Part shown: piece after piece, positions 1 to 64,000 of the stretch | How positions within the stretch are numbered: the first letter of the stretch is position 1 | How the letters are laid out: every line of letters starts with the position of its first letter | Assembly (NCBI GenBank): GCA_964441065.1 | Contig: CAYTWD010000001.1 | Coordinates: 5,975 to 69,974 of the forward strand | Source of the DNA: an uncultured Candidatus Peribacteria bacterium | GTDB lineage: Bacteria; Patescibacteriota; Gracilibacteria; UBA1369; 2-02-FULL-48-14 | Direction of reading: 5' to 3' | Length of the DNA stretch: 64,000 bases | The notes under the pieces: generated by a model | The model's input: the letters and a program-made list of their open reading frames with translations, nothing else | Database searches by the model: none | Told to the model about the DNA's origin: nothing | Translations under genes and position numbers: made by a program

Positions 1-171
1 GTTGACAACACAATCGGCCTCACAATAGACGGCCAAATCGTTATCCCAGTTCAATACGGCGACATGGTGAAAATCCGCAAATCCTCCCGCAAAATCCGCC
101 TAATCCGCGCCTCAATGATCGCCGGCAATTATTACAAGTTATTGCGCGAGAAATTGAGTTGGGGAGTGTGA
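1..171 (+). CDS. nadK: NAD kinase, C-terminal fragment (5' end lies outside the window)
   Basis: Frame 1 is open from the window edge to TGA at 169-171. The translation VDNTIGLTIDGQIVIPVQYGDMVKIRKSSRKIRLIRASMIAGNYYKLLREKLSWGV matches the conserved NadK C-terminal pattern, which ends in Y..L..KL.WG. Confidence 0.6.
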   Translation, partial: VDNTIGLTIDGQIVIPVQYGDMVKIRKSSRKIRLIRASMIAGNYYKLLREKLSWGV

Positions 172-312
172 CAGGTTGAAAAGTGTCCCCGGGAACATAT
201 TAAACAACTAAATCTATTTACATCAAGTGCCAGGCTTAAAGCACCTTATCTTTTCATCAGGATCCACTGGTCTGCGCATGACTCTGCTCATGGCCTTCCC
301 AATTCTATATTT

Positions 313-2901
313 TTAAATACAAGCCTGAGCAGCCGCCAATCTGGCAACCGGCACGCGGTAAGGTGAGCAACTAACATAATTTAAACCTATTTCTTGGCAG
401 AACATAACTGATTTTGGCTCGCCGCCGTGTTCTCCGCAAATTCCAATTTCCAATCCGGGTTTTGTCGAACGCCCCAATTTCACCGCGATTCTCATCAACT
501 GACCAACACCTTCCTGATCAATTGATTCCGTCGGATCTTGTTTATAAAGCCCGTGTTCGGTGTAGAAAGGCAGGAATGAGCCCGCGTCATCACGACTCAT
601 ACCAAATGTCATCTGAGTGAGATCATTCGTTCCAAAACTGAAGAAATCGGCCTCTTTTGCGATTTGATCTGCGGTCACACAAGCGCGCGGCAACTCAATC
701 ATCGTTCCAACTTTCCAACTGAAATTTAATTCACCCATTTCCTCGGCAATTTTGAAAATCATCTCTCTAATTCTGCGAAGCTCGGAAACATCTCCCACAA
801 GCGGAACTTCAATTTCAATCAAAGGTTTAACGCCTTCAAGTACAACTGATTTCCCTGCTTCAAAAATTGCTCGAACCTGCATTTCATAAATTTCCGGTGA
901 TGTAATTCCAAGCCTGCAACCTCTGTGCCCGAGCATTGGATTTATTTCGTGAAGCGAGCTCGCAACTTTTCTTAGCGCTTCAAATTCAACTCCCATATCT
1001 TGTGATAGCGCCTTAATTTTGGCATCTGTATCAGGTAAAAATTCGTGAAGGGGAGGATCAAGCAAACGAATCGTCACAGGCAAATCATTCATTACTTTGA
1101 AAATTCCTTTAAAATCTTCTCTTTGCATTTCTTGGAGTGCGCGAAGCGGCACTTTTCGGGCTTCGGCATCTTTTGATAAAATCATTTGTCTCACCAAATT
1201 AATTCTATCGGTGTCAAAAAACATGTGCTCCGTTCTGCACAAACCAATGCCCTCCGCGCCGAATTTTCTTGCAATCTCCGCGTCAAAAGGCGTGTCCGCG
1301 TTAGTTCGAATTTTCAATTCTCGCACCTCATCAGCCCAAGCCATCAATGTTTCAAAATCCTTTGTTAATTCCGGATCTTTCATTGGAGCCAAACCCTTAA
1401 TCACCTCTCCTGTACTGCCATTCAAAGTTATAACATCTCCTTCACCAAAAATGTGCCCGCCAATTTTTAAAGTTTTAGTTGCTTCATCTACTTGGACATC
1501 TTTACAACCCGCAATACAACACTTGCCCATTCCCCGCGCCACAACCGCCGCGTGGCTGGTCATTCCTCCTGTTGAAGTCAAAATTCCTTGAGCCGCGTGC
1601 ATTCCGTGAATGTCCTCAGGTGAAGTTTCTTTTCTAACTAAAATAACTTTTTCTCCGGTCTCGGCCATGTCATAAGCTGTGTCCGCGTTAAACACAATTT
1701 TTCCGGCCGCCGCGCCTGGAGAAGCCGGCAAACCCTTCGCAACAACCTCAAGTTTGAACTTGGAATCAATCGACGGATGCAAAAGCTGATTCAACTGATT
1801 TGGTTCGATTCGTTTCAACGCTTCATGTTTTGTAATTAAACCTTCCGCAACCATGTCTATCGCGACTTTAATCGCAGCCGCCACAGTTCTCTTCCCGTTT
1901 CTGGTTTGAAGCATGTAAAGTTTTCCTTCTTCAATTGTAAATTCAATGTCCTGCATGTCTTTGTAATGAGACTCAAGCTTCAATTGAATTTCGAAAAGTT
2001 TATCGTAAGCCGCGGGAATTTTTTCCTTTAGCATTTCAATTTTTTCAGGAGTTCTGATTCCGGCAACCACATCTTCACCCTGCGCGTTCAACAAAAATTC
2101 TCCAAAGAAATAATGTTCTCCGGTTGAAGGATTTCTAGTGAAAGCCACACCTGTTCCCGACTGCTCGCCCATGTTCCCGAAAACCATCGACTGTACATTC
2201 ACGGCTGTCCCCAAATTGTGCGCGTAACCGTGCATATTTCTATAGGTAATCGCGCGCTTGTTATTCCACGAACTGAACACAGCCTCAATCGCCATTTGCA
2301 ATTGCTCTCTCGGCTCTTCAGGGAACGCGCGCCCCGCATGTTTATTTACAATATCTTTAAAAATCATAACCAACTTTTTCCAATCTTCAGCGCTCATTTC
2401 CGTGTCCAATTCCACGCCCTTCGCTTTTTTTGCAGCATCCAATGCCTCTTCAAAATGATCATGACCAACTCCCATAACCACATTCCCGAACATAGTCACA
2501 AATCTTCTGTAAGAGTCATAACAAAATCTCGCATTGCTGGTTTTTTCTATCATCGCGGCTACCGTGTCATCATTCAAACCAAGGTTCAAAATCGTGTCCA
2601 TCATTCCGGGCATGGAAAATTTCGATCCCGATCTAACCGAAACCAGAAGAGGATTTGTTTTTGAGCCAAAACTTTTCTTAGTCGCGTGCTCCAGCTCATC
2701 CAACTTCTCATTTAAATCATGTTCAAAGCCCGCTGGATACTCGTCTTTCTCCAAAAAATAGTTGCAAACTTCAGTTGTAATTGTGAATCCCGGAGGTACC
2801 GGTAATCCCAAATTTGTCATCTCCGCAAGATTGGCACCTTTTCCGCCAAGCAAATCCTTCATCTTCTGATTTCCTTCCGAGAACGAGTAGATGTATTTCA
2901 T
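313..2901 (-). CDS. ppdK: pyruvate, phosphate dikinase
   Basis: 862 aa. The N-terminus FSEGNQKMKDLLGGKGANLAEM, the phospho-His region GGMTSHAAVVARGMG and the PEP-utilising C-terminal domain (GICGEHGG) are all typical of PPDK. Confidence 0.95.
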   Translation of the reverse strand: MKYIYSFSEGNQKMKDLLGGKGANLAEMTNLGLPVPPGFTITTEVCNYFLEKDEYPAGFEHDLNEKLDELEHATKKSFGSKTNPLLVSVRSGSKFSMPGMMDTILNLGLNDDTVAAMIEKTSNARFCYDSYRRFVTMFGNVVMGVGHDHFEEALDAAKKAKGVELDTEMSAEDWKKLVMIFKDIVNKHAGRAFPEEPREQLQMAIEAVFSSWNNKRAITYRNMHGYAHNLGTAVNVQSMVFGNMGEQSGTGVAFTRNPSTGEHYFFGEFLLNAQGEDVVAGIRTPEKIEMLKEKIPAAYDKLFEIQLKLESHYKDMQDIEFTIEEGKLYMLQTRNGKRTVAAAIKVAIDMVAEGLITKHEALKRIEPNQLNQLLHPSIDSKFKLEVVAKGLPASPGAAAGKIVFNADTAYDMAETGEKVILVRKETSPEDIHGMHAAQGILTSTGGMTSHAAVVARGMGKCCIAGCKDVQVDEATKTLKIGGHIFGEGDVITLNGSTGEVIKGLAPMKDPELTKDFETLMAWADEVRELKIRTNADTPFDAEIARKFGAEGIGLCRTEHMFFDTDRINLVRQMILSKDAEARKVPLRALQEMQREDFKGIFKVMNDLPVTIRLLDPPLHEFLPDTDAKIKALSQDMGVEFEALRKVASSLHEINPMLGHRGCRLGITSPEIYEMQVRAIFEAGKSVVLEGVKPLIEIEVPLVGDVSELRRIREMIFKIAEEMGELNFSWKVGTMIELPRACVTADQIAKEADFFSFGTNDLTQMTFGMSRDDAGSFLPFYTEHGLYKQDPTESIDQEGVGQLMRIAVKLGRSTKPGLEIGICGEHGGEPKSVMFCQEIGLNYVSCSPYRVPVARLAAAQACI

Positions 2902-2941
2902 TTGCGAAATTTATATATTAAAGCGCACCCACTTGCAATAT

Positions 2942-4192
2942 TTAATAACCTCCACGCATCTTTATTGCCTCCTCTAATCGACGCATAGCGCTTATATAAG
3001 CCGCAGCTCTCAAACTTGTATCAAACTTCAAAGCATTTTCATGCACGGCTTCCCAAGCCGCCACCATAATTGTTTTCAATTTTTGCTGAACTTCTTCAGC
3101 CGTCCAATAAAAATTCATATTATTTTGCACAAGTTCAAAGTAACTCACGGTCACACCGCCGGCATTAGCTAAAATATCCGGAATAACTTTCACGCCCATT
3201 CCCTCCAAAATCTCATCCGCTTCAGGACTAACCGGTCCGTTCGCAAGTTCCAACACAATCGAAGCTTTAACCTTCGCCGCATTGTCCGTTGTAACTTGAT
3301 TTTCCAAGGCCGATAAAATCAAAATATCACAATCGACTTCCAAAATTTGCTCGTTTGTCATCATTTCACAGGCTTCTCCGCTACCAAAACACTCGGCAAC
3401 GCTTCCAGCATCAATTTTACAGGTCATAGCATCGAGCGGGTTCAAGCCGTTTTTACAATAAAGCGCGCCTTTTGAATCTGAAACCCCGATAATTTTGAAG
3501 CCTTTTTCGTAAAGCATTCTCGCAACGTGTGAACCGGCGTTCCCAAACCCCTGAATTACAACTCTTGTATCTTTCGCTTCTTTTTTGCCATACTGCTTTA
3601 ACATTTCTTCAAGTACATAAACTCCGCCTTGGCTTGTCGCGTCAGCTCTACCCTGAGAGCCACCGATTGAAATCGCCTTTCCGGTGACAACTCCGGGAAT
3701 ATTTTTCCCGTGAATTTTTGAATACTCATCTACAATCCAAGCCATGATTTGTGGATTTGTGTAAACATCAGGAGCAGGTACATCGATATCAGGACCAATA
3801 AAATCAGAAATCGCGGCTGTATACCTTCTTGTCATTCTCTCTAGTTCTCTTGGTGAAAGTTCTTTTGGATCAACAATCACTCCGCCTTTTCCTCCTCCCA
3901 GCGGAATATTCACAACTGCGCATTTAATCGTCATCCAAGTTGCAAGCGCCTTAACTTCATCCATATCAACCCGCGGATGGTAACGAATCCCGCCTTTATA
4001 AGGGCCTCTCACATTATTATGCTGAACGCGAAAACCTCTGAAAATTCTAATTGCACCGTTGTCCATTTTAATCGGCACACTAACCTCCAAAATTCTGTCG
4101 GGATTGCTCAATACCATTTCAACATTCGGATCCAATTTCATCAACTTTCCGGCTTTTTGTATTTGTTTCAGCGTGTTCTCAAAAAGTGACAT
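2942..4192 (-). CDS. gdhA: glutamate dehydrogenase (Glu/Leu/Phe/Val dehydrogenase family)
   Basis: 416 aa. Contains the catalytic Lys motif PLGGGKGG, the KGGIRYHP motif, and a GFGNAG Rossmann dinucleotide site. Confidence 0.9.
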   Translation of the reverse strand: MSLFENTLKQIQKAGKLMKLDPNVEMVLSNPDRILEVSVPIKMDNGAIRIFRGFRVQHNNVRGPYKGGIRYHPRVDMDEVKALATWMTIKCAVVNIPLGGGKGGVIVDPKELSPRELERMTRRYTAAISDFIGPDIDVPAPDVYTNPQIMAWIVDEYSKIHGKNIPGVVTGKAISIGGSQGRADATSQGGVYVLEEMLKQYGKKEAKDTRVVIQGFGNAGSHVARMLYEKGFKIIGVSDSKGALYCKNGLNPLDAMTCKIDAGSVAECFGSGEACEMMTNEQILEVDCDILILSALENQVTTDNAAKVKASIVLELANGPVSPEADEILEGMGVKVIPDILANAGGVTVSYFELVQNNMNFYWTAEEVQQKLKTIMVAAWEAVHENALKFDTSLRAAAYISAMRRLEEAIKMRGGY

Positions 4193-4193
4193 A

Positions 4194-5711
4194 TTATTCG
4201 GTTAAATAATCTAAAGTGATTTGAGCTGCCTCCTTAATTTTTTCTGGGCTGGCATTCACTAGCGAAGCCCTAACTGAGTTCAATCTTGATTTGGTTTTTC
4301 TATCTTCCGCTGAGAAAAATAAATTTGCGGGAATATAAATCACGCCGCGTTTTGCAAGTTCACACATCTTTTCTTCAGCCGGAACCCCTTGTTTATTCGC
4401 TCCTTCAATTTCGTCCATATCAAACATCACATAGTATAGATTGTTCTTGTTTTTTAAGCCTAAAATCCCATTAAAAATTTCATGGTTCTTTTTTACTACC
4501 CCTCGATAGTCATGTCTTTCCTCGCTTCCCAATAGAATATGAGCCGCTCCCAAATATTGCGCAGGTCCGGGAACAAAAGTTGTGTGTTGCAACTCGCCCG
4601 CTCCGCTCGGTCCTTTCGCAAAAATAAATGAAGTTTTAAAATCAACACCCCCGGTCAACAAGTCCTTGAACTTCTTAGTTAAGTATTCATTTCCTTCTTT
4701 TGTAATCAAAACATCTCCAAATCGCAAACCGGTGCTTCTCTCAATTTTGGATCTAGCCTGAATTCTCACGGTTCTCTCCGGGCAAAAATCAATCATGGTC
4801 TTTTTCTCCGGGAAGAACGAGCTGTAAACTTCATCTGTCACCACTAGCGAATCGTGTTCAACCGCAAAGTCCGCGAGCATTTTCAAGTTTTCTTCAGAAA
4901 CGGAAACTCCTGTCGGATTATTCGGATCAATCAAAATCACCAATTTTATTTTTTTCAAATTCTTCAGCATCTCCGCGTTTGTAATTTCACCACTAACAGG
5001 ATCCATCGCCAAACTCACGGCCTCCAAACCAAGATGTTCCAAAATGTCGTTATAAGGCGAGTAGGCGGGTGAAAAAATCAAAACTTTATCTCCTGGATTT
5101 AAATATTGCATGCCGTCGTGTCCTAGCAATTTAAAAATCGTCCCAATTGCATGTGAAGCTCCGTTTGTAAAAATAATGTCTTCATAATTGAAATCGGTCG
5201 ATACGGTTTTTTTATGCCACCACGCCACAATCGCTCTCACCAATTTTTCACCCTGCGGATCGTGATAAGTTCCACCACTCACTGTTGAATATTTGAAAAT
5301 TTCATAAAGCACATCATATGGACTCATCTTCAAACCCTGCTCTTCACAAATTTGCACGGCTCTTTGAATGAACTCGCTTAAATCCTCCAAATATCTTTCC
5401 GCAACTGCCGGGACATAGTTCGAACGAGCAAATCCAGCAATTTCTTCCAGAATCTTCCCCTCACGCTCTTTTTTTGTTTCGACGAATCTTCTTCCGGAAT
5501 TATTCAATTTCGTGTCTAAAAACAAAAGAAATGAAAGAAACTCTCTCCCCCGAATTCCGGGAGCAAAGCCGTAACCCGGGTCTCCTCTTGAAAGATCAAT
5601 CATTGCGCCGGCTCCCACGCTCTCTTTTGCAACCTCCTGTAATAATCTAAAAATTTTAAATGGGTTGTTATGTTCAATCGAGAATCCCCATTTATTGTCG
5701 TACAGTTTCAT
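4194..5711 (-). CDS. PLP-dependent aminotransferase, class I/II fold, long form (possibly aspartate 4-decarboxylase-like)
   Basis: 505 aa. Contains LSRGDPGYGF, NPNNPTG and a SKIERSTGLRFG-type PLP-Lys region. The subfamily assignment is uncertain. Confidence 0.65.
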   Translation of the reverse strand: MKLYDNKWGFSIEHNNPFKIFRLLQEVAKESVGAGAMIDLSRGDPGYGFAPGIRGREFLSFLLFLDTKLNNSGRRFVETKKEREGKILEEIAGFARSNYVPAVAERYLEDLSEFIQRAVQICEEQGLKMSPYDVLYEIFKYSTVSGGTYHDPQGEKLVRAIVAWWHKKTVSTDFNYEDIIFTNGASHAIGTIFKLLGHDGMQYLNPGDKVLIFSPAYSPYNDILEHLGLEAVSLAMDPVSGEITNAEMLKNLKKIKLVILIDPNNPTGVSVSEENLKMLADFAVEHDSLVVTDEVYSSFFPEKKTMIDFCPERTVRIQARSKIERSTGLRFGDVLITKEGNEYLTKKFKDLLTGGVDFKTSFIFAKGPSGAGELQHTTFVPGPAQYLGAAHILLGSEERHDYRGVVKKNHEIFNGILGLKNKNNLYYVMFDMDEIEGANKQGVPAEEKMCELAKRGVIYIPANLFFSAEDRKTKSRLNSVRASLVNASPEKIKEAAQITLDYLTE

Positions 5712-5744
5712 AAGTTTTTTGGTGAAAAGAGTCTATGATGAATG

Positions 5745-6239
5745 CTATTTTCCCGCAAGCATAATGCGATTGCGTAGCCACTCAAAGACTCTTACAAATA
5801 TACTTCTTCTCTTTAGACTTAGCTCTTTTTGCAATTTTTCTATTATTGAAAACAAAAACATTTTATCTTCATAGTCTTGTCTATTAGGCAATATTTTTTC
5901 CTCTTGTATGTCAAGCACGTAAAAATCGTTTTCCTGTTGCGGTTCAAATGCAGTTCGACTATACAAATTTTCGGCTTGATAAGGCGCCACGTCTTCCACT
6001 GCTTCTTCTTGCGGCATAATCTCAGTTTGTATAGGCGAATTAGGAAACATAGGTCTTTGCGGCAAACTGTATCCCATGTGAATCAATAACTCCGGGCTAA
6101 CCACATATTGGTAACCCTGTGGAGTTTTAATTCTCCTGGCATTTAAATCACCTTTTTTAATTAATCTCCTTAGGGTTTGTATGGATTTATCCATAATCAT
6201 CGAAGCTTCTTGTAGACTTAAGTAAGACTTCCCATCCAT
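5745..6239 (-). CDS. helix-turn-helix DNA-binding protein (excisionase/MerR-like HTH at the N-terminus)
   Basis: 164 aa. The N-terminus LSLQEASMIMDKSIQTLRRLIKKGDLNARRI is a typical HTH_17-like motif. The C-terminal part is uncharacterised. Confidence 0.5.
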   Translation of the reverse strand: MDGKSYLSLQEASMIMDKSIQTLRRLIKKGDLNARRIKTPQGYQYVVSPELLIHMGYSLPQRPMFPNSPIQTEIMPQEEAVEDVAPYQAENLYSRTAFEPQQENDFYVLDIQEEKILPNRQDYEDKMFLFSIIEKLQKELSLKRRSIFVRVFEWLRNRIMLAGK

Positions 6240-6318
6240 AAAATTATACTAAAATATAATTAAAGCTTTATATCAAATCGACACTCGATTCACGGCTTAT
6301 TCTACATGAAATTTTCAA

Positions 6319-6437
6319 TTCGACTATACAAAATTAATTATGGCCAAAATATTGTATAATTCGCCTATACACTTTTTCAAAATCGACTATACAAATGAAG
6401 TGCTTTCTCTGTTCTATACTATAAAACCGCCTATACA
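6319..6437. repeat. four same-orientation copies of the 12-nt motif TTCG[A/C]CTATACA
   Basis: Read directly at 6319-6330, 6360-6371, 6382-6393 (ATCG variant) and 6426-6437 (ACCG variant). Confidence 0.85.
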
Positions 6438-6553
6438 TGTTGAATAGTTGACAGAACTTTTTCCAAAAGCTGTTGAAATATATTTTGTAGCTCATTTCGA
6501 TTGCATACTTGACCACGAGTTGCTAGGATTTTTCTGATCTTAATTTTGAAATC

Positions 6554-7111
6554 GTGGACATCAGACTTTCTTGGGACCTCTTCGTGTTGGTATTCTTCGG
6601 GATTGTAATCGCGTACAGCTTTATTATTGGCCGTAATCAAACACTTAAAGTAATTATTGCCTGTTACATGGCAATTCTTTCTGCAGACGGTTTAGGGAAC
6701 ATATTTAAACAATATGTATTTCCTCAAATGCCGACTCTTCAAGGAACAGACGCAGATAACGCTTTAATTTTCCTAAAGATTTTTGTATTCGTTTTAGCCA
6801 TCGTTTTGATTGCTATCAAAGGGGGATTTTATGTGGATATTATGTTCGAGAGATCACTAGTAACCAGATTAATGGCGACACTTACCTTCGGTTTCCTTAA
6901 CGCAGGACTGATTGTGAGCACGATTCTTGTTTATATTTCAGGCGCATCTTTCGTTGGAGGATCGATAAACATTGCAACCAGCACTAATCTCTATAAAGAA
7001 TCACAATTCGTTAAACTGATGATTGATAACTACAATATTTGGTTTGCCTTACCTGCAATTGCCCTTGTACTTATTAGTTTTTTTGAGCCAAGACAAGCGC
7101 CTCCCGCATAA
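6554..7111 (+). CDS. integral membrane protein, unknown function
   Basis: 185 aa starting at GTG, with about five hydrophobic helices. I recognise no family motif. Confidence 0.5.
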   Translation: MDIRLSWDLFVLVFFGIVIAYSFIIGRNQTLKVIIACYMAILSADGLGNIFKQYVFPQMPTLQGTDADNALIFLKIFVFVLAIVLIAIKGGFYVDIMFERSLVTRLMATLTFGFLNAGLIVSTILVYISGASFVGGSINIATSTNLYKESQFVKLMIDNYNIWFALPAIALVLISFFEPRQAPPA

Positions 7112-7115
7112 TGTC

Positions 7116-7144
7116 TTGCCTTAATCGCATCTTGCCAATAAAAT
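7116..7144 (+). promoter_or_regulatory. sigma70-like promoter for tRNA-Lys
   Basis: TTGCCT (7116-7121), a 17-nt spacer, then TAAAAT (7139-7144). The -10 element ends about 14 nt upstream of the tRNA 5' end. Confidence 0.4.
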
Positions 7145-7157
7145 ACAGCCACATTTT

Positions 7158-7233
7158 GGGTCGGTAGCTCAGTTGGTAGAGCAACAGCCTTTTAAGCTGA
7201 TGGTCCCGGGTTCGATTCCCGGCCGACCCACCA
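7158..7233 (+). tRNA. tRNA-Lys (anticodon UUU), CCA encoded
   Basis: Cloverleaf read by hand. The acceptor arms are GGGTCGG and CCGACCC, the anticodon loop is CTTTTAA, the T-arm is CCGGGTTCGATTCCCGG, and the 3' end is ACCA. Confidence 0.9.
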
Positions 7234-7236
7234 CCA

Positions 7237-7259
7237 CTCACACGGAGTGTGAGCTTTTT
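7237..7259 (+). terminator. intrinsic terminator after tRNA-Lys
   Basis: Hairpin CTCACAC-GGA-GTGTGAG followed by CTTTTT. Confidence 0.6.
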
Positions 7260-7357
7260 GTATTACGCACGTAGTGCGAGGAGTTACGCCGTAGGCGAGA
7301 ACTTTTGCACTACTTTTCAACATTCTTAGACAATGTCCAGTGTCCTCCTCGACGTCT

Positions 7358-7428
7358 AAAGTTTTGCACAATTACAGGTTATAATAAAGTTTTGCACAAC
7401 AAATAAATCATTAAAAAGTTTTGCACAA
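7358..7428. repeat. three direct copies of AAAGTTTTGCACAA at 28-29 bp spacing
   Basis: Exact 14-mers at 7358-7371, 7386-7399 and 7415-7428. A degenerate copy (AACTTTTGCACTA) lies near 7300. Confidence 0.85.
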
Positions 7429-7477
7429 CACTCGACGCAGTCGAGCTACACTAAGAAAATGCGCGTAGCGCTCCAAC

Positions 7478-8611
7478 CTAAAATATCCCATCAAAAAAAC
7501 CTTCCGACTTCACATTAACTTTGCTCTCTTTCGCCAAGTTCTCAAATAGTTCTCTCTCTTTCTTTGTAAGCTTTTCAGGGATTTTAACATTCACTTTTAA
7601 GATATGATCACCCATCTTATCTGATCTTATGTTAGGAGCTCCTTTTCCCTTAATGCTTAGTTCAGTTCCGCTCTGAATTCCAGCGGGAATCTTCAAGTCA
7701 ACTTTCCCATGCACGGTTTCAACTTTAATATTCGCACCCAAAATAGCCTGTAAAACGTGAATGTCTTCACTAGAGTGAATATTAGGACCGTCTCTCAGGA
7801 ATTTTTTATGCGCAAAAACTCTAACATGAACATATAAATCACCGTGCTTTCCACCTCTAACCCCTGCGGAGCCCTTTTCCTTAATTTTTATTGATGTCCC
7901 GTCTTCAATGCCTTTCGGAATTTTAACGGTAACCTCCTCAGTCTGCTTGGTACGCATCTGACCTCGACATTCAATGCACAATTTTTCAGGAATCTCACCT
8001 GTTCCTTGACATGTTGGACATAAATGTACACTGCTCATTTTACCCAAAATTGTCTGTCTCGTAACCCTAACCTGCCCCTGCCCGTTACATTGTCCACATT
8101 TTTTGACAGAAGTTCCGGGTTCGTTACCTTTGCCCGCACATTTTTTGCAGGTTTCAGGTTTTGTTATTTCAAGATATTTTTCAACCCCAAAAATTGCCTC
8201 TTCAAATTTAATATCAACCTGAACCTGAATGTCATTTCCCCTTATAGGTCCTGCTTTGGCAGTCTGTTCTTCTCCCCTCATATTTTCACCAAAGAAACTC
8301 TCAAAAATATCAGCAAATCCGGCAAAATCATTCGGATTAAACCCACCCTGAGCCCCATTGAATCCAAATCCACCACCTTGTGCCCCCCTTTGAGAGGCTC
8401 CTGCAGATCCAAATCTGTCATAATTAGCACGTTTTTGAGGGTCTGAAAGAATTTCATATGCCTCCTGCACAGATTTAAACTTCTTTTCGGCTTCTTTATT
8501 ATTCGGATTTTTATCGGGGTGGAACTCCTGAGCTTTCTTCCTGTAGGCTTTTTTAATTTCACCTTCAGTTGCTCCTTTGCCTACTCCCAGTGTTGAATAT
8601 AGATCGTCCAT
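7478..8611 (-). CDS. dnaJ: molecular chaperone DnaJ
   Basis: 377 aa. J domain with HPDKNP, a G/F-rich linker, and four zinc-finger repeats (three canonical CxxCxGxG, the fourth, CIECRGQM, degenerate at its last Gly). Confidence 0.95.
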
Positions 8612-8712
8612 ATTTATTTGTGTAAGGAAGTTTTATCTTACATTCATTACGTTGGCAAGCAATAAAAGGACATATTAATGACGAGTAGACAAGCCATTAA
8701 TAGAAGACAAAG

Positions 8713-9024
8713 TGTATAGCCGAAAAATGGCTACCGTATAAGGAAAAACTCAATTCGACTATACAAAAATATTTTGATAAGCTTATCAGAGTTGCGTGTA
8801 TAGGCGAAGCGACGTAGAGATATATATATTAACCTATAGATTTTGACATCAAAAAATATCAAATTTGTATATTGACACAAAGGTATTTAATGCATACCTC
8901 GAAATTAAAGAATTATATTTCCTCTTGTCAATCAGGGGAAAATGGCATATATAAAACAAGAACTCAAATTCGACTATACAAAATTTTGAGGGTTTGGATA
9001 GGCGACTCGTCGTGTATAGGCGAA
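8713..9024. repeat. duplicated ~90-nt module, each copy carrying an inverted pair of the TTCGNCTATACA motif
   Basis: Motif copies at 8713-8724 (+), 8754-8765 (-), 8797-8808 (+), 8969-8980 (-) and 9013-9024 (+), with a partial copy at 8996-9006. The segments 8721-8808 and 8936-9024 are colinear. Confidence 0.8.
8925..8953 (+). promoter_or_regulatory. sigma70-like promoter candidate upstream of tRNA-Glu
   Basis: TTGTCA (8925-8930), a 17-nt spacer, then TATATA (8948-8953). A second candidate, TTGAAA-N17-TATCTT, lies at about 9064-9092. Confidence 0.35.
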
Positions 9025-9122
9025 AAAAGGTTGTCAAGTGTAGACACGATTTTCCAAGAAAATCTTGAAAGAGTAGACAATCTTAAATATCTTATCGCTT
9101 GTCGATTCTGGCCCTAGATTCC

Positions 9123-9197
9123 GGTCCCATCGTCTAGCGGTTAGGACACCGGATTCTCATTCCGGTAACAGGGGTTCGATTCCCCTTGGGACTACCA
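9123..9197 (+). tRNA. tRNA-Glu (anticodon CUC), CCA encoded
   Basis: The acceptor arms are GGTCCCA and TGGGACT, the anticodon stem-loop is CCGGA-TTCTCAT-TCCGG, and the T-arm is AGGGGTTCGATTCCCCT. The overall sequence resembles canonical bacterial tRNA-Glu. Confidence 0.9.
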
Positions 9198-9559
9198 ATG
9201 AAACCGGAAAAAAATGTGTCAACTGGGAATGTACAAAAATATGAAACATAATGTCTAGTGTAGACGTTTCAACCCCCGACACGACAAATATTGTTTGATG
9301 ATTGTCTAAAGAGTCCTTACCTAAATATCTGACACCTTTATATACTTCGGTCCTTGAAATCACGGCCACTCGACGAAAGTCGAGCTAACTATAAAGAGAA
9401 CTTAAGCGATTTGGAGAAATCGCGAGAAAATTACTTAATTTACTGACACTGTTGCTTTTTAGGTCGGGCAACAGAGAAAACTTCTTTTAAGCTTATTCCG
9501 ACTTACATGAATCGAATTTTATTCGATTTCATTTTTTATTTCCTAATGAAAAGATTCAA

Positions 9560-12500
9560 ATGAATATCTCTTTCATATATAGGAAGTTCCGAAAATCTAT
9601 AGCTGGTATTGCTCTAACTGCACTTCTTGCGTCTTTCGTAAGTTTTGCAGCTGTTGCATCAGCGTCATTCCCTGACACTGATGGACACTGGGCATCTGAC
9701 TACATTGATGAACTAGTTTCACAAGGTGTAGTTTCCGGTTATGACAACGGTAACTTCGGTCCAGATGATTCTCTAACAAGAGGTCAATTGGCAAAAATCG
9801 CAGTTCTAGCCTTCGGGATAGAACTAGACAGCAGCTACGATGCAGGATTCGCTGATGTGGATTCAAATGCATGGTACGCTGAATACGTAAATACAGCAGC
9901 TAAGAACGGTATCGTTGGTGGTTACACTGACTCTAACGGTGTTGCAACTGGATATTTTGGTCCAGATGACACAGTTAACCGAGCTCAAGCAGCTAAAATT
10001 CTTGTAAACGCAGCTGGTCTTGCTACAGACACTACGGGAGCTCCTCATTTCGATGACGTTGCTTCAGGTGATTGGTACTACGACTACGTTGAAACAGCTT
10101 ACAACAACACAGTTGTTGATGGTTACAGCAATGGAAACTACGGTCCTGCTGATGCAGTGACTCGTGGTCAGATTTCTAAGATGACCGTTAACTCTCAGAA
10201 CCCTGTTGTTCGTGATACAACCGACGATACCACAGATGATACTACATCTGGTGATGGTACTCTAAAACTAGAGATGATCAGCATCGACGGTGGTACAGTT
10301 CCAAAGGGTGCTACAGCCGTTCCGGTTCTTGGAATTAAGGCTACAGCTTCTGGAGCAGACATGACATTGAAATCATTGGTATTGAGCCGAAGTGGAGTAG
10401 GTGCTACATCCGATATTTCAAACTTGTACTTCTACAACGGCACAGAAAGAATTGGATCAGGTCACTCTGTAAGCAGCGACACAAACACTTCAACATTCAG
10501 TTCACTTAACGTGGACGTTGCTGAAGGTGAGTCTGCTATGTTCTACATCAAATCTGATTTCTCTTCTACAGCCTCTTCAGGAAATGAACACTATTTCTCC
10601 GTACCAAGTGCAGACGTTGTTGGAGTTGATAGCGGTTCAGTGACTGGATCATACCCATTAGACGGTGATGTATTCACAGTTGGTGGTGCATCTGCAGGAA
10701 CAGTTACAATCTCAAGAAATAGCTCAGTATCTAACCCAACAATCGGTGATACAGATGCTACTGTTGCTGATTTCAAACTTGCAGGAGCTAATGAAAATAT
10801 GTCAGTTCAGCACATTGCTCTTATTGTTAAAGGAACAATCTCTACTACAGGTCTAGACATGCTTTCACTTGTTCAAAACGGTGAAGTATTGGCTACTGCC
10901 GACGTAGTAAGTGATAATCAATTGATCACTTTTGATCTTGATACTCCTTTCGAACTAAACAAGGGTGATACAAGAACATTCTCTGTAACTACAGAAGTTA
11001 CTTCAAAAGCAAGACCTGATGATACAATTAAGATTTATCTTGATGAAACAACAGATCTAGTAGCTATCGGTGAAACTTATGGCTACGGTGCTCAGGTTAC
11101 AAAGACAGATTACGACAACAGTGCCGCTGACGGTACTGATGCTAGCTGGTCAACAGTTCAGGGTGGAGACTTTACAATAGCCTTCGGAGGTCCTTCTGTA
11201 TCTAACTTTGCACCAAATGCAAAAGACGTTCAGATCTTGGATCTTACATTCTCTTCTCAAAGAGACGTTGAGGTTAGAAGACTTTCATTCCTTGTTGCCG
11301 CTACAGGTTCAGGTTTGATCGATGCTGATGGCGCTACTGCGAACTTCACAGACGTTAAACTTATTGATACTGACTCTGGTTCTACATTGATGGGGCCACA
11401 GGAATTATCAGTCACTGGTTCTGACTCAAGTCAAACAGTTGCATTCACTGATAGCTGGTATTTATCAGCAGGTGAATCAATGAGCGCGGCTCTTTCAGTA
11501 GATATTGCTAACGAATCAACCATGGACGGTTCAACCGTTACTGGTACCTTGTCTGCAGTAAGCACAACTGAAGGTGTTAAGGATTCAGGTACAGGTCAAT
11601 TCTTGACTAATATCGTTCCTTCTACAGCTATAGCTGGTTACGCGCACAACATTCAAACAGCTTCTCTAGCTGTTGCTTTAGCTTCAAGCCCGGTTTCTGA
11701 CACATTCGTGAAAGGAACTATGGGAGTTACTCTTGCAGGTTTCGTATTCACAGCTGGTTCTGCTAGCGACATCGTAATCAGTAAGATCCTACCTACACTT
11801 GATTACTGTACATCAGCTTGTACAGCAGCAGGTTCATGGACGGCTTCTGGTTCATCAGGTGCTTACTACGGTAAGACTGACGTAGGTACTTTGTACTTAT
11901 ACGACGAAGACGGTAACCAACTTGGTACTTCTGAGGCAGTTCCAAACGGTGGTAAACCTACTTTTGATGGATTTAACCTAACTGTATCTGCAGGTTCAAC
12001 TGAAACTGTGTACGTAGTTGGTGATATTTCATCATCAGCTCCAATTGACGATGGTACTTCTACTACAACTAACGTTGTTGGTGTAGATATCGAAGCTACA
12101 GGTGACGTAACTGCTGCAGACGAAGACAACAACTCAGTAACATTGACAGCTGCTGATCCAAACGGTTCAACAGATACAAATGCTACAACTGTTGCTATGA
12201 CTATCTCTACAGGTGGTTCAATCGTAGTTAGTGCTCCTTCAACTCAGGTTAATGACCAACTTCTAGCAGCTGCATCTACTGATGTATTGCTTGGAAGATT
12301 CAAAGTTAAGGCTACTAGCGAAGATTACAAAGTTGATAGAATTATGCTTTACTCAACAAACAGTGGATCTGAAGATTCATTCAAGTCAGTAAAGATCAAG
12401 TATCCAACAAGCACAAGTGCTCCAACAACTCTTGATGGATCATCTAGTGCTACATTCTCAGGTACAGCGGCTACATTCGCTAACTTGAGTTTCATGGTTC

Positions 12501-13438
12501 CAAAATCAAACGACAATGTGACATTTGAGATCTACGTATCTGCAAATACACACGCCGACGATTCTGGTGCTACAGATTCTGGAGATGATCTTCAGATGAC
12601 TCTATACCCATACGCTGCAACTACATCTACAAGCACATTCAACGCTGTAGGTCAGGGTTCTGGTGCTACATCGACAGCGGCTACAGCGAGTGTAATCCCA
12701 GCCGGAGGTCTATCTACAAACCATGCGTATGTATTTAAGACAACTCCAACAGTAACAGTTGCTGATGACTCTGCTTCTATCGTTTACGGTACTGAGGCTG
12801 AAGTATTCAGATTCACAGTTGCTGCGGGTGCGAACGGCGATATTGCTCTTCTTGGTCTTAAGTTCGATGTATCATCTTCAGGTGTCTTGACTGGTTCAAC
12901 TGGTCTTGGTGCTGTTGATACAGCTACTTACTCAAGAAACGCAGGTGATGCTCTATCCAACACTTGGAAGATGTACGAAGTTGTTAACGGTTCAGTTGAT
13001 AACTCAGTACCGGTAGGTTCAGGTCAATACTTATACGGTCCAGGAATTGGTTCTGCTCTAACAAACCTTGTATACATGCAGGTTTACCAGAACATTACTA
13101 ACTGGGCTGCTGGTACAGGTGCTTTCGAAAAAATTACTGCTGGTTCAAGCAGAACATTCGTTGTAGATGCTCCAGTACAGGATGATGGTACTTCAAACAC
13201 CAACTCCGTATCTGTACGTATCTCTACAGACAATAGCGCTCTATACCAACAATTGGCTACTGACACTATTACTACAGGTCTAGATAACTATGATGGTGTA
13301 ACCGTTCTAGGTTCATCTTCATTCATCTGGTCTGATCGACCAAACGTTTCAGGCTTTGGTACAGGTTCTTCCGCTACATACTGGAATAACGCTTACAAAG
13401 TTACTGGCGTACCTTCAAGTTACGTAACATCTACATGA
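9560..13438 (+). CDS. secreted SLH-domain surface (S-layer) protein
   Basis: 1292 aa. Signal peptide ending AAVASA|SF, followed by three SLH repeats (FPDTDGHWASDYI..., FADVDSNAWYAEYV..., FDDVASGDWYYDYV...). The remaining roughly 1050 aa are rich in Thr, Ser, Gly, Ala, Val and Asp. Codon choice is strongly T-ending, which suggests high expression. Confidence 0.85.
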   Translation: MNISFIYRKFRKSIAGIALTALLASFVSFAAVASASFPDTDGHWASDYIDELVSQGVVSGYDNGNFGPDDSLTRGQLAKIAVLAFGIELDSSYDAGFADVDSNAWYAEYVNTAAKNGIVGGYTDSNGVATGYFGPDDTVNRAQAAKILVNAAGLATDTTGAPHFDDVASGDWYYDYVETAYNNTVVDGYSNGNYGPADAVTRGQISKMTVNSQNPVVRDTTDDTTDDTTSGDGTLKLEMISIDGGTVPKGATAVPVLGIKATASGADMTLKSLVLSRSGVGATSDISNLYFYNGTERIGSGHSVSSDTNTSTFSSLNVDVAEGESAMFYIKSDFSSTASSGNEHYFSVPSADVVGVDSGSVTGSYPLDGDVFTVGGASAGTVTISRNSSVSNPTIGDTDATVADFKLAGANENMSVQHIALIVKGTISTTGLDMLSLVQNGEVLATADVVSDNQLITFDLDTPFELNKGDTRTFSVTTEVTSKARPDDTIKIYLDETTDLVAIGETYGYGAQVTKTDYDNSAADGTDASWSTVQGGDFTIAFGGPSVSNFAPNAKDVQILDLTFSSQRDVEVRRLSFLVAATGSGLIDADGATANFTDVKLIDTDSGSTLMGPQELSVTGSDSSQTVAFTDSWYLSAGESMSAALSVDIANESTMDGSTVTGTLSAVSTTEGVKDSGTGQFLTNIVPSTAIAGYAHNIQTASLAVALASSPVSDTFVKGTMGVTLAGFVFTAGSASDIVISKILPTLDYCTSACTAAGSWTASGSSGAYYGKTDVGTLYLYDEDGNQLGTSEAVPNGGKPTFDGFNLTVSAGSTETVYVVGDISSSAPIDDGTSTTTNVVGVDIEATGDVTAADEDNNSVTLTAADPNGSTDTNATTVAMTISTGGSIVVSAPSTQVNDQLLAAASTDVLLGRFKVKATSEDYKVDRIMLYSTNSGSEDSFKSVKIKYPTSTSAPTTLDGSSSATFSGTAATFANLSFMVPKSNDNVTFEIYVSANTHADDSGATDSGDDLQMTLYPYAATTSTSTFNAVGQGSGATSTAATASVIPAGGLSTNHAYVFKTTPTVTVADDSASIVYGTEAEVFRFTVAAGANGDIALLGLKFDVSSSGVLTGSTGLGAVDTATYSRNAGDALSNTWKMYEVVNGSVDNSVPVGSGQYLYGPGIGSALTNLVYMQVYQNITNWAAGTGAFEKITAGSSRTFVVDAPVQDDGTSNTNSVSVRISTDNSALYQQLATDTITTGLDNYDGVTVLGSSSFIWSDRPNVSGFGTGSSATYWNNAYKVTGVPSSYVTST

Positions 13439-13476
13439 TGACGTGATTCTAAGCTGATTAACTCAGACTTAGAGAA

Positions 13477-13506
13477 AGCCCCCCGCTTCGGCGGGGGGCT
13501 TTTTTG
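13477..13506 (+). terminator. strong intrinsic terminator of the S-layer gene
   Basis: A 10-bp GC stem, AGCCCCCCGC-TTCG-GCGGGGGGCT, followed by TTTTTG. Confidence 0.85.
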
Positions 13507-13562
13507 TTTACTGGCCGAAGGCCAGCCATTCGGTCAGCGCCGAACGGCGCGCACAGCTAAAA

Positions 13563-13579
13563 AGTGCACCCGCTGCACT
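13563..13579 (-). terminator. intrinsic terminator of the GT4 gene
   Basis: On the minus strand the sequence reads TAA-AGTGCA-GCGGG-TGCACT-TTTTA, directly abutting the stop codon at 13580-13582. Confidence 0.55.
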
Positions 13580-14641
13580 TTACAACAAATCCAAATACAA
13601 TTTCTCAAACTCATCCGCCGCCTTATCCCATGAAAAGTTTTTCTTTTCGCTAACTTTCCACTCTCCGGCTTCAGCTTTTTTCAGTGCATCAATCAACGAG
13701 GTCTTGTCTCCGCTTCTGAAAATCAAATGCTTTCCGCCGGCGATTTCAGGCAGTGAACCCGCATCGCTGAGAATAACCGGAACATCCATCGCCATCGCCT
13801 CTGCGGCGGTGAATCCAAAACCTTCCGCAAGGGAAGGTACAACAACCGCGTCGGCCTTCGCAATTTCACCGGGCAAGTCTGCACGTGCAACACTTTTCTT
13901 GACGGTCACAAAATCAGAAATTCCTGAAATCATTTTCTCAACTCTGGCAAAATCTTCATCACTACCGGAAAGTAATAATTTAAATTCTGTTTTTCCTCGG
14001 TAGTCTTTATAAAACTCTTGAAGACTTTCAATCAAAAACCAGATTCCTTTGTTGCCGGCAATTCTTCCGAAGTATAAAAATTCAAAACCTTCATGCGGGA
14101 CACTAGAAGGCGTGAACATCTCATCGATCCCATGGTAAATCACGTTAGACTTTCCTTTCAATTTTTTTTGAGTGGCTTTTGAAACCGCCACGGTGTGATC
14201 AAAATTAAATCCCAAAAGAATTTGTTCCAAAAAACCAAATAATCGAGCTTTATGGGCGTGTCTCGGAAACACATGTGTAAAGTCCGGACCCAACACCTCA
14301 TGCACGCTTAGAACAGAAGTTTTGCCATGAATTTTTGAAGCAATCCAGGCCGGTAGAACAGCGTTATACATTGTTGCATGAATTATGTCCGCCTTAGCTC
14401 CAATTTTCATAACTAGCGGAATCGATAAAAATGTAAAAGAATTTTGAGTTTTTCCTACTCGGTAAATAGTTCCGCCTTCCTCTTTTTCAACACTTGGTGC
14501 ACCGGTTTCAGCCGAAGTTATAACATCCACGTGATGCCCACGCGCAATCAGGCGTTTTCGTAGCTCAAAAAAGAACGTTTCAACTCCGCCGATGTGCGGA
14601 GGATAATGTTCGGCAACAAAAAGAATTCGAAGAGTTTTCAT
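13580..14641 (-). CDS. glycosyltransferase family 4
   Basis: 353 aa. N-terminus RILFVAEHYPPHIGGVE and C-terminal EGFGFTAAEAMAMDVPV (EX7E region). Confidence 0.85.
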   Translation of the reverse strand: MKTLRILFVAEHYPPHIGGVETFFFELRKRLIARGHHVDVITSAETGAPSVEKEEGGTIYRVGKTQNSFTFLSIPLVMKIGAKADIIHATMYNAVLPAWIASKIHGKTSVLSVHEVLGPDFTHVFPRHAHKARLFGFLEQILLGFNFDHTVAVSKATQKKLKGKSNVIYHGIDEMFTPSSVPHEGFEFLYFGRIAGNKGIWFLIESLQEFYKDYRGKTEFKLLLSGSDEDFARVEKMISGISDFVTVKKSVARADLPGEIAKADAVVVPSLAEGFGFTAAEAMAMDVPVILSDAGSLPEIAGGKHLIFRSGDKTSLIDALKKAEAGEWKVSEKKNFSWDKAADEFEKLYLDLL

Positions 14642-14979
14642 TTTTTTGGAATGTCGCGCAGGCTGTCTTCTCGAACAATTTGAGTTATCTCTCGTTCAAG
14701 AGATTCAAGTTTAACGTAAATTCTGTAGATTAAATAAAACAAAATCACAATTCCGGAGTAAACAAAAACATCCACACCACGGCCAATTCCAAATTTCTTT
14801 GCAAGAAACTCGGTTGTGTTTGGAATAAAAAGTACAATCAAAAACCCAATCCAAATCATTGACCAAAAAATCAAACCGAACAAACTAACGCTATCATCTC
14901 TGTATCTTAAAAAAACTCGACTCCAAGCAAACAAAACAAAAATCGCTCCTACAATTTGAATTAAACTTATATTGTACAT
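14638..14979 (-). CDS. small membrane protein, DUF2304-like
   Basis: 113 aa with three TM helices, a GIGRGVD motif and a C-terminal amphipathic tail. It overlaps the downstream GT4 gene by 4 nt and is separated by 1 nt from the upstream GT2 gene. Placement next to a GT2 is typical of DUF2304 proteins. Confidence 0.5.
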   Translation of the reverse strand: MYNISLIQIVGAIFVLFAWSRVFLRYRDDSVSLFGLIFWSMIWIGFLIVLFIPNTTEFLAKKFGIGRGVDVFVYSGIVILFYLIYRIYVKLESLEREITQIVREDSLRDIPKK

Positions 14980-14980
14980 A

Positions 14981-15676
14981 TTATTTGATTAAGCGATGCA
15001 TTAGTAGTCTAGCAAATGTTTTGATTCCCACAAAAAAACTTTGTCCTTTTGAGAGAGAATAATCCGTGTAAATTGCCTTAATTGGAACCTCTTTGAACCT
15101 TAAACCATGGTATCCGATCTCACGAATAATTTCACTGCTTACTTCCATTCGATTTGTTCTAATTCTAATGTGCTCTGCTGCATTTCTATTGAAACCGCGA
15201 AGGCCGGATTGGCTGTCGGTTGTCCAAACTCCAAACAAAAAATAAGTCACATAATTTGCGATTCGATTTGCGATTCTTCTTTTCATCGGCATTCCCTCCG
15301 GATCAATTAAACGTGAGCCGATTACAACATCAGCCTCACGTCGTTTCAGCGGAGAAAGAACCTTTTGAATATCTTTCGTATCGTGCTGACCATCCGCGTC
15401 AAAAGTAATTATATACTCCGCGCCCATTCTGAGCGCTCCTTGAATTCCTGTTCCCAAAGCACCTCCGAGGCCGCGATTCAACTTGTGTTTAACAACAACT
15501 TGCGCATGTTTTTTAGCGACTTCAAAAGTGTCATCTCTACTGCCGTCATCAACTACAATCGTTTTTTCATAACCGGCTTCTTTCAGATTTTTCAAAACCT
15601 TCAGAATTGTGTTCCCTTCGTTGTACGCCGGAATAACTATCCAAGTGTCATGCATAATCAAGTACCAACATCCCAA
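14981..15676 (-). CDS. glycosyltransferase family 2 (polyprenyl-phosphate sugar synthase-like)
   Basis: Contains VIPAYNEG, VVDDGSRDDT and FDADGQH motifs. The more likely start is the ATG at 15655 (MHDTW...). Confidence 0.85.
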   Translation of the reverse strand: MGCWYLIMHDTWIVIPAYNEGNTILKVLKNLKEAGYEKTIVVDDGSRDDTFEVAKKHAQVVVKHKLNRGLGGALGTGIQGALRMGAEYIITFDADGQHDTKDIQKVLSPLKRREADVVIGSRLIDPEGMPMKRRIANRIANYVTYFLFGVWTTDSQSGLRGFNRNAAEHIRIRTNRMEVSSEIIREIGYHGLRFKEVPIKAIYTDYSLSKGQSFFVGIKTFARLLMHRLIK

Positions 15677-16908
15677 GAAGACAAATATTTTTTCTGTTCT
15701 TCGGTTAATTGGTCGATTGAAACGCCCATTGCTTCCAGTTGAAGTCGAGAAATATCATCATCAATGTGCTCGGGAAGTGTGTAAACTTTTGCGCTCAAAG
15801 TCGCTTTATTTTTTACCAACCATTCGCAAGCCAAGGCCTGACCACAGAATGAAAGTGACATGACTTCGCTCGGATGACCTTCCGCTGATGCAAGATTTAT
15901 AAGTCTGCCCTCGCCGGCCAAGAAAAGAACTTTCCCGTCGAAAGCGTATTCATCAAAATAAGGTCTGATGCGGCGTTTTGTCGCCATTTTTTCAAGACCT
16001 GCAACATCGATTTCAAGATCAAAATGTCCGCTGTTAGCCATCATCGCGCCATTTTTCATAACTTTCATGTGCTCTGTTCTAATCACATGTTTATTTCCGG
16101 TCACAGTAATAAAAATATCACCTTCTTTCGCCGCGTCTTCCATTTTCATAACTCGGAATCCGTCCATCTTTGCCTGCAAGGCACGAAAAGGATTTACTTC
16201 AGTGACAATCACGTTCGCACCCATTCCTTTTGCACGAAGCGCGCAACCTTTGCCGCAACTTCCATAACCCAAAACAACAACATTTTTCCCAGCGAACAAA
16301 ATATTTGAAGCGCGAATTATTCCGTCCAAAGTCGATTGGCCGGTTCCATAATAATTGTCCATCAAATGTTTTGTGAGGTTGTCGTTCACGGCAACCATCG
16401 GAAACTTCAAAATATTATCTTTTTCCATTGCCTTTAAACGAATCACTCCGGTTGTTGTTTCTTCGCATCCGCCCAAAACTTTAGCGGCTTTTTCAGGATG
16501 TTTTGTTAAAAGTTCGGTAACCAAATCGCAACCGTCGTCAATTGTGATGTCCGGCTCAAATGCAATAACTTGATTCAAAAAATTGTAATATTCTTCGCTT
16601 GATTCGCCTTTGTGACCGAAGACTAAAACTCCTTCTTCAAGTGCCAAAGCCGCCGCCACATCGTCTTGTGTTGAAAGTGGATTGCAACCTGTTATTGCCA
16701 CCAGAGCGCCCCCGGCGCGCAAAGTTCTAACTAGAATCCCTGTCTCTTTTGTTATGTGAAGAGCCATACCGATTTTCAAACCGGCAAAAGGCTTTTCTTT
16801 AGCGAATCTTTCACGAACCTTTAGAAGCGCGTGCATATTCCTTTCCGCGAGTTCCAAATTTAACTTCCCTTGATCGGCAAGTGCCGGATTTTTAACGATT
16901 GATTCCAT
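15658..16908 (-). CDS. ahcY: adenosylhomocysteinase
   Basis: 416 aa. Contains GCNPLSTQDDVAAAL, the NAD site GYGSCGKG and HFDLEID, all typical of SAH hydrolase. Confidence 0.95.
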   Translation of the reverse strand: MESIVKNPALADQGKLNLELAERNMHALLKVRERFAKEKPFAGLKIGMALHITKETGILVRTLRAGGALVAITGCNPLSTQDDVAAALALEEGVLVFGHKGESSEEYYNFLNQVIAFEPDITIDDGCDLVTELLTKHPEKAAKVLGGCEETTTGVIRLKAMEKDNILKFPMVAVNDNLTKHLMDNYYGTGQSTLDGIIRASNILFAGKNVVVLGYGSCGKGCALRAKGMGANVIVTEVNPFRALQAKMDGFRVMKMEDAAKEGDIFITVTGNKHVIRTEHMKVMKNGAMMANSGHFDLEIDVAGLEKMATKRRIRPYFDEYAFDGKVLFLAGEGRLINLASAEGHPSEVMSLSFCGQALACEWLVKNKATLSAKVYTLPEHIDDDISRLQLEAMGVSIDQLTEEQKKYLSSWDVGT

Positions 16909-16910
16909 TT

Positions 16911-18044
16911 TTAAATTCCTTTAGATAATATTTCTGCCTTGTCTGTTTTTTCCCAAGTGAAATCGGGAAGTTCTCGCCCAAAGTGACCGTATGCCGCAGT
17001 TTGTCTGTAAATTGGTCTTCTTAGATTTAGTGAGGTAATAATTCCTTTTGGAGTTAGATCGAAGTTTTTTCTAACCAATGCCACCAAAATTTCATCTGAA
17101 ACTTTTCCTGTTCCGTGAGTATTCACATTTATTGAAACCGGTTCAGCAACTCCAATCGCATAAGAAATCTGAACCTCACATTTATCAGCCAATCCCGCAG
17201 CCACAATATTTTTTGCAACATAACGTGCCGCGTAAGCCGCGCTCCTGTCCACTTTTGAAGGATCTTTACCTGAAAAAGCGCCACCTCCGTGTCTACCCAT
17301 TCCGCCGTAGGTGTCCACAATAATTTTTCTACCGGTAAGTCCGCAATCTCCTGGAGGACCACCGATAATAAATTTTCCTGTTGGGTTTATGTGGAAAATC
17401 GTGCTCGCCGTTAAGTAATCTCCGCAAACCGGCTTAATTACTTTTTCAATCACATCTTTTTTAATCTGTTCATGGCTAACTTCCGGTCCGTGCTGAGTTG
17501 AAACTACAACTGTGTTAACGCTCTTTGGCTTCCCGTCAACATACTCAACCGTAACCTGACTTTTCCCGTCCGGTCTCAAATAAGGCAGAGTTCCGTTTTT
17601 CCTAACTTCAGCCAATTTCATTGTTAATTTGTGCGCCAACATAATTGGAAGAGGCATCAACTCTTTAGTTTCATTCACTGCAAATCCAAACATCATTCCC
17701 TGATCTCCCGCTCCTCCCGTGTCCACGCCCATTGCAATATCCGGGCTCTGTTCATCAATAGTTGTAATAACCGCGCAGGCATCACAATCGAAGCCGTAAG
17801 TCGCGTCGTTGTAACCGATTTCCTTGATGACGTTCCTTGCTATTTTTGAAATCGGAGCATAAGCCGAAGTTGTAATTTCTCCCGCGACCACAACCAAACC
17901 GGTAGTCACAAGAGTTTCACATGCCACGCGTCCGTTTGGATCGTCTTTAAAAATTGCATCCAAAACCGCGTCTGAAATTTGATCGGCAACTTTATCGGGA
18001 TGCCCTTCCGTAACAGATTCGGAAGTAAAAAGATGTGTACTCAT
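16911..18044 (-). CDS. metK: S-adenosylmethionine synthetase
   Basis: 377 aa. Contains [23 protein letters not shown] and [16 protein letters not shown]. Confidence 0.95.
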
Positions 18045-18107
18045 AATCTATAAAAAATTCTCGCACAGCATATATGAATTGCTTTTGAGAGGCAACCTTA
18101 TGTATAT

Positions 18108-18893
18108 TTGACGGCGATGTTGAAAAAAGCCAAAAATTTGCTCAAGCACTACCGGAAAAAAATAAAGATGTATGGTCCTTACTATTTTGACAAACTTCGC
18201 GGGAAAAAAATTTTTAGTTCAAATTATTATGGCATACCATTGGTGATGCACGCCGATACTCATTATCATCATCATATTTTGCGTTGGCAGAGGAATTCTT
18301 GGTATGAACCGCACATTTTGGCGGAATGGCTTGAGCTTTCAAAAGGAAAAAAATGCATTCTCGACATAGGCGGATACAATGGACTTTTTGGAATTCTTGC
18401 CGCAAAACTAAATCCTGAAGGGAAAGTTTTTATTTTCGAGCCGGATGAAATAAATTTCAAACATATCGCGAAAAATATTGAACTAAATAAACTTACAAAT
18501 GTAACACCATTGCAAATCGCTTTGAGTGACAAAGAAGGCGAAGTTGTTTTTGGAGGACACGGCGGAGGAACAGGTGCGAGAATTGGGGTCGGAACGAAAA
18601 AAGTCAAAGCAGTCAGCCTTGATACTTTTATAAAAGAAAACAACATAAAACCGGATCTGATTAAAATCGACGTTGAGGGTGCTGAAATCTTGGTTTTTGA
18701 AGGAGGAAAAGATTTTTTCTCAAGCGATTTAAAACCACAAATCCTACTCGAGGTGCACTTCGAATTTTTAAAAAACTTCAACTCCAGCGCCGAAGACCTT
18801 TTCAAAAAAATCAACAGCTACGGTCGTTTTGATCGTAAAGATCTCGAAGATAGCCGTGAAGTCACTTACACGGTGAAGCTTCAGAAAATTTAA
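18108..18893 (+). CDS. FkbM-family SAM-dependent methyltransferase
   Basis: Contains DIGGYNGLF, the KIDVEGAE motif and a glycine-rich loop. The likely start is the ATG at 18117. Confidence 0.75.
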   Translation: MTAMLKKAKNLLKHYRKKIKMYGPYYFDKLRGKKIFSSNYYGIPLVMHADTHYHHHILRWQRNSWYEPHILAEWLELSKGKKCILDIGGYNGLFGILAAKLNPEGKVFIFEPDEINFKHIAKNIELNKLTNVTPLQIALSDKEGEVVFGGHGGGTGARIGVGTKKVKAVSLDTFIKENNIKPDLIKIDVEGAEILVFEGGKDFFSSDLKPQILLEVHFEFLKNFNSSAEDLFKKINSYGRFDRKDLEDSREVTYTVKLQKI

Positions 18894-18900
18894 GTAATTT

Positions 18901-19578
18901 TTAGAGCACTATCAGTCGCCTTTTTGTGTTAGTCATTTGACATGCTAAAACCTCATCTTGATGGCAGTATTCATCATACTTTTCTTTAAAAACCCTCTTC
19001 AAATTAGACAACTCCATTTTCGGCATTTTTGTGAATAAGTCATGCAAATCTGAAAAACCAAGCCACTCGACAATTTGATTAAATCCTTTTACGTATGATC
19101 TATTTTTCTCCCTGAATCTGGGAATTGCAAACAAGGAGTCCAGGTCCTCAAATCTCCATTGTTGATTTTTTTCAAGCATGTAAATCAGCTCAATAAATAT
19201 GGGAAGATGTTCTTGTTCAACCGTGTGATGAATAATCTCGTGTATAATCTGAGACTGTTCAAACTCGGCTCTGTCTTTATCCGCAAGCGAATTTACATTT
19301 ATATCAATATCAACACCTGCGGTCCCGTGAGAACCGGAATTTTTAAGCCTCAGCATATTTTTTTTACCAAGAAGAGAGTCTTCGCCGAGAATCTGAGAAA
19401 GATATGAATAGCCACTCTGAAGAAATTCAAGTGCCAAGGCTTTTATTTCCGGTGCAACCACCATGCTGTTATTTCTGTAACCGATTTCAATCTTCATGCC
19501 GGTTTCAGGAATTACAAAGTCCTCTTCGTACCCCTTGAATTGTAGATCATCAAATGTTGTCATATTGTGATTATACAA
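18901..19578 (-). CDS. hypothetical protein with an HExxH zincin-like motif
   Basis: 225 aa. Contains IIHEIIHHTVEQEH. No signal peptide or TM segment is visible. It directly abuts the upstream ORF with a 0-nt gap. Confidence 0.4.
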   Translation of the reverse strand: MYNHNMTTFDDLQFKGYEEDFVIPETGMKIEIGYRNNSMVVAPEIKALALEFLQSGYSYLSQILGEDSLLGKKNMLRLKNSGSHGTAGVDIDINVNSLADKDRAEFEQSQIIHEIIHHTVEQEHLPIFIELIYMLEKNQQWRFEDLDSLFAIPRFREKNRSYVKGFNQIVEWLGFSDLHDLFTKMPKMELSNLKRVFKEKYDEYCHQDEVLACQMTNTKRRLIVL

Positions 19579-20385
19579 CTAAGCAATTTTCTTCTTAAAT
19601 TTAATTCTGAAGGAACTGTTCATGTAGAAAAAATCTTCTTTATAGTTCTTTGGATCCCAAACTTTTGTATCGTCCGGTGCACATCCGTATTTAGACCGAA
19701 AAGTACGCATGTCAAACAAATATTTCTCACCTCCTGTTGAAGTAAAAATCTGTAAATCCGGGTCTTTATTTTTAAACCTCATCAAATTTATTGTGTCCAA
19801 TTTTCTCGCAGGGGAATATCCTCTTTTTTTGTTTTCCAACCAATATATTAAATCTGGTTGCCCGACTTCAGCTGAAACAACTTGAGGTTTTTCCCTTTGA
19901 GAGACATATTCCTCAAAAAGTTTGAGAATTTCACTGGCGATTCCTTGTTGTCGATATAAATTACCGGTTTCTCTATGTTTCATATTCCAATCTTCAGTTT
20001 CGCCAATTTCAAACCTCGCGAAATCAAAAGTTCCTGCATAATATTTTGACCAGTCATCTTTTGAGCAGTCCGGTCGTACTAAATTTAAAGACATAACATC
20101 CTTACTTCCACGCCAGCCCCTCGTACTTTTTGAAAATTGAAGTTCAAGTTTTTTACCACTTGTTGATGGAATTTCACACACGGCAAAATCGCCATTTCCA
20201 GATGAATCATAAGAATCCATTTTTTTAAAAAGTTCTTTTTTATCTAAAGCTTTCCAATCAATTCCCAAATCAATTACATCATTAACCGCACCATTCACCG
20301 CATCTCTATTTTCTTTTAAAACCAAATCAGTCTCACGAGGAGCCTCTCCAGGTTCAAGGGTTTCAGGTTTTTCATTTGTTTCCAT
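19579..20385 (-). CDS. hypothetical protein with a GNAT-like acetyl-CoA binding core
   Basis: Contains LYRQQGIASEILKLFEEYV (an R/Q-x-x-G-x-A/G signature) and LIYWLENKKRGY. I place the start at the ATG at 20385 (METNEK...) because a consensus promoter covers the upstream GTG at 20418. Confidence 0.4.
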   Translation of the reverse strand: METNEKPETLEPGEAPRETDLVLKENRDAVNGAVNDVIDLGIDWKALDKKELFKKMDSYDSSGNGDFAVCEIPSTSGKKLELQFSKSTRGWRGSKDVMSLNLVRPDCSKDDWSKYYAGTFDFARFEIGETEDWNMKHRETGNLYRQQGIASEILKLFEEYVSQREKPQVVSAEVGQPDLIYWLENKKRGYSPARKLDTINLMRFKNKDPDLQIFTSTGGEKYLFDMRTFRSKYGCAPDDTKVWDPKNYKEDFFYMNSSFRIKFKKKIA

Positions 20386-20391
20386 CCGCTC

Positions 20392-20420
20392 ATTATACCT
20401 CAAAACAGCACTTTTCACAA
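20392..20420 (-). promoter_or_regulatory. near-consensus sigma70 promoter giving a leaderless or near-leaderless mRNA
   Basis: The minus strand reads TTGTGA (20420-20415), a 17-nt spacer, then TATAAT (20397-20392). The ATG at 20385 lies 6 nt after the -10 element. Confidence 0.5.
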
Positions 20421-20439
20421 TCCGGCTTTATTTTATAAA

Positions 20440-20457
20440 AGTGCACCCGGGTGCACT
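20440..20457. terminator. bidirectional intrinsic terminator
   Basis: Perfect 18-nt palindrome AGTGCACCCGGGTGCACT flanked by AAAA and TTTT, 2 nt after the stop codon at 20460-20462. Confidence 0.7.
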
Positions 20458-20459
20458 TT

Positions 20460-21377
20460 TCACTCTGCAAAATACTCAATAGTCTTTTTCAAACCGCTTT
20501 CCAAATCAACTTTCGGATCGAAACCCAACTCGGCACGTGCTTTTGAAATGTCCGGCTGACGAATTTTTGGATCGTCTTGTGGCAAAGGTTTGTGGATAAT
20601 CGTACTTTTGCTTCCGGTCAATTTCACAATCATTTCAGCGAGCTCCAAAATAGTTGTTTCTTTAGGATTTCCCAAATTAACAGGCCCGTCAAAATTCACG
20701 CTGTTCATGACACTCACAATTCCGTCCACCATGTCGTCGATATAACAGAATGAACGTGTTTGCTTCCCGTCGCCGTAAATTGTGATCGGATCGCCTGCCA
20801 AAGCTTCGCTCACAAAGTTTGGAATCACTCGTCCGTCATTCGCGCGCATTAGCGGTCCGTAAGTATTAAAAATCCTGAAGATTCTAGCGTTTACCCCATG
20901 AACTTTTTGATAATTCATAATCAAACTTTCTGCGAATCTTTTCCCTTCGTCGTAACAACTTCGCGGACCGTTTGGATTCACATTTCCCCAATAATCTTCT
21001 TTTTGTGGATGAACCAAGGGGTCACCATAAACTTCTGAAGTCGACGCGTGCAAAAACATCGCCTTATTTTTTCGTGCCAACTCCAGCAGATTTTTTGTAC
21101 CGGCCGCGCTAACCCACAGCGTTTCCAGCGGAATATTTTGATAATCCACAGGAGAAGCAGGACAAGCCAAATTTATAATAACTTCAAACTCACCTTCAAA
21201 AGGCTCTGTAATGTCATGATCAACAAATTTCAAATTTCCCGCTAAATGCGAAAGATTTTTCAAATTTCCTGTCACAAAATTATCAATCGCGGTCACTTCA
21301 TGACCCAAACTCAAAAGCCTTTCCACCAAGTGGCTTCCAATGAATCCCGCCCCGCCTGCAACCAAAATCTTACTCAT
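20460..21377 (-). CDS. UDP-glucuronate decarboxylase (UDP-xylose synthase)
   Basis: 305 aa SDR. Contains GGAGFIGSHL, STSEVYGDP, WGNVNPNGPRSCYDEGKR and GDGKQTRSFCY, all typical of UXS. Confidence 0.9.
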   Translation of the reverse strand: MSKILVAGGAGFIGSHLVERLLSLGHEVTAIDNFVTGNLKNLSHLAGNLKFVDHDITEPFEGEFEVIINLACPASPVDYQNIPLETLWVSAAGTKNLLELARKNKAMFLHASTSEVYGDPLVHPQKEDYWGNVNPNGPRSCYDEGKRFAESLIMNYQKVHGVNARIFRIFNTYGPLMRANDGRVIPNFVSEALAGDPITIYGDGKQTRSFCYIDDMVDGIVSVMNSVNFDGPVNLGNPKETTILELAEMIVKLTGSKSTIIHKPLPQDDPKIRQPDISKARAELGFDPKVDLESGLKKTIEYFAE

Positions 21378-21380
21378 TTG

Positions 21381-22061
21381 TTAGGATTTTACCGCCTCAA
21401 ACAGATATAGCAAGCTGAAGTTCCCCGCGTATTTTTTGTAATAAAAATTGCCAATCAAATCAAACAAAAATAATCCCGACTGGAAAATCGCCCGCAAAAA
21501 TCGAGGAGCAGGCGTGCTTTGAAAACCCAAAACAAAAGGCCCAACTCCCACTGAAACCATTTTTTTAACCTTTAAACCGTGTTTTTCAAGAATTCTTTCA
21601 AGCGCGGTGTGAGTGTATCTGTGATAATCGTCAGGATCGGCATGAAATGGATACAAAAATGGCACGCATCCAATCAATTTCCCGCCTTGTTTCATTATTT
21701 TCGCACTCTCTGAAATCAAATTGTCGGTGTTGAAAATATGCTCGATCGTGTTGAAACAAAGTACAAAATCAAAGCCGCTCAAATTTGCCGGAAAAGGTTT
21801 TTCCAGATCAATTTTCATAACTTTCGGTCCTTCGCTAAAATAATCGCAAAAATATAAATCTGCCGAATTATCTTTTTCCAAAAAACGATAATAACTCGAT
21901 TCGCCAGACTTCGCGCCCAAATCCATAACTTTGCCGCTCAACCTGTCAAAAGGATGTTTTTTCATGCTCAAATTCAGCAAAATTCTCGGCAAACTTTTGC
22001 CTTTTAAAGATTCGCGCCAAACGAATCCCAAATCCGAAAATGAAAACTTTGAATGTTGCAC
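21381..22061 (-). CDS. class I SAM-dependent methyltransferase
   Basis: Contains VMDLGAKSG (motif I), FDFVLCFNTIEHI and MKQGGKLI. Confidence 0.7.
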   Translation of the reverse strand: MQHSKFSFSDLGFVWRESLKGKSLPRILLNLSMKKHPFDRLSGKVMDLGAKSGESSYYRFLEKDNSADLYFCDYFSEGPKVMKIDLEKPFPANLSGFDFVLCFNTIEHIFNTDNLISESAKIMKQGGKLIGCVPFLYPFHADPDDYHRYTHTALERILEKHGLKVKKMVSVGVGPFVLGFQSTPAPRFLRAIFQSGLFLFDLIGNFYYKKYAGNFSLLYLFEAVKS

Positions 22062-22121
22062 GGCGCCAGCCTACCGTAAAAGCTCGACTTTTTCCAATCT
22101 CTCATTTATTCTTCCGGCACT

Positions 22122-23420
22122 ATGAAGATAACAGTAGTTGGCACAGGATACGTTGGCTTGGTCACTGGAACTTGCTTCGCGGAGCTAGGGAATGATGTTA
22201 TTTGCATAGACATAGACGAGGCAAAAATTGAAAGATTAAAAAAAGGCGAAATTCCAATTTATGAACCCGGTCTTGAAGAATTGGTTTTGCGAAATCACAA
22301 AGAAGGTCGTTTAAATTTTTCTACCGATCTCAAAACCGCGATTGAATGGTGCGAAATCATTTTCAGCGCGGTTGGAACGCCTCAGGGCGAAGATCACCGT
22401 GCCGATTTGCAATACGTACGCGCGGTCGCAAAATCTGTCGGTCAGCATTTGAACGGCTACAAAGTTTTCGTAAATAAATCGACAGTTCCGGTTGGCACAA
22501 GCAACGAAGTGAAAGAAATAATCGCGTCTCAAACAAAATTTCCTTTCGATGTGGTGGATAATCCGGAATTCCTCCGAGAGGGTTCTGCAGTTAAAGACTT
22601 TTTAAACCCTGATAGAATTGTTTGCGGAGTTGAAAGTGACAAAGCGAAAGAAGCGATGGAAAAACTTTATTCACCGCTCGTGCGCGCAGGCAGACCTCTA
22701 CTTTTCACAGACATCCACTCCGCTGAAATTATCAAATACGCTTCGAACGCATTTCTCGCGACAAAAATTTCTTTCATAAATGAAATTGCTAATTTCTGTG
22801 AAGCCGCCGGAGGCGATGTTACAAACGTGGCAAAGGGAATGGGTCTCGACGACAGAATCGGCTCAAGATTTTTGCACGCTGGAATTGGCTACGGAGGAAG
22901 TTGTTTCCCAAAAGATGTAAACGCCTTCATTCAAACCGGTCTTGATCACGGCTACGACTTCAAAATTATCAAAGCCGCGAATGAAGTTAATCAAATTCAG
23001 AAAAAAGTCATAATCAAAAAAATTCTCAAAGAATTTCCAAAGCTCGACGCTTTAACAATCGCGGTTTGGGGCTTGGCTTTTAAACCAAAAACTGACGACA
23101 TGCGCGAAGCACCGTCTCTTGAAATTCTCCCTGAACTTTTGAGCGCGGGCGCAAAACTTCAAGTTTTTGATCCTGTTGCCGCTGAAAACGCAAAGAAAAT
23201 TCTGGGCTCAAATAACATTGAATATCTCACTTCACCTTACGATGCCGCAACCGGAGCCGACATTCTTCTGATCCTCACCGAATGGGACGAATTCCGCGCA
23301 ATCGATTTGAGTCGAATTGTCTCATCAATGAAAGGAAAAACGATTTTCGACGGCCGCAATATTTATCAGCCCGCCGAAATGCAAAAACTAGGTTTTAAAT
23401 ATGTGAGCGTCGGGAGATGA
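22122..23420 (+). CDS. ugd: UDP-glucose 6-dehydrogenase
   Basis: 432 aa. Contains MKITVVGTGYVGLV, the catalytic GGSCFPKD and GLAFKPKTDDMREAPS. Confidence 0.95.
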   Translation: MKITVVGTGYVGLVTGTCFAELGNDVICIDIDEAKIERLKKGEIPIYEPGLEELVLRNHKEGRLNFSTDLKTAIEWCEIIFSAVGTPQGEDHRADLQYVRAVAKSVGQHLNGYKVFVNKSTVPVGTSNEVKEIIASQTKFPFDVVDNPEFLREGSAVKDFLNPDRIVCGVESDKAKEAMEKLYSPLVRAGRPLLFTDIHSAEIIKYASNAFLATKISFINEIANFCEAAGGDVTNVAKGMGLDDRIGSRFLHAGIGYGGSCFPKDVNAFIQTGLDHGYDFKIIKAANEVNQIQKKVIIKKILKEFPKLDALTIAVWGLAFKPKTDDMREAPSLEILPELLSAGAKLQVFDPVAAENAKKILGSNNIEYLTSPYDAATGADILLILTEWDEFRAIDLSRIVSSMKGKTIFDGRNIYQPAEMQKLGFKYVSVGR

Positions 23421-24289
23421 AAAACTATAAATCCTCCATTTTCGCCCTAATAACAGTATTTTTGTGGGCATCAACGGCGGCTATTGTTAAATTACTTTTA
23501 AATGATCTTTCGAGTATTCAAGTCACTTTTTACTCATTCATTTTTACATTAATTGGACTATTCGCGATTGTGGCTTTCGAGAAAAAATTACCACTTTTAA
23601 AAAAATATACAAAAACGGATTACCTAAGAATGATGGGGATCTCGGTTTTGGGTTGTTATTTGTATTATGTTTTTCTTTTCGGAGCACTTGAATACGCACC
23701 CGCTCAAGAAGCTTTTATTGTTAATTATTTGTGGCCGATAATGGTGGTTATTTTTGGCATTATAATTTTAAAAGAAAAATTAAGCGTCAAAAAAATATTG
23801 GGTTTGCTAGTCAGTTTCTTGGGAGTTTATTTGGTCGCCGCAAAAGGTTTTGGATTCATTTTTGAGAATCCAAAGGGAGATATTTTGGCAATTTTAGGAG
23901 CAATTTCTTACGGACTTTTTTCGATTCTTTGTAAGAAATATAAGTATGAAGCATCAACTTCCACATTAATTTATTATTTCTTTGGATTTATTCTTGTCAC
24001 AATTACCACCTTCTTTTTCTCACACATCGAAGCAGTTTCATTTTATGAAATTTTAGGTTTGGCGTGGCTTGGAATAGTTGTAAACGGAGTGGGATTTATT
24101 TTTTGGATCAAAGCACTTGAACAAGGTGAAACCGCGAAAATCGCCAACTTAATATTTTTAACGCCGTTTTTGTCGCTCGTTTACATTCATTTTTTGTTAG
24201 GCGAAAAAATCTTGATCAGCTCAATTTTGGGACTTATACTCATCATTGCAGGAGTTTTTATTCAGTCGCTAGGAAAAGAATCAGCTTGA
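23417..24289 (+). CDS. EamA/DMT-family transporter
   Basis: 290 aa with ten hydrophobic helices in two EamA-like halves. The start overlaps the ugd stop in an ATGA arrangement. Confidence 0.8.
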   Translation: MKNYKSSIFALITVFLWASTAAIVKLLLNDLSSIQVTFYSFIFTLIGLFAIVAFEKKLPLLKKYTKTDYLRMMGISVLGCYLYYVFLFGALEYAPAQEAFIVNYLWPIMVVIFGIIILKEKLSVKKILGLLVSFLGVYLVAAKGFGFIFENPKGDILAILGAISYGLFSILCKKYKYEASTSTLIYYFFGFILVTITTFFFSHIEAVSFYEILGLAWLGIVVNGVGFIFWIKALEQGETAKIANLIFLTPFLSLVYIHFLLGEKILISSILGLILIIAGVFIQSLGKESA

Positions 24290-24333
24290 TTTATATATAG
24301 TTTTAAACTATACTAAAAATAGTTATTAACTAT
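24286..24333 (+). promoter_or_regulatory. promoter plus two palindromic operators of the toxin-antitoxin operon
   Basis: TTGATT (24286-24291), a 17-nt spacer, then TATACT (24309-24314). Palindromes TATAGTTTTAAACTATA (24296-24312) and ATAGTTATTAACTAT (24319-24333) have centres 22 bp apart. Confidence 0.5.
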
Positions 24334-24337
24334 ATCT

Positions 24338-24577
24338 ATGACTACACAAGTTTCATTTGTCGCTGACCAACACTTGAAAAATCAAGCTCTTGAAAAAGCT
24401 AAAAGCGAGGGGATCACACTAAAAGCATTTCTTGTTTTTGCCATGAAAAGTTATGTTGAAGGAAAAATTTCATTGGGGATCGAATCCACAAATAACGAAG
24501 CGGATGTGGAAATAATTAGATTCAACGACAAATCAATCTACAATAAAGCTTCAAAAATCGCCAAATTACTGAAATAG
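24338..24577 (+). CDS. putative antitoxin
   Basis: 79 aa, 1 nt upstream of a RelE-like ORF. The assignment rests on position and size only. Confidence 0.45.
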   Translation: MTTQVSFVADQHLKNQALEKAKSEGITLKAFLVFAMKSYVEGKISLGIESTNNEADVEIIRFNDKSIYNKASKIAKLLK

Positions 24578-24578
24578 C

Positions 24579-24953
24579 ATGCTGATTTTGACTAGCTATA
24601 TTTTATCACATGAACTAAAGCCGCTACGCAGGTTCTTAAGTATTGATGAAATAAAAAAGAGAGCAGAAAAAGTTAGATCGGGTCTTGCTATTACAATAAA
24701 AGTTCCACAAAACATCAAGGGAATTGAATTTTATAAAGTTCGCATTGGAAGAAATAATGGAGCAAGAATGATAGTTTTTATGATCATTGAAAATAAAAAA
24801 ATTGTCCCTGTGCTCATTCGTTTGAAGAAAGACAAAATATTTGGTATGAATATGGCCATGAATAATCCTCAAGTAGAAAAGCAAATCAGCAAAAATCTCG
24901 ATCACATTTTTGAAGATATAAAATTAAAAGACTTTCAAGAATTTATACAATGA
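24579..24953 (+). CDS. RelE/ParE-superfamily toxin-like protein
   Basis: 124 aa. The core FYKVRIGRNNGARMIVFMIIENKKIVPVLIRLKKDK matches the RelE/ParE beta-sheet pattern Y.(L/V)R.G..R(I/M)I..I....I..L.I..R. Confidence 0.55.
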   Translation: MLILTSYILSHELKPLRRFLSIDEIKKRAEKVRSGLAITIKVPQNIKGIEFYKVRIGRNNGARMIVFMIIENKKIVPVLIRLKKDKIFGMNMAMNNPQVEKQISKNLDHIFEDIKLKDFQEFIQ

Positions 24954-25500
24954 CAAACATTTTCATCATTCACGGCGTTGGTGGACATCCTCAAGAAACA
25001 TGGTTTCCTTGGCTGAAAGCCGAACTGGAAAACACGGTCACAATGCTATCGTTCCACAATTTCCAACTCCTGAAGGCCAAACTTTGGAAAATTGGCTCGC
25101 GGTCCTAAAAAACTACGAAGAATTTATCACGCCCGAAACTATTTTTGTTGGGCACAGTTTGGGAGCACATTTTGTTTTAAATGTGGCGGAAAGATATAAA
25201 ATCGGCACAGCCTTTTTGGTGGCGAGTTTCTTTGAACCATCTGACAATCAGTTTGATGTAATGTTGCCGACTTTCACGCAAAAACCCTACGACTGGGAAA
25301 AAATCAAGGAAAATTGCAAAAAATTCGTAGTTATCCATTCTGACAACGACCCATATCTCAAATTGGAAAAAGGTGAAAAATTAGCAAAAATTCTAGGCGT
25401 TGATCTCATTCTTGTGCCTGGAGCAGGACACATCAACGAAGCCGCTGGCTTTCGAAAGTTCGAATTACTCTTGCAAGAGATCTTGAAAATCAAGAATTGA
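24950..25500 (+). pseudogene. alpha/beta hydrolase (YdeN/RBBP9-like serine hydrolase), split by a 1-nt frameshift
   Basis: The N-terminus MTNIFIIHGVGGHPQETWFPWLKAELEN is in one frame starting at ATG 24950. The continuation (K)HGHNAIVPQFPTPEG...GHSLGA...D...GAGHIN is in the ORF 25000-25500. The two join if the A4 run at 25029-25032 is read as A5. Confidence 0.6.
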
Positions 25501-25540
25501 GATCTGTCCTCTTTCTCTCTTTCATGCTATTTTGCGCTGG

Positions 25541-26464
25541 ATGAAAATTTTAGTAACAGGCGCGGCTGGTTTTATTGGATCGCATTCGGCGAAGGCTTTG
25601 ATTGCTCGTGGCGACACTGTCTACGGTATTGACAATTTCAATGATTACTATGAGGTTGCGCAGAAAGAGAAAAATGCCGAAGGAATAAATATTTTTCGTG
25701 TCGATATTGGCGACGAGTCTGCAATCGAGAAAATCTTTGCCGAAATTAAACCGCATGTTCTTTTGCATCTCGCGGCGCGGGCTGGAGTTCGTGCTTCAAT
25801 TGCCGATCCTGAGCTTTATCATGAAGTGAATGTGCTCGGCACAAATATTTTGTTGGAAGCGTGCAAGCGACACTCCGTGGGTCGTGTCGTGTTCGCTTCG
25901 AGCTCTTCCGTTTATGGAAATCAGAAAAAAACGCCCTTTTCAGAAACCGACGAAACCGAAAATCCAATCAGTCCTTACGCCGCAACAAAAAGAACAGCTG
26001 AAAATCTTTGCTACGCTTATTCAAAAATGTACGGTCTTCAAATAACTTGTCTTAGATTTTTCACGGTTTACGGCCCGAGCGGACGACCGGACATGGCGCC
26101 GCTAATGTTTACAAAAGCGATTGATGCGGGCGAGACAATTAAACGTTTTGGCGATGGAAGTTCAAAACGCGATTATACTTTTATTGATGATATTGTTTCC
26201 GGGATTGTTTCCGCGGTAGATAATCCTTTCAATTTTGAAATTATAAATTTGGGAAATAATAAACCCGAAGAATTGCGAACTTTGATTTCTACGATTGAAA
26301 AGAATCTCGGAAAAACCGCGAAAATTGAAGAACTTCCAATGCAGCCGGGCGACGTTGAAATGACTTACGCAGACATTAGAAAAGCCGAAAGGCTTTTGCA
26401 TTATTCCCCGCAAACCACGCTTGAGCAAGGAATCGCAAAATTAATTAAATGGTACAAAAAATGA
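25541..26464 (+). CDS. NAD-dependent sugar epimerase (UDP-glucuronate 4-epimerase-like)
   Basis: Contains MKILVTGAAGFIGSH, YAATK and FRFFTVYGPSGRPDMAP, which is typical of GAE/WcaG-type SDRs. Confidence 0.75.
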   Translation: MKILVTGAAGFIGSHSAKALIARGDTVYGIDNFNDYYEVAQKEKNAEGINIFRVDIGDESAIEKIFAEIKPHVLLHLAARAGVRASIADPELYHEVNVLGTNILLEACKRHSVGRVVFASSSSVYGNQKKTPFSETDETENPISPYAATKRTAENLCYAYSKMYGLQITCLRFFTVYGPSGRPDMAPLMFTKAIDAGETIKRFGDGSSKRDYTFIDDIVSGIVSAVDNPFNFEIINLGNNKPEELRTLISTIEKNLGKTAKIEELPMQPGDVEMTYADIRKAERLLHYSPQTTLEQGIAKLIKWYKK

Positions 26465-27360
26465 AATATTTGGTAACAGGCGGGGCGGGTTTCATTGGAT
26501 CGCATATCGCGCGAGCTCTGCTCGCGCTTGGCCACAAAGTCGCCATAATCGACGATCTTTCAAATTCAAAAAAGGAAAATGTTCCGGAAGGCGCGGAGTT
26601 TTTTCAAGGTTCAATAACAGACAAAACTTTACTAAAAGCATCGCTTCGCGATGTGGACGGAGTTTTTCATTTGGCCGCACTCGTTTCGGTTCCAAAATCA
26701 ATGGAAGATCCAAAATATACCCTTGAAGTTAACGCGCTCGGCACACTTCGAATTCTCGAAGTAATGCGTGAATTAAAAGTTAAAAAAATTGTCTACTCGG
26801 GAACTTCCGCCGCCTACGGTGATCAAGGCTCAGCAAAAAATACCGAAGACATGACTCCGCAAACTCTTTCGCCTTACGCCTACTCAAAACTTGAAAGCGA
26901 ATATTTAATAAAAACTTACGGACATCTTTACGGAATCCAATCTGTTATTTTCAGATACTTCAATGTTTTCGGTCCCGGCCAAGACCCATCTTCGCCGTAC
27001 TCCGCCGTCATCGCACTATTCACTTCTAAAATCCAAAAAGGCGAAAAAATTTCTGTCTACGGTGACGGCAAACAAACCCGCGATTTCATTTTCGTTGATG
27101 ATGTTGTTGCCGCAAATTTACTCGCGATGAACTCATCTGTAAACAACGAAGTAATCAACATCGGCCGCGGCGAATCAATTTCAATTCTCGATTTAATTTC
27201 CGTGCTCGGCAAAATCTTCAATCAAAAAATCGAACCGGAATTTAAAGCACCACGCTCGGGTGACATTCTTCATTCCTGCGCAGACGTTTCAAAAGCACGC
27301 AAGCTACTCAGCTTCGACCCGAAGGTGAATTTGGAGGAGGGATTGAGGAGATTCATATAA
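26461..27360 (+). CDS. NAD-dependent epimerase/dehydratase (UDP-hexose 4-epimerase-like)
   Basis: Contains MKYLVTGGAGFIGSH, YAYSK and GDGKQTRDFIFVDDV. The start overlaps the upstream stop in an ATGA arrangement. Confidence 0.75.
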   Translation: MKYLVTGGAGFIGSHIARALLALGHKVAIIDDLSNSKKENVPEGAEFFQGSITDKTLLKASLRDVDGVFHLAALVSVPKSMEDPKYTLEVNALGTLRILEVMRELKVKKIVYSGTSAAYGDQGSAKNTEDMTPQTLSPYAYSKLESEYLIKTYGHLYGIQSVIFRYFNVFGPGQDPSSPYSAVIALFTSKIQKGEKISVYGDGKQTRDFIFVDDVVAANLLAMNSSVNNEVINIGRGESISILDLISVLGKIFNQKIEPEFKAPRSGDILHSCADVSKARKLLSFDPKVNLEEGLRRFI

Positions 27361-27422
27361 TTTATTGAAGCATATTTTTTAGAAAAAGTCCTGAATTAAA
27401 GCTGAATTTTCACGGTCTTTCA

Positions 27423-27450
27423 TTGACGCTATTTTTGAGTGGAGTATAAA
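27423..27450 (+). promoter_or_regulatory. sigma70-like promoter
   Basis: TTGACG (27423-27428), a 16-nt spacer, then TATAAA (27445-27450). The -10 element ends 23 nt before the ATG at 27474. Confidence 0.45.
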
Positions 27451-27473
27451 GAAAATTACTCTCACAAATTTAT

Positions 27474-27824
27474 ATGGCAACAACTGCGGAGAAAATTCTC
27501 AAAGAACTTGCGAATATGGAAGCAAGAATGAACGCGAAGTTTCTAACCAAGGATGATTTAAAGGACTTTGCAAAAAAACAAGATCTACAGAGATTTGCGA
27601 CGAAGGACGACTTAAGTGCTTATGCTACTAAGGCAGATTTAAAAGGGGGGATAGGAATTTTAAGAGAAGATTTGGAGGTGTTTAAAAACGACATTATGAC
27701 AAAACTAGATACAATTTCCTCAACTTTCCAGGATACCGATGAAATGCTAATTGTATTAGGTGCAAGAACAAACGAACATGAAATTGATATTCGTAAAATA
27801 AAACATAAAGTCGGCCTTAAATAA
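27474..27824 (+). CDS. small coiled-coil protein with four 9-aa repeats
   Basis: 116 aa. The repeats are TKDDLKDFA, KKQDLQRFA, TKDDLSAYA and TKADLKGGI. The gene has its own promoter. Confidence 0.4.
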   Translation: MATTAEKILKELANMEARMNAKFLTKDDLKDFAKKQDLQRFATKDDLSAYATKADLKGGIGILREDLEVFKNDIMTKLDTISSTFQDTDEMLIVLGARTNEHEIDIRKIKHKVGLK

Positions 27825-27829
27825 AATAT

Positions 27830-28927
27830 TCAGAAGCTTTTTAACACTTCCTCCAACTTTGCCAGCCAGTTTTTGTAATCAAAATATTTAACTCGTTCCA
27901 TCGCCGCCCCCCGCATTTTTTTAAGCAAATCTGGATTTTCATAAAACATCTTTATTTTTGCGGCTAAATCTTGCACGTCACCGGCTTTGAAAGTTAAACC
28001 TGATTCTCCGGCAACCCAAGCACTTCCGCTTCCTTCGCTTGAAATAGAGGGAAGTCCATAATTCATTCCTTCCACAACAATCAATCCAAATGGCTCCGGA
28101 TCTAAAGTTGGATGCACAAGCAGTGTCGCCTTTTTGTAAAATTCGCCGACTTCATCATGACTTTTAAATCCGTGAAAAACGACTCTGTCGTCTGCAATTT
28201 TTTCCAAATTATTTTTTTCTTCGCCATCACCGACCAAATCCAATTTTATTTCTTTCGGCAAAAACTTCATTGCCTTAACAAGAATTTCAACGCCTTTATA
28301 AAGCACAAATCGACCCACAAATAATAGTCTAAATTCTTCGCCCGGCTCGCCATTTTCAGGGTGAATTTCAACAAAAGGACAAATCATTGTGGATTTTTCA
28401 TTTGGCAATCCGAACTTTTTAAAAGGCAAAATATTTACCGGTGATTGATAAATAAACCAATCAATCAATTTCAGATTTTTTTTCGCGAATAACATTTCCC
28501 AAGTTCTTTGAATAAAGAGTCCGATTCTGCGTTTTAGATTCATTGGACGACCTGCCTCACTAAACAAATTCATGCTTTCCAAATAAGAGAAAATGAAGGG
28601 CATAACTTTGCTTCCCCCACCTGATTTTTTATAAAAAGCCGCGCCCCACATAAAAAAATGCCCGTCCAAAATATAAAGATCCGTGTCCGATTCATACTTT
28701 TTCAAAATCGAAATAATTTCCGGAATATTCTTTCGCGGGTGAGTACTTGTCATGTGTTCTTCAAGCACTTCGTACGGCAAATTTTTGAAGGAATTTAAAG
28801 TGGAAAATGCTGTGATCATCTTTACTTCGTGTCCATTTTTAAGCAAAGAACTCACCAGTAAATTTATGGAGTGATTCGCACCACCACCACTCAAATTCAT
28901 TTTTGTTGTTAGATATTTAATCCTCAA
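27830..28927 (-). CDS. glycosyltransferase family 4
   Basis: 365 aa. C-terminal EPFGLIVVEGMNYGLPSI (EX7E region). Confidence 0.8.
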   Translation of the reverse strand: MRIKYLTTKMNLSGGGANHSINLLVSSLLKNGHEVKMITAFSTLNSFKNLPYEVLEEHMTSTHPRKNIPEIISILKKYESDTDLYILDGHFFMWGAAFYKKSGGGSKVMPFIFSYLESMNLFSEAGRPMNLKRRIGLFIQRTWEMLFAKKNLKLIDWFIYQSPVNILPFKKFGLPNEKSTMICPFVEIHPENGEPGEEFRLLFVGRFVLYKGVEILVKAMKFLPKEIKLDLVGDGEEKNNLEKIADDRVVFHGFKSHDEVGEFYKKATLLVHPTLDPEPFGLIVVEGMNYGLPSISSEGSGSAWVAGESGLTFKAGDVQDLAAKIKMFYENPDLLKKMRGAAMERVKYFDYKNWLAKLEEVLKSF

Positions 28928-30387
28928 ATTATGTTTTGTAAGATGCTTTTTAACGTTTCACCCGGGCCGATTTTAAAATATTTCCACATTATAAAAATAA
29001 TTGCGTTATAAATTATTCCGATTCCAATCATTGCGGATGCGTATTCAAAAATATTTCCAAATCCAACAAAACGGTTGTATCCAACGCTCAACGCGCCTGC
29101 AACAAGCGTCGCAAAACATACCGCGAAAGTACAAGGTATAAGTTTGCTTAATTTGAACTCGATTAATCTCACAACGTTATAAGTTGTGTAAATGAAGCAA
29201 AGTCCGGTCGAAATTATTAATGAATATGCGGCACCTGAAATGCCATATTTTGGAACCATAAACCAGAGCCCAAAGAATAGTGCAACAACTTGTATCAAGA
29301 TTGAATAAAAGTAGATTTTTGGCTTTCCCATGCCATTAAAAATCGGATATGTAATTGTCACAAATCCTCTGATTGTCATGGCAATCATTAGAAATTTTAG
29401 CGGAAAAACAATGTCTGCCCATTCTGCCTTCAAAACCAAACCGATTAAGTTGTTTGCCTGTGTGAAAACCAAAGCTAAAAAAGGCAAAGCGATCAACATG
29501 TTTATGTCGAATAATTTTTGTAATGCGTTTCTAACACTTTGCTTGTCTGCCTGAACTTTTGAGATTGAAGCGAAACCGATTTTAATAGCAATCTGCGAAA
29601 CGTAACTAGATGGAATTGTGGAAAAATCTCTAGCCTTGGTGTAAATGCCCAATTCTTGAGGCCCAAGCAAATGTGCCAAAAAAGTGCTGTCAATCACACT
29701 GTTTAGATAATTTGCCAAGTTACTACCAACGATCCATGAACTATAATTAAAAAGATTTCTCAAATTCTTAAAGTGAAAATCAAAACGTGGTCTATACGGA
29801 CTCAAAAAATAAGTTGATAACGTTGACCATAAATAAGAGGTGAGAGTAGCTGATGCCAAAGCCCAAACCGGACTTACAAGTTGAACCATTATCAAGCCCA
29901 TAATCATATATGCAATCGGCATTCCCAAATCGCGGAAGAAAATCATTTTGAAGTCTATATTTTTTGTGAAATAAATATGACCGATATTTGAAAGTCCTTC
30001 CGCAACCACAAATAAACCTGAAAATCTAATCACATCGACATAATCACCAACATTAAAAAATTTTGCGGCAAAAGGCGCGACAATCCAAATTATTAAAAAA
30101 ATAGCAATGGATCTCAAAATATTTAGAGTCCAAACTTTGTTTAAATACTGTACAATTCCATCTTTACTTTGAATCAAAGCCGCTTCAAATCCGGTTTGAG
30201 AAATAGTGTTCAAAAATCCAATTAAAATTGTAACGGAAGCCATAATTCCATAAGCTTCGGGCATTATTAATCGAGACAAAAGCAAAAAACTAACAATCCC
30301 CAAAACCCTTTGTATCAAAATATCCGCCGTCATCCACAGGCTTGAATTTATCGTTCTCTTGTAAACCTCGGAATTGCTTAACTCCAT
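28924..30387 (-). CDS. Wzx-type oligosaccharide flippase (MOP superfamily polysaccharide biosynthesis protein)
   Basis: 487 aa with about 12-14 TM helices. The N-terminus (...ADILIQRVLGIVSFLLLSRLIMPEAYGI) is typical of Wzx/RfbX proteins. Confidence 0.8.
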   Translation of the reverse strand: MELSNSEVYKRTINSSLWMTADILIQRVLGIVSFLLLSRLIMPEAYGIMASVTILIGFLNTISQTGFEAALIQSKDGIVQYLNKVWTLNILRSIAIFLIIWIVAPFAAKFFNVGDYVDVIRFSGLFVVAEGLSNIGHIYFTKNIDFKMIFFRDLGMPIAYMIMGLIMVQLVSPVWALASATLTSYLWSTLSTYFLSPYRPRFDFHFKNLRNLFNYSSWIVGSNLANYLNSVIDSTFLAHLLGPQELGIYTKARDFSTIPSSYVSQIAIKIGFASISKVQADKQSVRNALQKLFDINMLIALPFLALVFTQANNLIGLVLKAEWADIVFPLKFLMIAMTIRGFVTITYPIFNGMGKPKIYFYSILIQVVALFFGLWFMVPKYGISGAAYSLIISTGLCFIYTTYNVVRLIEFKLSKLIPCTFAVCFATLVAGALSVGYNRFVGFGNIFEYASAMIGIGIIYNAIIFIMWKYFKIGPGETLKSILQNII

Positions 30388-31268
30388 ATTTTTTTCAAAA
30401 TTAATTGAAAGATTTTTTTAAATCCTCTGAATCTATAATTATATTTCTTACCGTCAATCAATGTCATACCGTTAACTTTAGAAATTGTATGTAGACCATA
30501 TTTGTATATTGAATTTTCATAAGGTTCGACTTTTGTAACTTCAATTTCTTTAAACTCAGACGCGCTCAATTTTTTTATCTCACTGATTCTAACAGTTCCC
30601 CCATAAGTTTTCGAGCAATCTTGCGCTGGTCTATAAATTTTACCGTCGTGAACAAAAATTGAACCGGCCGGCCGTGAAGACTTTATATCATTTTTAACAG
30701 GATTTTTTTTATGTTCTTTCCACTCGCCAAATAAATCTTTTGCGTATCGAATATAAAGTTTTGAATGCGGTGAATCCGCCAAAGTATAAAAACAAAACCA
30801 CATTCCATTCTGCTTTAAAAAAGTCGCATCGCTCACTTTCCCTTTAAAAAGCACCTGAACCTTTTTCCACTTCCATGGAAAGTCCAAAGCTTTATAAATC
30901 GCGACTTCATTTGCCTGATTCGTTTCAGGCACACAATAAATTTCCCCATCCTCTTCTATCAAAAATGGATAAGAAGCATGAACCTCCAAATCCATCACTT
31001 TCTCATTTCTATCCCCGACTCGAGCATAAATTTCACCCAATTTGCGTTCATAATCATAATTTTCATACAAAATTCCCAGTTTCCCGTGATGCACAATCCC
31101 AAAAGGATCGGCATGAAATTCTTTCCTCATAACATTTCCAATCCACTGCACCTCCGGCTTCTTGCCATTCAAAAAATCCTCAATTGGAGCATCAACAAGG
31201 CCAATATTCCAATTTGCTCTCTCCTCGAAAAAAAGTCCGTGAATTTTTTTAAGCATATCTAGATGCAT
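30378..31268 (-). CDS. hypothetical protein, possibly GH43-like beta-propeller fold
   Basis: 296 aa. The pattern WNIG...HASYPF...GEWKEHKKNP...SRPAG...YRPAQDCSKTYGG resembles an uncharacterised family that recurs in O-antigen clusters. This call is made from memory. Confidence 0.3.
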   Translation of the reverse strand: MHLDMLKKIHGLFFEERANWNIGLVDAPIEDFLNGKKPEVQWIGNVMRKEFHADPFGIVHHGKLGILYENYDYERKLGEIYARVGDRNEKVMDLEVHASYPFLIEEDGEIYCVPETNQANEVAIYKALDFPWKWKKVQVLFKGKVSDATFLKQNGMWFCFYTLADSPHSKLYIRYAKDLFGEWKEHKKNPVKNDIKSSRPAGSIFVHDGKIYRPAQDCSKTYGGTVRISEIKKLSASEFKEIEVTKVEPYENSIYKYGLHTISKVNGMTLIDGKKYNYRFRGFKKIFQLILKKIWS

Positions 31269-31287
31269 TCTAACACAGATTAAAGAT

Positions 31288-31316
31288 TTGACAAACTAAC
31301 CATATAATGTGATAAT
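31288..31316 (+). promoter_or_regulatory. near-consensus sigma70 promoter
   Basis: TTGACA (31288-31293), a 17-nt spacer, then GATAAT (31311-31316). Confidence 0.5.
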
Positions 31317-31340
31317 GACAGCTCATTTAACAAAATTCGA

Positions 31341-32390
31341 ATGTTACCTGAAAACGAATCACTTAATTTTGAAGAAACAATCACAGAAATTGAATTACAA
31401 CTTCAAAGAGCGCCAGAGAGAAGTTCAACTGTCGAATCAATCAATGCTTTACATGAGAAAAGAAAGGCTGCAATTGCAAAACTAATGAAACCTGAGGAGG
31501 CGAGAGCAATTTTCCTCGACACCTTAATTGAAGCTAAAGAAAGTTTTGAAAGAGCAACTTTAGCTGTGGATATTGGTGATACTTATCGAAGAGAAGGAAC
31601 TCCTGAAAGTTATGAAGCGGCGGAGAAAATTTTTGAAACGGTGTCTACGACAATTGAGAAAGGTAATGGATTTGAGTCCACGATAGTCGATATAAACAGA
31701 TATGTTGCTCAAGCACTTTTATATTTTTCGAGAGATTCAAAATCTCAACCAAACGAAGCCGGAATGGCACTACTCAAAGAAGCCGCAAATGCCTCAATAG
31801 TTCTTTTGGAAAGCGGGAAGAAAGATATTTTGTCCTCAGAATTTGGGCGAAATACTCTTTCTCGCGCTATTACATTCCTTTCAAGCTACGCGATAAGAAT
31901 GGGCGACATGGCTACATTTACGGAATCAGCGGCAAATGAAAAAAAATACGGATTAGAACCAAAAAATCCGCACGATAAAGGGAACAGAGTCAATTCACTA
32001 GCGATTGCCCATCTTGACATGGTTAAGCCGGAGATGAGTGACGAGCAGAAGAGAGATCTTTTGAAGAATGCACTGCAGTATGCCAGCGAAGCCGATATGT
32101 GCTACCTTAACGCACAATCTAATGCAGGTTACGCCGCTGCAATTTTGGCACGACTGACCAAGCTCAGAATTTTTGCCGCGAAATTTAAATATAATTTGGA
32201 TCGTAACCTTACACAGACTTACATGGAGGGTGAACTAAATACACTAGGTCAGTACATCGCAAAATATTCGCAAACAGTACAACCGGACGCCCTTCGTGGA
32301 AGTTTTGAGATTCTCTCTAAAGAACTTGAAGACAGTGGCTGCAAGCATATTCGAGACGAACTCAAAACTATCTTAAATTTGCAATCATAA
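31341..32390 (+). CDS. hypothetical all-helical cytoplasmic protein
   Basis: 349 aa with no recognisable motif. It has its own promoter and sits inside the glycan island. Confidence 0.4.
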   Translation: MLPENESLNFEETITEIELQLQRAPERSSTVESINALHEKRKAAIAKLMKPEEARAIFLDTLIEAKESFERATLAVDIGDTYRREGTPESYEAAEKIFETVSTTIEKGNGFESTIVDINRYVAQALLYFSRDSKSQPNEAGMALLKEAANASIVLLESGKKDILSSEFGRNTLSRAITFLSSYAIRMGDMATFTESAANEKKYGLEPKNPHDKGNRVNSLAIAHLDMVKPEMSDEQKRDLLKNALQYASEADMCYLNAQSNAGYAAAILARLTKLRIFAAKFKYNLDRNLTQTYMEGELNTLGQYIAKYSQTVQPDALRGSFEILSKELEDSGCKHIRDELKTILNLQS

Positions 32391-32409
32391 CTTTAAAGAG
32401 TAAAATCAC

Positions 32410-33411
32410 ATGGAAAATATGCTTTCATTTCTAGACAACAAGTCAATTTTAGTAACGGGTGGAACAGGCTCGTTCGGTAAGAATTTTATAAGATTCCTTC
32501 TTGATAATTCAAAAGCGAAAAGAATTGTTGTTTTCAGTAGAGATGAATTCAAGCATTTCCAAATGCAAAAAGAATTCACTGATCCAAGACTTCGATTTTT
32601 TATTGGCGACATTAGAGACAAAGAAAGATTGATGAGAGCTTTCAAAAATGTGGATATTGTTGTGCACGCGGCGGCTTTGAAGCACGTTCCGATGTTGGAA
32701 TATAATCCTTTTGAAGCGGTTAAAACAAATATTTTGGGAACGCAAAACGTGATTGACGCGGCCATTGATTGCGGTGTTAAAAAAGTTCTTTTGATTTCAA
32801 CAGATAAAGCGGCTCTTCCTGCGAATTTATACGGATCAACAAAACTTTGCGCCGAAAAACTTTTCATCGCGGGAAATTTCTATTCTCCTGAAACAACAAA
32901 ATTTGCCGTTGTTAGATACGGAAATGTAATTGGAAGTCGTGGAAGTATTATTGAGACTCTACTTTCTCAACCCGATATTAAGAAAATTACAATTACAGAT
33001 TTGGAAATGACTCGTTTTTGGCTGAAAATTGAGGAAAGTTTCCAATTGGTTTGCTTCGCTTTGGAACAGATGGAAGGCGGAGAAACTTTCATTCCAAAAA
33101 TGCCTTCAATGAAAATCGTGGATATGTTCGATGCGATTGTACCTAACGCGGAAAAAGAAATAATTGGAATTCGACCGGGAGAAAAAATGCACGAAATTTT
33201 GCTAACCGAGCAAGAATCTGTGCGTGCAATTGAGCTGGCAAAATACTTTGTTGTCTTGCCTGAATTCAAAATCTCACCGGCCTACGACTACGAAAAATAC
33301 ACAAAAATGCGAATTGGAAATCACAAGAAATTTGAGTACAGCAGCGATAGAAATGACAAGTGGTTAACTAAAGAAGATTTGTCAAAAATCATAAAAGAAT
33401 TAATCATCTAG
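32410..33411 (+). CDS. pseB: UDP-N-acetylglucosamine 4,6-dehydratase (inverting), PseB/FlaA1-like
   Basis: 333 aa. Contains LVTGGTGSFGK, the HAAALKHVP motif and STDKAALPANLYGSTK, followed at a 1-nt gap by a DegT aminotransferase. Confidence 0.8.
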   Translation: MENMLSFLDNKSILVTGGTGSFGKNFIRFLLDNSKAKRIVVFSRDEFKHFQMQKEFTDPRLRFFIGDIRDKERLMRAFKNVDIVVHAAALKHVPMLEYNPFEAVKTNILGTQNVIDAAIDCGVKKVLLISTDKAALPANLYGSTKLCAEKLFIAGNFYSPETTKFAVVRYGNVIGSRGSIIETLLSQPDIKKITITDLEMTRFWLKIEESFQLVCFALEQMEGGETFIPKMPSMKIVDMFDAIVPNAEKEIIGIRPGEKMHEILLTEQESVRAIELAKYFVVLPEFKISPAYDYEKYTKMRIGNHKKFEYSSDRNDKWLTKEDLSKIIKELII

Positions 33412-33412
33412 C

Positions 33413-34513
33413 ATGATTCCCTACGGACGACAGTCAATTGATGAAAGCGACATTCAAGCTGTTGTTTCAGTTCTAAAAGGCGATTTTTTAACTCAAGGCC
33501 CCTCGGTTTCCGAATTTGAAAAGGCTCTTTGCGATTTTACCGGTTCAAAATTTGCGGTCGCGGTTTCAAACGGGACAACCGCGCTTCATTTGGCTTATTT
33601 GGCCGCAGGAATTTCACAAGGCGATGAACTTATAACGACCCCAAACACATTTGTTGCCACGGCAAATATGATGATTCTTTGTGGCGCAAAACCGGTTTTC
33701 TGCGATATCCGACTCGACACTTACAATATTGATGAAGAAAAAATTGAAGCTCTTATTACTCCGAAAACAAAGGCGATAGTTGCGGTGGATTTTGCGGGTC
33801 AACCATGCGAATGGAATCGACTTCATGAAATCGCCCAAAAACATAATTTGATTTTGATTGACGATGCCGCGCATTCACTTGGCGCGACTTATAAAGGCAG
33901 AAAATCCGGAACTTTGGCGAACTTGTCCACTTTAAGTTTTCATCCTGTTAAATCAATCACAACGGGTGAGGGTGGAGCGGTGTTAACCGATAACGAAGAC
34001 ATGTATAAAAAATTAAAATCAATGCGAAGCCACGGAGTCGCAAAAAATGAAAAAGGCTTCAATGTTATGACTGAAATGGGCTTCAATTATCGAATCACTG
34101 ACATACAATGTGCACTGGGAAACAGCCAGCTTAAACGACTAAATGAATTCATTGCAAAAAGAAGAAAACTTGTGGAAATTTATAAAAAAGAACTCGCAAA
34201 TGTTGATGGAATTATTTTACCGAATGAACTCGATGGCAATTTATCTTCATGGCATATTTTTGTAATTCGAGTCAAAGATCCAAACAAACGTTACGCTCTT
34301 CATGAATTTCTAAAAACAAAAGAAATTCAGTCGAATTTTCACTATCCGACTGTTTACGGACATCCTTATTATCGCCAAAACGGTTACGCAAATACCGCAC
34401 TCCCAAGCGCGGATACTTATGAAAAAACTTCTCTAACAATCCCACTTTATTTTGATTTAAAAGAAGAAGAGGTGACTTTGATTTGCGATTCGATTAAACT
34501 TTTTATGAAATGA
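33413..34513 (+). CDS. pseC: DegT-family aminotransferase, PseC-like
   Basis: 366 aa. Starts IPYGRQSIDESDI and contains the PLP-Lys motif SFHPVKSITTGEGG. Confidence 0.75.
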   Translation: MIPYGRQSIDESDIQAVVSVLKGDFLTQGPSVSEFEKALCDFTGSKFAVAVSNGTTALHLAYLAAGISQGDELITTPNTFVATANMMILCGAKPVFCDIRLDTYNIDEEKIEALITPKTKAIVAVDFAGQPCEWNRLHEIAQKHNLILIDDAAHSLGATYKGRKSGTLANLSTLSFHPVKSITTGEGGAVLTDNEDMYKKLKSMRSHGVAKNEKGFNVMTEMGFNYRITDIQCALGNSQLKRLNEFIAKRRKLVEIYKKELANVDGIILPNELDGNLSSWHIFVIRVKDPNKRYALHEFLKTKEIQSNFHYPTVYGHPYYRQNGYANTALPSADTYEKTSLTIPLYFDLKEEEVTLICDSIKLFMK

Positions 34514-35205
34514 TACTGAAAAACAAGAAAATTTTGGCATTCTTCGCACATCCGGATGATGAAACTCTCGGAGCCGGAGGAACAATCTCAAAACTTGCAA
34601 AAGCCGGCAACGAAATTTTTGTTGCCATTCCCGGTGCGGGTGTTTATGCGCGCAGAAATAAAACTGATGATAAAAAAATGAAAAATGAAAAAAATGCACT
34701 CTCAAAACATTTTGCTGAAGCAATGAAAATTCTTGGAGTGAAGTCGTCGAATATTTTTACCGGATCTTTCCCAGATAACGAAATGGACAAATGCAGTCGT
34801 TTGGAATTGAATCACTGGCTTGAAGATGTTTTGGGAAAAGTAAAACCTGATATTATTTTCACTCATCATAGATTCTGCACAAACATTGATCATCAATATT
34901 GCCATGAGGCCGCTGTTGTTGCCGCAAGACCGGGCACAAACAGCCATATCGTGGTAATCGCCTCTGAAATCCCATCAAGCACCGGTTATTTGAAGCCAAC
35001 AATGTGGGAGCCAAACTTCTATGTTGAACTTTCAAAAAGCGACCTTGAAAACAAAGTCAAAGCGATGATGGCTTACAAAAATGAAGTGCGAAAAGATCCA
35101 CATCCTCGAAGTCCTGAAGTTCTTCGAGCACTCGCAAAAGTTCGCGGGAGCGAATCCGGCTTCAACTTTGCAGAAGCTTTTATGATTTTGAGAGACTTCG
35201 CTTAA
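34510..35205 (+). CDS. PIG-L/LmbE-family N-deacetylase
   Basis: Contains AFFAHPDDETLGAGGTI and a later HxxH-containing region. The start overlaps the pseC stop in an ATGA arrangement. Confidence 0.8.
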   Translation: MILKNKKILAFFAHPDDETLGAGGTISKLAKAGNEIFVAIPGAGVYARRNKTDDKKMKNEKNALSKHFAEAMKILGVKSSNIFTGSFPDNEMDKCSRLELNHWLEDVLGKVKPDIIFTHHRFCTNIDHQYCHEAAVVAARPGTNSHIVVIASEIPSSTGYLKPTMWEPNFYVELSKSDLENKVKAMMAYKNEVRKDPHPRSPEVLRALAKVRGSESGFNFAEAFMILRDFA

Positions 35206-35777
35206 AAGCTCGGTCCAAAAGCTTTCTTATGTTTTTCGTAGAGGTCTTTGTAATACTCCTCTCTTAAAATCGCCATTCTCACAGTGTCATAGTATTTGCT
35301 ATTTCTATAAATATCATTCACGAGCACTCCTTCTTTTTTGAAACCAGCGTTTGTGTAAGCGCCTTCCGCCGCTTTATTTTCTGATGTATATCCCAAGAAA
35401 AGTCTTTGTAAATTTAACCTGTCAAATCCGTAAAAAGACAGCATTTCAATTGTTTCCGTTCCGTAACCTTTGCCCCAAAAAGATTTTTCACCAATCAAAA
35501 TTCTCACTTCGGCTTTTCGCGCGGTGAAATGAATTTCGTAAAGCCCGGCGTAACCAATTGCTTTGCCACTCTCTTTTTCACTCACCATGAATACGCAATT
35601 TTTTTCCGAATTAATATCTGCATCGAGCATTTTTTCAACCTGTTCCATAGTCATCGGTCTTTGACCGCTAAACATGTGAGCGGTAACATTTCCGTCGTTT
35701 AACCATGAGGCGATTTTTTCATAATCGGTCTTTTCAACAGGACTTAAAACTAATCTATTCGATTCTAAAAATGTCAT
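35202..35777 (-). CDS. GNAT N-acetyltransferase (RimJ/RimL-like; PseH candidate)
   Basis: 191 aa. Contains FWGKGYGTE and AEGAYTNAGFKKEG. Confidence 0.75.
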   Translation of the reverse strand: MTFLESNRLVLSPVEKTDYEKIASWLNDGNVTAHMFSGQRPMTMEQVEKMLDADINSEKNCVFMVSEKESGKAIGYAGLYEIHFTARKAEVRILIGEKSFWGKGYGTETIEMLSFYGFDRLNLQRLFLGYTSENKAAEGAYTNAGFKKEGVLVNDIYRNSKYYDTVRMAILREEYYKDLYEKHKKAFGPSF

Positions 35778-36409
35778 GATTTTTCTATTTTAATTATAAA
35801 TTTTTTCCCATTCTTCATAAAGAAAGCTGGGTATCTTTCATTGTCGCAAACTCTTAGTAATGGCAATAATTTTTTTAGCGGCATATTGATATCAAGTTCG
35901 CTGTCTTTTGGTGTTCTTTTTTTATAATAAGTGGCTTTCCCAATCTGTTTTTTCCCTCTAACATTCGGATATTTATCTATAAATTTTAGCAGTAATTTTA
36001 TGCTAATTTTCCCCTGCGCATCTTTCAATTCAGAATTGAGTTCATCTCCATTAAAGTGCAATTTTTCCTGAAAGTAAATCACACCCGAGTCAATTTCATC
36101 AGCCGCTTCGATGAGCGAAACCGGAATATCTTTCTTGCCCCCCAAAATTTGCCAAGTTAAAGGCGACCAACCTCGTCCTTTTGGCAAAGCACTTTCATGC
36201 ACAACAAGATTATGTTTGTTCAATTTTAAAATTTTACTATCAAGTTTTTTTTCACAACCGAGTAAAATACAAATATCGCCTGATTTTATCTCATCTGCAT
36301 GATTCAAAAGCTGACAACTGTGTCCACGTTTATTCAGAGTGCCACGTAAGTCTTCGGCATAAGGCATAATGAAGCTATTTTTATTGTCCACCAGAATAGT
36401 AATTTTCAT
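35774..36409 (-). CDS. formyltransferase-domain protein (sugar N-formyltransferase candidate)
   Basis: 211 aa. Contains the HESALPKGRGWSPLTWQILGG motif and an IDSGVIY segment, matching the Fmt/PurN N-terminal fold. Confidence 0.7.
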   Translation of the reverse strand: MKITILVDNKNSFIMPYAEDLRGTLNKRGHSCQLLNHADEIKSGDICILLGCEKKLDSKILKLNKHNLVVHESALPKGRGWSPLTWQILGGKKDIPVSLIEAADEIDSGVIYFQEKLHFNGDELNSELKDAQGKISIKLLLKFIDKYPNVRGKKQIGKATYYKKRTPKDSELDINMPLKKLLPLLRVCDNERYPAFFMKNGKKFIIKIEKS

Positions 36410-37323
36410 ACCATTTTATTAATTTCCAAGACTACATTTTCAGTAGCATTTTGCACCATTTTTAGCTTTTTGGCAAGAGGTTTCTCATCAATAAGTTTTT
36501 TTAGCGCGTCGGCCAAATCTTCTTTTTTGTAAACAGCCTTACTGATTCCCATTTTATTTGTAATTAGCGGATCTTTAATATTTAAACCCGGCTGATAACT
36601 CAAAGTTTTTCTACCGCAAACTGAAGCCTCAAAAAGTGCCATTGAATTCATTCCAATAACTAAAAATGAATTATCAATTAAACTTTTCGCATTTTCCTCA
36701 GTCATGCTGAATTTTCCTTCCAAAAATTCCTCATATTTCTCTCTATTTTTTGTTGTGGGGTGAAGTTTTATTTTTAAATCTTTATCAATTTTAAGTTTCT
36801 TCCAAACATCTTCAATATCCTTCAAAATTTCAAATTCATTCATTCCCAAATTATTTTCAAGTTCACTAAACGGTTGTGAAAAAAACACCGCAAAATCACC
36901 CTCAGATTTCAACTCCTTAAAAGAATCAAAATGAGGATTACCCGTGACAACGATCATATCGGGATTAAAACCCTCTTTTATCATTTCATCTTTTGCAAAC
37001 TCATCCATTACAAAAATTTTATCCGGCATCGCGTTTATAAATCTAACCTTATAATTTACCCAAAAATCCAAAACCGCCGCGCAGGGAATCCCAATTTTTT
37101 TTGCGATCCTTGTGAATCTTTTGTCCAAACTTTCATTTCCCAAACTCGTTCCGCACAAAACAAAATCAGGCTTCTCCGATTTTAAAATCTTCTCAATTTC
37201 TTCATTTGATAAAATATCTTTATGACTGAAAATCTTCCCGCCCATTTTTTCGTAAACCGGCTTGATTGAATCCATTCCACCGGGATTGTCTGCCGCAAAA
37301 ACAACTTTAATTTTTCGATTCAT
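36406..37323 (-). CDS. hypothetical protein, possibly GT-B-like fold
   Basis: 305 aa. It overlaps both neighbouring genes and I recognise no diagnostic motif. Confidence 0.3.
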   Translation of the reverse strand: MNRKIKVVFAADNPGGMDSIKPVYEKMGGKIFSHKDILSNEEIEKILKSEKPDFVLCGTSLGNESLDKRFTRIAKKIGIPCAAVLDFWVNYKVRFINAMPDKIFVMDEFAKDEMIKEGFNPDMIVVTGNPHFDSFKELKSEGDFAVFFSQPFSELENNLGMNEFEILKDIEDVWKKLKIDKDLKIKLHPTTKNREKYEEFLEGKFSMTEENAKSLIDNSFLVIGMNSMALFEASVCGRKTLSYQPGLNIKDPLITNKMGISKAVYKKEDLADALKKLIDEKPLAKKLKMVQNATENVVLEINKMV

Positions 37324-38605
37324 ATTCTTTTAATTCAGATACGTTTTTTTCGATTTTTTCAATAGCCGAAGTAAAATCATCAATATCTGAAAAACTTTGT
37401 GGTGGCTGACAGATTGCTGTGAAAAGCAGTTCTTCAAAATACATTTTTTCAGTGAAAGAACAAATTCCTTTTTGATAAGAAACATTGCTAGGAAATTCAC
37501 TTGAAACAAAAGGGAACTGTGAATTCGGAAAAATTCTTTTCTCCTGATAAATCGGCAAAAGATAGAGAGGTTTTTGATAACCTTCATTCAATTTATAACC
37601 CTCGGCAGCCATAGCCAACGCAAAAGTTTTTCTCTTTATTCCGATTTTCTCACTAAAAAATCTAAAGCCGTAAATATAATAAACATGTTTGGAATTTTCA
37701 GCATTTGAAGGATGATTTAACCATTCAAATCGCGAAAGTTTTTCACTCAAATAATCCGCCAATTTTATTCTTTCTGCATTTAATTTATCCAGTTTTTTAA
37801 ATTGTTCAATCGCAACCGCCGCGTGCAATTCACTCATTCTAAAGTTACCGCCAATCAGTGCTTCAAACTCGGCTCCGGCATCAACCATGTCGTCCATAAC
37901 AACTTCGCCATGATTTCGATAAAGCTGAGCTCTAAGCGCCATTTTATCATCATTGCACACCAAAACGCCGCCCTCGCCACACTGAACGACTTTGTGAATA
38001 TTAAAACTAAAAACTCCAATGTCTCCGATAGTTCCGGCAAATTTTCCTTTGTAAGTGGCGCCCATGGCCTGCGCGCTGTCCTCAATTATTTTCAGCCCGT
38101 GTTTCTTTGCAAGCTCCAAAATTTTTTCAAAATTCGGAGTTCTACCCATCAAATTCACAACATAAATAGCCTTGGTTTTTTCACTAATATTTTTTTCGAC
38201 AGAATCCGGATCAAGACAAAAAGTCTCATCTATATCAGCAAAAACCGGAATCGCATTATTAAATAAAACCGAAGTTGGTGTCGCGCTCATTGTAAAAGGC
38301 GGACAAATTATTTCATCCCCCGGCCCAACACCAATCGCCACAATAGCCGCTTGCAATGCGCTTGTTGCCGAGTTAAAAGTCACCGAATGTTTTACTCCAA
38401 AATAAGAATTGAAAAGACTTTCAAGTTCTTGAACATATTTACCGCCTAAAAATTTTGCTCCGGCTCTACCTAAAAAATCCGAAAGCAGTAATTTCTCGTC
38501 AAAAATACTATTCACGGCATTTTTCTCTTCATCTCCAATTGTGTAATAAGCGGGAATAGGGCTAGTTCTTACCGGCTTTCCTCCTAAAAGTGCTAATTCA
38601 GACAT
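37307..38605 (-). CDS. DegT/DnrJ/EryC1/StrS-family aminotransferase (long form)
   Basis: 432 aa. PLP-Lys motif FSFNIHKVVQCGEGG. Confidence 0.85.
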   Translation of the reverse strand: MSELALLGGKPVRTSPIPAYYTIGDEEKNAVNSIFDEKLLLSDFLGRAGAKFLGGKYVQELESLFNSYFGVKHSVTFNSATSALQAAIVAIGVGPGDEIICPPFTMSATPTSVLFNNAIPVFADIDETFCLDPDSVEKNISEKTKAIYVVNLMGRTPNFEKILELAKKHGLKIIEDSAQAMGATYKGKFAGTIGDIGVFSFNIHKVVQCGEGGVLVCNDDKMALRAQLYRNHGEVVMDDMVDAGAEFEALIGGNFRMSELHAAVAIEQFKKLDKLNAERIKLADYLSEKLSRFEWLNHPSNAENSKHVYYIYGFRFFSEKIGIKRKTFALAMAAEGYKLNEGYQKPLYLLPIYQEKRIFPNSQFPFVSSEFPSNVSYQKGICSFTEKMYFEELLFTAICQPPQSFSDIDDFTSAIEKIEKNVSELKEYESKN

Positions 38606-38606
38606 G

Positions 38607-39584
38607 TTAATTATTATTCATACAATTCGCCACGAATTTTAACGTTTTCAAGGCATCTTCACCAGAGCAAAGAGGCTCTGAACTCGTTTTTATACATTCC
38701 AAAATGCAATTCACGGAATCCATCATAAACTCCCCATCAGGTTTATTTTTGAATGGATATCCGATTTCTTTTAGCTCCTTAAATCCGCTGAAAAGTGAAT
38801 GTTCATCCGTTTCAAAAACAGATATTTCAAAACCATTTTTCTTGAATAAAATCGCGCCCTTTTCACAATAAACACAAAGTTCCAAAATCAAATAATTTTT
38901 ATTATTTTGTGGAGTAAGTGAAAAAATAATTCCGTCTTTAGACTCGGCAACAAAAGCGTAATTCGCATCATTTTCGTAACGAGATTCTATGCTTGTTTTT
39001 ATTGATGCAACTTTAGAAAATTCCGACTCGCAAAAAAACTCCGCCAAATTAATTAAATGTGATGCGTTTGTAATAAGTCCATCTCCATAATGACCTGTAA
39101 TTTTTTGAATTTTCCCCATTTTTTCGCTCTTCAAATAGTCTGCAATTTCCCGATAAGCCGGGCTAAATCTTCTCATGTAATTCACTTGCAAAATCACTTT
39201 TTTTTCACGACAAATCCTCACCATTTTCTCAGCCTCCTCAATATTTTTTGCAATCGGCTTTTCACATAAAATCGCAAGCGGTTTCGCATTCACGCATTTT
39301 TCAAGAATTTCCGCGTGACTTTCAACTTGAGTGCAAATGCTGATTATTTCAGGCTTTTCTTTTTCCAGCATCTCTTCGTAATTTTTATAAAGACCGGAAA
39401 TTTTCCATTTCGCTCCCGCTTTTTCCAATTTTTCCGAATCTGTATCGCATAGTGCAACCAACTCAATTTCAGAATTTTTTGTGTAAGCACCTGCGTGACT
39501 TGCAACAAAGATTCTTTTTGGATCGTCGTCGTATTCACTGCCGATTCTTCCACAGCCTATAATCGCGGCTTTAAATTTTTTCAT
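38607..39584 (-). CDS. Gfo/Idh/MocA-family oxidoreductase
   Basis: Contains MKKFKAAIIGCGRIGS (Rossmann fold) and a CEKPIA motif. The ORF is open up to 39617, but the ATG at 39584 fits the family N-terminus. Confidence 0.8.
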   Translation of the reverse strand: MKKFKAAIIGCGRIGSEYDDDPKRIFVASHAGAYTKNSEIELVALCDTDSEKLEKAGAKWKISGLYKNYEEMLEKEKPEIISICTQVESHAEILEKCVNAKPLAILCEKPIAKNIEEAEKMVRICREKKVILQVNYMRRFSPAYREIADYLKSEKMGKIQKITGHYGDGLITNASHLINLAEFFCESEFSKVASIKTSIESRYENDANYAFVAESKDGIIFSLTPQNNKNYLILELCVYCEKGAILFKKNGFEISVFETDEHSLFSGFKELKEIGYPFKNKPDGEFMMDSVNCILECIKTSSEPLCSGEDALKTLKFVANCMNNN

Positions 39585-39676
39585 CAATTTATTAAATTCG
39601 GAGAGAATATATCTCATTTGACCCTGTTTGACAAAGAGAAGATAATAATGTTAATTTCAATTTACTAAGTTAAAAA

Positions 39677-40732
39677 ATGCGAAGTGAAGATATAAATATT
39701 GAAGGTTTAAAAATTGGGCCAAATAATAGTCCTTGTGTTGTCGCTGAACTTTCTTGCAATCACAACCAAAGTATTGAAACCGCGTTGAGAATTGTTGATG
39801 CGGCGGCTGATGCGGGTTGTCAGGCAATAAAACTTCAAACATACAGAGCTGACACGATGACAATCCGGTCCAATAAACCCGATTTTTTGATTAAAGGTTC
39901 AAATCCCGATTGGGAAGGAAAAACTCTTTACGATCTTTATGAAAAGGCATTCACACCTTGGGAATGGCATGAGGAACTCTTCAAAAGAGCAAAAGAAAGA
40001 GGAATGATCGCCTTCAGCACACCTTTTGACCTGGAAGCCGTTGATTTTTTGGAAAAACTCAATGTCCCAGCATATAAAATTGCATCTTTCGAAAATAATT
40101 GGGTTGAACTAATTGATCGCGTTGCTCGCACAAAAAAACCGATAATTATTTCAACCGGCGTTTCTGATCTTTCAATAGTTGAACGAGCCGTGAAAACAGC
40201 CAGAGATGCGGGAAATGAACAAATCATACTACTAAAATGTACAAGCAGTTACCCTGCGGATCCTAAAAATTCCAACCTCGCGACAATTCCTGCTTTGGCG
40301 GAAAAGTTTGATGTTCAAGTCGGTATTTCAGATCACACTCTTGGGATTGGAGCTTCAATTGCGGCCGTTGCACTTGGCGCGACAATGATTGAAAAGCATC
40401 TTATTTTAGATAGAAAAGATGAAAGTTTTGATTCTTCATTTTCAATGAATCCTGATGAAATGAAACAACTGGTAGTTGAGTCTGAAAGAGCATGGCAGAG
40501 TGTTGGGCAAGTTTTTTACGGACTGACTCAGGGTGAAGAAAATTCACTTCGATTCAAGAGATCAATTTATGTGGTTGAGCCAATAAAAGCCGGCGAAACT
40601 TTTACCCGAAAAAACACGAGAGTTATCAGGCCGGGTTATTCGCTTGAGCCACGTCTTCACGGCGAAATTTTGGGTAAAGTGAGTAAGAAAGATTTGGAAA
40701 TAGGAGATAGAATTGATGAAAATTCCTTCTGA
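39677..40732 (+). CDS. pseI: nonulosonic acid synthase (NeuB/PseI family)
   Basis: 351 aa. Contains VVAELSCNHNQS, AYKIASFE, ISDHTLG and a C-terminal SAF/antifreeze-like domain. Confidence 0.85.
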   Translation: MRSEDINIEGLKIGPNNSPCVVAELSCNHNQSIETALRIVDAAADAGCQAIKLQTYRADTMTIRSNKPDFLIKGSNPDWEGKTLYDLYEKAFTPWEWHEELFKRAKERGMIAFSTPFDLEAVDFLEKLNVPAYKIASFENNWVELIDRVARTKKPIIISTGVSDLSIVERAVKTARDAGNEQIILLKCTSSYPADPKNSNLATIPALAEKFDVQVGISDHTLGIGASIAAVALGATMIEKHLILDRKDESFDSSFSMNPDEMKQLVVESERAWQSVGQVFYGLTQGEENSLRFKRSIYVVEPIKAGETFTRKNTRVIRPGYSLEPRLHGEILGKVSKKDLEIGDRIDENSF

Positions 40733-41409
40733 TGAATACAGAAAACATAGTCATTTTGAGTCGCAGGCAAGTTAATAAAGATGATTTCAATAATTGGGAT
40801 CCTCCGGCGGGTTTTTCCAAACATTTTATTGGCGATGAAAGTGCATTAACATTTGAAAATCTACAAAAACTAAATCCAAAATTTATTTTTATTCCGCATT
40901 GGTCAAAAATTATTGATGATAAAATAATTGAAAATTTTAAATGCGTAGTTTTCCACATGACCGATTTACCATTCGGACGAGGAGGAAGTCCGCTTCAAAA
41001 TCTGCTTGTTCGAGGAATTTACAAAACCAAAATTTCAGCAATTTTAGCAGTAAAAGAACTCGATGCCGGCCCGATTTATTTGAAAAAAGATTTTGATATT
41101 TCCGAAGGTTCCGCAGAAGAAATATACTCTAGAGCTTCAAAAATTATTTTTGAAATGATTGACGAAATTTTACGAAAAAATCTAAATTCCACTCCTCAAA
41201 CGGGAGAAATTACAGTTTTTAAACGCAGAACTCCGGCGGAAAGTGAAGTTCCGGAAAGTCTGAATGAAAGACAACTTTACGATTTTATTAGGATGTTGGA
41301 CGCTCCCGGCTATCCACATGCTTTTAAAATACAAAACGGCAAAAAAATCGAATTCAAAAACGCGCGTTTTGAAAACGACAAACTTATTTTCGACGAAATT
41401 TCTCAATGA
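40732..41409 (+). CDS. formyltransferase-like protein
   Basis: 225 aa. Contains HMTDLPFGRGGSPLQNLLVRG and LDAGPIY. The start overlaps the neuB stop (TGATG). Confidence 0.6.
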   Translation: MNTENIVILSRRQVNKDDFNNWDPPAGFSKHFIGDESALTFENLQKLNPKFIFIPHWSKIIDDKIIENFKCVVFHMTDLPFGRGGSPLQNLLVRGIYKTKISAILAVKELDAGPIYLKKDFDISEGSAEEIYSRASKIIFEMIDEILRKNLNSTPQTGEITVFKRRTPAESEVPESLNERQLYDFIRMLDAPGYPHAFKIQNGKKIEFKNARFENDKLIFDEISQ

Positions 41410-42176
41410 GAAACTCGCTTACGTTTTGATTTAACTCCTTTTTTTGCGAGTTCGTCATGGTAGGCCTTATTACCAGTATTGTGCATTTTATTTATTTCAG
41501 CAATTTCCGGATTTTTCTTCACAAACTCAAGAAGTTCCAACATCGATACGTCTCCCGCCAATTTCTCAAAAACCTGAGAAACAAATTCAAAATCCTCAGG
41601 ATAATCCACAGTCCATCTGTGGTGAGATAAATCCTCATGATAATCGGCATTTTTTATCTTAAATTCCTCAGGATGTTCGTAAATATAAGCAAAAGCCAAT
41701 TCTCTCCAAAACGCTTCTTTGATATTTTCCCAAACTTTTTTCATTGCCGAAACTTTTATAACTTCCACATCTAAACCATGTGGCAAAGTTGGACTGAAAT
41801 TATTGCTGACTTGATCAAAATTGCCATCTAAAAAAATCTTAATTACCCGGTCAACTTCATCAGGATCAACCAAAGGACAATCCGCCGTAATTCTCACAAT
41901 TGCGTCGGCTCCGAACTTGATTGCCGTTTGATAAAGTCTATCAACAAGATCATTTTCATCGCCCGCGTAATAATCAATTCCATTTTCTTTAGCGAATTCA
42001 ATAATCGGTTTATTTATCTCATCATTCGCGGTTGCAATTACAACTTTATCAACAAGTTTCGCCTTTTTAAAACGCTCATACAAATAAAGCATCATCGGTT
42101 TTCCGGAAATTTTTTTCAAAACTTTTCCGGGAAGTCTTGTCGAACCCATTCTCGCCTGAATAATTCCTAAAATCAT
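41403..42176 (-). CDS. CMP-sugar-type cytidylyltransferase (SpsF/PseF-like)
   Basis: 257 aa. Contains IIQARMGSTRLPGK and RITADCPLVDP. Confidence 0.75.
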   Translation of the reverse strand: MILGIIQARMGSTRLPGKVLKKISGKPMMLYLYERFKKAKLVDKVVIATANDEINKPIIEFAKENGIDYYAGDENDLVDRLYQTAIKFGADAIVRITADCPLVDPDEVDRVIKIFLDGNFDQVSNNFSPTLPHGLDVEVIKVSAMKKVWENIKEAFWRELAFAYIYEHPEEFKIKNADYHEDLSHHRWTVDYPEDFEFVSQVFEKLAGDVSMLELLEFVKKNPEIAEINKMHNTGNKAYHDELAKKGVKSKRKRVSH

Positions 42177-42979
42177 AAGCTTTTGATTATAAGTTTCGCG
42201 GCCTCTTCTGCTCCGTTTAAAAGATTTACATCTTGCGCTCTGTCTTTGTCCAGAAGTTCGACAATTTTATCTTCCAAATTTGTAAAATTAACAATGGTTT
42301 TTGAATCGCCTTCCAGCAAAATAACGTTTTCCAATTTCTTTAAATACTCAACATTATTTTTTTGATTTTCAACCTGTTCAAAAATAAATTGTGGACACCC
42401 GATTGCCGCCAATTCCATGGCGGTTTGACCGGCCGCTCCAAATGCAAATTTTGATTCACGCATCAGTTTATAAACATCTTTTGGCGAAACAAAATCAAGC
42501 CCGACAACATTAATTTTCTGAACAAATTTCGAAGCGATCGGCGTAAATTTATCCAAAAAGTTTTTGCATTTTGTTTCATCATAATATGACTTTAAAAAAA
42601 CCACCGCCTCATTCTTCACTTTTACATTTTGATCTCCAAAATACTTAACTCTCAAACAAAAATTTCTCAAAATTAAGCCGGCTTTTTCTCCAATAAAATC
42701 GATTTTATGATCTTCGAATGCCGCCAAATTCGCCCTCAAAACATTCTTGGGAAATTTCTCAATTCTATACGAATCAACAACAACAAAATCGCCATTTTCA
42801 CACTTTCCATATGACACTTTTTTTCGATAAGAATCCTCCAAAAATTCAGAAAATATTTTTTCGTTACAATCAATTCGCACTTCCTGATCCAAATCCAATA
42901 AAGCCATTGTTAATGCGGCAATTCTTGAAACGTGTCCCAAGCCGATTTCTCCTCCGAAGTCCGGAATTAATGTGATCAT
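42173..42979 (-). CDS. pseG: PseG/SpsG-like UDP-sugar hydrolase (GT28-like C-terminal domain)
   Basis: 268 aa. N-terminal GGEIGLGHVSRIAAL matches the PseG G-x-G-H-x-x-R signature. The gene is flanked by two cytidylyltransferase genes. Confidence 0.5.
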   Translation of the reverse strand: MITLIPDFGGEIGLGHVSRIAALTMALLDLDQEVRIDCNEKIFSEFLEDSYRKKVSYGKCENGDFVVVDSYRIEKFPKNVLRANLAAFEDHKIDFIGEKAGLILRNFCLRVKYFGDQNVKVKNEAVVFLKSYYDETKCKNFLDKFTPIASKFVQKINVVGLDFVSPKDVYKLMRESKFAFGAAGQTAMELAAIGCPQFIFEQVENQKNNVEYLKKLENVILLEGDSKTIVNFTNLEDKIVELLDKDRAQDVNLLNGAEEAAKLIIKSL

Positions 42980-43710
42980 ATTGGTTTCTGTTCAATGTGA
43001 GAGTTAATTTCAAAATATTCCGGATGTTCTTCAAAAACTTTCAAAACGTCATCCATGAGAAAATCAGCTTTTTTCGGCCATAATTCTTCATAAATTTTCT
43101 TAATCAATTCATAATCTTCAGCCGTGTCCAATGTCCATCTGTGCATTGAAAGATCTTTTCCATTCAAAACACCTCCGGCAAAACTTGCGGTTTTTTGTCT
43201 TATGTAGGGCGTAACATGCTCTTTTTCAGAATCCGATTCAGCATTTTTTGCAGCGTCTTCAAGTAAGGAAAACGGGAAAACTTCCACGTCCAATCCTCTC
43301 GGAAAAGTTCGTCCATCAACCGGAATATTTGAAGTATATGTTCCAGACTTCAGCTCTTCTTCAATAACTTTATCCACAATTTCCGGGTCAATAAGCGGGC
43401 AGTCGGAAGTAATTCTAACAACAAGATCCGCAGATTCTTTTTTTGCCGCTTCAAAATAACGAGAAAGCACATCATTTTGAGAACCGCGATAAATTCCAAC
43501 TTTTGAATCTTTCAAATTTTCAACAAATTTTTCCAAAACGTCGTCTTCAGCATTCACAGTGATTGCAATCACAATTTTATTTATTTTTTTGCATTTTTTT
43601 ACTCTGTTAATCACATGCCAAAGAACAGGCCTACCGCAAAGATCCATAAGAATTTTTCCGGGCAATCTGCTCGAACCCATTCTTGTTTGAATTATGCAAA
43701 CCGTATTCAT
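42976..43710 (-). CDS. CMP-sugar-type cytidylyltransferase (SpsF/PseF-like), paralog of 41403-42176
   Basis: 244 aa. Contains IIQTRMGSSRLPGK and RITSDCPLIDP. Confidence 0.75.
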   Translation of the reverse strand: MNTVCIIQTRMGSSRLPGKILMDLCGRPVLWHVINRVKKCKKINKIVIAITVNAEDDVLEKFVENLKDSKVGIYRGSQNDVLSRYFEAAKKESADLVVRITSDCPLIDPEIVDKVIEEELKSGTYTSNIPVDGRTFPRGLDVEVFPFSLLEDAAKNAESDSEKEHVTPYIRQKTASFAGGVLNGKDLSMHRWTLDTAEDYELIKKIYEELWPKKADFLMDDVLKVFEEHPEYFEINSHIEQKPI

Positions 43711-43775
43711 ATCATGCGGATTTTAATGGCTTTTCAGCTCCAGATCAAGTATAGTGCTCCAGCTAACAAAATAAA

Positions 43776-45233
43776 ATGAAGGGACTTTTCTTCTTACAAA
43801 GAAATTTCGCAAAATTTGGCCACTATATCGCGCTTGGTTTAATGAAAGAGCATGGAATGACCGAAGCTGCGGCATTTATTCAAGGTGTTAAAGCAAAAAA
43901 TTTTCTTGATTCACAGCATGATTTTAAATATTGCACTGAAGTTTTTGAAAATGAAATTCATGAAAAAGCAAAGCATGGCAAACCGGACCACGAGTTTTTA
44001 AATAAAATCGAAAAAGAATATGGAATTCCTAATTTATGGCCTTTTTATTTGGCCGATAGAATTTTGGCAATGGATCATCCGCATTTTGAATATGCCTATA
44101 CTCCAAAATATGACTACGATAGAACTTTAGTCATGATCCAAGAACGTTTTCGCGCGATAATCAAAATGTTAGAAGAGGAAAAACCAGATTTTATAATTTT
44201 ATCTTTGGTCGGCTGTATCAGCTCAATGATTATGTACAAAGTTGCAAAAAAAATGGGAATTAAAACTTATATTTTTGACCACACAAAGCTAAAAGATTAT
44301 GTCACAATGACAGAAAATGAAGAGTTCTCGGCGGCGAATAAACTTTTTGATGAAAAAGGATTTTCAGAAAGTCACATGAAAGAAGCCGAAGAAATTTTAA
44401 AATCTTATCGTGAGAAACCCGCTCCACGAAAATGGATGGAAACCTCAGGAAAAATCGGACTTTTACACGCGATTTTCAAGGAAGTTTTGGGCTTTGTAAA
44501 ATACGTAAAAGCTCATTATTCGGAGGGTCGTAATGGTGATTTTACAGAGCAATCGCCTTTTGATTACTTAAGAAATAAATTTGTGAAATTTTCTCGAAGG
44601 CTCAGCGCTCACGGTTTGGTTTATGGAAAAATGAATGAAAATGAAGACTTTGTATTTTTTCCACTTCATTTCGAACCGGAAAGAGCAACGATGTTTTTGG
44701 CGCCTTATTTCACGGATCAAATCGCCTTAGTTCACAACGTCGCAAAAGCTCTCCCGATTACAACAAAACTTTACGTTAAAGATCATCCAGCGATGATAAA
44801 TTTCCGCCCAAGATCTTATTACGATCGTTTAAAAGAAATGCCGAATATCGTTTTCATTGATCCGAATGTCTCATCTTCAAAAATAATTCCTAAAGCCAAA
44901 TGCGTCGCGACAATAACAGGAACTGCCGGGATGGAAGCAATTTTATTGGGCAAGCCTGTCATAACTTTCGGTGAGATTTTTTACAACAAATTATCCTTTG
45001 TTTATCACGTCACGGATCTCACAAAATTGGCAGATGTCTTTAAGAAAGTTTTCAAAGAAAACAAGCATGACGACAAAGAATTGATCAATTTTATTTCCTG
45101 TATTTTGGCAACTTCTTTCCCAATAAACTACTTCAAAATTTGGCACGACAGCACTCCGGAACAAATCAAAAACTCAAAAGAAATCGCTGAGTTTATCGAC
45201 TACATTGCTAAGACTGTAGGATTTCGAGCTTAA
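43776..45233 (+). CDS. capsule-polysaccharide-synthesis (KpsS/KpsC-like) family glycosyltransferase candidate
   Basis: 485 aa. FFPLHFEPERA...FTDQ...LYVKDHPAM resembles the PLQ...D.Q...K.HP pattern of the Capsule_synth family. Confidence 0.45.
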   Translation: MKGLFFLQRNFAKFGHYIALGLMKEHGMTEAAAFIQGVKAKNFLDSQHDFKYCTEVFENEIHEKAKHGKPDHEFLNKIEKEYGIPNLWPFYLADRILAMDHPHFEYAYTPKYDYDRTLVMIQERFRAIIKMLEEEKPDFIILSLVGCISSMIMYKVAKKMGIKTYIFDHTKLKDYVTMTENEEFSAANKLFDEKGFSESHMKEAEEILKSYREKPAPRKWMETSGKIGLLHAIFKEVLGFVKYVKAHYSEGRNGDFTEQSPFDYLRNKFVKFSRRLSAHGLVYGKMNENEDFVFFPLHFEPERATMFLAPYFTDQIALVHNVAKALPITTKLYVKDHPAMINFRPRSYYDRLKEMPNIVFIDPNVSSSKIIPKAKCVATITGTAGMEAILLGKPVITFGEIFYNKLSFVYHVTDLTKLADVFKKVFKENKHDDKELINFISCILATSFPINYFKIWHDSTPEQIKNSKEIAEFIDYIAKTVGFRA

Positions 45234-46206
45234 TTCTGTCTTTTTTCGCGCTTAACCTAACAAGTCCTCCAATCGGGAAAGTAAAGAACGGCGTTGTATG
45301 CCCAAAATCTGCATTGGCAATAACCGGTATTAAATCCAGTTCTTTTTTTGACTTTATAATCTTCTTCAAAAGATCCTCGTTCATTCCACTTTGATTGCGG
45401 AAACGTCCAATAACAATACCTCGAACTTTCGCAAAATCGGGAAGGTGAATTATTGACTGTAAATCTCTATCAAAAGTTGCAACATGAGCCTCTTCATCAT
45501 CTTCCAAAAACAAAATACTATTTGCTAAATTCGGCATAAATTCTGTGCCTTGTAACAGGTTTAAACTGCATTGGTTCCCGCCCAAAGAAATTCCCTCGGC
45601 TTCGCCTTCATTAATAAGCCAGTATCCTTCATTCTTTACAAAAATTCTTTTACTTTGATCACATGCAAATCCATCATTACTCCACTCTTGTGATGGCAAA
45701 ACCTCAAAACTCAAATCTTCACAAAGACATTTCTTAAAATACTCCCAAATATAATTAAAACTTTTCTCATTTTTATCTCCAAAGTTCAAAAAATGTGAGC
45801 CCGAATAAGTTACCATTCCGGTTTTCGCATAAATTGCATTTGCAAGCACGGTAATATCTGAAAAACCGCAAAATATTTTCGGATTATTTTTTATAAGTTC
45901 ATAATTTAAATATCTTAATAATTGGTTCGAATTAAAACCGCCAATAACCGTTATAATCATTTTCACATTTTGATCTGCAAAAGCATCATGAATATCCTCG
46001 ATTCGGCTATCAATCGATGAAGATGAAAAATCATCAATCTCATTCACATGTTTGCCAAAACTTAATTTAAAACCCAAGTCAGCAAACCTTTTTGTAGCTA
46101 AATTTTTTACTTCTTCAGCAATCCAAGTAGTCGTTAAACTTCTTGCAGGAGCAATCACCCTGATTTCATCTCCTTTTTTTAGTGTTGTCATGTTTAAAAT
46201 ATACAC
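45208..46206 (-). CDS. LD-carboxypeptidase (peptidase S66, MccF-like)
   Basis: 332 aa. Contains GDEIRVIAPA and the nucleophile motif CGFSDITVL, plus a C-terminal FGHT segment. Confidence 0.75.
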   Translation of the reverse strand: MYILNMTTLKKGDEIRVIAPARSLTTTWIAEEVKNLATKRFADLGFKLSFGKHVNEIDDFSSSSIDSRIEDIHDAFADQNVKMIITVIGGFNSNQLLRYLNYELIKNNPKIFCGFSDITVLANAIYAKTGMVTYSGSHFLNFGDKNEKSFNYIWEYFKKCLCEDLSFEVLPSQEWSNDGFACDQSKRIFVKNEGYWLINEGEAEGISLGGNQCSLNLLQGTEFMPNLANSILFLEDDEEAHVATFDRDLQSIIHLPDFAKVRGIVIGRFRNQSGMNEDLLKKIIKSKKELDLIPVIANADFGHTTPFFTFPIGGLVRLSAKKDRIKLEILQS

Positions 46207-46284
46207 ATATCACTTCATATTGCCAAAACCTGTTAAAATCATTACCCTCACACAAGAGCAGAGCGATTGTGCTAAATCAAAAAC

Positions 46285-47244
46285 ATGAAAACAGCTTTAA
46301 TTACAGGCATAACAGGTCAAGACGGATCTTACTTGGCGGAATATTTACTTTCGCTGGGTTATAAAGTCTATGGTTTGGTTAGACGCGCAAGCGGAAATAA
46401 TCTGGGAAGAGTTTCTCATTTGCTAGACAAAGTGGAAATTGTCTACGGTGATCTGCAAGATATGTCTTCTTTAATCACTGCGATTGAAAAGTCCAAACCT
46501 GATGAAATCTATAATCTTGCGGCGCAATCTTTTGTGGGTAGTTCTTTCACAATGCCGGTTTTAACCAGTTCAGTTACTGGATTGGGAGCACTAAATTTAT
46601 TTGAAGCGGCAAGACTAACAAAAAAAGACGCAAAAATTTATCAAGCTTCTTCAAGCGAAATGTTTGGAAAAGTTAGAGAAACACCTCAAACTGAAATGAC
46701 GCCATTCCATCCCAGAAGTCCTTACGGATTCGCTAAAGTTTTTGCGCACTTTGCGGCTATGAATTATCGGGAAAGTTATGGAATGTACATTTGCAGCGGA
46801 ATTTTATTCAATCACGAATCGCCAAGAAGAGGAGAGGAATTCGTAACGAGAAAAATAAGTATGGGAGTTGCTAAAATTAAACTTGGTTTAGCCAAAGAAA
46901 TTCATTTGGGAAATCTTGATGCAAAACGTGACTGGGGATTTGCAGGAGATTACGTGAAGGCCATGCACCTGATGCTTCAACAAGAAACCGCCGAAGATTT
47001 TGTAATCGGGATGGGTGAAACTCATAGTATTAAGGAATTTTTAGACCTAGCCTTTGCAGAAATTGGGATAAGTGACTGGAAACCCTATGTAAAAATAAAT
47101 CCCGATTTCATCCGTCCCGCGGAAGTGGATATTTTGATTGCCGACGCTTCAAACGCAAGGAAAAAACTAAACTGGTCACCTGAGTTCGACTTTGGCGATT
47201 TGGTAAAAATGATGGTCAGGGCAGATATTGAACTATTATCTTGA
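46285..47244 (+). CDS. gmd: GDP-mannose 4,6-dehydratase
   Basis: 319 aa. Contains ALITGITGQDGSYLAEYLL, QASSSEMFG, SPYGFAK and LFNHESPRRG. Confidence 0.9.
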   Translation: MKTALITGITGQDGSYLAEYLLSLGYKVYGLVRRASGNNLGRVSHLLDKVEIVYGDLQDMSSLITAIEKSKPDEIYNLAAQSFVGSSFTMPVLTSSVTGLGALNLFEAARLTKKDAKIYQASSSEMFGKVRETPQTEMTPFHPRSPYGFAKVFAHFAAMNYRESYGMYICSGILFNHESPRRGEEFVTRKISMGVAKIKLGLAKEIHLGNLDAKRDWGFAGDYVKAMHLMLQQETAEDFVIGMGETHSIKEFLDLAFAEIGISDWKPYVKINPDFIRPAEVDILIADASNARKKLNWSPEFDFGDLVKMMVRADIELLS

Positions 47245-47245
47245 T

Positions 47246-48442
47246 ATGAAATATCCCGTACAAATTGGCGTTGGATGCGCTGATATTACAGATTTGGAGA
47301 AAAAATATGTAAACGAGGTTTTAGATTCCGGTCGGCTTTCTTACGGGAAATTTTCTCAAGCTTTTGAAAGAAAATTCGCAGATGCCCATGACAGAAAATT
47401 TGCAATTGTAAGTAATAGTGGGACAAGTTCTCTACAAATTGCATTGGCGGCCATGAAGGAAAGATGGAAATGGCAAGACGATGATGAAGTTATCGTTCCT
47501 GCACTCACATTTATTGCGACTTCAAACATTGTTTTACAAAATAATATGAAGGTTGTTTTTGTTGATATCAATCCGCTTACATACAACATTGATCCCGCAA
47601 AAATCGAAGCCGCGATAAGTCCAAAAACTCGCGCGATAATTCCGGTCCATCTTTTCGGCTTACCTTGTGACATGGATGCGATTTGCGAAATCGCAAAGAA
47701 GCATAATCTAAAAATTCTGGAAGATTCATGTGAAACAATGCTGGTTTCAGCGCAAGGTCATAAAGTTGGTTCACGTGGAGATATTGCTTGTTTTTCAACT
47801 TATATGGCACATTTAATTGTCACCGGAGTAGGCGGACTTTCACTTACAAATGATGACGAACTTGCAATAATGATGAAGAGTTATTTGAATCATGGTCGGG
47901 ACTCCATTTATTTAAAAATTGACGACGACAAAGATACAAATTCATCCGAGTCACTATTTAAAATTGTAGACAGAAGATTTAGTTTTATTAGAATGGGTTA
48001 CAGTTATCGAATAACGGAAATGGAAGCGGCGCTTGGACTCGCGCAAATTGAAAGAAAAGACGAGGTAATTGAGACTCGTAAAAAGAACGCCACAAAATTA
48101 ACGGAAGGCCTTAAAGAACTGGAAAAATATCTGCAACTTCCAAGTGCACCTGACGGTTTTGAACATGCCTTCATGATGTATCCGATTGTCTTAAAAAATA
48201 GCATTGCGCGTGATCCCTTAATTATCTTCTTAGAAGAAAGAAATATAGAAACTCGCTACATGGTGCCACTGATAAACCAACCTTATTATTTGGAACTTTT
48301 TGGTGATTTAGCCCCAAAATTTCCAAATGCGGACTACGTGAACAAACATGGTTTTTATATTGGATGTCACAAGGCGATTGGAGACGCTGAAATAAAATTT
48401 ATTGTTGATACTTTCAAAGAATATTTTTCAAAAAATGCCTAA
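47246..48442 (+). CDS. colD: DegT-fold enzyme with His replacing the PLP lysine: GDP-4-keto-6-deoxymannose 3-dehydratase (ColD)-like
   Basis: The active-site segment FSTYMAHLIVTGVGG aligns with FSF..K.IT.GEGG of the other four DegT paralogs in this window. His sits at the Lys position, as in ColD and E1 3-dehydratases. The gene lies directly between gmd and an SDR. Confidence 0.6.
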   Translation: MKYPVQIGVGCADITDLEKKYVNEVLDSGRLSYGKFSQAFERKFADAHDRKFAIVSNSGTSSLQIALAAMKERWKWQDDDEVIVPALTFIATSNIVLQNNMKVVFVDINPLTYNIDPAKIEAAISPKTRAIIPVHLFGLPCDMDAICEIAKKHNLKILEDSCETMLVSAQGHKVGSRGDIACFSTYMAHLIVTGVGGLSLTNDDELAIMMKSYLNHGRDSIYLKIDDDKDTNSSESLFKIVDRRFSFIRMGYSYRITEMEAALGLAQIERKDEVIETRKKNATKLTEGLKELEKYLQLPSAPDGFEHAFMMYPIVLKNSIARDPLIIFLEERNIETRYMVPLINQPYYLELFGDLAPKFPNADYVNKHGFYIGCHKAIGDAEIKFIVDTFKEYFSKNA

Positions 48443-49343
48443 AGTTTTAATTACCGGCGGCAATGGTTTTCTTGGAAGAAATATAATTCCGGAACTTCTT
48501 GACGGGGGATTTGATATTACAAATTTATCCCTTCATCCGGTTAAAAATCCAAAAATTAAAAATATTATTTTCGACGCTTTTAAAGATGACATATCAGAAC
48601 TTTTGAAAAATATGGATTTCGATTTTGTAATCCATTTAGCGGCTTATGCGAGCCCAAAACTTGCAGATGACTTAAGTAAAACAATGGAATTGAATGTTGT
48701 GATGACAGAAAAACTTCTAAAAATCGCCTCAAATTTTTCATCTATGAAGGCATTTTTATTTTTTTCTTCAGCAACAACTTATTCTGATGAGGCGGAGCGA
48801 CCTTTAAAAGAAGATTCCGCGCAAAAACCACATGAAGGTGATAACTATGCCTTATCAAAAATTGAGGCGGAAAAAGTATGTATAAAATATATATCAAAAG
48901 GTTTGCCGGTCAAAATTTTAAGGCTTACAAATTGTTTTGGGCCGTATCAAGCTTGGCAAACAAAACCGAATCTTATTCCTCAAATCATAAAAGATGCGAT
49001 TCTCGAAAAGAAAATCACCATTTTAAACGGAAGTCACACAAGAGATTTTTTATATTCAAAAGATTTGGCGAGAATCATAAGTCTAACTTTAGTGGGAAAT
49101 AATGATTTCAATATATTAAATGTCGCCAGTGGTGAATTACATGAAGTAGGTATGATTGCGAAATTTATTTCTAAGCAGTTAAATGTACCATTGGAAGATC
49201 AAAAAAAAGAAATTAACAGATCAAAAGATCTAACATTGGATACAAATCGATTCCAAAAAATATTTCCAAATTTTATTTTTACGCCAATTGAAAAAGCGTT
49301 AAAAGAGACTCTCGATTTTTATATTTCAGAAATTGCGACATGA
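48435..49343 (+). CDS. NAD(P)-dependent epimerase/reductase (ColC/GDP-6-deoxyhexose reductase candidate)
   Basis: Contains MPKVLITGGNGFLG and YALSK. The start overlaps the upstream gene by 8 nt. Confidence 0.65.
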   Translation: MPKVLITGGNGFLGRNIIPELLDGGFDITNLSLHPVKNPKIKNIIFDAFKDDISELLKNMDFDFVIHLAAYASPKLADDLSKTMELNVVMTEKLLKIASNFSSMKAFLFFSSATTYSDEAERPLKEDSAQKPHEGDNYALSKIEAEKVCIKYISKGLPVKILRLTNCFGPYQAWQTKPNLIPQIIKDAILEKKITILNGSHTRDFLYSKDLARIISLTLVGNNDFNILNVASGELHEVGMIAKFISKQLNVPLEDQKKEINRSKDLTLDTNRFQKIFPNFIFTPIEKALKETLDFYISEIAT

Positions 49344-50065
49344 AAAAATCTTTAATAGTTATTCCAACAAAAAATGAAAAGGCAAATATCGCTTTTATGA
49401 TAAAAAGTGTATTAAAATATATGCCGCAATCCACAGTTATTGTTGTGGATGATAATTCCAGAGATCATACAGCCGACGAAGTTAGGAAATTTTCAAAAGA
49501 CAGAAGAGTTAAATTAATTGTTAGGAAATCAAAAAAGGGTAGAGGAGGAGCTGTTTTAGATGGTTTTAAGTGGGGATATATAAATGGCTCTTTCGATTAT
49601 TTTTTTGAAATGGACGCGGATTTTTCACACGACCCCAAAGATCTCCCAAGACTTTTGGAAAAACTCAAATCCGGCTTTGATGTCGTGATCGGATCTCGTT
49701 ATTTACCCGAAAGCAAGATTATAAATTGGGGCTGGAAAAGAGAGTTTTTCAGCAAATATGCTAATCTTTACACTCGTAGAATTTTAAAAGTTCCAATACA
49801 CGATTTTACTAATGGATACAGAGCATATAAAAGGGACATAGTCGGGTCATTTTTATTCAGAAAAATGATAACAAGTGGATATATTGTTTTGAGCGAATTC
49901 ATTTATATCGCATACTTAAGCGGGAAAAAAATTGGTAAAATTCCCATTGTATTTGTTAACAGAGTTAGGGGAGAATCAAATCTGACTTTGAAAGAAATTA
50001 TCTCGGCAATGTATGGTGTAATTAAACTCAGGATAAAATATAAGGAGTTAACAAAAAAAACATGA
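49340..50065 (+). CDS. GT2 polyprenyl-phosphate glycosyltransferase (Dpm1/ArnC-like)
   Basis: 241 aa. Contains VIPTKNE, VVDDNSRDHT, MDADFSHDP and IGSRY. Confidence 0.85.
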   Translation: MKKSLIVIPTKNEKANIAFMIKSVLKYMPQSTVIVVDDNSRDHTADEVRKFSKDRRVKLIVRKSKKGRGGAVLDGFKWGYINGSFDYFFEMDADFSHDPKDLPRLLEKLKSGFDVVIGSRYLPESKIINWGWKREFFSKYANLYTRRILKVPIHDFTNGYRAYKRDIVGSFLFRKMITSGYIVLSEFIYIAYLSGKKIGKIPIVFVNRVRGESNLTLKEIISAMYGVIKLRIKYKELTKKT

Positions 50066-50781
50066 AAGTTTCATTCATACTTCCAAGTTATAATGAGCAC
50101 GACCATATAGTTACATTCATTCGTGAGATTCAAAGAGCGGCGGAAAAAGAAAATGTAGATTATGAGGTTATCCTGGTTGATGATAATTCTCCAGATAAAA
50201 CCGGCGAATTTGTTGAGCAATCTTTCAAAAACTCTAAAAATGTAAAAGTCATAATAAGAAAAAATGAAAAAGGTTTAGCAACGGCGATTTTAAGAGGAAT
50301 TAATGAATCAACAGGTACACACATTGTTTTGATGGACACCGACTTTAATCACGATCCTAAATATTTAAAACAATTTTTTGAGCTATCAAAATTTTACGAC
50401 ATAGTTACAGGTTCAAGATATACCTGGGGAGGTGACATGGAAGGTGGTCGTTCAAGATATATCGGTAGCATGGTTTTCAACTACTTTTTATCTTTAATTC
50501 TTTCAATGAAATCCACCGATAATACAGGCGGCTTTGTACTTTTCAAAAAATCAATTTTGGAAAAAATGAATACTAAAAAAATATTTACAGGGTACGGCGA
50601 ATTTTATTTTAGATTTTTATTGGCGGCGCAATATTTAAATAAATCTTGCATAGAAATTCCGGTTGTTTACGGATTGCGTGCATCGGGTGACAGTAAAACA
50701 TATTTTGGCAAATACATTTTCATATATACTTTTGAAGGATTGAAACTTTTATTCTCAGGTAGGTCTTTAATTAAAAAATAA
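50062..50781 (+). CDS. GT2 polyprenyl-phosphate glycosyltransferase (Dpm1/ArnC-like), tandem paralog
   Basis: 239 aa. Contains ILPSYNE, LVDDNSPDKT, MDTDFNHDP and TGSRY. Confidence 0.85.
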   Translation: MKVSFILPSYNEHDHIVTFIREIQRAAEKENVDYEVILVDDNSPDKTGEFVEQSFKNSKNVKVIIRKNEKGLATAILRGINESTGTHIVLMDTDFNHDPKYLKQFFELSKFYDIVTGSRYTWGGDMEGGRSRYIGSMVFNYFLSLILSMKSTDNTGGFVLFKKSILEKMNTKKIFTGYGEFYFRFLLAAQYLNKSCIEIPVVYGLRASGDSKTYFGKYIFIYTFEGLKLLFSGRSLIKK

Positions 50782-51863
50782 TGGATTTTATACCTCAAAT
50801 TCAGCCATGGATTGATAACGCGGAGCTTGAAGAACTCGCAAAAGTTATCAAATCAACTTATATTAGTGAAAATGAAGCCACAAAAGAATTCGAAAGCTTA
50901 CTTCAACAAATCACGGGCGCAAAATATGTTATTGCATACGCGAACGGAACGCTCGGCCTAGCGGCCTCGCTTATGGTTTTGGGAATTGGCCAAGGTGATG
51001 AAGTAATCGTCCCCGATTTAACTTTTATCGCCACGGCAAACGCTGTAATTTTGGCGGGAGCAACACCTGTTATTTGCGATATTAATGAAAGCGGATGGCA
51101 AATGTCGCCGGCATCGCTACGTTCCAAAATTACATCCAAGACCAAGGCTGTAATCCCTGTTCATCTTTACGGCCAATCGGCTAAAATGGATGAAATAATT
51201 TCCATTGCAAAGGATCACAAGATTTTTGTGATTGAAGATGCTGCTGAAAGCATTGGAACAACTTATAATGGCAAACACGTTGGTACAATTGGTGATATTG
51301 GAATGATCTCCTTTTACGCGAACAAAATCATTACAAGTGCCGAAGGTGCCGTAATGCTCACGAACGACGAAAAACTTGCTAAAGAATTATATAAAATGAA
51401 AAACCACGGTCGTGAGAAAAAAGGAATTTTTATTCATGAAAGTATTGGTTTCAATTTTAGTTTTTCAGATATAAATGCAGCGGTTGGGATTGCGCAACTA
51501 AAAAAACTATCTAAAATTTTAACTCGAAAGAAAGAAATTAATGATAAATACTTAGCAGAATTAAAATCCATCGTAAAATTTTACGAACATCCACCGGAAA
51601 CTTCACCGGTTTATTGGTTCACAAATATTGAAATTCCTGACGCCGGAAAACTCGAAAAATTTTTAAGAGAAAATGGAATCGGTTCTAGAAGGTATTTTTA
51701 TCCTCTACACCTTCAACCTTGTTATAAAGGCAAATTTGGTACCGATTTCCCTAATGCAACAAAAGCTTATGAAACTGGATTATCTCTACCTTCCAGCTAT
51801 TCACTAACTGATGAACAACAGTCCTACGTAATCTCAAAAATAAAAGAATTTTTTAAATCATGA
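50781..51863 (+). CDS. DegT-family aminotransferase (ArnB-like)
   Basis: 360 aa. PLP-Lys motif ISFYANKIITSAEGA. Confidence 0.85.
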   Translation: MDFIPQIQPWIDNAELEELAKVIKSTYISENEATKEFESLLQQITGAKYVIAYANGTLGLAASLMVLGIGQGDEVIVPDLTFIATANAVILAGATPVICDINESGWQMSPASLRSKITSKTKAVIPVHLYGQSAKMDEIISIAKDHKIFVIEDAAESIGTTYNGKHVGTIGDIGMISFYANKIITSAEGAVMLTNDEKLAKELYKMKNHGREKKGIFIHESIGFNFSFSDINAAVGIAQLKKLSKILTRKKEINDKYLAELKSIVKFYEHPPETSPVYWFTNIEIPDAGKLEKFLRENGIGSRRYFYPLHLQPCYKGKFGTDFPNATKAYETGLSLPSSYSLTDEQQSYVISKIKEFFKS

Positions 51864-53773
51864 CAATTTTTTTTACGCCATTCGCACTTTTTTTACCCGG
51901 CTATCTTTTTTTAAAATTAATTTGGGGAAAGAATGAAAAACTGAATTTTTGGGAAGCAATGATTTTGAGCGTGACTCTTAGCTTTCTTTTTTCTTACCCA
52001 CTTGGGGTTGCAAACAATATTTTTGAGTATTCCCAAACCCCTTATCAGGTTCATATTGACACTTTATTCCCTCTTTATTTGCTACTTTCCGCCGGTTTAT
52101 ACGTCCTATCCAGAAAGAAAAAAACCTTCCATGAAAAAATAGAGCCCATAGAAAAGAAGTGGCTTTTCTTGATCCTCTCAATTCTCGGTTTTGCGATTTT
52201 TATGAGGATTTATGGCAATTCAAATCAGAATATAAATCAGGATGAGCAAGAACTCTCGCTCTATTCATACCATCTTATAGATGGGATATTTGTTGGAAGG
52301 AAGGCACTCTTTTTATCAACATCAATTCATTCCCCATTGGGCTTTTTCCTTTCTTTCATTACGTACAGCTTAATTGTCCCGTTCGGATATTTTTACTCGC
52401 CCGAATATATTGTCAGGAGTCCGATGATTATTTTTGGAATTCTTGAACTTTGTATCTTACTTCTTTTCGCAAAACGATTAAAAATTTCCAAATCAATGAC
52501 CGCCTTTGCTTTATTCCTTCTTGCAATTAACACATATGCCATTTTTGGATCTAGATTGATGATTCCGCAAGACGGCTCCATTTTTACATTTTTCGTCTTA
52601 ATTTTTTCATATTTCTACATTAAATTTTTAGACAAAAAAGATAAAACCACAAATCTTGATATTTTCTTGGTCGGCTTGCTTGCCACCGCCACCATTTTGG
52701 TAAAACTGGCTGCTGTATTTTTAATTCCTCCTTTTTTAATATTCTGGTTCTTAAAAAAGAAAGGTTTTAAAAATTTACTAAAAATTTCCTCGGTAGTTTT
52801 GTTCTTTTTTTTACCGGTAATTATTTTCAACATAATCGCATATAAAACGACAGGATATACTGATGTACCTACCGCTAAAGTCCTTAATTTCTTGGGGATT
52901 CATGCCAACTCAATAATGAATAATGAAGAGCTATATTCTTCAGCACTTCAGCCATTTTTTAAAACTCTACTGGGTTTTATTGAAATGCTCGCAGATCAAT
53001 GGTCTCTGCTAATTTCAATTAACTTCTTAGGCTCAATCCTGTTAATTTATCTTTTTAGGAAAAAATTTAAAGAGCAAAAAACCACTATAAACTTCTTTAT
53101 AACAGTATTCTTAGTTTCTATTATTTTTTTCTCATTGAACGGTTATAGAGCATATTATGCCGAATATTTGACACTTCCATTAATACTCTTGAGTCTTCTT
53201 GCCATGGAACAAATGCTTGTGAAGCATTTTATTTTGAAATATATCATAATTTTTTGGTCGTCGGTATTTACTCTAAGTTCATTTATCCACAGCATAAACA
53301 CACATATTTTAGTGATCCCAAGACCTGATTCCATTCAAATTGGTGAATTCGGTAGATTGGATCTTTATACATACGAAGAATTCAAACAACATAATTCTTT
53401 GGCTTCATGGAGTTTTTTACGCGATGACGGTTTCCCGGCACTGGCAAAATTTTTAAAGGGCAGCAGAGAATTGCTTGTGATTGAAGATAATTTTATAGAC
53501 GGATATGAACATCACTTCAGATGGTATATTGGAATCCACCGCGATGTATCTAAATATTATTTAGGAGATTTTTATAAGGATGACTACAGGTTTACCACAA
53601 TTTCAAAATATGATTATTCCGAAAACGCCATTGCAATTATAGAGTACTCACCTGAAAAGCTTAAAGAAGGTGATATTTTAATTTACAACCACAATCAGAG
53701 GCCAAAGATGATTATCAGGTATTTAAAAATGCAAGAATCTCTTTCGCCCTCTCCCTCCAAGAGTATTTTTTAA
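51860..53773 (+). CDS. GT-C fold membrane glycosyltransferase (ArnT/PMT-like)
   Basis: 637 aa with at least 10 TM helices. A DE motif (NQDEQELSLYSY) lies in an N-terminal loop between TM helices, and there is a soluble C-terminal domain. The gene overlaps the upstream aminotransferase gene. Confidence 0.6.
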   Translation: MTIFFTPFALFLPGYLFLKLIWGKNEKLNFWEAMILSVTLSFLFSYPLGVANNIFEYSQTPYQVHIDTLFPLYLLLSAGLYVLSRKKKTFHEKIEPIEKKWLFLILSILGFAIFMRIYGNSNQNINQDEQELSLYSYHLIDGIFVGRKALFLSTSIHSPLGFFLSFITYSLIVPFGYFYSPEYIVRSPMIIFGILELCILLLFAKRLKISKSMTAFALFLLAINTYAIFGSRLMIPQDGSIFTFFVLIFSYFYIKFLDKKDKTTNLDIFLVGLLATATILVKLAAVFLIPPFLIFWFLKKKGFKNLLKISSVVLFFFLPVIIFNIIAYKTTGYTDVPTAKVLNFLGIHANSIMNNEELYSSALQPFFKTLLGFIEMLADQWSLLISINFLGSILLIYLFRKKFKEQKTTINFFITVFLVSIIFFSLNGYRAYYAEYLTLPLILLSLLAMEQMLVKHFILKYIIIFWSSVFTLSSFIHSINTHILVIPRPDSIQIGEFGRLDLYTYEEFKQHNSLASWSFLRDDGFPALAKFLKGSRELLVIEDNFIDGYEHHFRWYIGIHRDVSKYYLGDFYKDDYRFTTISKYDYSENAIAIIEYSPEKLKEGDILIYNHNQRPKMIIRYLKMQESLSPSPSKSIF

Positions 53774-54794
53774 CTGCATCCATAGCTGTCTTTCCCCGTT
53801 CTTCCTCTGAGTTCAAAGCGTCCAAAATTTTTTTTCTCAAATCATCCTCATGATCCGCTTTAAAAAACCAAGCCATTTTTTCATTTAAAATTGTTTTTAA
53901 GGCAGGCACGTCGCTCGCTAAAATTTTCTTTCCGCTGGCCATATATTCAAATAATTTTAGCGGTGAAGTATCTTCAGAAAAAACTGTATCTTTTGCACTG
54001 TTTGGGATCACCAAAAGATCCGCTTCCGCAATATATTTAGGAACTTCATAATGTCTAACGTAAGGCAAAACTTTTGATTTCTTTGCAATTTTTTGAAGGT
54101 GTTTAAACTCAGCGTCATCTTTGTTCCCTCCCAAAAAAACACACTGAATGTCTTTTAAATTCTCGCATGCTTTTGCAAGTGTGAGCACTCCTTTTTCTTT
54201 ATAAGGTGAACCCGTGTACAAAACAACTTTTTTCTTGCCAGTTTTTTTAAAGTTTCCAAATAAATCAATATCGACCCCATCATGCGCAATTAAAATTTCA
54301 CCTCTGTAAATTAGCGCGTATTTTCTTGCCAAAGCTTCACTTATGCAAACCACTCCGCGCGCTTTTCTAAGAAAAATACGATGTACTAATTTGCCCCCAA
54401 AACTTTTTGGGAAAGCATGTGCCTCGAAAAACCACTTACCACTGTATCCCATCAAGGGAAGAAAAGTCCTAGAGTAGATTGTATATTTTTTGAATTGCCT
54501 TCTTATCAAAATGAAGGAAAACGCAAAAGAAAAACTTTGGAAAAAATATGCAAGCAATCTTGGAACAAAATTACTCATTAGAAAATCCAGGCACCAAATT
54601 CTTTTAACTTTTATGTCATTTTTGAGGCCATAAAATTCTTTCGGAGAACCGAGCTCAGTAATTTGTTTTCGATTTGGTACAATCAATAAAACTTCAGCTC
54701 CCTGATTCAAAAAAGCCTCGCACATCTTGGCTATCTGAAGACCATGTGCTTTTTCAGTTGGGAACCTGTTATTACTTAAATAAAGTATTTTCAT
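53715..54794 (-). CDS. glycosyltransferase family 4
   Basis: Starts MKILYLSNNRFPTEKAHG and contains the C-terminal motif SPLKLFEYMASGKKIL. The start overlaps the upstream stop in an ATGA arrangement. The ORF is open up to 54815. Confidence 0.8.
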   Translation of the reverse strand: MKILYLSNNRFPTEKAHGLQIAKMCEAFLNQGAEVLLIVPNRKQITELGSPKEFYGLKNDIKVKRIWCLDFLMSNFVPRLLAYFFQSFSFAFSFILIRRQFKKYTIYSRTFLPLMGYSGKWFFEAHAFPKSFGGKLVHRIFLRKARGVVCISEALARKYALIYRGEILIAHDGVDIDLFGNFKKTGKKKVVLYTGSPYKEKGVLTLAKACENLKDIQCVFLGGNKDDAEFKHLQKIAKKSKVLPYVRHYEVPKYIAEADLLVIPNSAKDTVFSEDTSPLKLFEYMASGKKILASDVPALKTILNEKMAWFFKADHEDDLRKKILDALNSEEERGKTAMDAVKKYSWRERAKEILAFLNT

Positions 54795-55423
54795 TGTTTT
54801 TCCGCGACAATACAAAGATAAGTTCCCATTCTTGTAAAAGGCCAGAAATTTAAAGCCGGATTTCTGTACTGCGCGGGTAAATACGGAATTGATAAATTTC
54901 TTGTAGTAACTTCAATCACCTTCAAATTATTCATTGCCAAAATATTGCAAAGCGAAAGTGGTTCCCAAAATATTTTATGATCATGATTACCCAAAAATCC
55001 CCTATAATTTTTTCTCTCGTAAGGTTTGGGTGAAAGAAACCAATACTTTAACCAATTTAAAAATCCATAACAGCAAGGAGTTGTGAGAATAAATTTACCA
55101 CCTTTTTCCAATACTCTTGAAACCTCCGCGAAACCTTTAACGCTGTCTAAAACATGCTCAACAACTTCAAGCAAAATAACCGTATCAAAAGATGCATCTT
55201 CATAAGGCATTTCCAGGAAAGAACCGACTTTTGTATTAGGAAAATTATATTTATTAACCAATTTCTCATTTGTATCTATTCCGGCCATAAATGAATCCGG
55301 ATTCATTTTCCTAAGTAATTTGTGTAATGCCGCATCTTTTTCCTCTTCACCGGCAAAGCCGATATCCAATATGCGCTTACCCAAGCTTTTTTTTGTTACC
55401 CAATCTATTCTTCCGTTGGCCAT
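54791..55423 (-). CDS. class I SAM-dependent methyltransferase
   Basis: Contains ILDIGFAG, FDTVILLEVVEHV and LEKGGKFILT. Confidence 0.7.
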   Translation of the reverse strand: MANGRIDWVTKKSLGKRILDIGFAGEEEKDAALHKLLRKMNPDSFMAGIDTNEKLVNKYNFPNTKVGSFLEMPYEDASFDTVILLEVVEHVLDSVKGFAEVSRVLEKGGKFILTTPCCYGFLNWLKYWFLSPKPYERKNYRGFLGNHDHKIFWEPLSLCNILAMNNLKVIEVTTRNLSIPYLPAQYRNPALNFWPFTRMGTYLCIVAEKQ

Positions 55424-55469
55424 GAAATTTAGATAGAATCTGCAGAATTATACAGGTATAATTCGCGAC

Positions 55470-55880
55470 ATGAAACAGCACTTAGAAAAAATCCCCGTAA
55501 GCCTCAGACAATTCATCAAATTCTGTTTCGTGGGCTTACTAAACACCGCAATTGATACATTTGCCTATATTTTTTTCACCAGGGTTCTTGGGATATTTTA
55601 CCTTTTGGCAAACATATTTGCCTTTATGATCTCCTCAACTAACAGCTATTTTTTAAATAGGGTTTTTACTTTTAAAAGCACTCACGATAAAAAGAAACTG
55701 GAGTACGGAAAGTTTATGAGTGTCTTGCTTGTTGGTTTGTTTCTGGCTGAAATTGTTCTCTTTATCTGTGTACACTTCTTTGGTCTCGATGACATTATTG
55801 GCAAGCTAAGCGCAATCGCAGTTGTTCTATTCTGGAATTTCTTTGGAAGTAAGTTTTTTGTCTTTAAAATAAAGAAGTAA
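55470..55880 (+). CDS. GtrA-family membrane protein
   Basis: 136 aa with four TM helices. Contains FIKFCFVGLLNTAID and NSYFLNRVFTFK. Confidence 0.8.
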   Translation: MKQHLEKIPVSLRQFIKFCFVGLLNTAIDTFAYIFFTRVLGIFYLLANIFAFMISSTNSYFLNRVFTFKSTHDKKKLEYGKFMSVLLVGLFLAEIVLFICVHFFGLDDIIGKLSAIAVVLFWNFFGSKFFVFKIKK

Positions 55881-56940
55881 AACTTTTTAAAATCCGCTTT
55901 TTATCAAATGATTCAACCCTTTTAAGGCCATCTTTTTTAAGTTCCTCGTAAATTTTTGCAGAACTTAAAATTTCCAAGCATTTTTCAGCACCGATTCCGG
56001 GATTTTCGAAGTCAAAAGTAAATTTTTTCTGTTTTTCCGTAAGTATAGCTTCCGCTCCCAATGTTTTTGTTGAAACAATCGGTAATCCCACCGCCATTGC
56101 CTCAATAATTACTCTTCCGAATTCCTCTTCTCTTGAAGGATTTATAAATAAATCGGCTTTTTTGAAGTAAGATAATATATCTTTATTGGCTACCGCACCG
56201 GGCATTTCAACTTCTAAGTTTCTTTTTTTAAATTCATCCTTCAGGAAAATAAAATCCGGGCCTTCTCCAACTACAATAAATTTAACACCGGCCATATTTT
56301 TTGAAATTTCAGAAAATATTTCAGGCAAAATACGGCTACCTTTTCTCGGTGAAAGCCAATGCAAAAATAAAATCGTTTTCCCGGGTTTTTTCTCTTTTAC
56401 CCTCAATTTTTCCGTATTGACCCAATTAGGTAAAACCTCAATTTTTCTCAATGGAACACTAAATTCTTTAAAATAATATTTCTTCATTTGCTCGGAACAT
56501 GTCACTAAATTTGAACAAAGCTTCAAAACCCATCTAAAAGGCCAGTCTTTTGTAATTTTTGCCGGCAAATTGCACAAATTACATGACTCCTCATATTCTT
56601 TACGCATTTCGCAGTGCCAAAAATAAAGTTTGCCAAAACTGATTCTGCAAATTAAACCCGCGATCATTGCGCTTAAATATGCGTAATGAGAATAAAAATT
56701 TTTATAGCCACAGACTCTTGCAACCCAAAAAATAAAAAATCTTTCCAAAATTCTCATGGGCAAAAAATTGAATTTTGCCACATAAATATTTTGAATATTT
56801 GATTTAAACTTTGCACCTTTTTCAATAAATAAAAATACGCGCATCTCTTTTGCAACTTCTTCCAAAAGTTCAACATTATATCTGAAATGTGTGGACGTAT
56901 CTTCATAATATTCAGGCAAAATGTAAAAAAGTTTTTTCAT
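55864..56940 (-). CDS. glycosyltransferase family 4
   Basis: 358 aa. Contains EEFGRVIIEAMAVGLPIV. Confidence 0.75.
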   Translation of the reverse strand: MKKLFYILPEYYEDTSTHFRYNVELLEEVAKEMRVFLFIEKGAKFKSNIQNIYVAKFNFLPMRILERFFIFWVARVCGYKNFYSHYAYLSAMIAGLICRISFGKLYFWHCEMRKEYEESCNLCNLPAKITKDWPFRWVLKLCSNLVTCSEQMKKYYFKEFSVPLRKIEVLPNWVNTEKLRVKEKKPGKTILFLHWLSPRKGSRILPEIFSEISKNMAGVKFIVVGEGPDFIFLKDEFKKRNLEVEMPGAVANKDILSYFKKADLFINPSREEEFGRVIIEAMAVGLPIVSTKTLGAEAILTEKQKKFTFDFENPGIGAEKCLEILSSAKIYEELKKDGLKRVESFDKKRILKSFTSLF

Positions 56941-58058
56941 AATCCCAAATAAGTTTCGGCATAATTTTTTATCGCCTTTTTATATTCAAACACGCGAACG
57001 GAGTTCGCGCCTTCCTTTCCCATTTCCCGCATTTTTTTAGGATTCTTCAGTACAAATTCCATTTTTTTCGCAATCGACTTTGCATCCCAGCCAATTTCAA
57101 TGGAATTTTTTTTATTCATCACCTCTTTCATTATTCCCACAGGTGTGGATAAAACCGGCGTTTCACAGGCCATCGCTTCAAGAGTAACTCGAGGTCCACC
57201 CTCTGAAAATGAGGGCATAATCAACGCAGCGGACTCGCTATACACTTTTGCCAAATCTTCGTGTTTTGGAAGCCAACCCAAAATTTCCACATTTAAATTT
57301 TTACTAAGCTTTTTGACCTTATTTAACAAGGTACCGTCACCAATCATTTTCAATTTTGCCTTAGGATATTTTTTTGAAACCATCTCAAGGGCGTATAGCA
57401 AAGCAAAGATATTTTTATTAGTTTCAAATCTACCGGAGTAAACAAATTGCCATTCATTTCTTTTAATTTTACGCGGTTTGAAAATTTCAAAATCAACATA
57501 AAAAGCAGGAATGAAAATCATCTTTTTCTCAGGCACACCCAAATCCAAAATAAATTTTTTAGTTTCACCAGGATTTATAACTCTAATTCTATCGAATTTT
57601 TCCCAATTCTTTTTCAAAAATTTAGCCATTGTCATTTTTTCTAAAAACTCTCGTGGCCCGCTTGCTTTTGGATATCCGGGAATATGCATTACCTCAGCAT
57701 AATGAGAAATCTTAAGTTCGCTCGCTATTTTTATCGCCGCTTTTGTTCCCGGGAAAAAAGGTGGAATCACATGTGAAATCACAAAACTTAATTTATTTTT
57801 CTTATTTATTTCAAGCGTTTTTTTTACAGCAAATTTCTCATGTTTTAAAAAATCATTTCTTAAAATTCTGCTCAAATTATTTGGATGTACATGTACATTT
57901 TTATGAATTGTAAAACTTTTACCAACTCCATTTGAACCTGTAATAACATGCACGTTGTCAAAATATTTGGAAAATTCTTTTAGCATTTCAAAAAAAATAT
58001 TATGCTTTCCGTGGGCGATTCCGCTGTCGCCGCTAATCATCAAAATATTTTTTTTCAT
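56937..58058 (-). CDS. glycosyltransferase family 4
   Basis: 373 aa. Contains EGGPRVTLEAMACETPVL. Confidence 0.8.
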   Translation of the reverse strand: MKKNILMISGDSGIAHGKHNIFFEMLKEFSKYFDNVHVITGSNGVGKSFTIHKNVHVHPNNLSRILRNDFLKHEKFAVKKTLEINKKNKLSFVISHVIPPFFPGTKAAIKIASELKISHYAEVMHIPGYPKASGPREFLEKMTMAKFLKKNWEKFDRIRVINPGETKKFILDLGVPEKKMIFIPAFYVDFEIFKPRKIKRNEWQFVYSGRFETNKNIFALLYALEMVSKKYPKAKLKMIGDGTLLNKVKKLSKNLNVEILGWLPKHEDLAKVYSESAALIMPSFSEGGPRVTLEAMACETPVLSTPVGIMKEVMNKKNSIEIGWDAKSIAKKMEFVLKNPKKMREMGKEGANSVRVFEYKKAIKNYAETYLGL

Positions 58059-59257
58059 ATCAATTTTTTGAGCTTCTCAATGTGAGTATTCCATGAAAAC
58101 TCACTCTTGAGTAGCTTGACACCATTGATGCAATGTCTTTCTCTTCTTTTCTTATCCCAAGATAAATTTCTAATTGCCTCCGCTAATCTTTTTGGATTTT
58201 CCGACTCGGCCAAAACCGCGGTTTGATCATCAATTGCAACTTCATTCGTACCCAAAATATTTGAAGCCACGACGGGACATCTCGCCGCAAATGCCTCTAA
58301 AATCACATGTGGTAAACCTTCGTAACTTGAATATAAAATGAACATTTCATGTTTTTCCATCGCACGTGAAAGTTCACTATGTGAAACATTACCAAAAAAT
58401 TTGACACGATCTCCCAGCTCGGCCGCTATACCTATTAATTTTTCTTTTTCCGGCCCGCTCCCGTAAACATCCAAAGTATATTTTTCAGGAAGCAATTTCA
58501 TCGCTTCAATAATTAAATTCACATTTTTATGAGGAACAAGCCTACCTCCACACATTAATTTGTAAGCCCTTTCCCCATGTTTTTTTTCGACATTCCTATA
58601 TTCAAATGCATTATAAACTCTTGTAATTTTAGATTCAGACACATCGTAGTACTTCATTAGTAAATCTTTCAAATATTGTGATGGCACAAGAATTTTATCA
58701 ACATTTTCAAAACTTTTTTTCTGTACCCACTGTAAGATTTTAGATTTCAAATCTTTATTTTCCGTTTTGAGCCATTCATTCAAATCCAAACTGGTTTTTC
58801 TGCTTCTGGAAGCTTCTTCCCAAGCAATATCACCCACAAATTTCAGCATGGATTTAATTCCAAATCTTCTTGCAAAAAAAGATGATACAAAGCCAACTAC
58901 CACTGGTCCTTGAATATAAATAAAATCAGCTCGGCGTGAGTGTTTCCATAAATTTTTTAATAATCTTAACTGTCTGCCCAAAAAACCGTGTTTACGGGGG
59001 TTGATTATGTGAATATCTATATTTTTCATAAGAATGGGCTTTGTTTCACAGAAAGCAATCACGCTAATATCAAAATCGTCTTTTAAACGTTGACCCAGTT
59101 CATACACATAAGAAGCCGGACCTCCAATATCAGGAGGAAAAATCGGGCTCACAATAGTCAATTTAGACAGTTTTTTGTTTTTCCAATTGTTCATTTTCGT
59201 TTCGAATATTTCTTTGACCTCGAAGCTTTCCGCTAAAGTTTTCAAATAAACTTTCAT
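58055..59257 (-). CDS. glycosyltransferase family 4
   Basis: Contains PPDIGGPASY and EGLPHVILEAFAARCPVV. The real start may be the ATG at 59194 (MNNWKNKK...). In either case the gene overlaps the 3' end of the upstream SDR gene. Confidence 0.8.
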   Translation of the reverse strand: MKVYLKTLAESFEVKEIFETKMNNWKNKKLSKLTIVSPIFPPDIGGPASYVYELGQRLKDDFDISVIAFCETKPILMKNIDIHIINPRKHGFLGRQLRLLKNLWKHSRRADFIYIQGPVVVGFVSSFFARRFGIKSMLKFVGDIAWEEASRSRKTSLDLNEWLKTENKDLKSKILQWVQKKSFENVDKILVPSQYLKDLLMKYYDVSESKITRVYNAFEYRNVEKKHGERAYKLMCGGRLVPHKNVNLIIEAMKLLPEKYTLDVYGSGPEKEKLIGIAAELGDRVKFFGNVSHSELSRAMEKHEMFILYSSYEGLPHVILEAFAARCPVVASNILGTNEVAIDDQTAVLAESENPKRLAEAIRNLSWDKKRRERHCINGVKLLKSEFSWNTHIEKLKKLI

Positions 59258-60263
59258 TCGCGGAAATCCATGTAATTAATTTTTTAAGCCCTTCTGCAGG
59301 CGTGAATTCAGGCTTCCATCCAAATTCTGACTCCGCTTTTCGAATATCGGAGATATAAACTTGCTGATCTCCCGGTCTCCAATCGGTAAATTTCCTTTCA
59401 ATTTTTTTGCCAAAATATTTTTCCAAATAATCTAAAAGTTCCAAAAGAGAAAGCGTCTTTTCAGGGCCGCCCCCCACATTGTAGACTTGCCCCGCAGTTT
59501 TATCGATGTTCTGAATAGACAAATCGTAAGCTTTCATCAAATCTTCAATAAAAAGTACATCTCGAACCTGTCTACCATCCCCAAAAATCGTTAATTCTTT
59601 GTCAAACATGGCCGCAATTGCAAACCATGCAACCCAACCTTGATCTTCAACTCCGAATTGTCTGTATCCGTAAATGCAGGACTGTCTCAAAACAATAGTT
59701 CTCAAACCATAAATTCTGAAATAATCACGGAAATATTGATCCGCGCCGCCCTTTGAACAGCCGTAAGGAGAGTGAAAATCAAGCCCGCGTTCTTCTGAAA
59801 CACCCATCGGCAAATTTTCATAGGCGTATCTTCCATCTTTTTCAACAATCTTAGCGTCTTCCATTCCGCCATAAACTTTATTTGTTGAGGAATAAAGTAC
59901 AATCGGCATAGGATCTAATTTTCGACAAGCCTCCAACACATTAAAACTTCCCAAAGCATTTATTTCAAAATCGTTTCGCGGATCTGTTACAGAGGTAGTT
60001 ACCGCAACCTGTCCTGCCAAATGAATTACTATTTCCGCTCCCGAAATCGCTTTTTCCAAAGTCGCAGGGTCTCTAACATCGCCCTCCACAACTTTAATTT
60101 TTGGATATTCATTCAAAAGCCATTCGGAATTTTTTCGCGTTCCCTCCCTCGAAAAATTATCAAAAATCGTAACCTCATCGCCCTTCTTGCTAAAGTATGC
60201 CGCCGCATTAGATCCAATGAAGCCTGCTCCACCCGTAATAAAAACTTTTCTCATAGCCGGCAA
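59163..60263 (-). CDS. NAD-dependent epimerase (CDP-paratose 2-epimerase-like SDR)
   Basis: 366 aa. Contains VFITGGAGFIGSN, DNFSREGTRKNSEWL, YGCSK and GDGRQVRDVLF. Confidence 0.75.
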   Translation of the reverse strand: MPAMRKVFITGGAGFIGSNAAAYFSKKGDEVTIFDNFSREGTRKNSEWLLNEYPKIKVVEGDVRDPATLEKAISGAEIVIHLAGQVAVTTSVTDPRNDFEINALGSFNVLEACRKLDPMPIVLYSSTNKVYGGMEDAKIVEKDGRYAYENLPMGVSEERGLDFHSPYGCSKGGADQYFRDYFRIYGLRTIVLRQSCIYGYRQFGVEDQGWVAWFAIAAMFDKELTIFGDGRQVRDVLFIEDLMKAYDLSIQNIDKTAGQVYNVGGGPEKTLSLLELLDYLEKYFGKKIERKFTDWRPGDQQVYISDIRKAESEFGWKPEFTPAEGLKKLITWISANESLFENFSGKLRGQRNIRNENEQLEKQKTV

Positions 60264-60396
60264 TCTACCAGATCAGGTTGGCTTTGACAAGCCTAAACCT
60301 CAACTGTTGTCACAGTTCTGACAACACTATTTGAATCTGATTATTGATAATTATATTTTGCAAAAAGAATCTAATAATCTATAAATTAATCGGTTA

Positions 60397-60435
60397 TTGC
60401 ATATGTAGCCATAATAATATATAATGTAGCTATAA
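60397..60435 (+). promoter_or_regulatory. consensus-like promoter with two direct operator-like repeats upstream of hicA
   Basis: TTGCAT (60397-60402), a 17-nt spacer, then TATAAT (60420-60425). The repeats are ATGTAGCCATAA (60403-60414) and ATGTAGCTATAA (60424-60435). The ATG at 60437 lies 11 nt after the -10 element. Confidence 0.5.
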
Positions 60436-60436
60436 A

Positions 60437-60682
60437 ATGACTAGTAAAGAGAAGCTTTTAAGTAAATTTTTTAATAATCCAATCTCTCTAAAATACAAAG
60501 AAATTGAATATCTACTGCTTGAAAGCGGATTCCATAAAATAGAAGCAAAAGGAAGTCATATAAAATTTAAACATTATTTGTTGCCAAGAAATCTAATAAT
60601 TCCAATACACGATAATGACTGCAAAAATTTCTACAAAAAATACGCCAGTAAAATCCTTAAATCACTTCGTTACATTGAATAA
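60437..60682 (+). CDS. hicA: HicA-family mRNA interferase toxin
   Basis: 81 aa. Contains GFHKIEAKGSHIKFKH, which matches the YcfA/HicA G-S-H motif. Confidence 0.7.
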   Translation: MTSKEKLLSKFFNNPISLKYKEIEYLLLESGFHKIEAKGSHIKFKHYLLPRNLIIPIHDNDCKNFYKKYASKILKSLRYIE

Positions 60683-60962
60683 CAGGAAATATTTTTATTC
60701 TTTAAGAAAAGTTAATTCAAAAACGACGTACTTTGAATGTGAAGCCGCAAACATTTCTCAACCTTTCCAGAATGAAGATATAGCCGAACTTTTAATTGAT
60801 CTGCCAAATTTAATTTTATCTGAAAAAGAATATCTTGAAAAACAAAATATAGTTATCAGATTTAGAGTAAATGTTAATGATAAAAAACTTATTGAAGAAA
60901 AAGCTTCAAAAAACGGATTTAAAACCATATCGGATTATTTAAGAGAAGTCGCAACCAAATAA
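60615..60962 (+). CDS. putative cognate antitoxin (C-terminal ribbon-helix-helix-like segment); start uncertain
   Basis: The C-terminus VNVNDKKLIEEKASKNGFKTISDYLREVA resembles RHH/CopG antitoxins. The ORF as drawn overlaps hicA by 68 nt and has no internal ATG. Confidence 0.35.
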   Translation: MTAKISTKNTPVKSLNHFVTLNNRKYFYSLRKVNSKTTYFECEAANISQPFQNEDIAELLIDLPNLILSEKEYLEKQNIVIRFRVNVNDKKLIEEKASKNGFKTISDYLREVATK

Positions 60963-62074
60963 GCCTCCTCAACTTTGTTTGCGATATTTCTCCAGTCGTA
61001 ACTTTGTTCAACCAAAATTCTCGCGTTTTTAACTATTGATTTCATCATGCTCTCATTCACAAACGCAAAAATAATTTTTTGAGCCAAAGCATCTGCGTCA
61101 TCAACAGGAGCAAGTAAACCAGTTTCCCCGTCTCTCAAGAAATCTACAATTCCGCCCACAGGGCAGGTAACAACCGGGGTACCCAGTGCCATAGCTTCAA
61201 TAAACGAAACCCCAAAGCCCTCAAATCGTGACGGCCTAACAAACAGATGCGATTTCTTCACGAGTTCCGGAATTTCATCGTGCTTAAGAGTTCCCAAAAA
61301 CTCCACTTTTATTCCAAGCCTTTCAGCTATTTTTTTCAAATCCTCTTGCATAGGTCCTTCACCCGCAATCTTTAATTTTGCCATTGGAAATTCAGCCGTG
61401 ACGGCGGGCATTGCTTCAATTAAAACATCAATCCCGTTTCGTGGAATTAAGGTTGAAGTTGTGCAAATTTCAAACATATTTCTTTCTCCTTCGTAAAGTT
61501 GAAATTTTTCCAAATCGATTCCATTTGGAATTAAAACGCAATTTTTGGCACCCATTTTTTCAGCCGCATTTTTTGAAAAATTACTGACGCAAGCGCAAAC
61601 ATCGGCATTTTTCAGCGCGCTTTTCACCCAAAAACCCAAGAAAAACAAAAATGGTTTTAATAGAGTTCCCAAAAATCCTTTCAAAATCATTTCTTCCTTG
61701 TAAGCCAAGGGATTTTGAACCGTAACATAAAGCGGAATTCCCAATTTTTTCTTTAATTTCGCGCCCGCGATTGCTTGAGGATAAACCTGTTTCGCGTGTA
61801 ATAAATCAAATTTTATTCCACAATTCATAATTTCTTTAATAACAGCTTTTTCAAAAGCCCAAGAATTAAAATTCCCGATTTTTTTATATTGAACCGCGTG
61901 CACAAATACATTCTCAGCAAAAAGTGATTTCGCTGAATCGTCATTTCCAACAAAAAGATGCATCTCATATCCTTTTTTTGCAAGCTCACTCACAATTTCA
62001 ACAATATGCACCTCAGCACCGCCCAAATCATTTGGATTTAGATCCGCGCAAATTACAGCAACTTTGACACTCAT
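60935..62074 (-). CDS. glycosyltransferase family 4
   Basis: 379 aa. Contains DLGGAEVH and EGFGVSFIEAMALGTPVV. Confidence 0.85.
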   Translation of the reverse strand: MSVKVAVICADLNPNDLGGAEVHIVEIVSELAKKGYEMHLFVGNDDSAKSLFAENVFVHAVQYKKIGNFNSWAFEKAVIKEIMNCGIKFDLLHAKQVYPQAIAGAKLKKKLGIPLYVTVQNPLAYKEEMILKGFLGTLLKPFLFFLGFWVKSALKNADVCACVSNFSKNAAEKMGAKNCVLIPNGIDLEKFQLYEGERNMFEICTTSTLIPRNGIDVLIEAMPAVTAEFPMAKLKIAGEGPMQEDLKKIAERLGIKVEFLGTLKHDEIPELVKKSHLFVRPSRFEGFGVSFIEAMALGTPVVTCPVGGIVDFLRDGETGLLAPVDDADALAQKIIFAFVNESMMKSIVKNARILVEQSYDWRNIANKVEEAYLVATSLK

Positions 62075-62910
62075 CTTATATATTTAAATAAAATCCTTGA
62101 CGCCATTGATAGCACGGAAACAGGTAGAAAAGCCATCAATTTTGCCGGTAGACGACTTCTTTTCCCATGGCGAATTTGTCCTTTTTGAACTGTCCACACC
62201 GGTATTTTTTTTGTTCCGAATCTTGATTTGAAAAATGCCAACGAAGAACTTTCTTCACTGTTCCCAAAATCCACTTCCAAGCCATTTTCACACGCAAATT
62301 TTATTACATCCGCGTAAGTTTTCATATTAGCTGATGACAGACGAGCCTCTTTGGACTGTCCGTTACTCCAAATGTGAAGCCTATTACCATTTCGCAGTGC
62401 CACAATCCCGGAAACATCTTTGCCATTCAATTTACTCAAAAATAAAATAAAGTCTTTGCCAAACTCTTTTCTTGCCGCGGAAAAAAGTTCAAAACTTTGT
62501 GGAATAGCCCCAATCCCGCACATACTTCGAACATACATTTTATAATATTCCCAAAGCGACTCTTCATCATTGGCAATTTCAGTCACAACTCCGTTTTTCT
62601 CGGCTTTATAAATCAAATTTCTGCTTTTTTGATGTATGTCCTCTTTCAAAATTCTCTCAAAGCTTTTATCACATTTTAACCTGTAAGTTTCCAATCCGCT
62701 CTCAAAATTCCAATATTTTGGTTTTGAATCGACACGAATAATGGCATTCGCCTTTTCAAAAAAATCCGCATTTGGCATTTCAATATAATCACCCACAAAA
62801 TTCATTTCCATTCCGCCGCGAGTTTCAAAAAGCCAAACCCCGCAAATCTTTTCGGAGCGAATTCCATAAGCGTCTTTCAAAATTTTTGACCACTCATCAC
62901 GATTAAACAT
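62071..62910 (-). CDS. FemAB/GNAT-fold acyl- or aminoacyl-transferase-like protein
   Basis: 279 aa. The segment LSKLNGKDVSGIVALRNGNRLHIWSNGQSKE...FKSRFG resembles the FemAB/BioF2-like acetyltransferase family. Confidence 0.4.
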   Translation of the reverse strand: MFNRDEWSKILKDAYGIRSEKICGVWLFETRGGMEMNFVGDYIEMPNADFFEKANAIIRVDSKPKYWNFESGLETYRLKCDKSFERILKEDIHQKSRNLIYKAEKNGVVTEIANDEESLWEYYKMYVRSMCGIGAIPQSFELFSAARKEFGKDFILFLSKLNGKDVSGIVALRNGNRLHIWSNGQSKEARLSSANMKTYADVIKFACENGLEVDFGNSEESSSLAFFKSRFGTKKIPVWTVQKGQIRHGKRSRLPAKLMAFLPVSVLSMASRILFKYIR

Positions 62911-63943
62911 TTTTAAGTAAGTTACAAATGATTTTCACGTCTTTTCCTGTCATAAATTTGTTGACCGGCAAAATCAAAACTCTTTTTGCGAAACCGCATG
63001 CCGAATTGTACCAGATTCTATCTCCAAATATGCCATAAACTCTTAATTTACCCAAAACCTCATTGCGATTTTTATCTTTTGGAACAAGAATAGGGAAGTT
63101 AAAAAAATCATCAACAGGCTCCTTTAAAACAGCTCTATATTCTTTTGGCAGATTTTCAAAATATGACTTATAAACCGCCTCACAATTATTGAGCATTTTT
63201 AATCTTCTCATTAAAAGTCTTTTTGAACCTTCGCTCGCGGACTTAAAAGCGGAATATTTTTTATCATTTTCTTCGTCATTATCTATAGGGAGTTTTTTTG
63301 TGGAACGATATAAATTTAATACGGGTCTAATCAATCCAATTTTTAGAATTACTGAAACTAAACCTGAAAAAAATGAAGCATGTTTTCCCAATTGAGGAAA
63401 ATGTATAGACTCCGAAATCAAAATTCCACCTTGAGAATTCGCAATTCTTTTCGCGAAATGAAACAACACAAAATCACCAAAAGTTTTTTCAATGCTCAAA
63501 GAATGAGCGCAATCCTCAATCAAAAAAAGTTTCTTTTCTTTGCAAAGCGCAGAAATTTTTTCAACATCTCCCTTATTTCCAAAAGTTCTAACAAAAAATA
63601 CTCCGCCAAAATCTTCCAACAGCATCTTTTTCAGTTCTTCATAGTCTAAGATTCCTTCTGAATTTACTTCACAATAATCAACTTTTATACCGGCTCTTTC
63701 GGCAGCGCGTGTAACTGAACCGCAAATGTATTTTGGGAAAATAACTCGTCGTTTCTCCATTTCCAAATTTTTGAAAAGGAATTCAACAGCGCCTCGCAAA
63801 TGAGCAAAACTTTGTGCATATTTAAACTTCCTCCCACCCATAAGTTTTTCCGCAACTTCAAAATCGGAAAAGTTTTTTGACTTCACCATGAGGCATTGAA
63901 TGTCGCGCCAATCGGAGACGGGCATCACATCAGGAATCGGCAT
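62903..63943 (-). CDS. divergent DegT-family PLP enzyme
   Basis: 346 aa. The segment LIEDCAHSL...FHFAKRIANSQGG retains the Lys, but the GEGG motif is degenerate. Confidence 0.5.
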   Translation of the reverse strand: MPIPDVMPVSDWRDIQCLMVKSKNFSDFEVAEKLMGGRKFKYAQSFAHLRGAVEFLFKNLEMEKRRVIFPKYICGSVTRAAERAGIKVDYCEVNSEGILDYEELKKMLLEDFGGVFFVRTFGNKGDVEKISALCKEKKLFLIEDCAHSLSIEKTFGDFVLFHFAKRIANSQGGILISESIHFPQLGKHASFFSGLVSVILKIGLIRPVLNLYRSTKKLPIDNDEENDKKYSAFKSASEGSKRLLMRRLKMLNNCEAVYKSYFENLPKEYRAVLKEPVDDFFNFPILVPKDKNRNEVLGKLRVYGIFGDRIWYNSACGFAKRVLILPVNKFMTGKDVKIICNLLKNV

Positions 63944-64000
63944 AAATTGTGGTACAAAGCTCGGTTAAAGTCATGAATTCAAGATCCATATGTCCCTTAA
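63930..64000 (-). CDS. 3' end of an unidentified CDS that continues beyond the window
   Basis: A minus-strand frame is open from the window edge (...KGHMDLEFMTLTELCTTIYADS) to TGA at 63930-63932, overlapping the next start by 14 nt. Confidence 0.3.
   Translation of the reverse strand, partial: KGHMDLEFMTLTELCTTIYADS

Follow-up and report, generated by a model that had tools for sequence, protein, structure and literature searches.

In a genome of the Peregrinibacteria/Peribacteria (CPR), a 12-nt word is repeated around a gene for a small helix-turn-helix (HTH) protein and around dnaJ, and the question raised by this locus is what the word is for. The window analyzed here is a stretch of 64,000 nucleotides (64 kb) of that genome, and all positions refer to it. 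The copies of the word are almost certainly operators to which a protein binds, and they are conserved throughout an uncultivated bacterial lineage. Most probably (we put the probability at about 0.6), the word is the operator of the adjacent 164-aa winged HTH (wHTH) protein, whose autoregulatory arrays would also govern dnaJ.

Occurrence of the word in the window

The core of the word, CGNCTATACA, occurs 11 times in the 64-kb window, where 0.13 occurrences are expected; the 11 copies of the original prediction are thus borne out. All of them are confined to 3.1 kb (5954-9024), and no further copy of the core is present elsewhere in the window. The longer form, TTCGNCTATACA, has nine exact matches against 0.04 expected, and this count was attained in none of 100 shuffles.

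5954 (+), 6028 (-), 6319 (+), 6360 (+), 8713 (-), 8754 (+), 8797 (-), 8969 (+) and 9013 (-): exact matches to TTCGNCTATACA

The ATCG variant at 6382 is one mismatch from TTCGNCTATACA, and the ACCG variant at 6426 is picked up only with the core. A partial copy reported at 8996 is present as GGATAGGCGA (8996-9005). With a relaxed consensus, the rest of the window gives eight matches against approximately 6.6 expected, which is the chance level. The copies had also been placed around tRNA-Lys, but none flanks that gene. The tRNA-Lys spacer (7234-7477) holds a distinct repeat, TAAAGTTTTGCACAA, in three copies.

Short repeated units with inverted copies within long spacers would suit a miniature mobile repeat in decay (MITE or REP-like), one option of the original prediction, or could arise by chance from the base composition. 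Such an origin is contradicted by the data and is barely credible: shuffling did not reproduce the count, the copies are limited to two loci, both regulatory regions, in 64 kb, they occupy orthologous positions in distant species, and neighboring copies keep a spacing of 21-23 or 40-44 bp.

The array upstream of the HTH gene

Four of the sites form a direct array in front of the HTH gene, in the divergent region that this gene shares with the gene for a 185-aa membrane protein (6554-7111).

5745..6239, minus strand: gene for the winged-HTH protein of 164 aa, proposed regulator (Pfam, AlphaFold, Foldseek, synteny)
6319..6437, minus strand: direct array of four sites (6319, 6360, 6382 and 6426) in front of the HTH gene (motif matches)

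Counted from 6319, the sites are spaced by 41, 22 and 44 bp, and the spacing is identical at the related loci L001 and L002, which have all four sites in order (44/22/41 in the gene sense); L005 retains three. The HTH proteins of L001, L002 and L005 are 84%, 59% and 68% identical to the window protein, respectively. At L007 and L128, where the HTH protein is approximately 42% identical, the spacing is 42/23/41, and over all orthologous loci with matching site positions the identity of the HTH proteins ranges from 29 to 84%. Sites are found upstream of the regulator gene in L001, L002, L005, L007, L008, L024, L052, L070, L128, L129 and L130; i.e., they are conserved there across orthologues, as autoregulation would call for. 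Between the window and L002, the intergenic identity is 66-70%, compared with only 47% at the third codon positions of the neighboring glutamate dehydrogenase (GDH) gene.

Predicted promoter cassettes at the HTH gene and dnaJ

The original prediction described two colinear modules of about 90 nt in the spacer upstream of dnaJ, and a repeat search recovered them independently (family D2, 8724-8768 and 8939-8983). The modules are real, but they do not stand alone: the third copy of the family (6289-6333) lies before the HTH gene, and, as read from the sequence, the HTH promoter and the two dnaJ-side modules are three copies of one cassette.

6289..6333, minus strand: cassette copy 1, before the HTH gene (repeat family D2; alignment with cassettes of other lineages)
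7478..8611, minus strand: dnaJ, proposed target of cassettes 2 and 3 (Pfam DnaJ, DnaJ_C and DnaJ_CXXCXGXG)
8703..8812, minus strand: cassette copy 2, dnaJ P1 (sites, repeat family D2, alignment)
8775..8788, no strand: TGATAAGCTTATCA, a perfect palindrome flanked by two sites of cassette 2 (conserved in L002)
8915..9028, minus strand: cassette copy 3, dnaJ P2 (sites, repeat family D2, alignment)
9123..9197, plus strand: tRNA-Glu(CTC), possible second target (ARAGORN, Rfam)
9560-13438: gene for an SLH-domain surface protein, possible second target

The order of the cassette is a far site, a site at the -35 position, a -10-like box, GCCAT, and a downstream site. In its detailed form, a site is followed by approximately 43 bp, the -35-position site, 19-22 bp, the -10-like box, AAGCCAT, N4, and CGCCTATACA. 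This arrangement recurs at HTH genes and at dnaJ across different lineages. In cassette 1, a candidate promoter, site 6319 is at -35, followed by a -10-like TAGAAT (6299-6304, minus strand) and AAGCCGT, and the downstream site has decayed. Cassette 2 carries all three sites (far, 8797-8808; -35 position, 8754-8765; downstream, 8713-8724) with a -10-like TTATAC (8736-8741, minus strand) and GCCAT (8727-8731), and the perfect palindrome that had been noted in one module is present between two of its sites. Cassette 3 has the far site (9013-9024), the partial site at 8996-9005, the -35-position site (8969-8980), and a TATATA box with GCCAT at approximately 8942-8953; its downstream site has decayed and is still visible in L002 as TGCCTATATACA. 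Both modules read as putative minus-strand promoters directed at dnaJ. The promoter positions are predicted ones, and the 19-22 bp separating the -35-like hexamer from the -10-like box make an unusually long spacer.

Conservation of the modules in related genomes had been proposed as a check, and a dnaJ-side cassette orthologous to cassette 2 is present in L002 and L128. One or both words occur upstream of dnaJ in L002, L070, L128, L094 and L130 as well, and in L070, L128 and L094 the elements follow the same order as in the window (SLH/giant protein, tRNA, array, dnaJ). In these comparisons, the position, spacing and cassette architecture of the sites are deeply conserved. The tRNA-Glu(CTC) gene is transcribed divergently from the dnaJ-side array and perhaps is also controlled by it. 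Repression appears to be the likelier sign of regulation because the sites overlie the -35 position and the region just past the -10 box.

Each module can form a 12-bp stem with one mismatch, the plus strand of module 1 has a folding z-score of -3.55, and the site downstream of the -10 box keeps a constant orientation relative to the gene in the cassette. These features would suit inverted pairs that encode structured RNAs (small RNAs or leader hairpins), with the word as a stem arm, in line with the small-RNA option of the original prediction. We consider this very improbable. The other module strands give z-scores of -1.2 to -2.4, so that folding is weak in three of the four strands tested; the A.G mismatch in the stem is identical in both modules and uncompensated, and the partner arms in L002 have decayed without compensation. 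Moreover, the direct array at 6319-6437 consists of the same word and is unable to pair, the sites occur in both orientations relative to genes, and Rfam at E <= 1 returned nothing beyond tRNAs and chance-level matches.

Sites within the HTH coding sequence

Two copies had been placed inside the HTH coding sequence. Both are present, and a third site of variant sequence, which the original prediction had missed, lies between them.

6028..6039, listed on the plus strand: site i1, TGTATAGGCGAA, inside the HTH gene (codon alignment)
5977..5986, listed on the plus strand: site i2, variant TGATAAGGCG, sense strand CGCCTTATCA (codon columns in orthologues)
5954..5965, minus strand: site i3, TGTATAGTCGAA on the sense strand of the gene, encoding L-Y-S-R-T (orthologous codons)

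The sense strand of i1 reads AAT TCG CCT ATA CAA and encodes N-S-P-I-Q. Four of these five codons are described as identical in all nine orthologues, with TCG kept in eight of the nine; the proline codon is CCT in seven and ACT (Thr) in two, a change at the free N position of the motif. In contrast to these nearly fixed codons, invariant residues of the wHTH domain use two to six synonymous codons. The codon columns of i2 read CGCCTATACA in L007 and L128, TTGACTAGTCAA in L024, and TTGATTAATCAA in L070. At i3, the orthologous codons are TGATTAGTCGGA in L007, TGATTAGTCGAA in L128, CCGACTAGTCAG in L024, and CCGACTAATCAG in L070; i.e., the DNA word is preserved, whereas the encoded peptide differs. 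Across the gene, synonymous sites outside the intragenic words are scrambled, and amino acid changes in the words land on the free N position. The codon comparisons show that selection acts on the nucleotide sequence of the intragenic sites, as DNA or as RNA.

The sites show up as SPIQ and LTSQN-type peptides throughout the HTH family. Among 156 family proteins, S[PT]IQ is found 41 times (0.9 expected) and [LPI][TI][STN][QR] 109 times (14.6 expected). They are typically laid out at residues x, x+17 and x+24, with distances of 51 and 21 nt. It is possible, though we hold this only tentatively, that this CPR regulator family retains part of its operator array in its own coding sequence and that the disordered linker in the protein exists largely as a side effect of selection on DNA. 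SPIQ would then derive from CGCCTATACA, and the LTSQN-type peptides that recur at 7-residue intervals would derive from TTGACTAGTCAG recurring at 21-bp intervals. Between approximately -190 and approximately +290 of its own gene, the protein would coat the DNA or loop it, and it would act as a global regulator of dnaJ, tRNA, S-layer, pilus and giant surface-protein genes. If true, it would be one of the few global regulators in the tiny CPR genomes. We found no account of intragenic operators imprinting family-wide peptide repeats.

The HTH protein and its family

In the AlphaFold model of the 164-aa protein (mean pLDDT, only 67), an N-terminal wHTH domain (residues ~6-54) is joined by a disordered linker (~60-118) to a helical hairpin at the C terminus (120-163). 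The wHTH domain is modeled with pLDDT values of 78-89 as helices 9-16 and 20-29, a β-hairpin at 34-47, and a helix at 49-54, which is a winged HTH of MerR/Xis topology. The top Foldseek matches of this domain are BldC, P2 Cox, Xis (Pukovnik) and RacA, with probabilities of 0.98-1.0, and the match to BldC-DNA complexes has a probability of 1.0 and a target TM of 0.69; the E-values are weak (0.04-0.3) because the domain is small. The model thus shows a fold like that of BldC, Cox and Xis. Pfam HTH_17 (PF12728) scores 19.6 bits on the window protein, under the gathering cut-off of 27 bits, and a PF12728 match is precomputed for many family members. Some members are labeled "excisionase family" in source databases.

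The family comprises more than 200 sequence clusters in Peregrinibacteria, Peribacteria, Gracilibacteria and relatives, and the C-terminal motif H-x-E-K..L..L..LQ.EL is kept across it. The gene order dnaJ, membrane protein, HTH, aminotransferase, GDH, PPDK is kept across species while the HTH identity falls from 84% to approximately 35%; the aminotransferase is missing from this order in some lineages.

Sites in relatives and a second word

A scan of 185,579 species genomes for direct pairs of the word, made on DNA without a protein query, returned at least 119 stretches. Among the matches listed are six Peribacteria genomes, of which five have good motif pairs, together with Gracilibacteria and Patescibacteria MAGs; several of the listed matches adjoin an HTH orthologue or sit upstream of dnaJ. 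Of the new family members on which the prediction was tried, L130 has words before dnaJ, before the HTH gene and within the latter, and L129 has a second word, TTGACTAGTCGGAAT, upstream of and within the HTH gene; L131, also a family member, has neither word under the strict pattern. In the genomes compared, the sites are shown to be linked to the HTH gene family. The 80 neighbor distances pooled from 13 loci, whose arrays are orthologous and not independent, cluster at 21-24, 40-44, 51-52 and 73 bp, with a vector strength of approximately 0.5 at a period of 10-10.5 bp. This suggests that the site spacing is phased with the DNA helix.

The second word occupies many positions in relatives, and TGTATAGTCGAA of the window is two bases away from it. 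Since TGTATAGGCG and TTGACTAGTCGGAAT co-occur in relatives, two proteins could be involved, and the sites might be operators for one or two trans-acting proteins other than the adjacent HTH protein, or for such proteins in addition to it, with the HTH gene as a target only; e.g., one factor would act on TGTATAGGCG and another on the palindromic word TTGACTAGTC. In relatives, the two words are found next to each other and in some cases join directly as TGTATAGGCGCCGACTAGTCGG. In L017, L104 and L111, word pairs precede genes for giant surface proteins, and no HTH gene lies closer than 8 kb, an arrangement compatible with any trans-acting factor. The recognition helix, KSxQTLRRLIKKG, is unchanged between lineages carrying different words, so protein and site show no evident co-variation. 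We nevertheless regard other binders as rather unlikely. The words replace each other at homologous positions, the L008 array has both kinds, and TGTATAGTCGAAT of the window differs from TTGACTAGTCGAAT by two bases; given this small difference and the mutual replacement, they look like variants of one site. Furthermore, the words follow the HTH family into new gene neighborhoods (L129) and, family-wide, into the coding sequence.

The occurrence of the sites in both orientations and in direct arrays favors an operator of the adjacent HTH protein. Of the functions initially considered for the word, transcription-factor sites are therefore favored by conservation, orientations, spacing, linkage to the HTH family, and an HTH fold resembling that of proteins that bind repeat arrays, and we infer that the binder is the adjacent protein. 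Several protomers would bind cooperatively to one face of the DNA, extending over the -35 position and the first part of the transcribed region. With three sites extending the array into the coding sequence of the regulator, the protein would loop or coat the DNA over the range given above. The outcome would be autoregulation and co-regulation of dnaJ, possibly with regulation of tRNA-Glu and the surface-protein gene.

Comparison with known systems

The best structural match of the N-terminal domain is BldC, a MerR-like protein of Streptomyces (PDB accession numbers 6ama and 6amk). BldC multimerizes cooperatively, head to tail, on direct repeats of varying number and distorts the DNA (PMC5859096). 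The arrays described here likewise differ in site number between promoters. On the other hand, the BldC repeat is AATT-N4-C in tandem approximately 9 bp apart, whereas the window sites are words of 12-15 bp that follow one another at 21-23 or 40-44 bp, occur in both orientations, and in some cases are palindromic. BldC is a wHTH of 68 aa, while the window protein adds a disordered linker of approximately 60 residues and the C-terminal hairpin; at 164 aa, it falls outside a strictly defined BldC family (~70 aa, wHTH only). The sequence similarity to BldC is nonsignificant, and the best PDB sequence matches have E-values of 0.35-0.6.

Cox of phage P2 and the phage or ICE excisionases Xis and RdfS, winged-HTH proteins that form oligomers on repeat arrays, share the fold class (4lhf and 4j2n are among the top Foldseek matches), and P2 Cox gives a weak sequence match over the HTH (E = 0.54). 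Cox binds direct-repeat arrays and can serve as a transcriptional repressor. A recombination system, with the words as excisionase arm-type sites of an integrated element or as invertible promoter repeats of surface-protein genes, would fit the excisionase-type HTH_17 domain and the family labels, the nearby tRNA genes, the adjacent surface-protein genes, and the inverted pairs 43-44 bp apart. This is highly improbable here. Unlike in Cox/Xis systems, no recombinase, att site or mobile element was seen at this locus, and no integrase- or recombinase-like ORF is present among those scanned in 1-14 kb. The HTH gene is chromosomal with class-level housekeeping synteny, and because its gene order is kept across species over the identity range given above, the locus is not an island. 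L002 is colinear with the window across both modules, and contigs of four metagenome runs contain no inversion joints at the pairs.

A MerR-superfamily HTH gene beside dnaJ with repeated sites before both resembles the heat-shock repressor systems of dnaJ and dnaK operons, HspR-HAIR and HrcA-CIRCE, and has the layout of a chaperone regulon whose regulator controls itself. The word is unrelated to either operator. CIRCE has no match in the window at up to three mismatches, HAIR has one, at chance level and inside another gene, and neither operator is thus found upstream of the chaperone gene. Unlike hspR and hrcA, the HTH gene is not in a dnaK operon and heads an aminotransferase-GDH-PPDK cluster; dnaJ is the only chaperone gene in the 64-kb window.

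Operators inside coding sequences include lac O2 in lacZ, gal OI in galE, and the autoregulatory operators of purR. The intragenic sites described here resemble these auxiliary operators, which lie past the start codon and cooperate with upstream ones. They differ in that three sites lie in the linker region of the regulator itself, are kept family-wide, and appear to dictate the SPIQ and LTSQN peptide repeats.

Motif copies and their genomic setting

The best explanation of the motif, which we hold at a probability of roughly 0.6, is that it forms phased operator arrays of a lineage-specific winged helix-turn-helix (HTH) regulator, which would lie over the regulator's own promoter and that of dnaJ and continue into the regulator's coding sequence. 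The genes concerned are as follows.

Genes around the motif arrays (window coordinates, strand)
313-2901, -, PPDK
2942-4192, -, glutamate dehydrogenase (GDH)
4194-5711, -, aminotransferase
5745-6239, -, 164-aa HTH protein
6554-7111, +, 185-aa membrane protein
7158-7233, +, tRNA-Lys
7478-8611, -, dnaJ
9123-9197, +, tRNA-Glu
9560-13438, +, SLH-domain surface protein

The motif arrays are real. The 64-kb window contains 9 exact copies of TTCGNCTATACA against 0.04 expected, a number reached in none of the shuffles, and 11 copies of the core CGNCTATACA against 0.13 expected, which thereby include the ACCG variant at 6426; the ATCG variant at 6382 is recovered at one mismatch. Every copy falls within 5954-9024, and a relaxed consensus yields matches at chance level only in the rest of the window. 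The partial copy is found at 8996-9005 and the perfect palindrome TGATAAGCTTATCA at 8775-8788. The motif had also been placed around tRNA-Lys; no copy flanks that gene, and a different repeat occupies its downstream spacer. Both copies reported inside the HTH gene are present, but a third, variant site (TGATAAGGCG, 5977-5986) had been missed. The exact form of a second word, TGACTAGTCGGA, is absent from the window.

Putative promoter cassette and site spacing

Alignment of several lineages reveals one cassette common to the regions upstream of the HTH gene and dnaJ. It consists of a far site, ~43 bp, a site with a TTGTAT or TTGACT hexamer at the -35 position, and then, after 19-22 bp, a -10-like box (TACAAT, TAGAAT, TTATAC or TATATA), AAGCCAT, N4, and CGCCTATACA.

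Cassette copies and their putative -10-like boxes
6289-6333, HTH promoter copy, downstream site decayed; TAGAAT at 6299-6304
8703-8812, -, dnaJ P1, directed at dnaJ; TTATAC at 8736-8741
8915-9028, -, dnaJ P2, directed at dnaJ; box at 8946-8953

The two colinear modules described upstream of dnaJ were reproduced, and the repeat search also groups with them the third copy, at 6289-6333 before the HTH gene (family D2). Their reported combination of GAAAATGGC and a TATAA-like box is real, but it represents the GCCAT element and the -10-like box on the opposite strand. From this arrangement, we infer that the cassettes are promoters; a generic sigma-70 scan gave a score not above that of its shuffles. 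In distant lineages, the site directly before the HTH start codon is followed by CTTG-TGATAAGGCG, with which it forms an imperfect 24-bp palindrome.

The distances between neighbouring sites (n = 80, 13 loci) cluster at 21-24 bp (21 cases), 40-44 bp (23), 51-52 bp (7), and 73 bp (4), with a vector strength of ~0.5 at a period of 10-10.5 bp, where orthologous arrays are non-independent observations. The same spacings occur at the HTH promoter, the dnaJ promoters, a giant-protein promoter, and the intragenic array, which are non-homologous loci, and this suggests that the arrays are helically phased. Such direct arrays are unable to pair, which argues against the proposal that the sites encode a small RNA; furthermore, Rfam matches in 5000-10000 at E <= 1 were limited to the two tRNAs and chance-level ones, the mismatch in the stem has no compensating change, and most folding scores are weak, so that this reading is very improbable.

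Neither CIRCE nor HAIR, the heat-shock operators searched for, is present in the window. An oriC/DnaA-box reading was likewise rejected, as the cumulative GC skew falls throughout the region with no turning point and the word is unlike a DnaA box, and a DNA-uptake sequence was rejected because the word is restricted to two loci.

Conservation in relatives

The order dnaJ, membrane protein, HTH, (aminotransferase), GDH, and PPDK is retained across loci of relatives whose HTH proteins are 84%, 68%, 59%, ~42%, 31-37%, and 29% identical to that of the window. Because it is kept down to 29% identity, the neighbourhood is chromosomal and not an island. Window DNA was matched in DNA metagenomes from wastewater, groundwater, and a lake, and in no RNA run. 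A search of the window for chaperone genes other than dnaJ found none. The 185-aa multi-pass membrane protein has no Pfam family, yet it is strongly conserved in orthologues (N-terminus xDIRLSWDLFxLVFFGIVIAYSFIIGRNQTLKVII); its gene always lies between dnaJ and the HTH gene, and in most lineages it shares the array-bearing promoter region with the latter.

In the related loci L001 and L002, all four sites upstream of the HTH gene are found in unchanged order at a spacing of 44/22/41 bp, and so are the two sites inside the HTH gene and those that precede dnaJ; L005 retains three of the four HTH-upstream sites. Compared with L002, the window shows 66-70% identity in both intergenic regions, about the same as the flanking coding sequences (67-75%) and far above the GDH third codon positions (47%). 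The restricted, orthologous positions of the copies contradict a mobile or miniature repeat, which had been offered as one option.

A direct-pair scan (TGTATAGNCG-N8-38-TGTATAGNCG, one genome per species) gave at least 119 stretches, mostly chance matches. Among the matches listed are six Peribacteria genomes, of which all but L077 have good motif pairs; MAGs of Gracilibacteria (L052) and Patescibacteria (L094) are also among them. At L052, L094, L024, and L070, the sites adjoin an HTH orthologue, precede dnaJ, or both; the same holds for L128, the sole locus gained by a protein-guided scan of metagenome contigs. L077 and L032 appear unrelated, because their sites fall inside coding sequences and their flanks differ. 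Segatella oulorum contains 4-5 matches to the pair pattern at an exact 84-bp period (L011 1903-2206; L026 2101-2487), an unrelated tandem repeat that happens to contain TGTATAGNCG.

Once the model was in place, its predictions were tested on three further family members. In L130 (31% identity), the words precede dnaJ, precede the HTH gene, and occur inside it; in L129 (Gracilibacteria, with another gene neighbourhood), the second word occurs once upstream of the HTH gene and twice inside; in L131, neither word was found under the strict pattern.

In three Peribacteria species, two TGTATAGGCG sites at a distance of 23 bp lie between genes for pilin-like and giant surface proteins (>1100 aa; >2000 aa in two loci), and a TATAAT or TATACT box follows 8 bp downstream of the proximal site. 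This conserved pair may mark a third regulon member.

Site pairs between pilin-like and giant surface-protein genes
L017, 4509-4541
L104, 6863-6895
L111, 1566-1598

In distant lineages, TTGACTAGTCGGAAT, with the palindromic core GACTAGTC, replaces TGTATAGNCGAA at many array positions, the spacing being kept (e.g., 42/23/41 in L007 and L128), and a single array in L008 mixes both kinds of word. The A-type copies of the window, TGTATAGTCGAAT, are two bases from TTGACTAGTCGAAT and one from TGTATAGGCGAAT. We regard the words as forms of a single site family with the approximate consensus TTG-WM-TAG-K-CG-R-AT; binding by two separate proteins is possible.

Intragenic sites and their peptide imprint

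At the first intragenic site (6028-6039), the N-S-P-I-Q codons across nine orthologues are AAT TCG CCT ATA CAA, with TCG in 8/9; by contrast, the invariant residues of the winged HTH each use 2-6 different codons. Within this site, one residue change alone is seen, from P to T through CCT to ACT, and it is at the free N position of the motif, as is an S to R change (AGT to AGG) in the site at 5954-5965. The second and third intragenic sites retain the DNA word although the peptide varies (APYQ, APIQ, LTSQ, and LINQ; LYSRT, LISRT, PTSQS, and PTNQN, respectively). With fixed codons, and DNA words kept under changing peptides, the coding-sequence sites are therefore selected at the nucleotide level and shape the linker of the protein.

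A count over 156 family proteins gave 41 instances of S[PT]IQ, where 0.9 are expected, and 109 of [LPI][TI][STN][QR], where 14.6 are expected. The motifs are typically laid out at x, x+17, and x+24 residues, i.e., 51 and 21 nt, and some proteins have peptide runs of 7-residue period. The linkers of many of the family proteins P0011-P0077 (e.g., P0052 and P0060) contain runs of LTSQN/LTNQT/PTSQS-like pentapeptides at 7-residue intervals, together with SPIQ in one to three copies. These runs are consistent with translated operator arrays, with DNA confirmation in L007, L128, L024, and L070 only.

The HTH protein and its family

In the predicted structure, a low-confidence linker (60-118) connects a confident N-terminal winged HTH (6-54) with a helical hairpin at the C-terminus (120-163). 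Foldseek against the PDB placed BldC-DNA complexes at the top, ahead of P2 Cox, Pukovnik Xis, and RacA (probability 0.92-1.0, target-normalised TM ~0.5-0.7, E-values only 0.04-0.3), and a sequence search of the PDB gave a non-significant match to Cox alone. BldC forms head-to-tail multimers on variable numbers of direct repeats, and the DNA is bent (PMC5859096). A search of 1.84 billion proteins gave 204 representatives of the family at E <= 1e-3. A larger collection contains 226 clusters at E <= 1e-8, whose names do not go beyond "helix-turn-helix domain-containing," "hypothetical," or "excisionase family"; homologues come from Candidatus Peregrinibacteria, Peribacteria, and Gracilibacteria, all of the Candidate Phyla Radiation (CPR). 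An excisionase with att sites, or an inverton, is nevertheless barely credible, as no recombinase was found among the ORFs of 1-14 kb and the synteny is that of conserved housekeeping genes. Contigs of four metagenome runs yielded no inversion or excision joints at motif pairs, only tRNA cross-matches, which is a weak negative.

Of the options in the original prediction, that of transcription-factor sites is favoured, as the arrays are conserved at orthologous loci and accompany the HTH gene family. The main rival, binding by a different trans-acting factor, seems rather unlikely. An autoregulated transcription factor with its operators is of a kind already known, and this variant is undescribed: full-text literature searches, both on the words and on regulators or regulons of the CPR, found nothing relevant.

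To our knowledge, gene regulation in the CPR is almost wholly uncharted; these organisms are uncultivated, with ~1 Mb genomes and very few regulators. The candidate regulator-operator pair, with its defined site and conserved promoter cassette, is concrete and testable, and a 164-aa protein with short oligonucleotides makes the system accessible in vitro. A first regulon sketch would include the regulator's own operon together with dnaJ, tRNA-Glu with the S-layer gene, and the pilin/giant surface-protein locus. The putative operators in coding sequence also offer a clean natural example of overlapping codes, which fix codons and yield recurrent family-wide peptide motifs; this is relevant to interpreting short linear motifs or repeats of disordered regions.

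Other repeated words

The palindrome TGATAAGCTTATCA is conserved in L002 and resembles both a Fur-type 7-1-7 box minus its central base and two inverted TGATAAG half-words of the variant site. Between tRNA-Lys and dnaJ, whose 3' ends converge, TAAAGTTTTGCACAA is repeated three times in direct orientation at 7357-7428, at intervals of 28-29 bp. The same word, GTTTTGCACA, is also found within the motif arrays of L024, L128, L094, and L002, where it may represent another regulatory word conserved in the lineage. Around tRNA-Glu, GTAGACA recurs at 8685, 9038, 9072, and 9258, in the form TGTC(A/T)AGTGTAGAC at 9032 and 9252; L002 retains it as GTGGACA, and it is also present in L070 and L128. One copy lies inside the spacer of a putative tRNA-Glu promoter, TTGAAA-N17-TATCTT, at 9066-9094.

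Follow-up and report, generated by a model that had tools for sequence, protein, structure and literature searches.

A probable mosaic cell-surface glycan locus beside a putative S-layer protein gene in a Candidatus Peribacteria bacterium

Our analysis of a 64,000-nucleotide stretch of DNA (the window) points to a chromosomal cell-surface glycan locus that lies next to the gene of a large SLH-domain protein and that is a mosaic of four parts rather than one unit. Our data establish which genes the locus contains, to which families they belong and how far their order is kept in relatives; its acceptor, the structure of its glycan and the division of labour between its routes are inferred. The explanation that we favour, with a confidence only slightly better than even, is that the S-layer protein is the preferred acceptor and that the output serves in part a wall polymer. 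That Peribacteria in general devote much of their coding capacity to amino-sugar polymers and have genes for S-layer proteins has already been published (PMC4736985).

Results

The S-layer protein gene is followed by a gene run (13580-63943) that is 97.3% coding and comprises about 54 ORFs, about 43 of which carry sugar-metabolism or glycosyltransferase domains by domain assignment and our own count (Table 1). This agrees with the first-pass annotation, which had described a nearly unbroken island of glycan genes after an SLH protein. The island extends past the end of the window; in relatives, one fusion gene of a GT4 and a polysaccharide deacetylase follows and then housekeeping genes, a boundary seen in L080-L082. 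Since the complete contigs of related genomes measure 0.96-1.44 Mb, the island (about 52 kb) would amount to some 4-5% of the genome. The host is a tiny-genome groundwater Candidatus Peribacteria bacterium (Patescibacteria/CPR), and tRNA genes are present upstream of the island.

Table 1. Position and content of the features of the S-layer gene and glycan island.
Feature	Position	Strand	Basis	Content
S-layer protein gene, 1292 aa	9560..13438	+	PF00395, signal peptide	Signal peptide residues 1-35; SLH domains about 36-215; acidic Thr/Asp linker 218-233; all-beta body 235-1292
Terminator-like hairpin and T-run	13485..13509	+	Consensus match only	47 nt past the S-layer stop codon
Conserved proximal module	13580..15676	-	Pfam	GT4_a 13580-14641; DUF2304 14638-14979; PpgS-like GT2 14981-15676
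AhcY and MetK	15658..18044	-	Pfam	AhcY 15658-16908; MetK 16911-18044
UDP-uronic acid/xylose and methylation block	18108..27360		Domain matches	FkbM methyltransferase, two unknown ORFs, UXS 20460-21377, methyltransferase, UGDH 22122-23420, EamA transporter, small ORF, Ser hydrolase, two GalE/TviC-like epimerases 25532-27360
Variable Wzx/pseudaminic-acid block	27830..45233		Pfam, NCBIfam	GT4_b, Wzx 28924-30387, GINT1_N-like ORF, unknown 349-aa ORF, PseB, PseC, PIG-L deacetylase, PseH-like GNAT, formyltransferase-like ORF, GT-B 305 aa, DegT, GFO oxidoreductase, PseI, second formyltransferase-like ORF, two cytidylyltransferases, PseG-like ORF, KpsS-like transferase 43776-45233
LD-carboxypeptidase (peptidase S66), inside island	45208..46206	-	Domain match	
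Operon of overlapping genes	46285..53773	+	Overlapping ORF ends, Pfam	GMD, ColD/E1-type PMP dehydratase 47228-48442, SDR 48402-49343, two soluble GT2s 49340-50781, DegT aminotransferase, PMT-like GT-C 51860-53773
Conserved distal block	53715..63943		Domain matches	GT4_c, methyltransferase, GtrA 55470-55880, GT4_d, GT4_e, GT4_f, SDR, NikA-like RHH ORF 60615-60962, GT4_g, FemAB-like acyltransferase, DegT-like ORF 62903-63943

The family counts were checked against Pfam and NCBIfam thresholds over the 61 ORFs of the window. Three GT2s, seven SDR enzymes, five DegT proteins (one weak yet above the cut-off), three methyltransferases and single Wzx (Polysacc_synt_3), GtrA and KpsS-like (Capsule_synth) genes were recovered in the run as first counted, and UGDH, MetK and AhcY are also present. 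The original figure of at least nine GT4 enzymes had to be lowered: seven reach the Pfam threshold (at 13580, 27830, 53715, 55864, 56937, 58055 and 60935), and two further GT-B-like ORFs, at 36406 and 42173, have sub-threshold scores only.

The GC content is low in the middle block (0.35-0.37 versus 0.41-0.43) and reduced in the distal part as well (0.35). The distal value, a NikA-like/HicA toxin-antitoxin remnant, Bro-N genes inserted in one relative and the upstream tRNA genes could together be taken as signs of a recently acquired mobile genomic island. We regard such an origin as very improbable: relatives share the blocks and their order at 64-94% identity, next to housekeeping genes that are 88-97% identical, the far boundary meets the same housekeeping genes in three of them, and no integrase, transposase or flanking repeats were found among the window ORFs.

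The protein at the head of the locus was rightly described as secreted, 1292 residues long and furnished with three SLH domains: PF00395 matches it over three stretches (130 bits), and its N-terminal signal peptide closes with an A-S-A motif, S36 being the predicted first residue after cleavage. The SLH motifs read TRGQ, NRAQ and TRGQ (NRAE, NRAE and TRAE in relatives), and the conserved Arg of the TRAE-type motif, which has a role in SCWP binding, is present in each of the three repeats. The protein contains 24.5% Ser+Thr, 143 acidic versus 57 basic residues and 2 Cys. Its body is modelled by AF2 as all beta-sandwich (pLDDT 86), and the model matches generic tandem Ig-like arrays only in the PDB. 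The SLH domains, the composition and the predicted fold suggest that it is an S-layer protein. The Thr-rich linker is not conserved within the family, and the GC3 of the gene is atypically low. The gene is convergent with the first genes of the island, without co-transcription; the terminator-like hairpin behind it belongs to a class of sites whose number in the region does not rise above chance in a consensus search.

In the proximal module, the small DUF2304 membrane protein has three TM helices and the adjoining PpgS-like GT2 has none, being soluble; the latter scores 173.7 bits with the NCBIfam PpgS model, below the cut-off of 370. We read the two as a lipid-phosphate-sugar synthase pair. 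The neighbouring metK and ahcY had been assigned to the island as its own SAM-regeneration genes. Both are present, but their ownership is an interpretation that comparison with relatives does not support: the two are 96-97% identical to their counterparts, have a backbone-like GC of 0.43 and hold their position while the surrounding glycan genes change. From their sequence and placement, they look like methyl-cycle housekeeping genes in conserved synteny rather than island cargo. In L004, unrelated genes are inserted between them.

Several rare-sugar branches had been proposed for the island. That for uronic acids and xylose was confirmed by the presence of UGDH and of a UXS that scores 363 bits to human UXS1, and parts of this block are found in L003, L011 and L079 at 66-96% identity. 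The nonulosonic acid is probably pseudaminic acid, with PseB (442.7, cut-off 407.75), PseC (434.9, cut-off 423.5) and PseI (464.8, cut-off 340.25) all above the NCBIfam cut-offs. The GNAT scores 43.3 with the PseH model (cut-off 93.1), the 268-aa ORF 43 with the PseG model (cut-off 153.6; C-terminus only), and the two CTP_transf_3 proteins 37.5 and 25.7 with the PseF model (cut-off 205.7). The KpsS-like and GT-B ORFs weakly match the BFO_1060 transferase family (33-35 bits, cut-off 200) and are candidate nonulosonic-acid transferases. The block is positioned differently in relatives, whose Wzx proteins are 35-78% and KpsS-like proteins 36-44% identical, and it thus appears to be a variable, serotype-like segment, shuffled and divergent across relatives. 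The LD-carboxypeptidase is kept in the same place in L078.

The branch leading to a 3,6-dideoxyhexose also finds support, in a GMD at 427.5 bits (NCBIfam cut-off 415) and a ColD/E1-type dehydratase with His at the position of the catalytic (Schiff-base) Lys; in an alignment to perosamine synthetase 3dr7, the Lys of the latter (GNKIIT) lies opposite the His of the motif MAHLIVT. The ColC-type candidate SDR (48402-49343) has generic SDR matches only, and the GT2s at 49340 and 50062 are ArnC/AglJ/PgfS-like with scores below the cut-offs. The gene order of this operon is conserved in L078 and L079, as is that of the distal block, at 69-84% identity. For the last branch, a lipid-linked amino sugar, the expected GT2s, DegT, GtrA (PF04138, 93.7 bits) and GT-C are all there at family level only, and it is in this sense of family membership that a GT2, GtrA and a GT-C are encoded together within 6 kb.

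The GT-C itself, an ORF with about 13 transmembrane helices, has no direct match in Pfam or NCBIfam, but its homologs (50-65% identical) carry PF02366 or PF13231, and it has an invariant D128-E129 in the predicted first external loop. When its AF2 model was compared with the PDB by Foldseek, the first 21 matches were all GT-C enzymes, the closest being the protein O-mannosyltransferase Pmt4, in a weak fold match (best E = 1.9e-3, TM about 0.4). Homologs and fold make it a putative GT-C. No other gene of the distal block has diverged as much, and its divergence is greater still where an Asn-synthase-like gene stands in place of the adjacent DegT. PMT_2-type GT-Cs act on lipids and polysaccharides as well as on proteins.

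The order DnaJ, S-layer gene, glycosyltransferase, DUF2304, PpgS-like GT2, AhcY, MetK is kept in 6/6 species-level Peribacteria relatives, whose S-layer proteins are 38-77% identical and in which more glycan genes follow MetK. The suggested co-occurrence of S-layer gene and island therefore holds in these six genomes, and none of them was seen to keep the SLH gene and lack the island, the finding that the first-pass annotation had named as contrary evidence. On a single contig of one relative, the S-layer gene lies 48 kb from the distal block (38 kb in the window), and the genes of the block have the same order as in the window. In a 41% identical relative, GT9 and ADP-heptose genes replace GT4_a, the DUF2304 and GT2 genes stay and a GT-C homolog comes right after MetK. 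Linkage to the S-layer gene is retained even as the chemistry of the glycan is altered. The proximal module is retained specifically in the SLH-bearing Peribacteria clade, and no glycan genes are adjacent to more distant SLH homologs (e.g. L006, L007). Another clade shows an independent linkage: there, an SLH-less relative of the S-layer body family has behind it, at 48 out of 77 loci, genes for a Wzy_C+TPR protein, a GT4, an Asn synthase and an SDR. These loci (about 48) belong to Uhrbacteria-type genomes (other Patescibacteria), and only there does Wzy_C (PF04932) adjoin an S-layer-like gene. The Wzy_C family includes O-antigen ligases and O-oligosaccharyltransferases.

PPDK and GDH are also in conserved synteny with DnaJ, AhcY and MetK. 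Because DnaJ, AhcY and MetK are plain backbone, the adjacency might by itself reflect nothing more than an inherited order of genes, and the island could then be a general surface-polysaccharide or protein-glycosylation locus (capsule, EPS, type IV pilin, exoproteins), an alternative that we find rather doubtful. It fits the convergent gene orientation and the low-GC middle block, which resembles serotype switching in its divergent Wzx and KpsS-like genes, and pseudaminic acid is common on pilins and flagellins. Pili and many large exoproteins are encoded by Peribacteria (PMC4736985). However, the adjacency persists to 38-41% S-layer identity despite replaced sugar chemistry, the same protein family is tied to glycan genes by an unrelated arrangement in 48 other genomes, and genes for pilin or for the export of a capsule (Wza/Wzc, KpsMT) are absent from the window. 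As close relatives keep the layout, the locus most likely builds the sugar coat of the cell.

Neither a Wzy_C/PglL/WsaB-type O-OTase (PF04932) or PglB/AglB, nor an LCP ligase, a Wzy or a priming phosphoglycosyltransferase (WsaP/WbaP/WecA type; PF02397, PF00953) was found in the window or the readable parts of the Peribacteria relatives, and CsaB pyruvyltransferase (PF04230) was likewise absent from both. The primer may be encoded elsewhere in the genome. Since no glycan-attaching enzyme was found, either the S-layer protein or a wall polymer may be the acceptor.

It is possible, though we think it unlikely, that the main product of the island is a secondary cell-wall (or teichoic-acid-like) polymer on peptidoglycan, the ligand of the SLH domains, and that the S-layer protein is unglycosylated. 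The conserved Arg in the TRAE-like motifs of all three SLH domains, the restriction of the proximal module to the SLH-bearing clade, the LD-carboxypeptidase within the island and a Wzx with uronic-acid/ManNAc-type chemistry typical of such polymers are consistent with this, and Bacillus anthracis, where csaA/csaB adjoin sap-eag, provides a precedent. The PpgS/Rv3632/Rv3779 system, too, modifies a wall polysaccharide (PMC3485146). On the other hand, the window is without CsaB, an LCP ligase and a TagO/WecA-type primer, an SLH ligand does not explain why the SLH-less Uhrbacteria-type relatives keep glycan genes and a Wzy_C protein, and the SLH homologs of L006 and L007 have no such neighbours.

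Discussion

The explanation that we prefer, with the S-layer protein as the main acceptor, starts from the four parts of the mosaic: (a) the conserved proximal GT4, DUF2304 and PpgS-like GT2, interspersed with ahcY and metK as probable housekeeping genes; (b) the UDP-GlcA/UDP-Xyl and methyltransferase block; (c) the variable Wzx segment, with what would be a full pseudaminic-acid gene set, derivatising enzymes and the candidate KpsS-like/GT-B nonulosonic-acid transferases; and (d) the conserved distal part, in which an operon predicted to serve a GDP-6-deoxy/3,6-dideoxy (possibly aminated) hexose ends in the two soluble GT2s and the PMT-like GT-C and precedes GtrA, five GT4s and enzymes for acyl and amino modification. 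At the inner membrane face, the KpsS-like enzyme and the GT4s would assemble a methylated heteroglycan on a polyprenyl carrier, with pseudaminic acid as its probable cap, and Wzx would flip it. In a parallel route, the soluble GT2s, one of them partnered with DUF2304, would make polyprenyl-phosphate monosaccharides to be flipped by GtrA, and the GT-C would transfer the sugar outside the membrane. The Ser/Thr-rich S-layer protein would be the preferred acceptor, giving an S-layer O-glycan, and part of the output would probably go to the wall polymer bound by the SLH domains.

The arrangement recalls the slg clusters of Geobacillus stearothermophilus, Aneurinibacillus and Paenibacillus, in which wsa genes adjoin sgsE/spaA. 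Both join an S-layer gene to nucleotide-sugar genes, GT2/GT4 enzymes, methyltransferases and a lipid-carrier export step, and both are strain-variable and low in GC. The Peribacteria island differs in its extent (about 52 kb and four sugar branches, compared with about 15-25 kb), in its CPR host, whose genome measures about 1 Mb, in Wzx export in place of the ABC-transporter route, and in having a PMT-like GT-C, GtrA and soluble GT2s where no WsaP-type primer or WsaB (Wzy_C) O-OTase was found. In the csaAB-sap-eag region of Bacillus anthracis, which serves SLH proteins and a pyruvylated SCWP, an SLH-anchored S-layer gene likewise adjoins genes for a wall polymer, among them csaA for a Wzx-like flippase; our island is far larger and more diverse, and no CsaB was found in it.

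Comparable systems are three-component extracytoplasmic glycosylation (GtrA/GtrB/GtrC, CsbB/GtcA/YfhO, ArnC/ArnEF/ArnT) and the Ppm1/PMT protein O-mannosylation of actinobacteria. The island has, within 6 kb, candidates for the GT2 lipid-P-sugar synthase, GtrA-family flippase and GT-C of such systems, and its DegT, formyltransferase-like, UGDH and decarboxylase-type genes are reminiscent of the Arn route. The C-terminal TM helices found in GtrB/ArnC are missing from its GT2s, however, and the sugar of the island appears to be GDP-mannose-derived.

Tannerella forsythia has a general protein O-glycosylation system that places a Pse/Leg-capped glycan on the S-layer proteins TfsA/TfsB (PMC5420450). 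The likeness lies in a pseudaminic-acid pathway with extra derivatising enzymes, in methylated and deoxy sugars, in candidate nonulosonic-acid transferases whose similarity to the BFO_1060/Tanf_01245 family is weak (33-35 bits, as above), and in an S-layer protein as target, natural there and putative here. The two systems differ in envelope type and in the family of the S-layer protein.

The proposed pairing of a soluble GT2 with a small integral membrane protein to give a polyprenyl-P-sugar, which a GT-C would then transfer outside, has a parallel in mycobacteria, where the small protein is Rv3632, which we take to be a DUF2304 protein. There, the GT2 PpgS (Rv3631) acts together with the small membrane protein Rv3632 and the GT-C Rv3779 (PMC3485146). 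The differences are that the acceptor in mycobacteria is arabinogalactan, that the PpgS match in our locus is sub-cut-off, and that its GT-C is PMT/GT39-like and lies 36 kb from the GT2/DUF2304 pair.

The S-layer protein and its family

The product of the ORF at 9560-13438 (+) is 1292 aa long and has three SLH repeats (PF00395, 130 bits) and an N-terminal Sec-type signal peptide ending in A-S-A, which bears out the secreted protein with three SLH domains described in the first-pass annotation. Its composition is typical for S-layer proteins, with 24.5% Ser plus Thr, 143 acidic vs 57 basic residues and two Cys. An exact look-up of the protein returned no record; 159 homologs were found, and the best-matching species-level genomes, from Peribacteria, have S-layer identities of 73-75%. 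A body of about 1050 aa is common to Peribacteria, Peregrinibacteria, Gracilibacteria, Uhrbacteria and other Patescibacteria, and occurs with three SLH domains, with another N-terminal domain and no SLH, or, in a Liptonbacteria protein, with PG_binding_1 (homologous proteins P0044-P0054). Because the same body is found with different anchors, the wall anchor has been swapped in evolution. The AlphaFold2 (AF2) model of the body (pLDDT 86) is a beta-sandwich throughout; Foldseek matched it to generic tandem Ig-like arrays only, at very low TM, with no solved S-layer relative, and a BLAST search for internal sequence repeats within the body found none. The most variable part is the C-terminal 200 aa. 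A conserved Ser/Thr-rich linker was considered as the site of O-glycosylation and set aside, as the linker is acidic everywhere and Ser/Thr-rich in the closest relatives only.

The S-layer gene and the island of sugar genes beyond it are convergent and a hairpin with a T-run follows the S-layer gene, which is therefore not co-transcribed with the island. A promoter and terminator scan around the gene gave counts not above chance, with one hairpin suggestive by position alone. Relative to GC, GC3 is lower in this gene than in any other of the window (GC 0.43, GC3 0.278), which may be a codon bias linked to high expression. Encoded close to DnaJ and the S-layer gene are an HTH_17-like protein of 164 aa (5745-6239, -) and a five-TM protein of 185 aa without a family match (6554-7111, +). 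Both are kept at loci of Peribacteria, Peregrinibacteria and Gracilibacteria, some of them without a glycan island, and the S-layer gene may have in them a regulator and a membrane partner.

Conservation of the linkage between S-layer gene and island

Six Peribacteria species-level genomes, in which the S-layer protein is 38-77% identical, keep the order DnaJ, S-layer gene, glycosyltransferase, DUF2304, PpgS-like GT2, AhcY, MetK, with further glycan genes beyond MetK. Two relatives share the gene order of the window's last 18 kb, from GMD to a DegT-like gene, at 64-94% identity in locus L078 and 45-93% in L079; in one relative, this block and the S-layer gene are on a single contig, 48 kb apart compared to 38 kb in the window. 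These close relatives thus do not show the loss of the island beside a retained SLH gene that would have counted against the proposed link. Around ten more distant SLH homologs have no neighbouring glycan genes. The relatives' island ends one gene past the window, with a fusion of GT4 and polysaccharide deacetylase, and is followed by housekeeping genes, giving an island of about 52 kb here. The conserved order of the distal block and the housekeeping genes at the far boundary led us to reject a recently acquired mobile island, which we consider very improbable.

The sugar chemistry can change under this linkage. In a relative with 41% S-layer identity, the GT4 next to the S-layer gene (GT4_a, 13580-14641 in the window) is replaced by a GT9 heptosyltransferase and ADP-heptose genes, with a GT-C homolog after MetK; the chemistry has been swapped and the S-layer linkage kept. 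Relatives at about 40% (L004/L005, 14213-17787; L012) carry a full ADP-heptose set with the GT9 (SIS, PfkB kinase, HAD phosphatase and cytidylyl/adenylyl-transferase), unexpected for a presumed monoderm. The middle block of the island (27.8-45.2 kb; Wzx, Pse genes and KpsS-like) has a different location in a relative, where Wzx and KpsS-like are only 35-44% identical to ours. The GC of the block, 0.35-0.37, is below the 0.41-0.43 of the backbone, and it behaves as a serotype-like variable polysaccharide block. In the 77% relative (L001), two phage-associated Bro-N ORFs (14151-15977) lie between the S-layer gene and GT4_a; the window has none.

Gene content and sugar branches of the island

The window holds 61 plausible genes, with a coding density of 97.3% from 13580 to its end. 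A scan of every ORF with Pfam and NCBIfam gave three GT2 (all soluble, with no TM helices), seven SDR, five DegT-fold enzymes, three methyltransferases, a Wzx flippase, GtrA and a KpsS-like Capsule_synth protein, in agreement with the first-pass annotation, and seven GT4 in place of the nine or more counted there. UGDH, MetK and AhcY are also encoded. The latter two had been taken for the island's own SAM supply, a role we reject: they are 96-97% conserved, have backbone GC and hold a fixed position while their neighbours change, and fit the picture of housekeeping genes better than that of island cargo. A relaxed Pfam search with ORFs 18901, 19579, 24579, 27474, 31341 and 42173 gave nothing usable. 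No priming phosphoglycosyltransferase, Wzy polymerase, Wzy_C-type ligase/O-oligosaccharyltransferase, LCP ligase or CsaB pyruvyltransferase was found among the window's ORFs with Pfam and NCBIfam, and none of the five turned up in the stretches of relatives that were read, which lie outside the middle 28 kb of one relative's island.

Several sugar branches can be assigned. For the uronic acid and xylose, UGDH is clear and the SDR gene at 20460-21377 encodes a UDP-glucuronate decarboxylase, scoring 363 bits to human UXS1 compared to 138 bits for the next class. For the nonulosonic acid, PseB, PseC and PseI are above their NCBIfam equivalog cut-offs, with family-level matches only for the PseH-, PseG- and PseF-like proteins; two formyltransferase-like proteins, a PIG-L deacetylase, an additional aminotransferase and a GFO oxidoreductase suggest that the pseudaminic acid (Pse) is derivatised. 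For the dideoxyhexose, GMD is above its cut-off and the DegT-fold protein directly after it has a His aligned with the Schiff-base Lys of perosamine synthetase. This substitution is a hallmark of ColD/E1 3-dehydratases and makes a 3,6-dideoxyhexose a reasonable reading; the SDR that follows has no specific class beyond SDR. These three genes open a run that overlaps end to end (46285-53773) and continues with GT2, GT2, DegT and GT-C, with GtrA 1.7 kb beyond. At the family level, the GT2s, GT-C and GtrA would make up the parts list of three-component extracytoplasmic glycosylation with lipid-phosphate sugars.

A PMT-like GT-C candidate

The GT-C ORF (51860-53773, 637 aa) has about 13 TM helices and a soluble tail. 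It has no direct match in Pfam or NCBIfam, also at E<=1, and none in a PDB sequence search; its assignment as a candidate PMT-like GT-C is thus indirect, reached through homologs and a structural model alone. Homologs with 50-65% identity carry PF02366 or PF13231, one being named GT39, and D128-E129, in the predicted first external loop, is invariant. The first 21 PDB matches of its AF2 model (pLDDT 74, pTM 0.81) are all GT-C enzymes, with Pmt4 as a weak top match (E = 1.9e-3, TM 0.40). In both relatives, GT-C has diverged more than any other gene of the conserved distal block (64% vs 69-94% for its neighbours in L078; 45% vs 66-93% for the other genes in L079). In L079, an Asn-synthase-like gene stands in for the DegT aminotransferase upstream of GT-C, and there is only one GT2; this swap where GT-C is most diverged hints that GT-C tracks the sugar made.

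A different arrangement in the Uhrbacteria-type branch

In the SLH-less, Uhrbacteria-type branch, 48 of 77 loci (L008 and 47 among L016-L075) have the order sigma-70, DUF5667, S-layer-like gene, Wzy_C+TPR protein (about 790 aa), GT4, Asn synthase, SDR, over a stretch that begins about 2.3 kb before the S-layer-like gene and ends 7 kb after it. This looks like a second, different candidate arrangement for S-layer glycosylation. Many third-party MAGs with a Patescibacteria-type S-layer locus are labelled 'uncultured Gammaproteobacteria bacterium' (e.g. L018-L020, L023, L029-L031) and one 'Candidatus Methylomirabilis sp.'; the bins or contigs have probably been given wrong labels.

Two possible glycan routes and their possible acceptor

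We lean slightly towards the view that the island is a mosaic locus for cell-surface glycans, tied to the S-layer gene, with two glycan routes and the S-layer protein as a main acceptor. In the first route, a methylated heteroglycan, probably Pse-capped, would be built on a lipid carrier and exported by Wzx. The second would proceed through polyprenyl-phosphate monosaccharides (soluble GT2s, DUF2304, GtrA), with the PMT-like GT-C acting outside the membrane. We favour the S-layer protein as acceptor because the linkage outlasts replacement of the sugar genes, because members of this protein family are accompanied by a Wzy_C protein in a second clade, and because there are precedents in the Pse-capped S-layer O-glycan of Tannerella (PMC5420450) and in PpgS/Rv3632/Rv3779, where a GT2, a small membrane protein and a GT-C are combined (PMC3485146). 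Two other explanations are compatible with this reading: the island might build the wall polymer that is the ligand of the SLH domains, which we hold to be rather doubtful, or be a general polysaccharide or protein-glycosylation locus that adjoins the S-layer gene solely through inherited gene order, which we think unlikely.

A broader reading, rather doubtful as a whole, is that one ancient Patescibacteria family of S-layer bodies (all-beta, about 1050 aa, with swappable anchors: three SLH, none or PG_binding_1) is generally glycoprotein, with dedicated machinery adjacent and clade-specific solutions. In Peribacteria, these would be the polyprenyl-phosphate-sugar/PMT-like GT-C route and a Wzx-exported Pse-capped glycan; in the Uhrbacteria type, a Wzy_C+TPR O-oligosaccharyltransferase under a dedicated sigma/anti-sigma pair. 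If this is true, the variable glycan block would be what determines, at strain level, host or phage recognition in these episymbionts.

The CPR/Patescibacteria, ultra-small and for the most part not in culture, are thought to live attached to other cells; it is at the cell surface that they meet hosts and phages. With related complete contigs at 0.96-1.44 Mb, about 4-5% of a genome of around 1 Mb is devoted to surface glycans linked to an S-layer gene, providing testable candidates for host/phage specificity and antigenic variation, as well as a clearly delimited protein family and set of genes to look for in metaproteomes and cryo-ET studies. The system is not of a new type: every enzyme falls in a known family, and glycan clusters beside S-layer genes are well known in Firmicutes and Bacteroidetes. 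For Peribacteria, heavy investment in amino-sugar polymers, along with sialic-acid, perosamine and S-layer genes, was already described in a genome paper of 2016 (PMC4736985), and later papers noted SLH proteins in related lineages. Text searches gave no paper with a title or abstract on the conserved tie between S-layer gene and glycan genes, the module of PpgS-like GT2 and DUF2304, a route through a PMT-like GT-C, or the Wzy_C arrangement of the Uhrbacteria type.

Other features of the island

Features of the glycan island outside the sugar pathways
Feature	Coordinates	Strand	Remarks
Small ORF	24579-24953	+	Low GC (0.30), no family match, at island block junction
Small ORF	27474-27824	+	Low GC (0.35), no family match, at island block junction
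LD-carboxypeptidase (peptidase S66)	45208-46206	-	Within glycan island; kept there in L078
NikA-like ribbon-helix-helix ORF	60615-60962	+	GC 0.27, within glycan island

LD-carboxypeptidases of this type act in peptidoglycan recycling or trimming. In relatives (L078, 18597-19122; L080, 12988-13513), the NikA-like ORF is preceded by a HicA-toxin ORF, so that it looks like part of a toxin-antitoxin pair at a kept position. The two small junction ORFs may be rearrangement remnants or small addiction-type genes.

Follow-up and report, generated by a model that had tools for sequence, protein, structure and literature searches.

Two adjacent, apparently independent genes encoding GNAT-like and HExxH proteins in a CPR bacterium, each preceded by a putative leaderless-type promoter

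Small two-gene modules with a GNAT-like or a zincin component are known among toxin-antitoxin and defence systems, either as a GNAT toxin with its antitoxin (the GNAT toxins TacT and AtaT have a partner antitoxin) or as an ImmA/IrrE-type zincin together with an Xre repressor. Among zincin peptidases, the M1 signature has the spacing HExxH-x18-E. Leaderless genes with promoter-proximal start codons have been described in Actinobacteria and Deinococcus and in the 'group C' genomes of GeneMarkS-2 (PMC6028130; PMC3160421). Our literature search found no paper on leaderless genes in CPR bacteria, and nothing pertinent on HExxH proteins in these organisms. Here we describe a locus within a 64,000-nt stretch of DNA (the window) from an uncultured CPR (Patescibacteria) bacterium that is probably Peregrinibacteria/Peribacteria-like and uses the standard genetic code. 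The locus resembles such modules in having two small adjacent genes on the same strand, one GNAT-like (ORF-A) and the other carrying an HExxH motif (ORF-B). The explanation that we prefer, to which as a whole we give a probability of about 0.6, is that ORF-A and ORF-B are two adjacent, evolutionarily independent accessory genes; the direct evidence comprises sequence features, family conservation, gene contexts, and missing co-occurrence. The features of the locus are as follows.

20437..20460, minus strand: perfect 24-nt palindrome or hairpin (100% complementary), likely intrinsic terminator of the UXS-like gene
20392..20420, minus strand: putative sigma-70-type promoter of ORF-A, TTGTGA (20420-20415), N17, TATAAT (20397-20392)
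19579..20385, minus strand: ORF-A, 268 aa from the ATG at 20385
19936..19956, minus strand: GNAT motif A of ORF-A, Y144-R-Q-Q-G-I-A150 (R-x-x-G-x-A, acyl-CoA pyrophosphate loop; family consensus YRxQGIA)
19816..19842, minus strand: motif-B-like segment of ORF-A, W182-LENKKRGY190 (family consensus WLEKRGF)
19570..19598, minus strand: second promoter-like site, for ORF-B, TTAAGA (19598-19593), N17, TATAAT (19575-19570)
18901..19563, minus strand: ORF-B, 220 aa from the ATG, soluble HExxH protein
19171..19254, minus strand: putative metal-site block of ORF-B, S104-x3-H108-E109-x2-H112-x5-E118-x3-(M/I)122-x2-E125-x5-E131 (family alignment)
18776..18795, minus strand: weak candidate terminator for ORF-B transcripts (pattern match), antisense inside the FkbM gene

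The genes are arranged in the order GT4, GT2, SAH hydrolase, MetK, FkbM methyltransferase, the ORF-A/ORF-B pair, UXS-like SDR, methyltransferase, UDP-glucose dehydrogenase, and EamA, and these annotations bear out the sugar-nucleotide surroundings described in an earlier interpretation of the same DNA (the sequence-only reading). Only 7 nt separate the stop codons of ORF-B and the convergent FkbM gene, which is why the terminator candidate of ORF-B falls inside the latter. A mobile insertion (no flanking repeats; GC content of 35-37.5% vs. a window mean of 38%) and a phage origin (no true match among viral contigs) were both considered and rejected; nothing at the ORF-A/ORF-B locus points to a mobile element, a phage, or a defence system. 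Strain variants (at least two) from two other metagenomes keep the pair together.

The motif scan confirms the promoter that had been proposed upstream of ORF-A: it scores 10/12, 6 nt separate its -10 box from the ATG at 20385, and the A of this ATG is the seventh nucleotide past the -10 box, i.e., the canonical +1 position. The sequence-only reading had overlooked a promoter-like site of ORF-B's own. This site sits within the 3' end of ORF-A, spanning its stop codon; it also scores 10/12, and its -10 box ends 6 nt before the ATG at 19563. The two sites are the best two promoter matches in 5 kb and lie exactly before the two ATGs. Exact TATAAT hexamers occur 49 times in the 128,000 strand positions of the window, and in three cases a long ORF has its ATG (20385, 19563, and 55470) 6-7 nt downstream of the hexamer, compared with approximately 0.04 expected from a Poisson estimate; the placement of TATAAT before ATGs in the window is beyond chance. 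Shine-Dalgarno sequences are nearly absent from the genes of the window, and both genes have TATAAT-N6-ATG without one. Upstream of ORF-A relatives, two orthologous loci (L001 and L007) have TTGAGG-N17-TATAAT-N6-ATG and a third (L011) has TAGAAT-N6-ATG; the 6-nt distance from the -10 box to the ATG is kept in the ORF-A orthologues (61% identical) despite diverged spacer sequences. This conservation supports the leaderless layout suggested by the sequence-only reading.

Considering that TATAAT ends 6 nt before each ATG, transcription should start at the A of the ATG, giving leaderless mRNAs; judged by these motifs, each gene seems to have its own promoter that places the mRNA start at the start codon. 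Each gene would have a separate promoter of the sigma-70 type, in both cases with a perfect TATAAT, and yield a leaderless mRNA, and ORF-B may additionally be reached by read-through from the ORF-A promoter, because no terminator lies between the two genes. As in known bacterial leaderless genes, the -10 box stands 6-7 nt before the AUG without a Shine-Dalgarno sequence, and multiple genes of this genome and of related ones share the arrangement (in L001, TATAAT lies 6-8 nt before the ATG in 4/23 genes). Unlike in known leaderless genomes, however, only a minority of genes here show the layout. It appears to be a habit of the lineage and not special to the ORF-A/ORF-B locus. A search of RNA runs found none that contains this sequence.

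The start codons were assigned as follows. ORF-A orthologues also begin with MET..., and ORF-A therefore starts at the ATG at 20385 rather than at the upstream GTG at 20418; the public gene call begins 33 nt too early, inside the putative promoter. For ORF-B, the ATG at 19563 is more likely than the TTG at 19578 (which would give 225 aa), because the public gene call (P0005) has 220 aa and TATAAT is located 6 nt upstream. The 0-nt gap once claimed between the two genes holds if ORF-B starts at the TTG and disappears with the likelier ATG. The second TATAAT before the ATG at 19563 makes the genes better read as two adjacent units with separate promoters than as a single cassette.

A perfect palindrome (AAAAGTGCACCC-GGGTGCACTTTT) does follow the UXS-like gene, its extent being slightly larger than the 20440-20457 originally given, and UUUUAUAAAAU comes after it. 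In RNA, its arms pair into a 10-bp stem capped by a CCGG loop (dG -12.8 kcal/mol, z = -2.8; 3 of 200 shuffled sequences did as well). The structure begins at the final base of the UXS-like stop codon and is associated with a U-tract, UUUU(A)U, lying partly inside the stem. The terminator pattern scan did not list this hairpin, perhaps because the U-run is absorbed into the stem. It is likely an intrinsic terminator of moderate rather than high strength, which would stop transcription arriving from the UXS-like gene.

No match for ORF-A or ORF-B was found in Pfam, NCBIfam, PADLOC, or PHROGs (for PADLOC none at E <= 1, and for PHROGs none at E below 0.05), consistent with the sequence-only reading, which recognised neither as a known family. 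Based on Kyte-Doolittle hydropathy (19-residue maxima of 0.61 and 0.86 for the two proteins), neither has a transmembrane segment or a signal-peptide-like N-terminus, again as described before.

The ORF-A family is very rare: of 5.8 billion proteins, 10 belong to it, and each of these comes from a CPR-type metagenomic contig. ORF-A consists of an acidic, disordered region (residues 1-37), a conserved DLGIDW, a GNAT-like core, and a conserved C-terminal FFYMxSSFRIKxKK. The acidic and disordered-looking N-terminus noticed previously is reflected in a net charge of -7 for the first 40 residues and a pLDDT <50 for residues 1-37. In motif A, the 10 family sequences share Y144, Q147, G148, and A150 without exception, and R145 shows at least 90% conservation among them. 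In an AF2 model of low confidence (mean pLDDT 59, pTM 0.53), this motif lies between a predicted strand (130-139) and helix (149-162), in agreement with the GNAT pattern of Q/R-x-x-G-x-G/A between beta4 and alpha3, and the order around the motifs is beta4-loop-alpha3-beta5-alpha4. Foldseek searches of the PDB with this model returned GNAT acetyltransferases (HAT1, NatD, RimI, Gcn5, and AACs) as nearly all of the top 50 matches; these are weak, with probabilities up to 0.99, a best E-value of about 2e-3 (none <=1e-3), and TM-scores of 0.2-0.3. When ORF-A was compared with one bona fide GNAT by hhalign, motifs A and B were in register and motif A aligned with QGKGIG of that protein (E 1.2e-3, probability 19%). 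Pfam gave no Acetyltransf_* match at E <= 1, NCBIfam likewise gave none, and a family profile search of PDB sequences did not find a GNAT. Taken with the motif-B-like segment, these sequence and model features support the GNAT-like core seen earlier and suggest that ORF-A may be a divergent GNAT-fold, acyl-CoA-dependent acyltransferase. It resembles the GNAT superfamily (HAT1, NatD/Naa40, and RimI) in having R-x-x-G-x-A at the junction of a beta-strand and a helix, a motif-B-like (W/F)LxKxGF, the same predicted order of secondary structure elements, and GNATs as top, though weak, structural matches, but differs from it by approximately 60 extra N-terminal residues (acidic and disordered, with the conserved DLGIDW), by a conserved C-terminal extension of approximately 70 residues, and by the lack of a GNAT Pfam/NCBIfam match. 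Unlike TacT and AtaT, ORF-A has no partner antitoxin.

ORF-B carries IIHEIIHHTVEQEH, the HExxH motif, and the zincin-type site pointed out by the sequence-only reading is conserved throughout a CPR-wide family (62 representative clusters, approximately 200-245 aa apart from truncated entries). H108, H112, E118, and E125 are present in 51/51 aligned members, E109 in 50/51, and S104, M122, and E131 in 47/51 each; for HExxH, this conservation is that expected of zincins. Sub-threshold Pfam matches of the family are mostly zincins (Peptidase_M1, Zincin_1, DUF2268, Reprolysin_3, and DUF5700). Peptidase_M1, with a sub-threshold best E-value of 1.1e-4, was found in 3/51 members, and one M1 match extends over the 60 residues preceding HExxH. 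No curated peptidase family in Pfam or NCBIfam was above threshold, and searching PDB sequences with a family profile turned up no zincin. A single-sequence AF2 model (pLDDT 39) predicts, with low confidence, a beta-rich N-terminal half followed by two helices with HExxH and Glu; a fold search on this model yielded noise. Based on the conserved block, ORF-B is most likely a soluble zincin-type metallopeptidase of approximately 25 kDa. Zinc would be bound by H108 and H112 plus one of E118, E125, and E131, the three candidates for the third ligand (E131 has the same x18 spacing as M1), and E109 would serve as general base. ORF-B is similar to gluzincins (M1 and Zincin_1) in its invariant H-E-x-x-H with conserved Glu residues downstream, including E131 at x18, and in its weak, sub-threshold matches to Peptidase_M1 and Zincin_1, and it is small and soluble. 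It is unlike them in having two further invariant Glu residues at +6 and +13 past the second His (ExLPMxxE), in lacking a GAMEN-type exopeptidase motif, and in matching no family above threshold. To our knowledge, the conserved ExLPMxxE block corresponds to no zincin signature, and we know of no gluzincin spacing with a Glu as near to HExxH as E118 and E125.

To compare gene contexts, ORF-B-family loci were retrieved by a degenerate DNA pattern on the S-HE-H-E-M-E-E block; since this pattern requires Met122, it does not capture the small number of members that have I or L at that position, ORF-B itself among them. ORF-B relatives are mostly located beside housekeeping genes (dnaK-dnaJ, nusA-infB, mnmA, and alaS), and in one clade the family member is X in dnaK-dnaJ-X-nusA-infB. 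Since the family is often found in such operons, the likeliest role of ORF-B would be a cytoplasmic one, in quality control or in the processing of peptides or proteins. ORF-A relatives were found at none of the approximately 34 ORF-B-family loci, tested within a few kb because many of these loci are on short contigs, and ORF-B relatives at none of the 7 distinct ORF-A-family loci. Elsewhere, each family is solitary or in unrelated contexts. We asked whether the 217-aa protein downstream of ORF-A orthologues might be an unrecognised ORF-B homologue and rejected this, as it lacks HExxH and gave BLASTP E >= 0.6. Genuine toxin-antitoxin pairs (YafQ/ParE and PIN) are frequent nearby in related genomes.

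These data bear on several alternatives to the preferred reading. It is quite unlikely that the promoter-like sites arose by chance in AT-rich DNA and that the genes belong to the end of the UXS operon or are transcribed into ordinary leadered mRNAs starting elsewhere. The 5-kb region does contain 12 promoter-like sites against 11.4 expected from shuffles, the hairpin is modest (-12.8 kcal/mol) with an interrupted U-tract, and the strain in metagenome run X2 carries indels within the spacer; however, the two top-scoring sites are precisely those whose -10 boxes end 6 nt upstream of the two start codons, exact TATAAT is uncommon (49 per 128 kb) and yet precedes three ATGs by 6-7 nt, and the same geometry is seen in the 61%-identical orthologues with diverged spacers. 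For ORF-B, a metal site of HExxH/E type might serve other hydrolase chemistry, regulation, or a co-chaperone-like role linked to DnaK/DnaJ instead of peptidase activity, in line with the low-confidence fold prediction (pLDDT 39), the absence of a zincin family above threshold, the position of E118 and E125 nearer to HExxH than in any gluzincin spacing known to us, and the tight link of the family to dnaJ in one clade. We regard this as rather improbable, considering that HExxH with an invariant second-position Glu and a downstream Glu is the classic zincin signature, that the weak matches are nearly all zincin peptidases (one M1 match also spanning the 60 residues ahead of HExxH), and that the predicted order of secondary structures fits zincin topology at low confidence.

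Regarding the two genes together, the sequence-only reading had favoured a toxin-immunity, defence, or peptide-modifying module and had named co-occurrence across genomes in advance as a test. The pairing was not recovered at any locus of either family in other genomes (0/~34 and 0/7), and, together with the lack of a PADLOC match and the housekeeping contexts, this argues against that proposal; the adjacency of ORF-A and ORF-B is not conserved, which makes a toxin-immunity or defence module unlikely. The locus also differs from such modules in having no DNA-binding partner, and neither protein is related to the known toxin or antitoxin families, whose members are much smaller. A lineage-specific pair co-transcribed from the ORF-A promoter (a toxin with its immunity protein, an acyltransferase controlling the peptidase or marking its substrates, or a peptide-modifying pair) would fit two adjacent same-strand genes with no terminator between them that are still paired in the strain variants of two further metagenomes. 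It would also fit two canonical GNATs, one that abuts an ORF-B relative in L037 and one that lies 0.9 kb from such a relative in L044. The former is convergent and not co-transcribed, though, and GNATs are common enough for two in approximately 30 loci to be a chance result; with the missing co-occurrence, the solitary or unrelated contexts elsewhere, and ORF-B's own putative promoter, such a pair has a low probability. A role of ORF-A, and perhaps ORF-B, in glycan tailoring, e.g., in the N- or O-acylation of a nucleotide sugar or of the polymer, is unlikely as well. It is suggested by the large glycan-biosynthesis region around the pair (from the FkbM methyltransferase to the UXS-like and UDP-glucose dehydrogenase genes), by a distant ORF-A homologue that adjoins an SDR epimerase in L011/L012, and by cell-envelope genes such as MurA, MurB, and M23, which are common near homologues. 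However, the L011 SDR, examined as a possible UXS orthologue and rejected, is convergent, belongs to a different subfamily, and shares only 30% identity with the UXS-like protein of the window. The remaining ORF-A-family loci have no adjoining sugar genes, the hairpin and separate promoters would insulate the pair from the operon, and the best structural matches, though weak, are protein N-acetyltransferases rather than sugar acetyltransferases. More speculative still, and very improbable, the ORF-B family could be a hitherto undescribed CPR-specific metalloprotease working with DnaK/DnaJ, in this lineage re-wired beside a novel GNAT-like acyltransferase modifying its substrates or serving as its regulator. 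If true, this would be a new pair that couples acylation to proteolysis in organisms whose proteostasis machinery is minimal.

In the preferred reading of two independent accessory genes, ORF-A and ORF-B are ordinary CPR "dark matter" and ought not to be listed as a new toxin or defence system. The stakes are modest: this is a first description of two protein families without a curated model, of which the very rare GNAT-like family of ORF-A is one, while the dnaK-dnaJ operon placement of the ORF-B family hints at a proteostasis role in reduced-genome bacteria. The locus is also a further piece of comparative evidence for leaderless genes without Shine-Dalgarno sequences in some CPR lineages; such genes matter for start-codon calling in CPR genomes, as the early public call of ORF-A illustrates. 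ORF-B contains a variable patch, for which a diversity-generating retroelement was rejected because the substitutions are not adenine-specific. In ORF-A, one strain variant has an in-frame 6-nt deletion exactly where orthologues lack two residues.

The sequence-only reading of this locus as two adjacent minus-strand genes, one for a GNAT-like protein (ORF-A) and one for an HExxH protein (ORF-B), proved correct as an observation of the sequence, and the elements of the locus are as follows (window coordinates).

20460-21377, minus strand: UXS-like SDR gene (neighbouring sugar-nucleotide gene), stop TGA
20437-20460, minus strand: perfect 24-nt palindrome, AAAAGTGCACCC followed by GGGTGCACTTTT, its first base being the last base of the UXS-like TGA stop
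20420-20392, minus strand: ORF-A promoter TTGTGA-N17-TATAAT, 17 nt past the palindrome, followed by GAGCGG and the ATG at 20385
20385-19579, minus strand: ORF-A, 268 aa, ATG start, TAG stop
19575-19570, minus strand: TATAAT of an ORF-B promoter-like site, with TTAAGA 17 nt upstream, 6 nt before ATG 19563
19563-18901, minus strand: ORF-B, 220 aa (public call P0005: also 220 aa)

As RNA, the palindrome gives a 10-bp stem with a CCGG loop (-12.8 kcal/mol, z = -2.8; 3 of 200 shuffles equally good). GTG 20418, which lies inside the -35 hexamer, is where ORF-A begins in a mechanical ORF list and in the public call P0001 (279 aa); the N-termini of its orthologues (MET... or MG...) line up with ATG 20385, and this 268-aa start is favoured over the public one (window 20385-20418) by the orthologues and the promoter. 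Directly after the ORF-A TAG, TTGTATAATCACAAT supplies a second perfect TATAAT and is followed by ATG 19563. Of the two-gene layout proposed previously, the promoter 6 nt before ATG 20385 stands, whereas the 0-nt junction requires ORF-B to start at TTG 19578, which directly precedes the ORF-B -10 box, and ATG 19563 is the more likely start. The UXS-like gene has TAAAAT 8 nt before its own ATG (window 21378-21394), in the 3'-terminal part of the methyltransferase gene that precedes it, and this might be an internal leaderless promoter.

Promoter-like sites were about as frequent in a 5-kb region as expected from shuffled sequence (12 versus 11.4), and the top-scoring ones (10/12) are exactly the two ahead of ATGs 20385 and 19563. 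Exact TATAAT occurs 49 times on both strands of the window, three times 6-7 nt ahead of a long-ORF ATG (20385, 19563, and 55470), versus about 0.04 cases expected by our own Poisson estimate from window counts. This geometry, with a 6-nt spacer, is kept in ORF-A orthologues with only 61% identity and diverged spacers (TTGAGG-N17-TATAAT-CATCAG-ATG in locus L001 and TTGAGG-N17-TATAAT-TAAGTG-ATG in locus L007), and the -10 region of a 26%-identity homologue (L011) reads TAGAAT-TAAAAG-ATG. Sigma-70 promoters canonically place +1 at the 7th base beyond the -10 box, so a 6-nt spacer puts the A of the ATG at this position, and transcription would start at ATGs 20385 and 19563 themselves. The leaderless layout suggested earlier for the locus has thereby gained support, with two promoters and an arrangement conserved in orthologues. 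Shine-Dalgarno sequences are nearly absent from the window's genes, and in the relative L001 TATAAT lies 6-8 nt before the ATG in 4 of 23 genes (at 10001, 11050, 14404, and 18818), including a MurA-type gene. Leaderless initiation therefore looks like a general trait of the lineage, probably widespread in it, and less like something peculiar to the ORF-A/ORF-B locus. In the window itself, TATAAT ahead of an ATG is seen at 55470 and also at 6239. No RNA run was found to contain the sequence.

The pair had also been considered a possible two-component toxin-immunity, defence, or peptide-modifying module. It is kept together only in strain-level variants of the same organism from two other metagenomes. 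Close ORF-A orthologues (L001-L007) are flanked by a fibronectin-type-III protein and an unrelated 217-aa protein, which was rejected as an ORF-B homologue (BLASTP E >= 0.6, no HExxH), and distant homologues (L008, L009, L011/12, and L013) are solitary, with unrelated neighbours and often opposite a convergent gene. ORF-B loci were retrieved by searching DNA with a degenerate pattern drawn from the conserved block, and each was verified with the HMM of the family alignment, giving 8 true loci from species-representative genomes and 26 from JGI metagenomes (named taxa: Uhrbacteria, Saccharibacteria, Gracilibacteria, and Peribacteria). The ORF-A family HMM had no match in any of these 8 + 26 loci, and the ORF-B HMM had none in any ORF-A-family locus. 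Since the sequence-only reading had itself named absence of co-occurrence in other genomes as refuting it, these empty reciprocal searches speak against a conserved two-gene module. The pair is also without any mark of a mobile or defence islet: its GC content (35-37.5%) is in keeping with the window mean of 38% (conserved neighbours, 41-43%), no flanking repeats were found around it, and viral contigs gave no true match to either family. With the families not found together in any of these other loci and no PADLOC match for the pair, the module is not supported, and what remains is two uncharacterised CPR-restricted families that are chance neighbours in one lineage. About half of the genes in CPR genomes lack annotation, and the finding is ordinary for this reason; two points deserve further attention, namely the linkage of the HExxH family to dnaK-dnaJ and the leaderless architecture of the genes.

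The protein assignments appear reasonable at superfamily level, with a GNAT-like fold likely and a zincin plausible. ORF-A had no match in Pfam, NCBIfam, PADLOC, or PHROGs. A word-indexed search of 5.8 billion proteins returned three proteins (58-61% identity), and a profile search enlarged the family to ten, the remainder at 26-41% identity and one member labelled Candidatus Peregrinibacteria. In their alignment a DLGI-W block is invariant (DLGIDW in most members), and EEWDMKHRET leads into GNAT motif A (R-x-x-G-x-A), which here reads Y-R-x-Q-G-I-A; a motif B-like GQxDLxxWLEKRGF and a C-terminal FFYMxSSFRIKxKK are likewise conserved. In a mediocre AF2 model from 4 sequences (pLDDT 59), motif A lies between strand 130-139 and helix 149-162, after which come a further strand and helix, matching the strand-helix order around motif A in GNATs. 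Foldseek matches of this model in the PDB are nearly all GNATs (HAT1, NatD/Naa40, RimI, Gcn5, and aminoglycoside acetyltransferases), with probability up to 0.99 but E 2e-3 or worse and TM-scores of 0.2-0.3, and in an hhalign comparison with the bona fide GNAT of L037 both motifs, A and B, fell in register (E 1.2e-3, probability 19%). Although no curated sequence model assigns ORF-A to the GNATs, the GNAT-like core proposed for it is likely to be a GNAT fold (roughly three in four). Its N-terminus is acidic and disordered as described before (residues 1-37 in prediction; net charge -7 across the first 40 residues), and no hydrophobic segment was found in the protein.

ORF-B was its own sole match in the word-indexed search, and HMMER, run exhaustively against 1.84 billion representatives, gave 62 proteins at E <= 1e-3 (31 at E <= 1e-10), of ~200-245 aa except for truncated entries. 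Across 51 aligned sequences, H108, H112, E118, and E125 never vary, E109 occurs in 50, and S104, M122, and E131 in 47 each (family consensus QSLIVHELVHNLTDDEDLPMFAELIYMLEKGH); the E118-x6-E125 spacing is constant, and the H112-E118 interval is one residue longer in four members. The HExxH-x18-E131 spacing equals the M1 aminopeptidase signature, HExxH-x18-E. Sub-threshold Pfam matches of the relatives are mostly zincins (Peptidase_M1, Zincin_1, DUF2268, Reprolysin_3, and DUF5700), Peptidase_M1 matching three members (best 1.1e-4) and in one case also covering 60 residues N-terminal to HExxH. A single-sequence structure model reached pLDDT 39 and its fold search gave noise; the family profile had no match among PDB sequences. 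The HExxH noted earlier is conserved across the family. No curated peptidase family scored above threshold, and ORF-B is best read as a putative zincin-type metallopeptidase. In L018, an in-frame TAA (2437-2439) breaks the homologue at a column mostly occupied by Q or H; possible causes are a nonsense mutation, decay to a pseudogene, and a mistake in this 2.8x-coverage contig.

Clustering and annotation of genes around ORF-B relatives revealed mostly housekeeping neighbours. In one clade of nine loci (L047, L065, L050, L043, L040, L062, L068, L051, and L037), whose ORF-B proteins show mutual identity down to 33-44%, the homologue (X) follows dnaJ and precedes nusA-infB in the arrangement dnaK-dnaJ-X-nusA-infB. 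In L047, where dnaK lies upstream, dnaJ and X are 4 nt apart, and in L037 they are separated by a NUDIX gene. Elsewhere the arrangement is mnmA-X-alaS (L045 and L029), or X has an HD-domain gene immediately upstream (four Uhrbacteria-type loci); the remaining contexts feature signal peptidase and LytR, a CAAX protease, an Abi_C protein, and a YafQ toxin. The window's own dnaJ (7478-8611) is away from ORF-B. Synteny in this one clade would fit a role in cytoplasmic processing or quality control, possibly as a chaperone-linked peptidase within the clade. Canonical GNATs (Pfam Acetyltransf_1) occur near two homologues from unrelated loci (L037, 6325-6816, adjoining and convergent; L044, 4506-4961, 0.9 kb off), probably by coincidence because GNATs are common. 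NUDIX genes adjoin homologues twice (L037 and L046), which may also be coincidence. L023, labelled an uncultured Gammaproteobacteria MAG, is syntenic with L026 (Uhrbacteria) in the neighbourhood of the ORF-B homologue, where several genes show 62-74% protein identity, and thus probably belongs to Uhrbacteria and was mis-binned.

Two further metagenomes (sequencing runs X1 and X2) contain contigs with 22 nucleotide differences from the window in a 59-nt patch (19415-19473, ORF-B residues 31-50), changing 10 of 20 residues (NNSMVVAPEIKALALEFLQS in the window, DDSLPVTTEEKELALKFLQD in X1/X2), and the 1182-nt X1 contig is otherwise identical to the window. Such a pattern resembles a tract of recombination or a patch of allelic variation; a diversity-generating retroelement was rejected, as the substitutions are not adenine-specific. 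In the X2 strain (~97% identical), the terminator spacer carries several indels (20441-20464), and there is an in-frame 6-nt deletion at 19826 that removes two ORF-A residues of an ENKKRG segment, residues also lacking in ORF-A orthologues. The pair lies within a large glycan-biosynthesis region (window ~13500-27400, probably beyond) with GT4, GT2, SAH hydrolase, MetK, FkbM methyltransferase, UXS-like SDR, UDP-glucose dehydrogenase, and EamA transporter genes, in which SAH hydrolase and MetK form a methyl cycle beside two methyltransferases.
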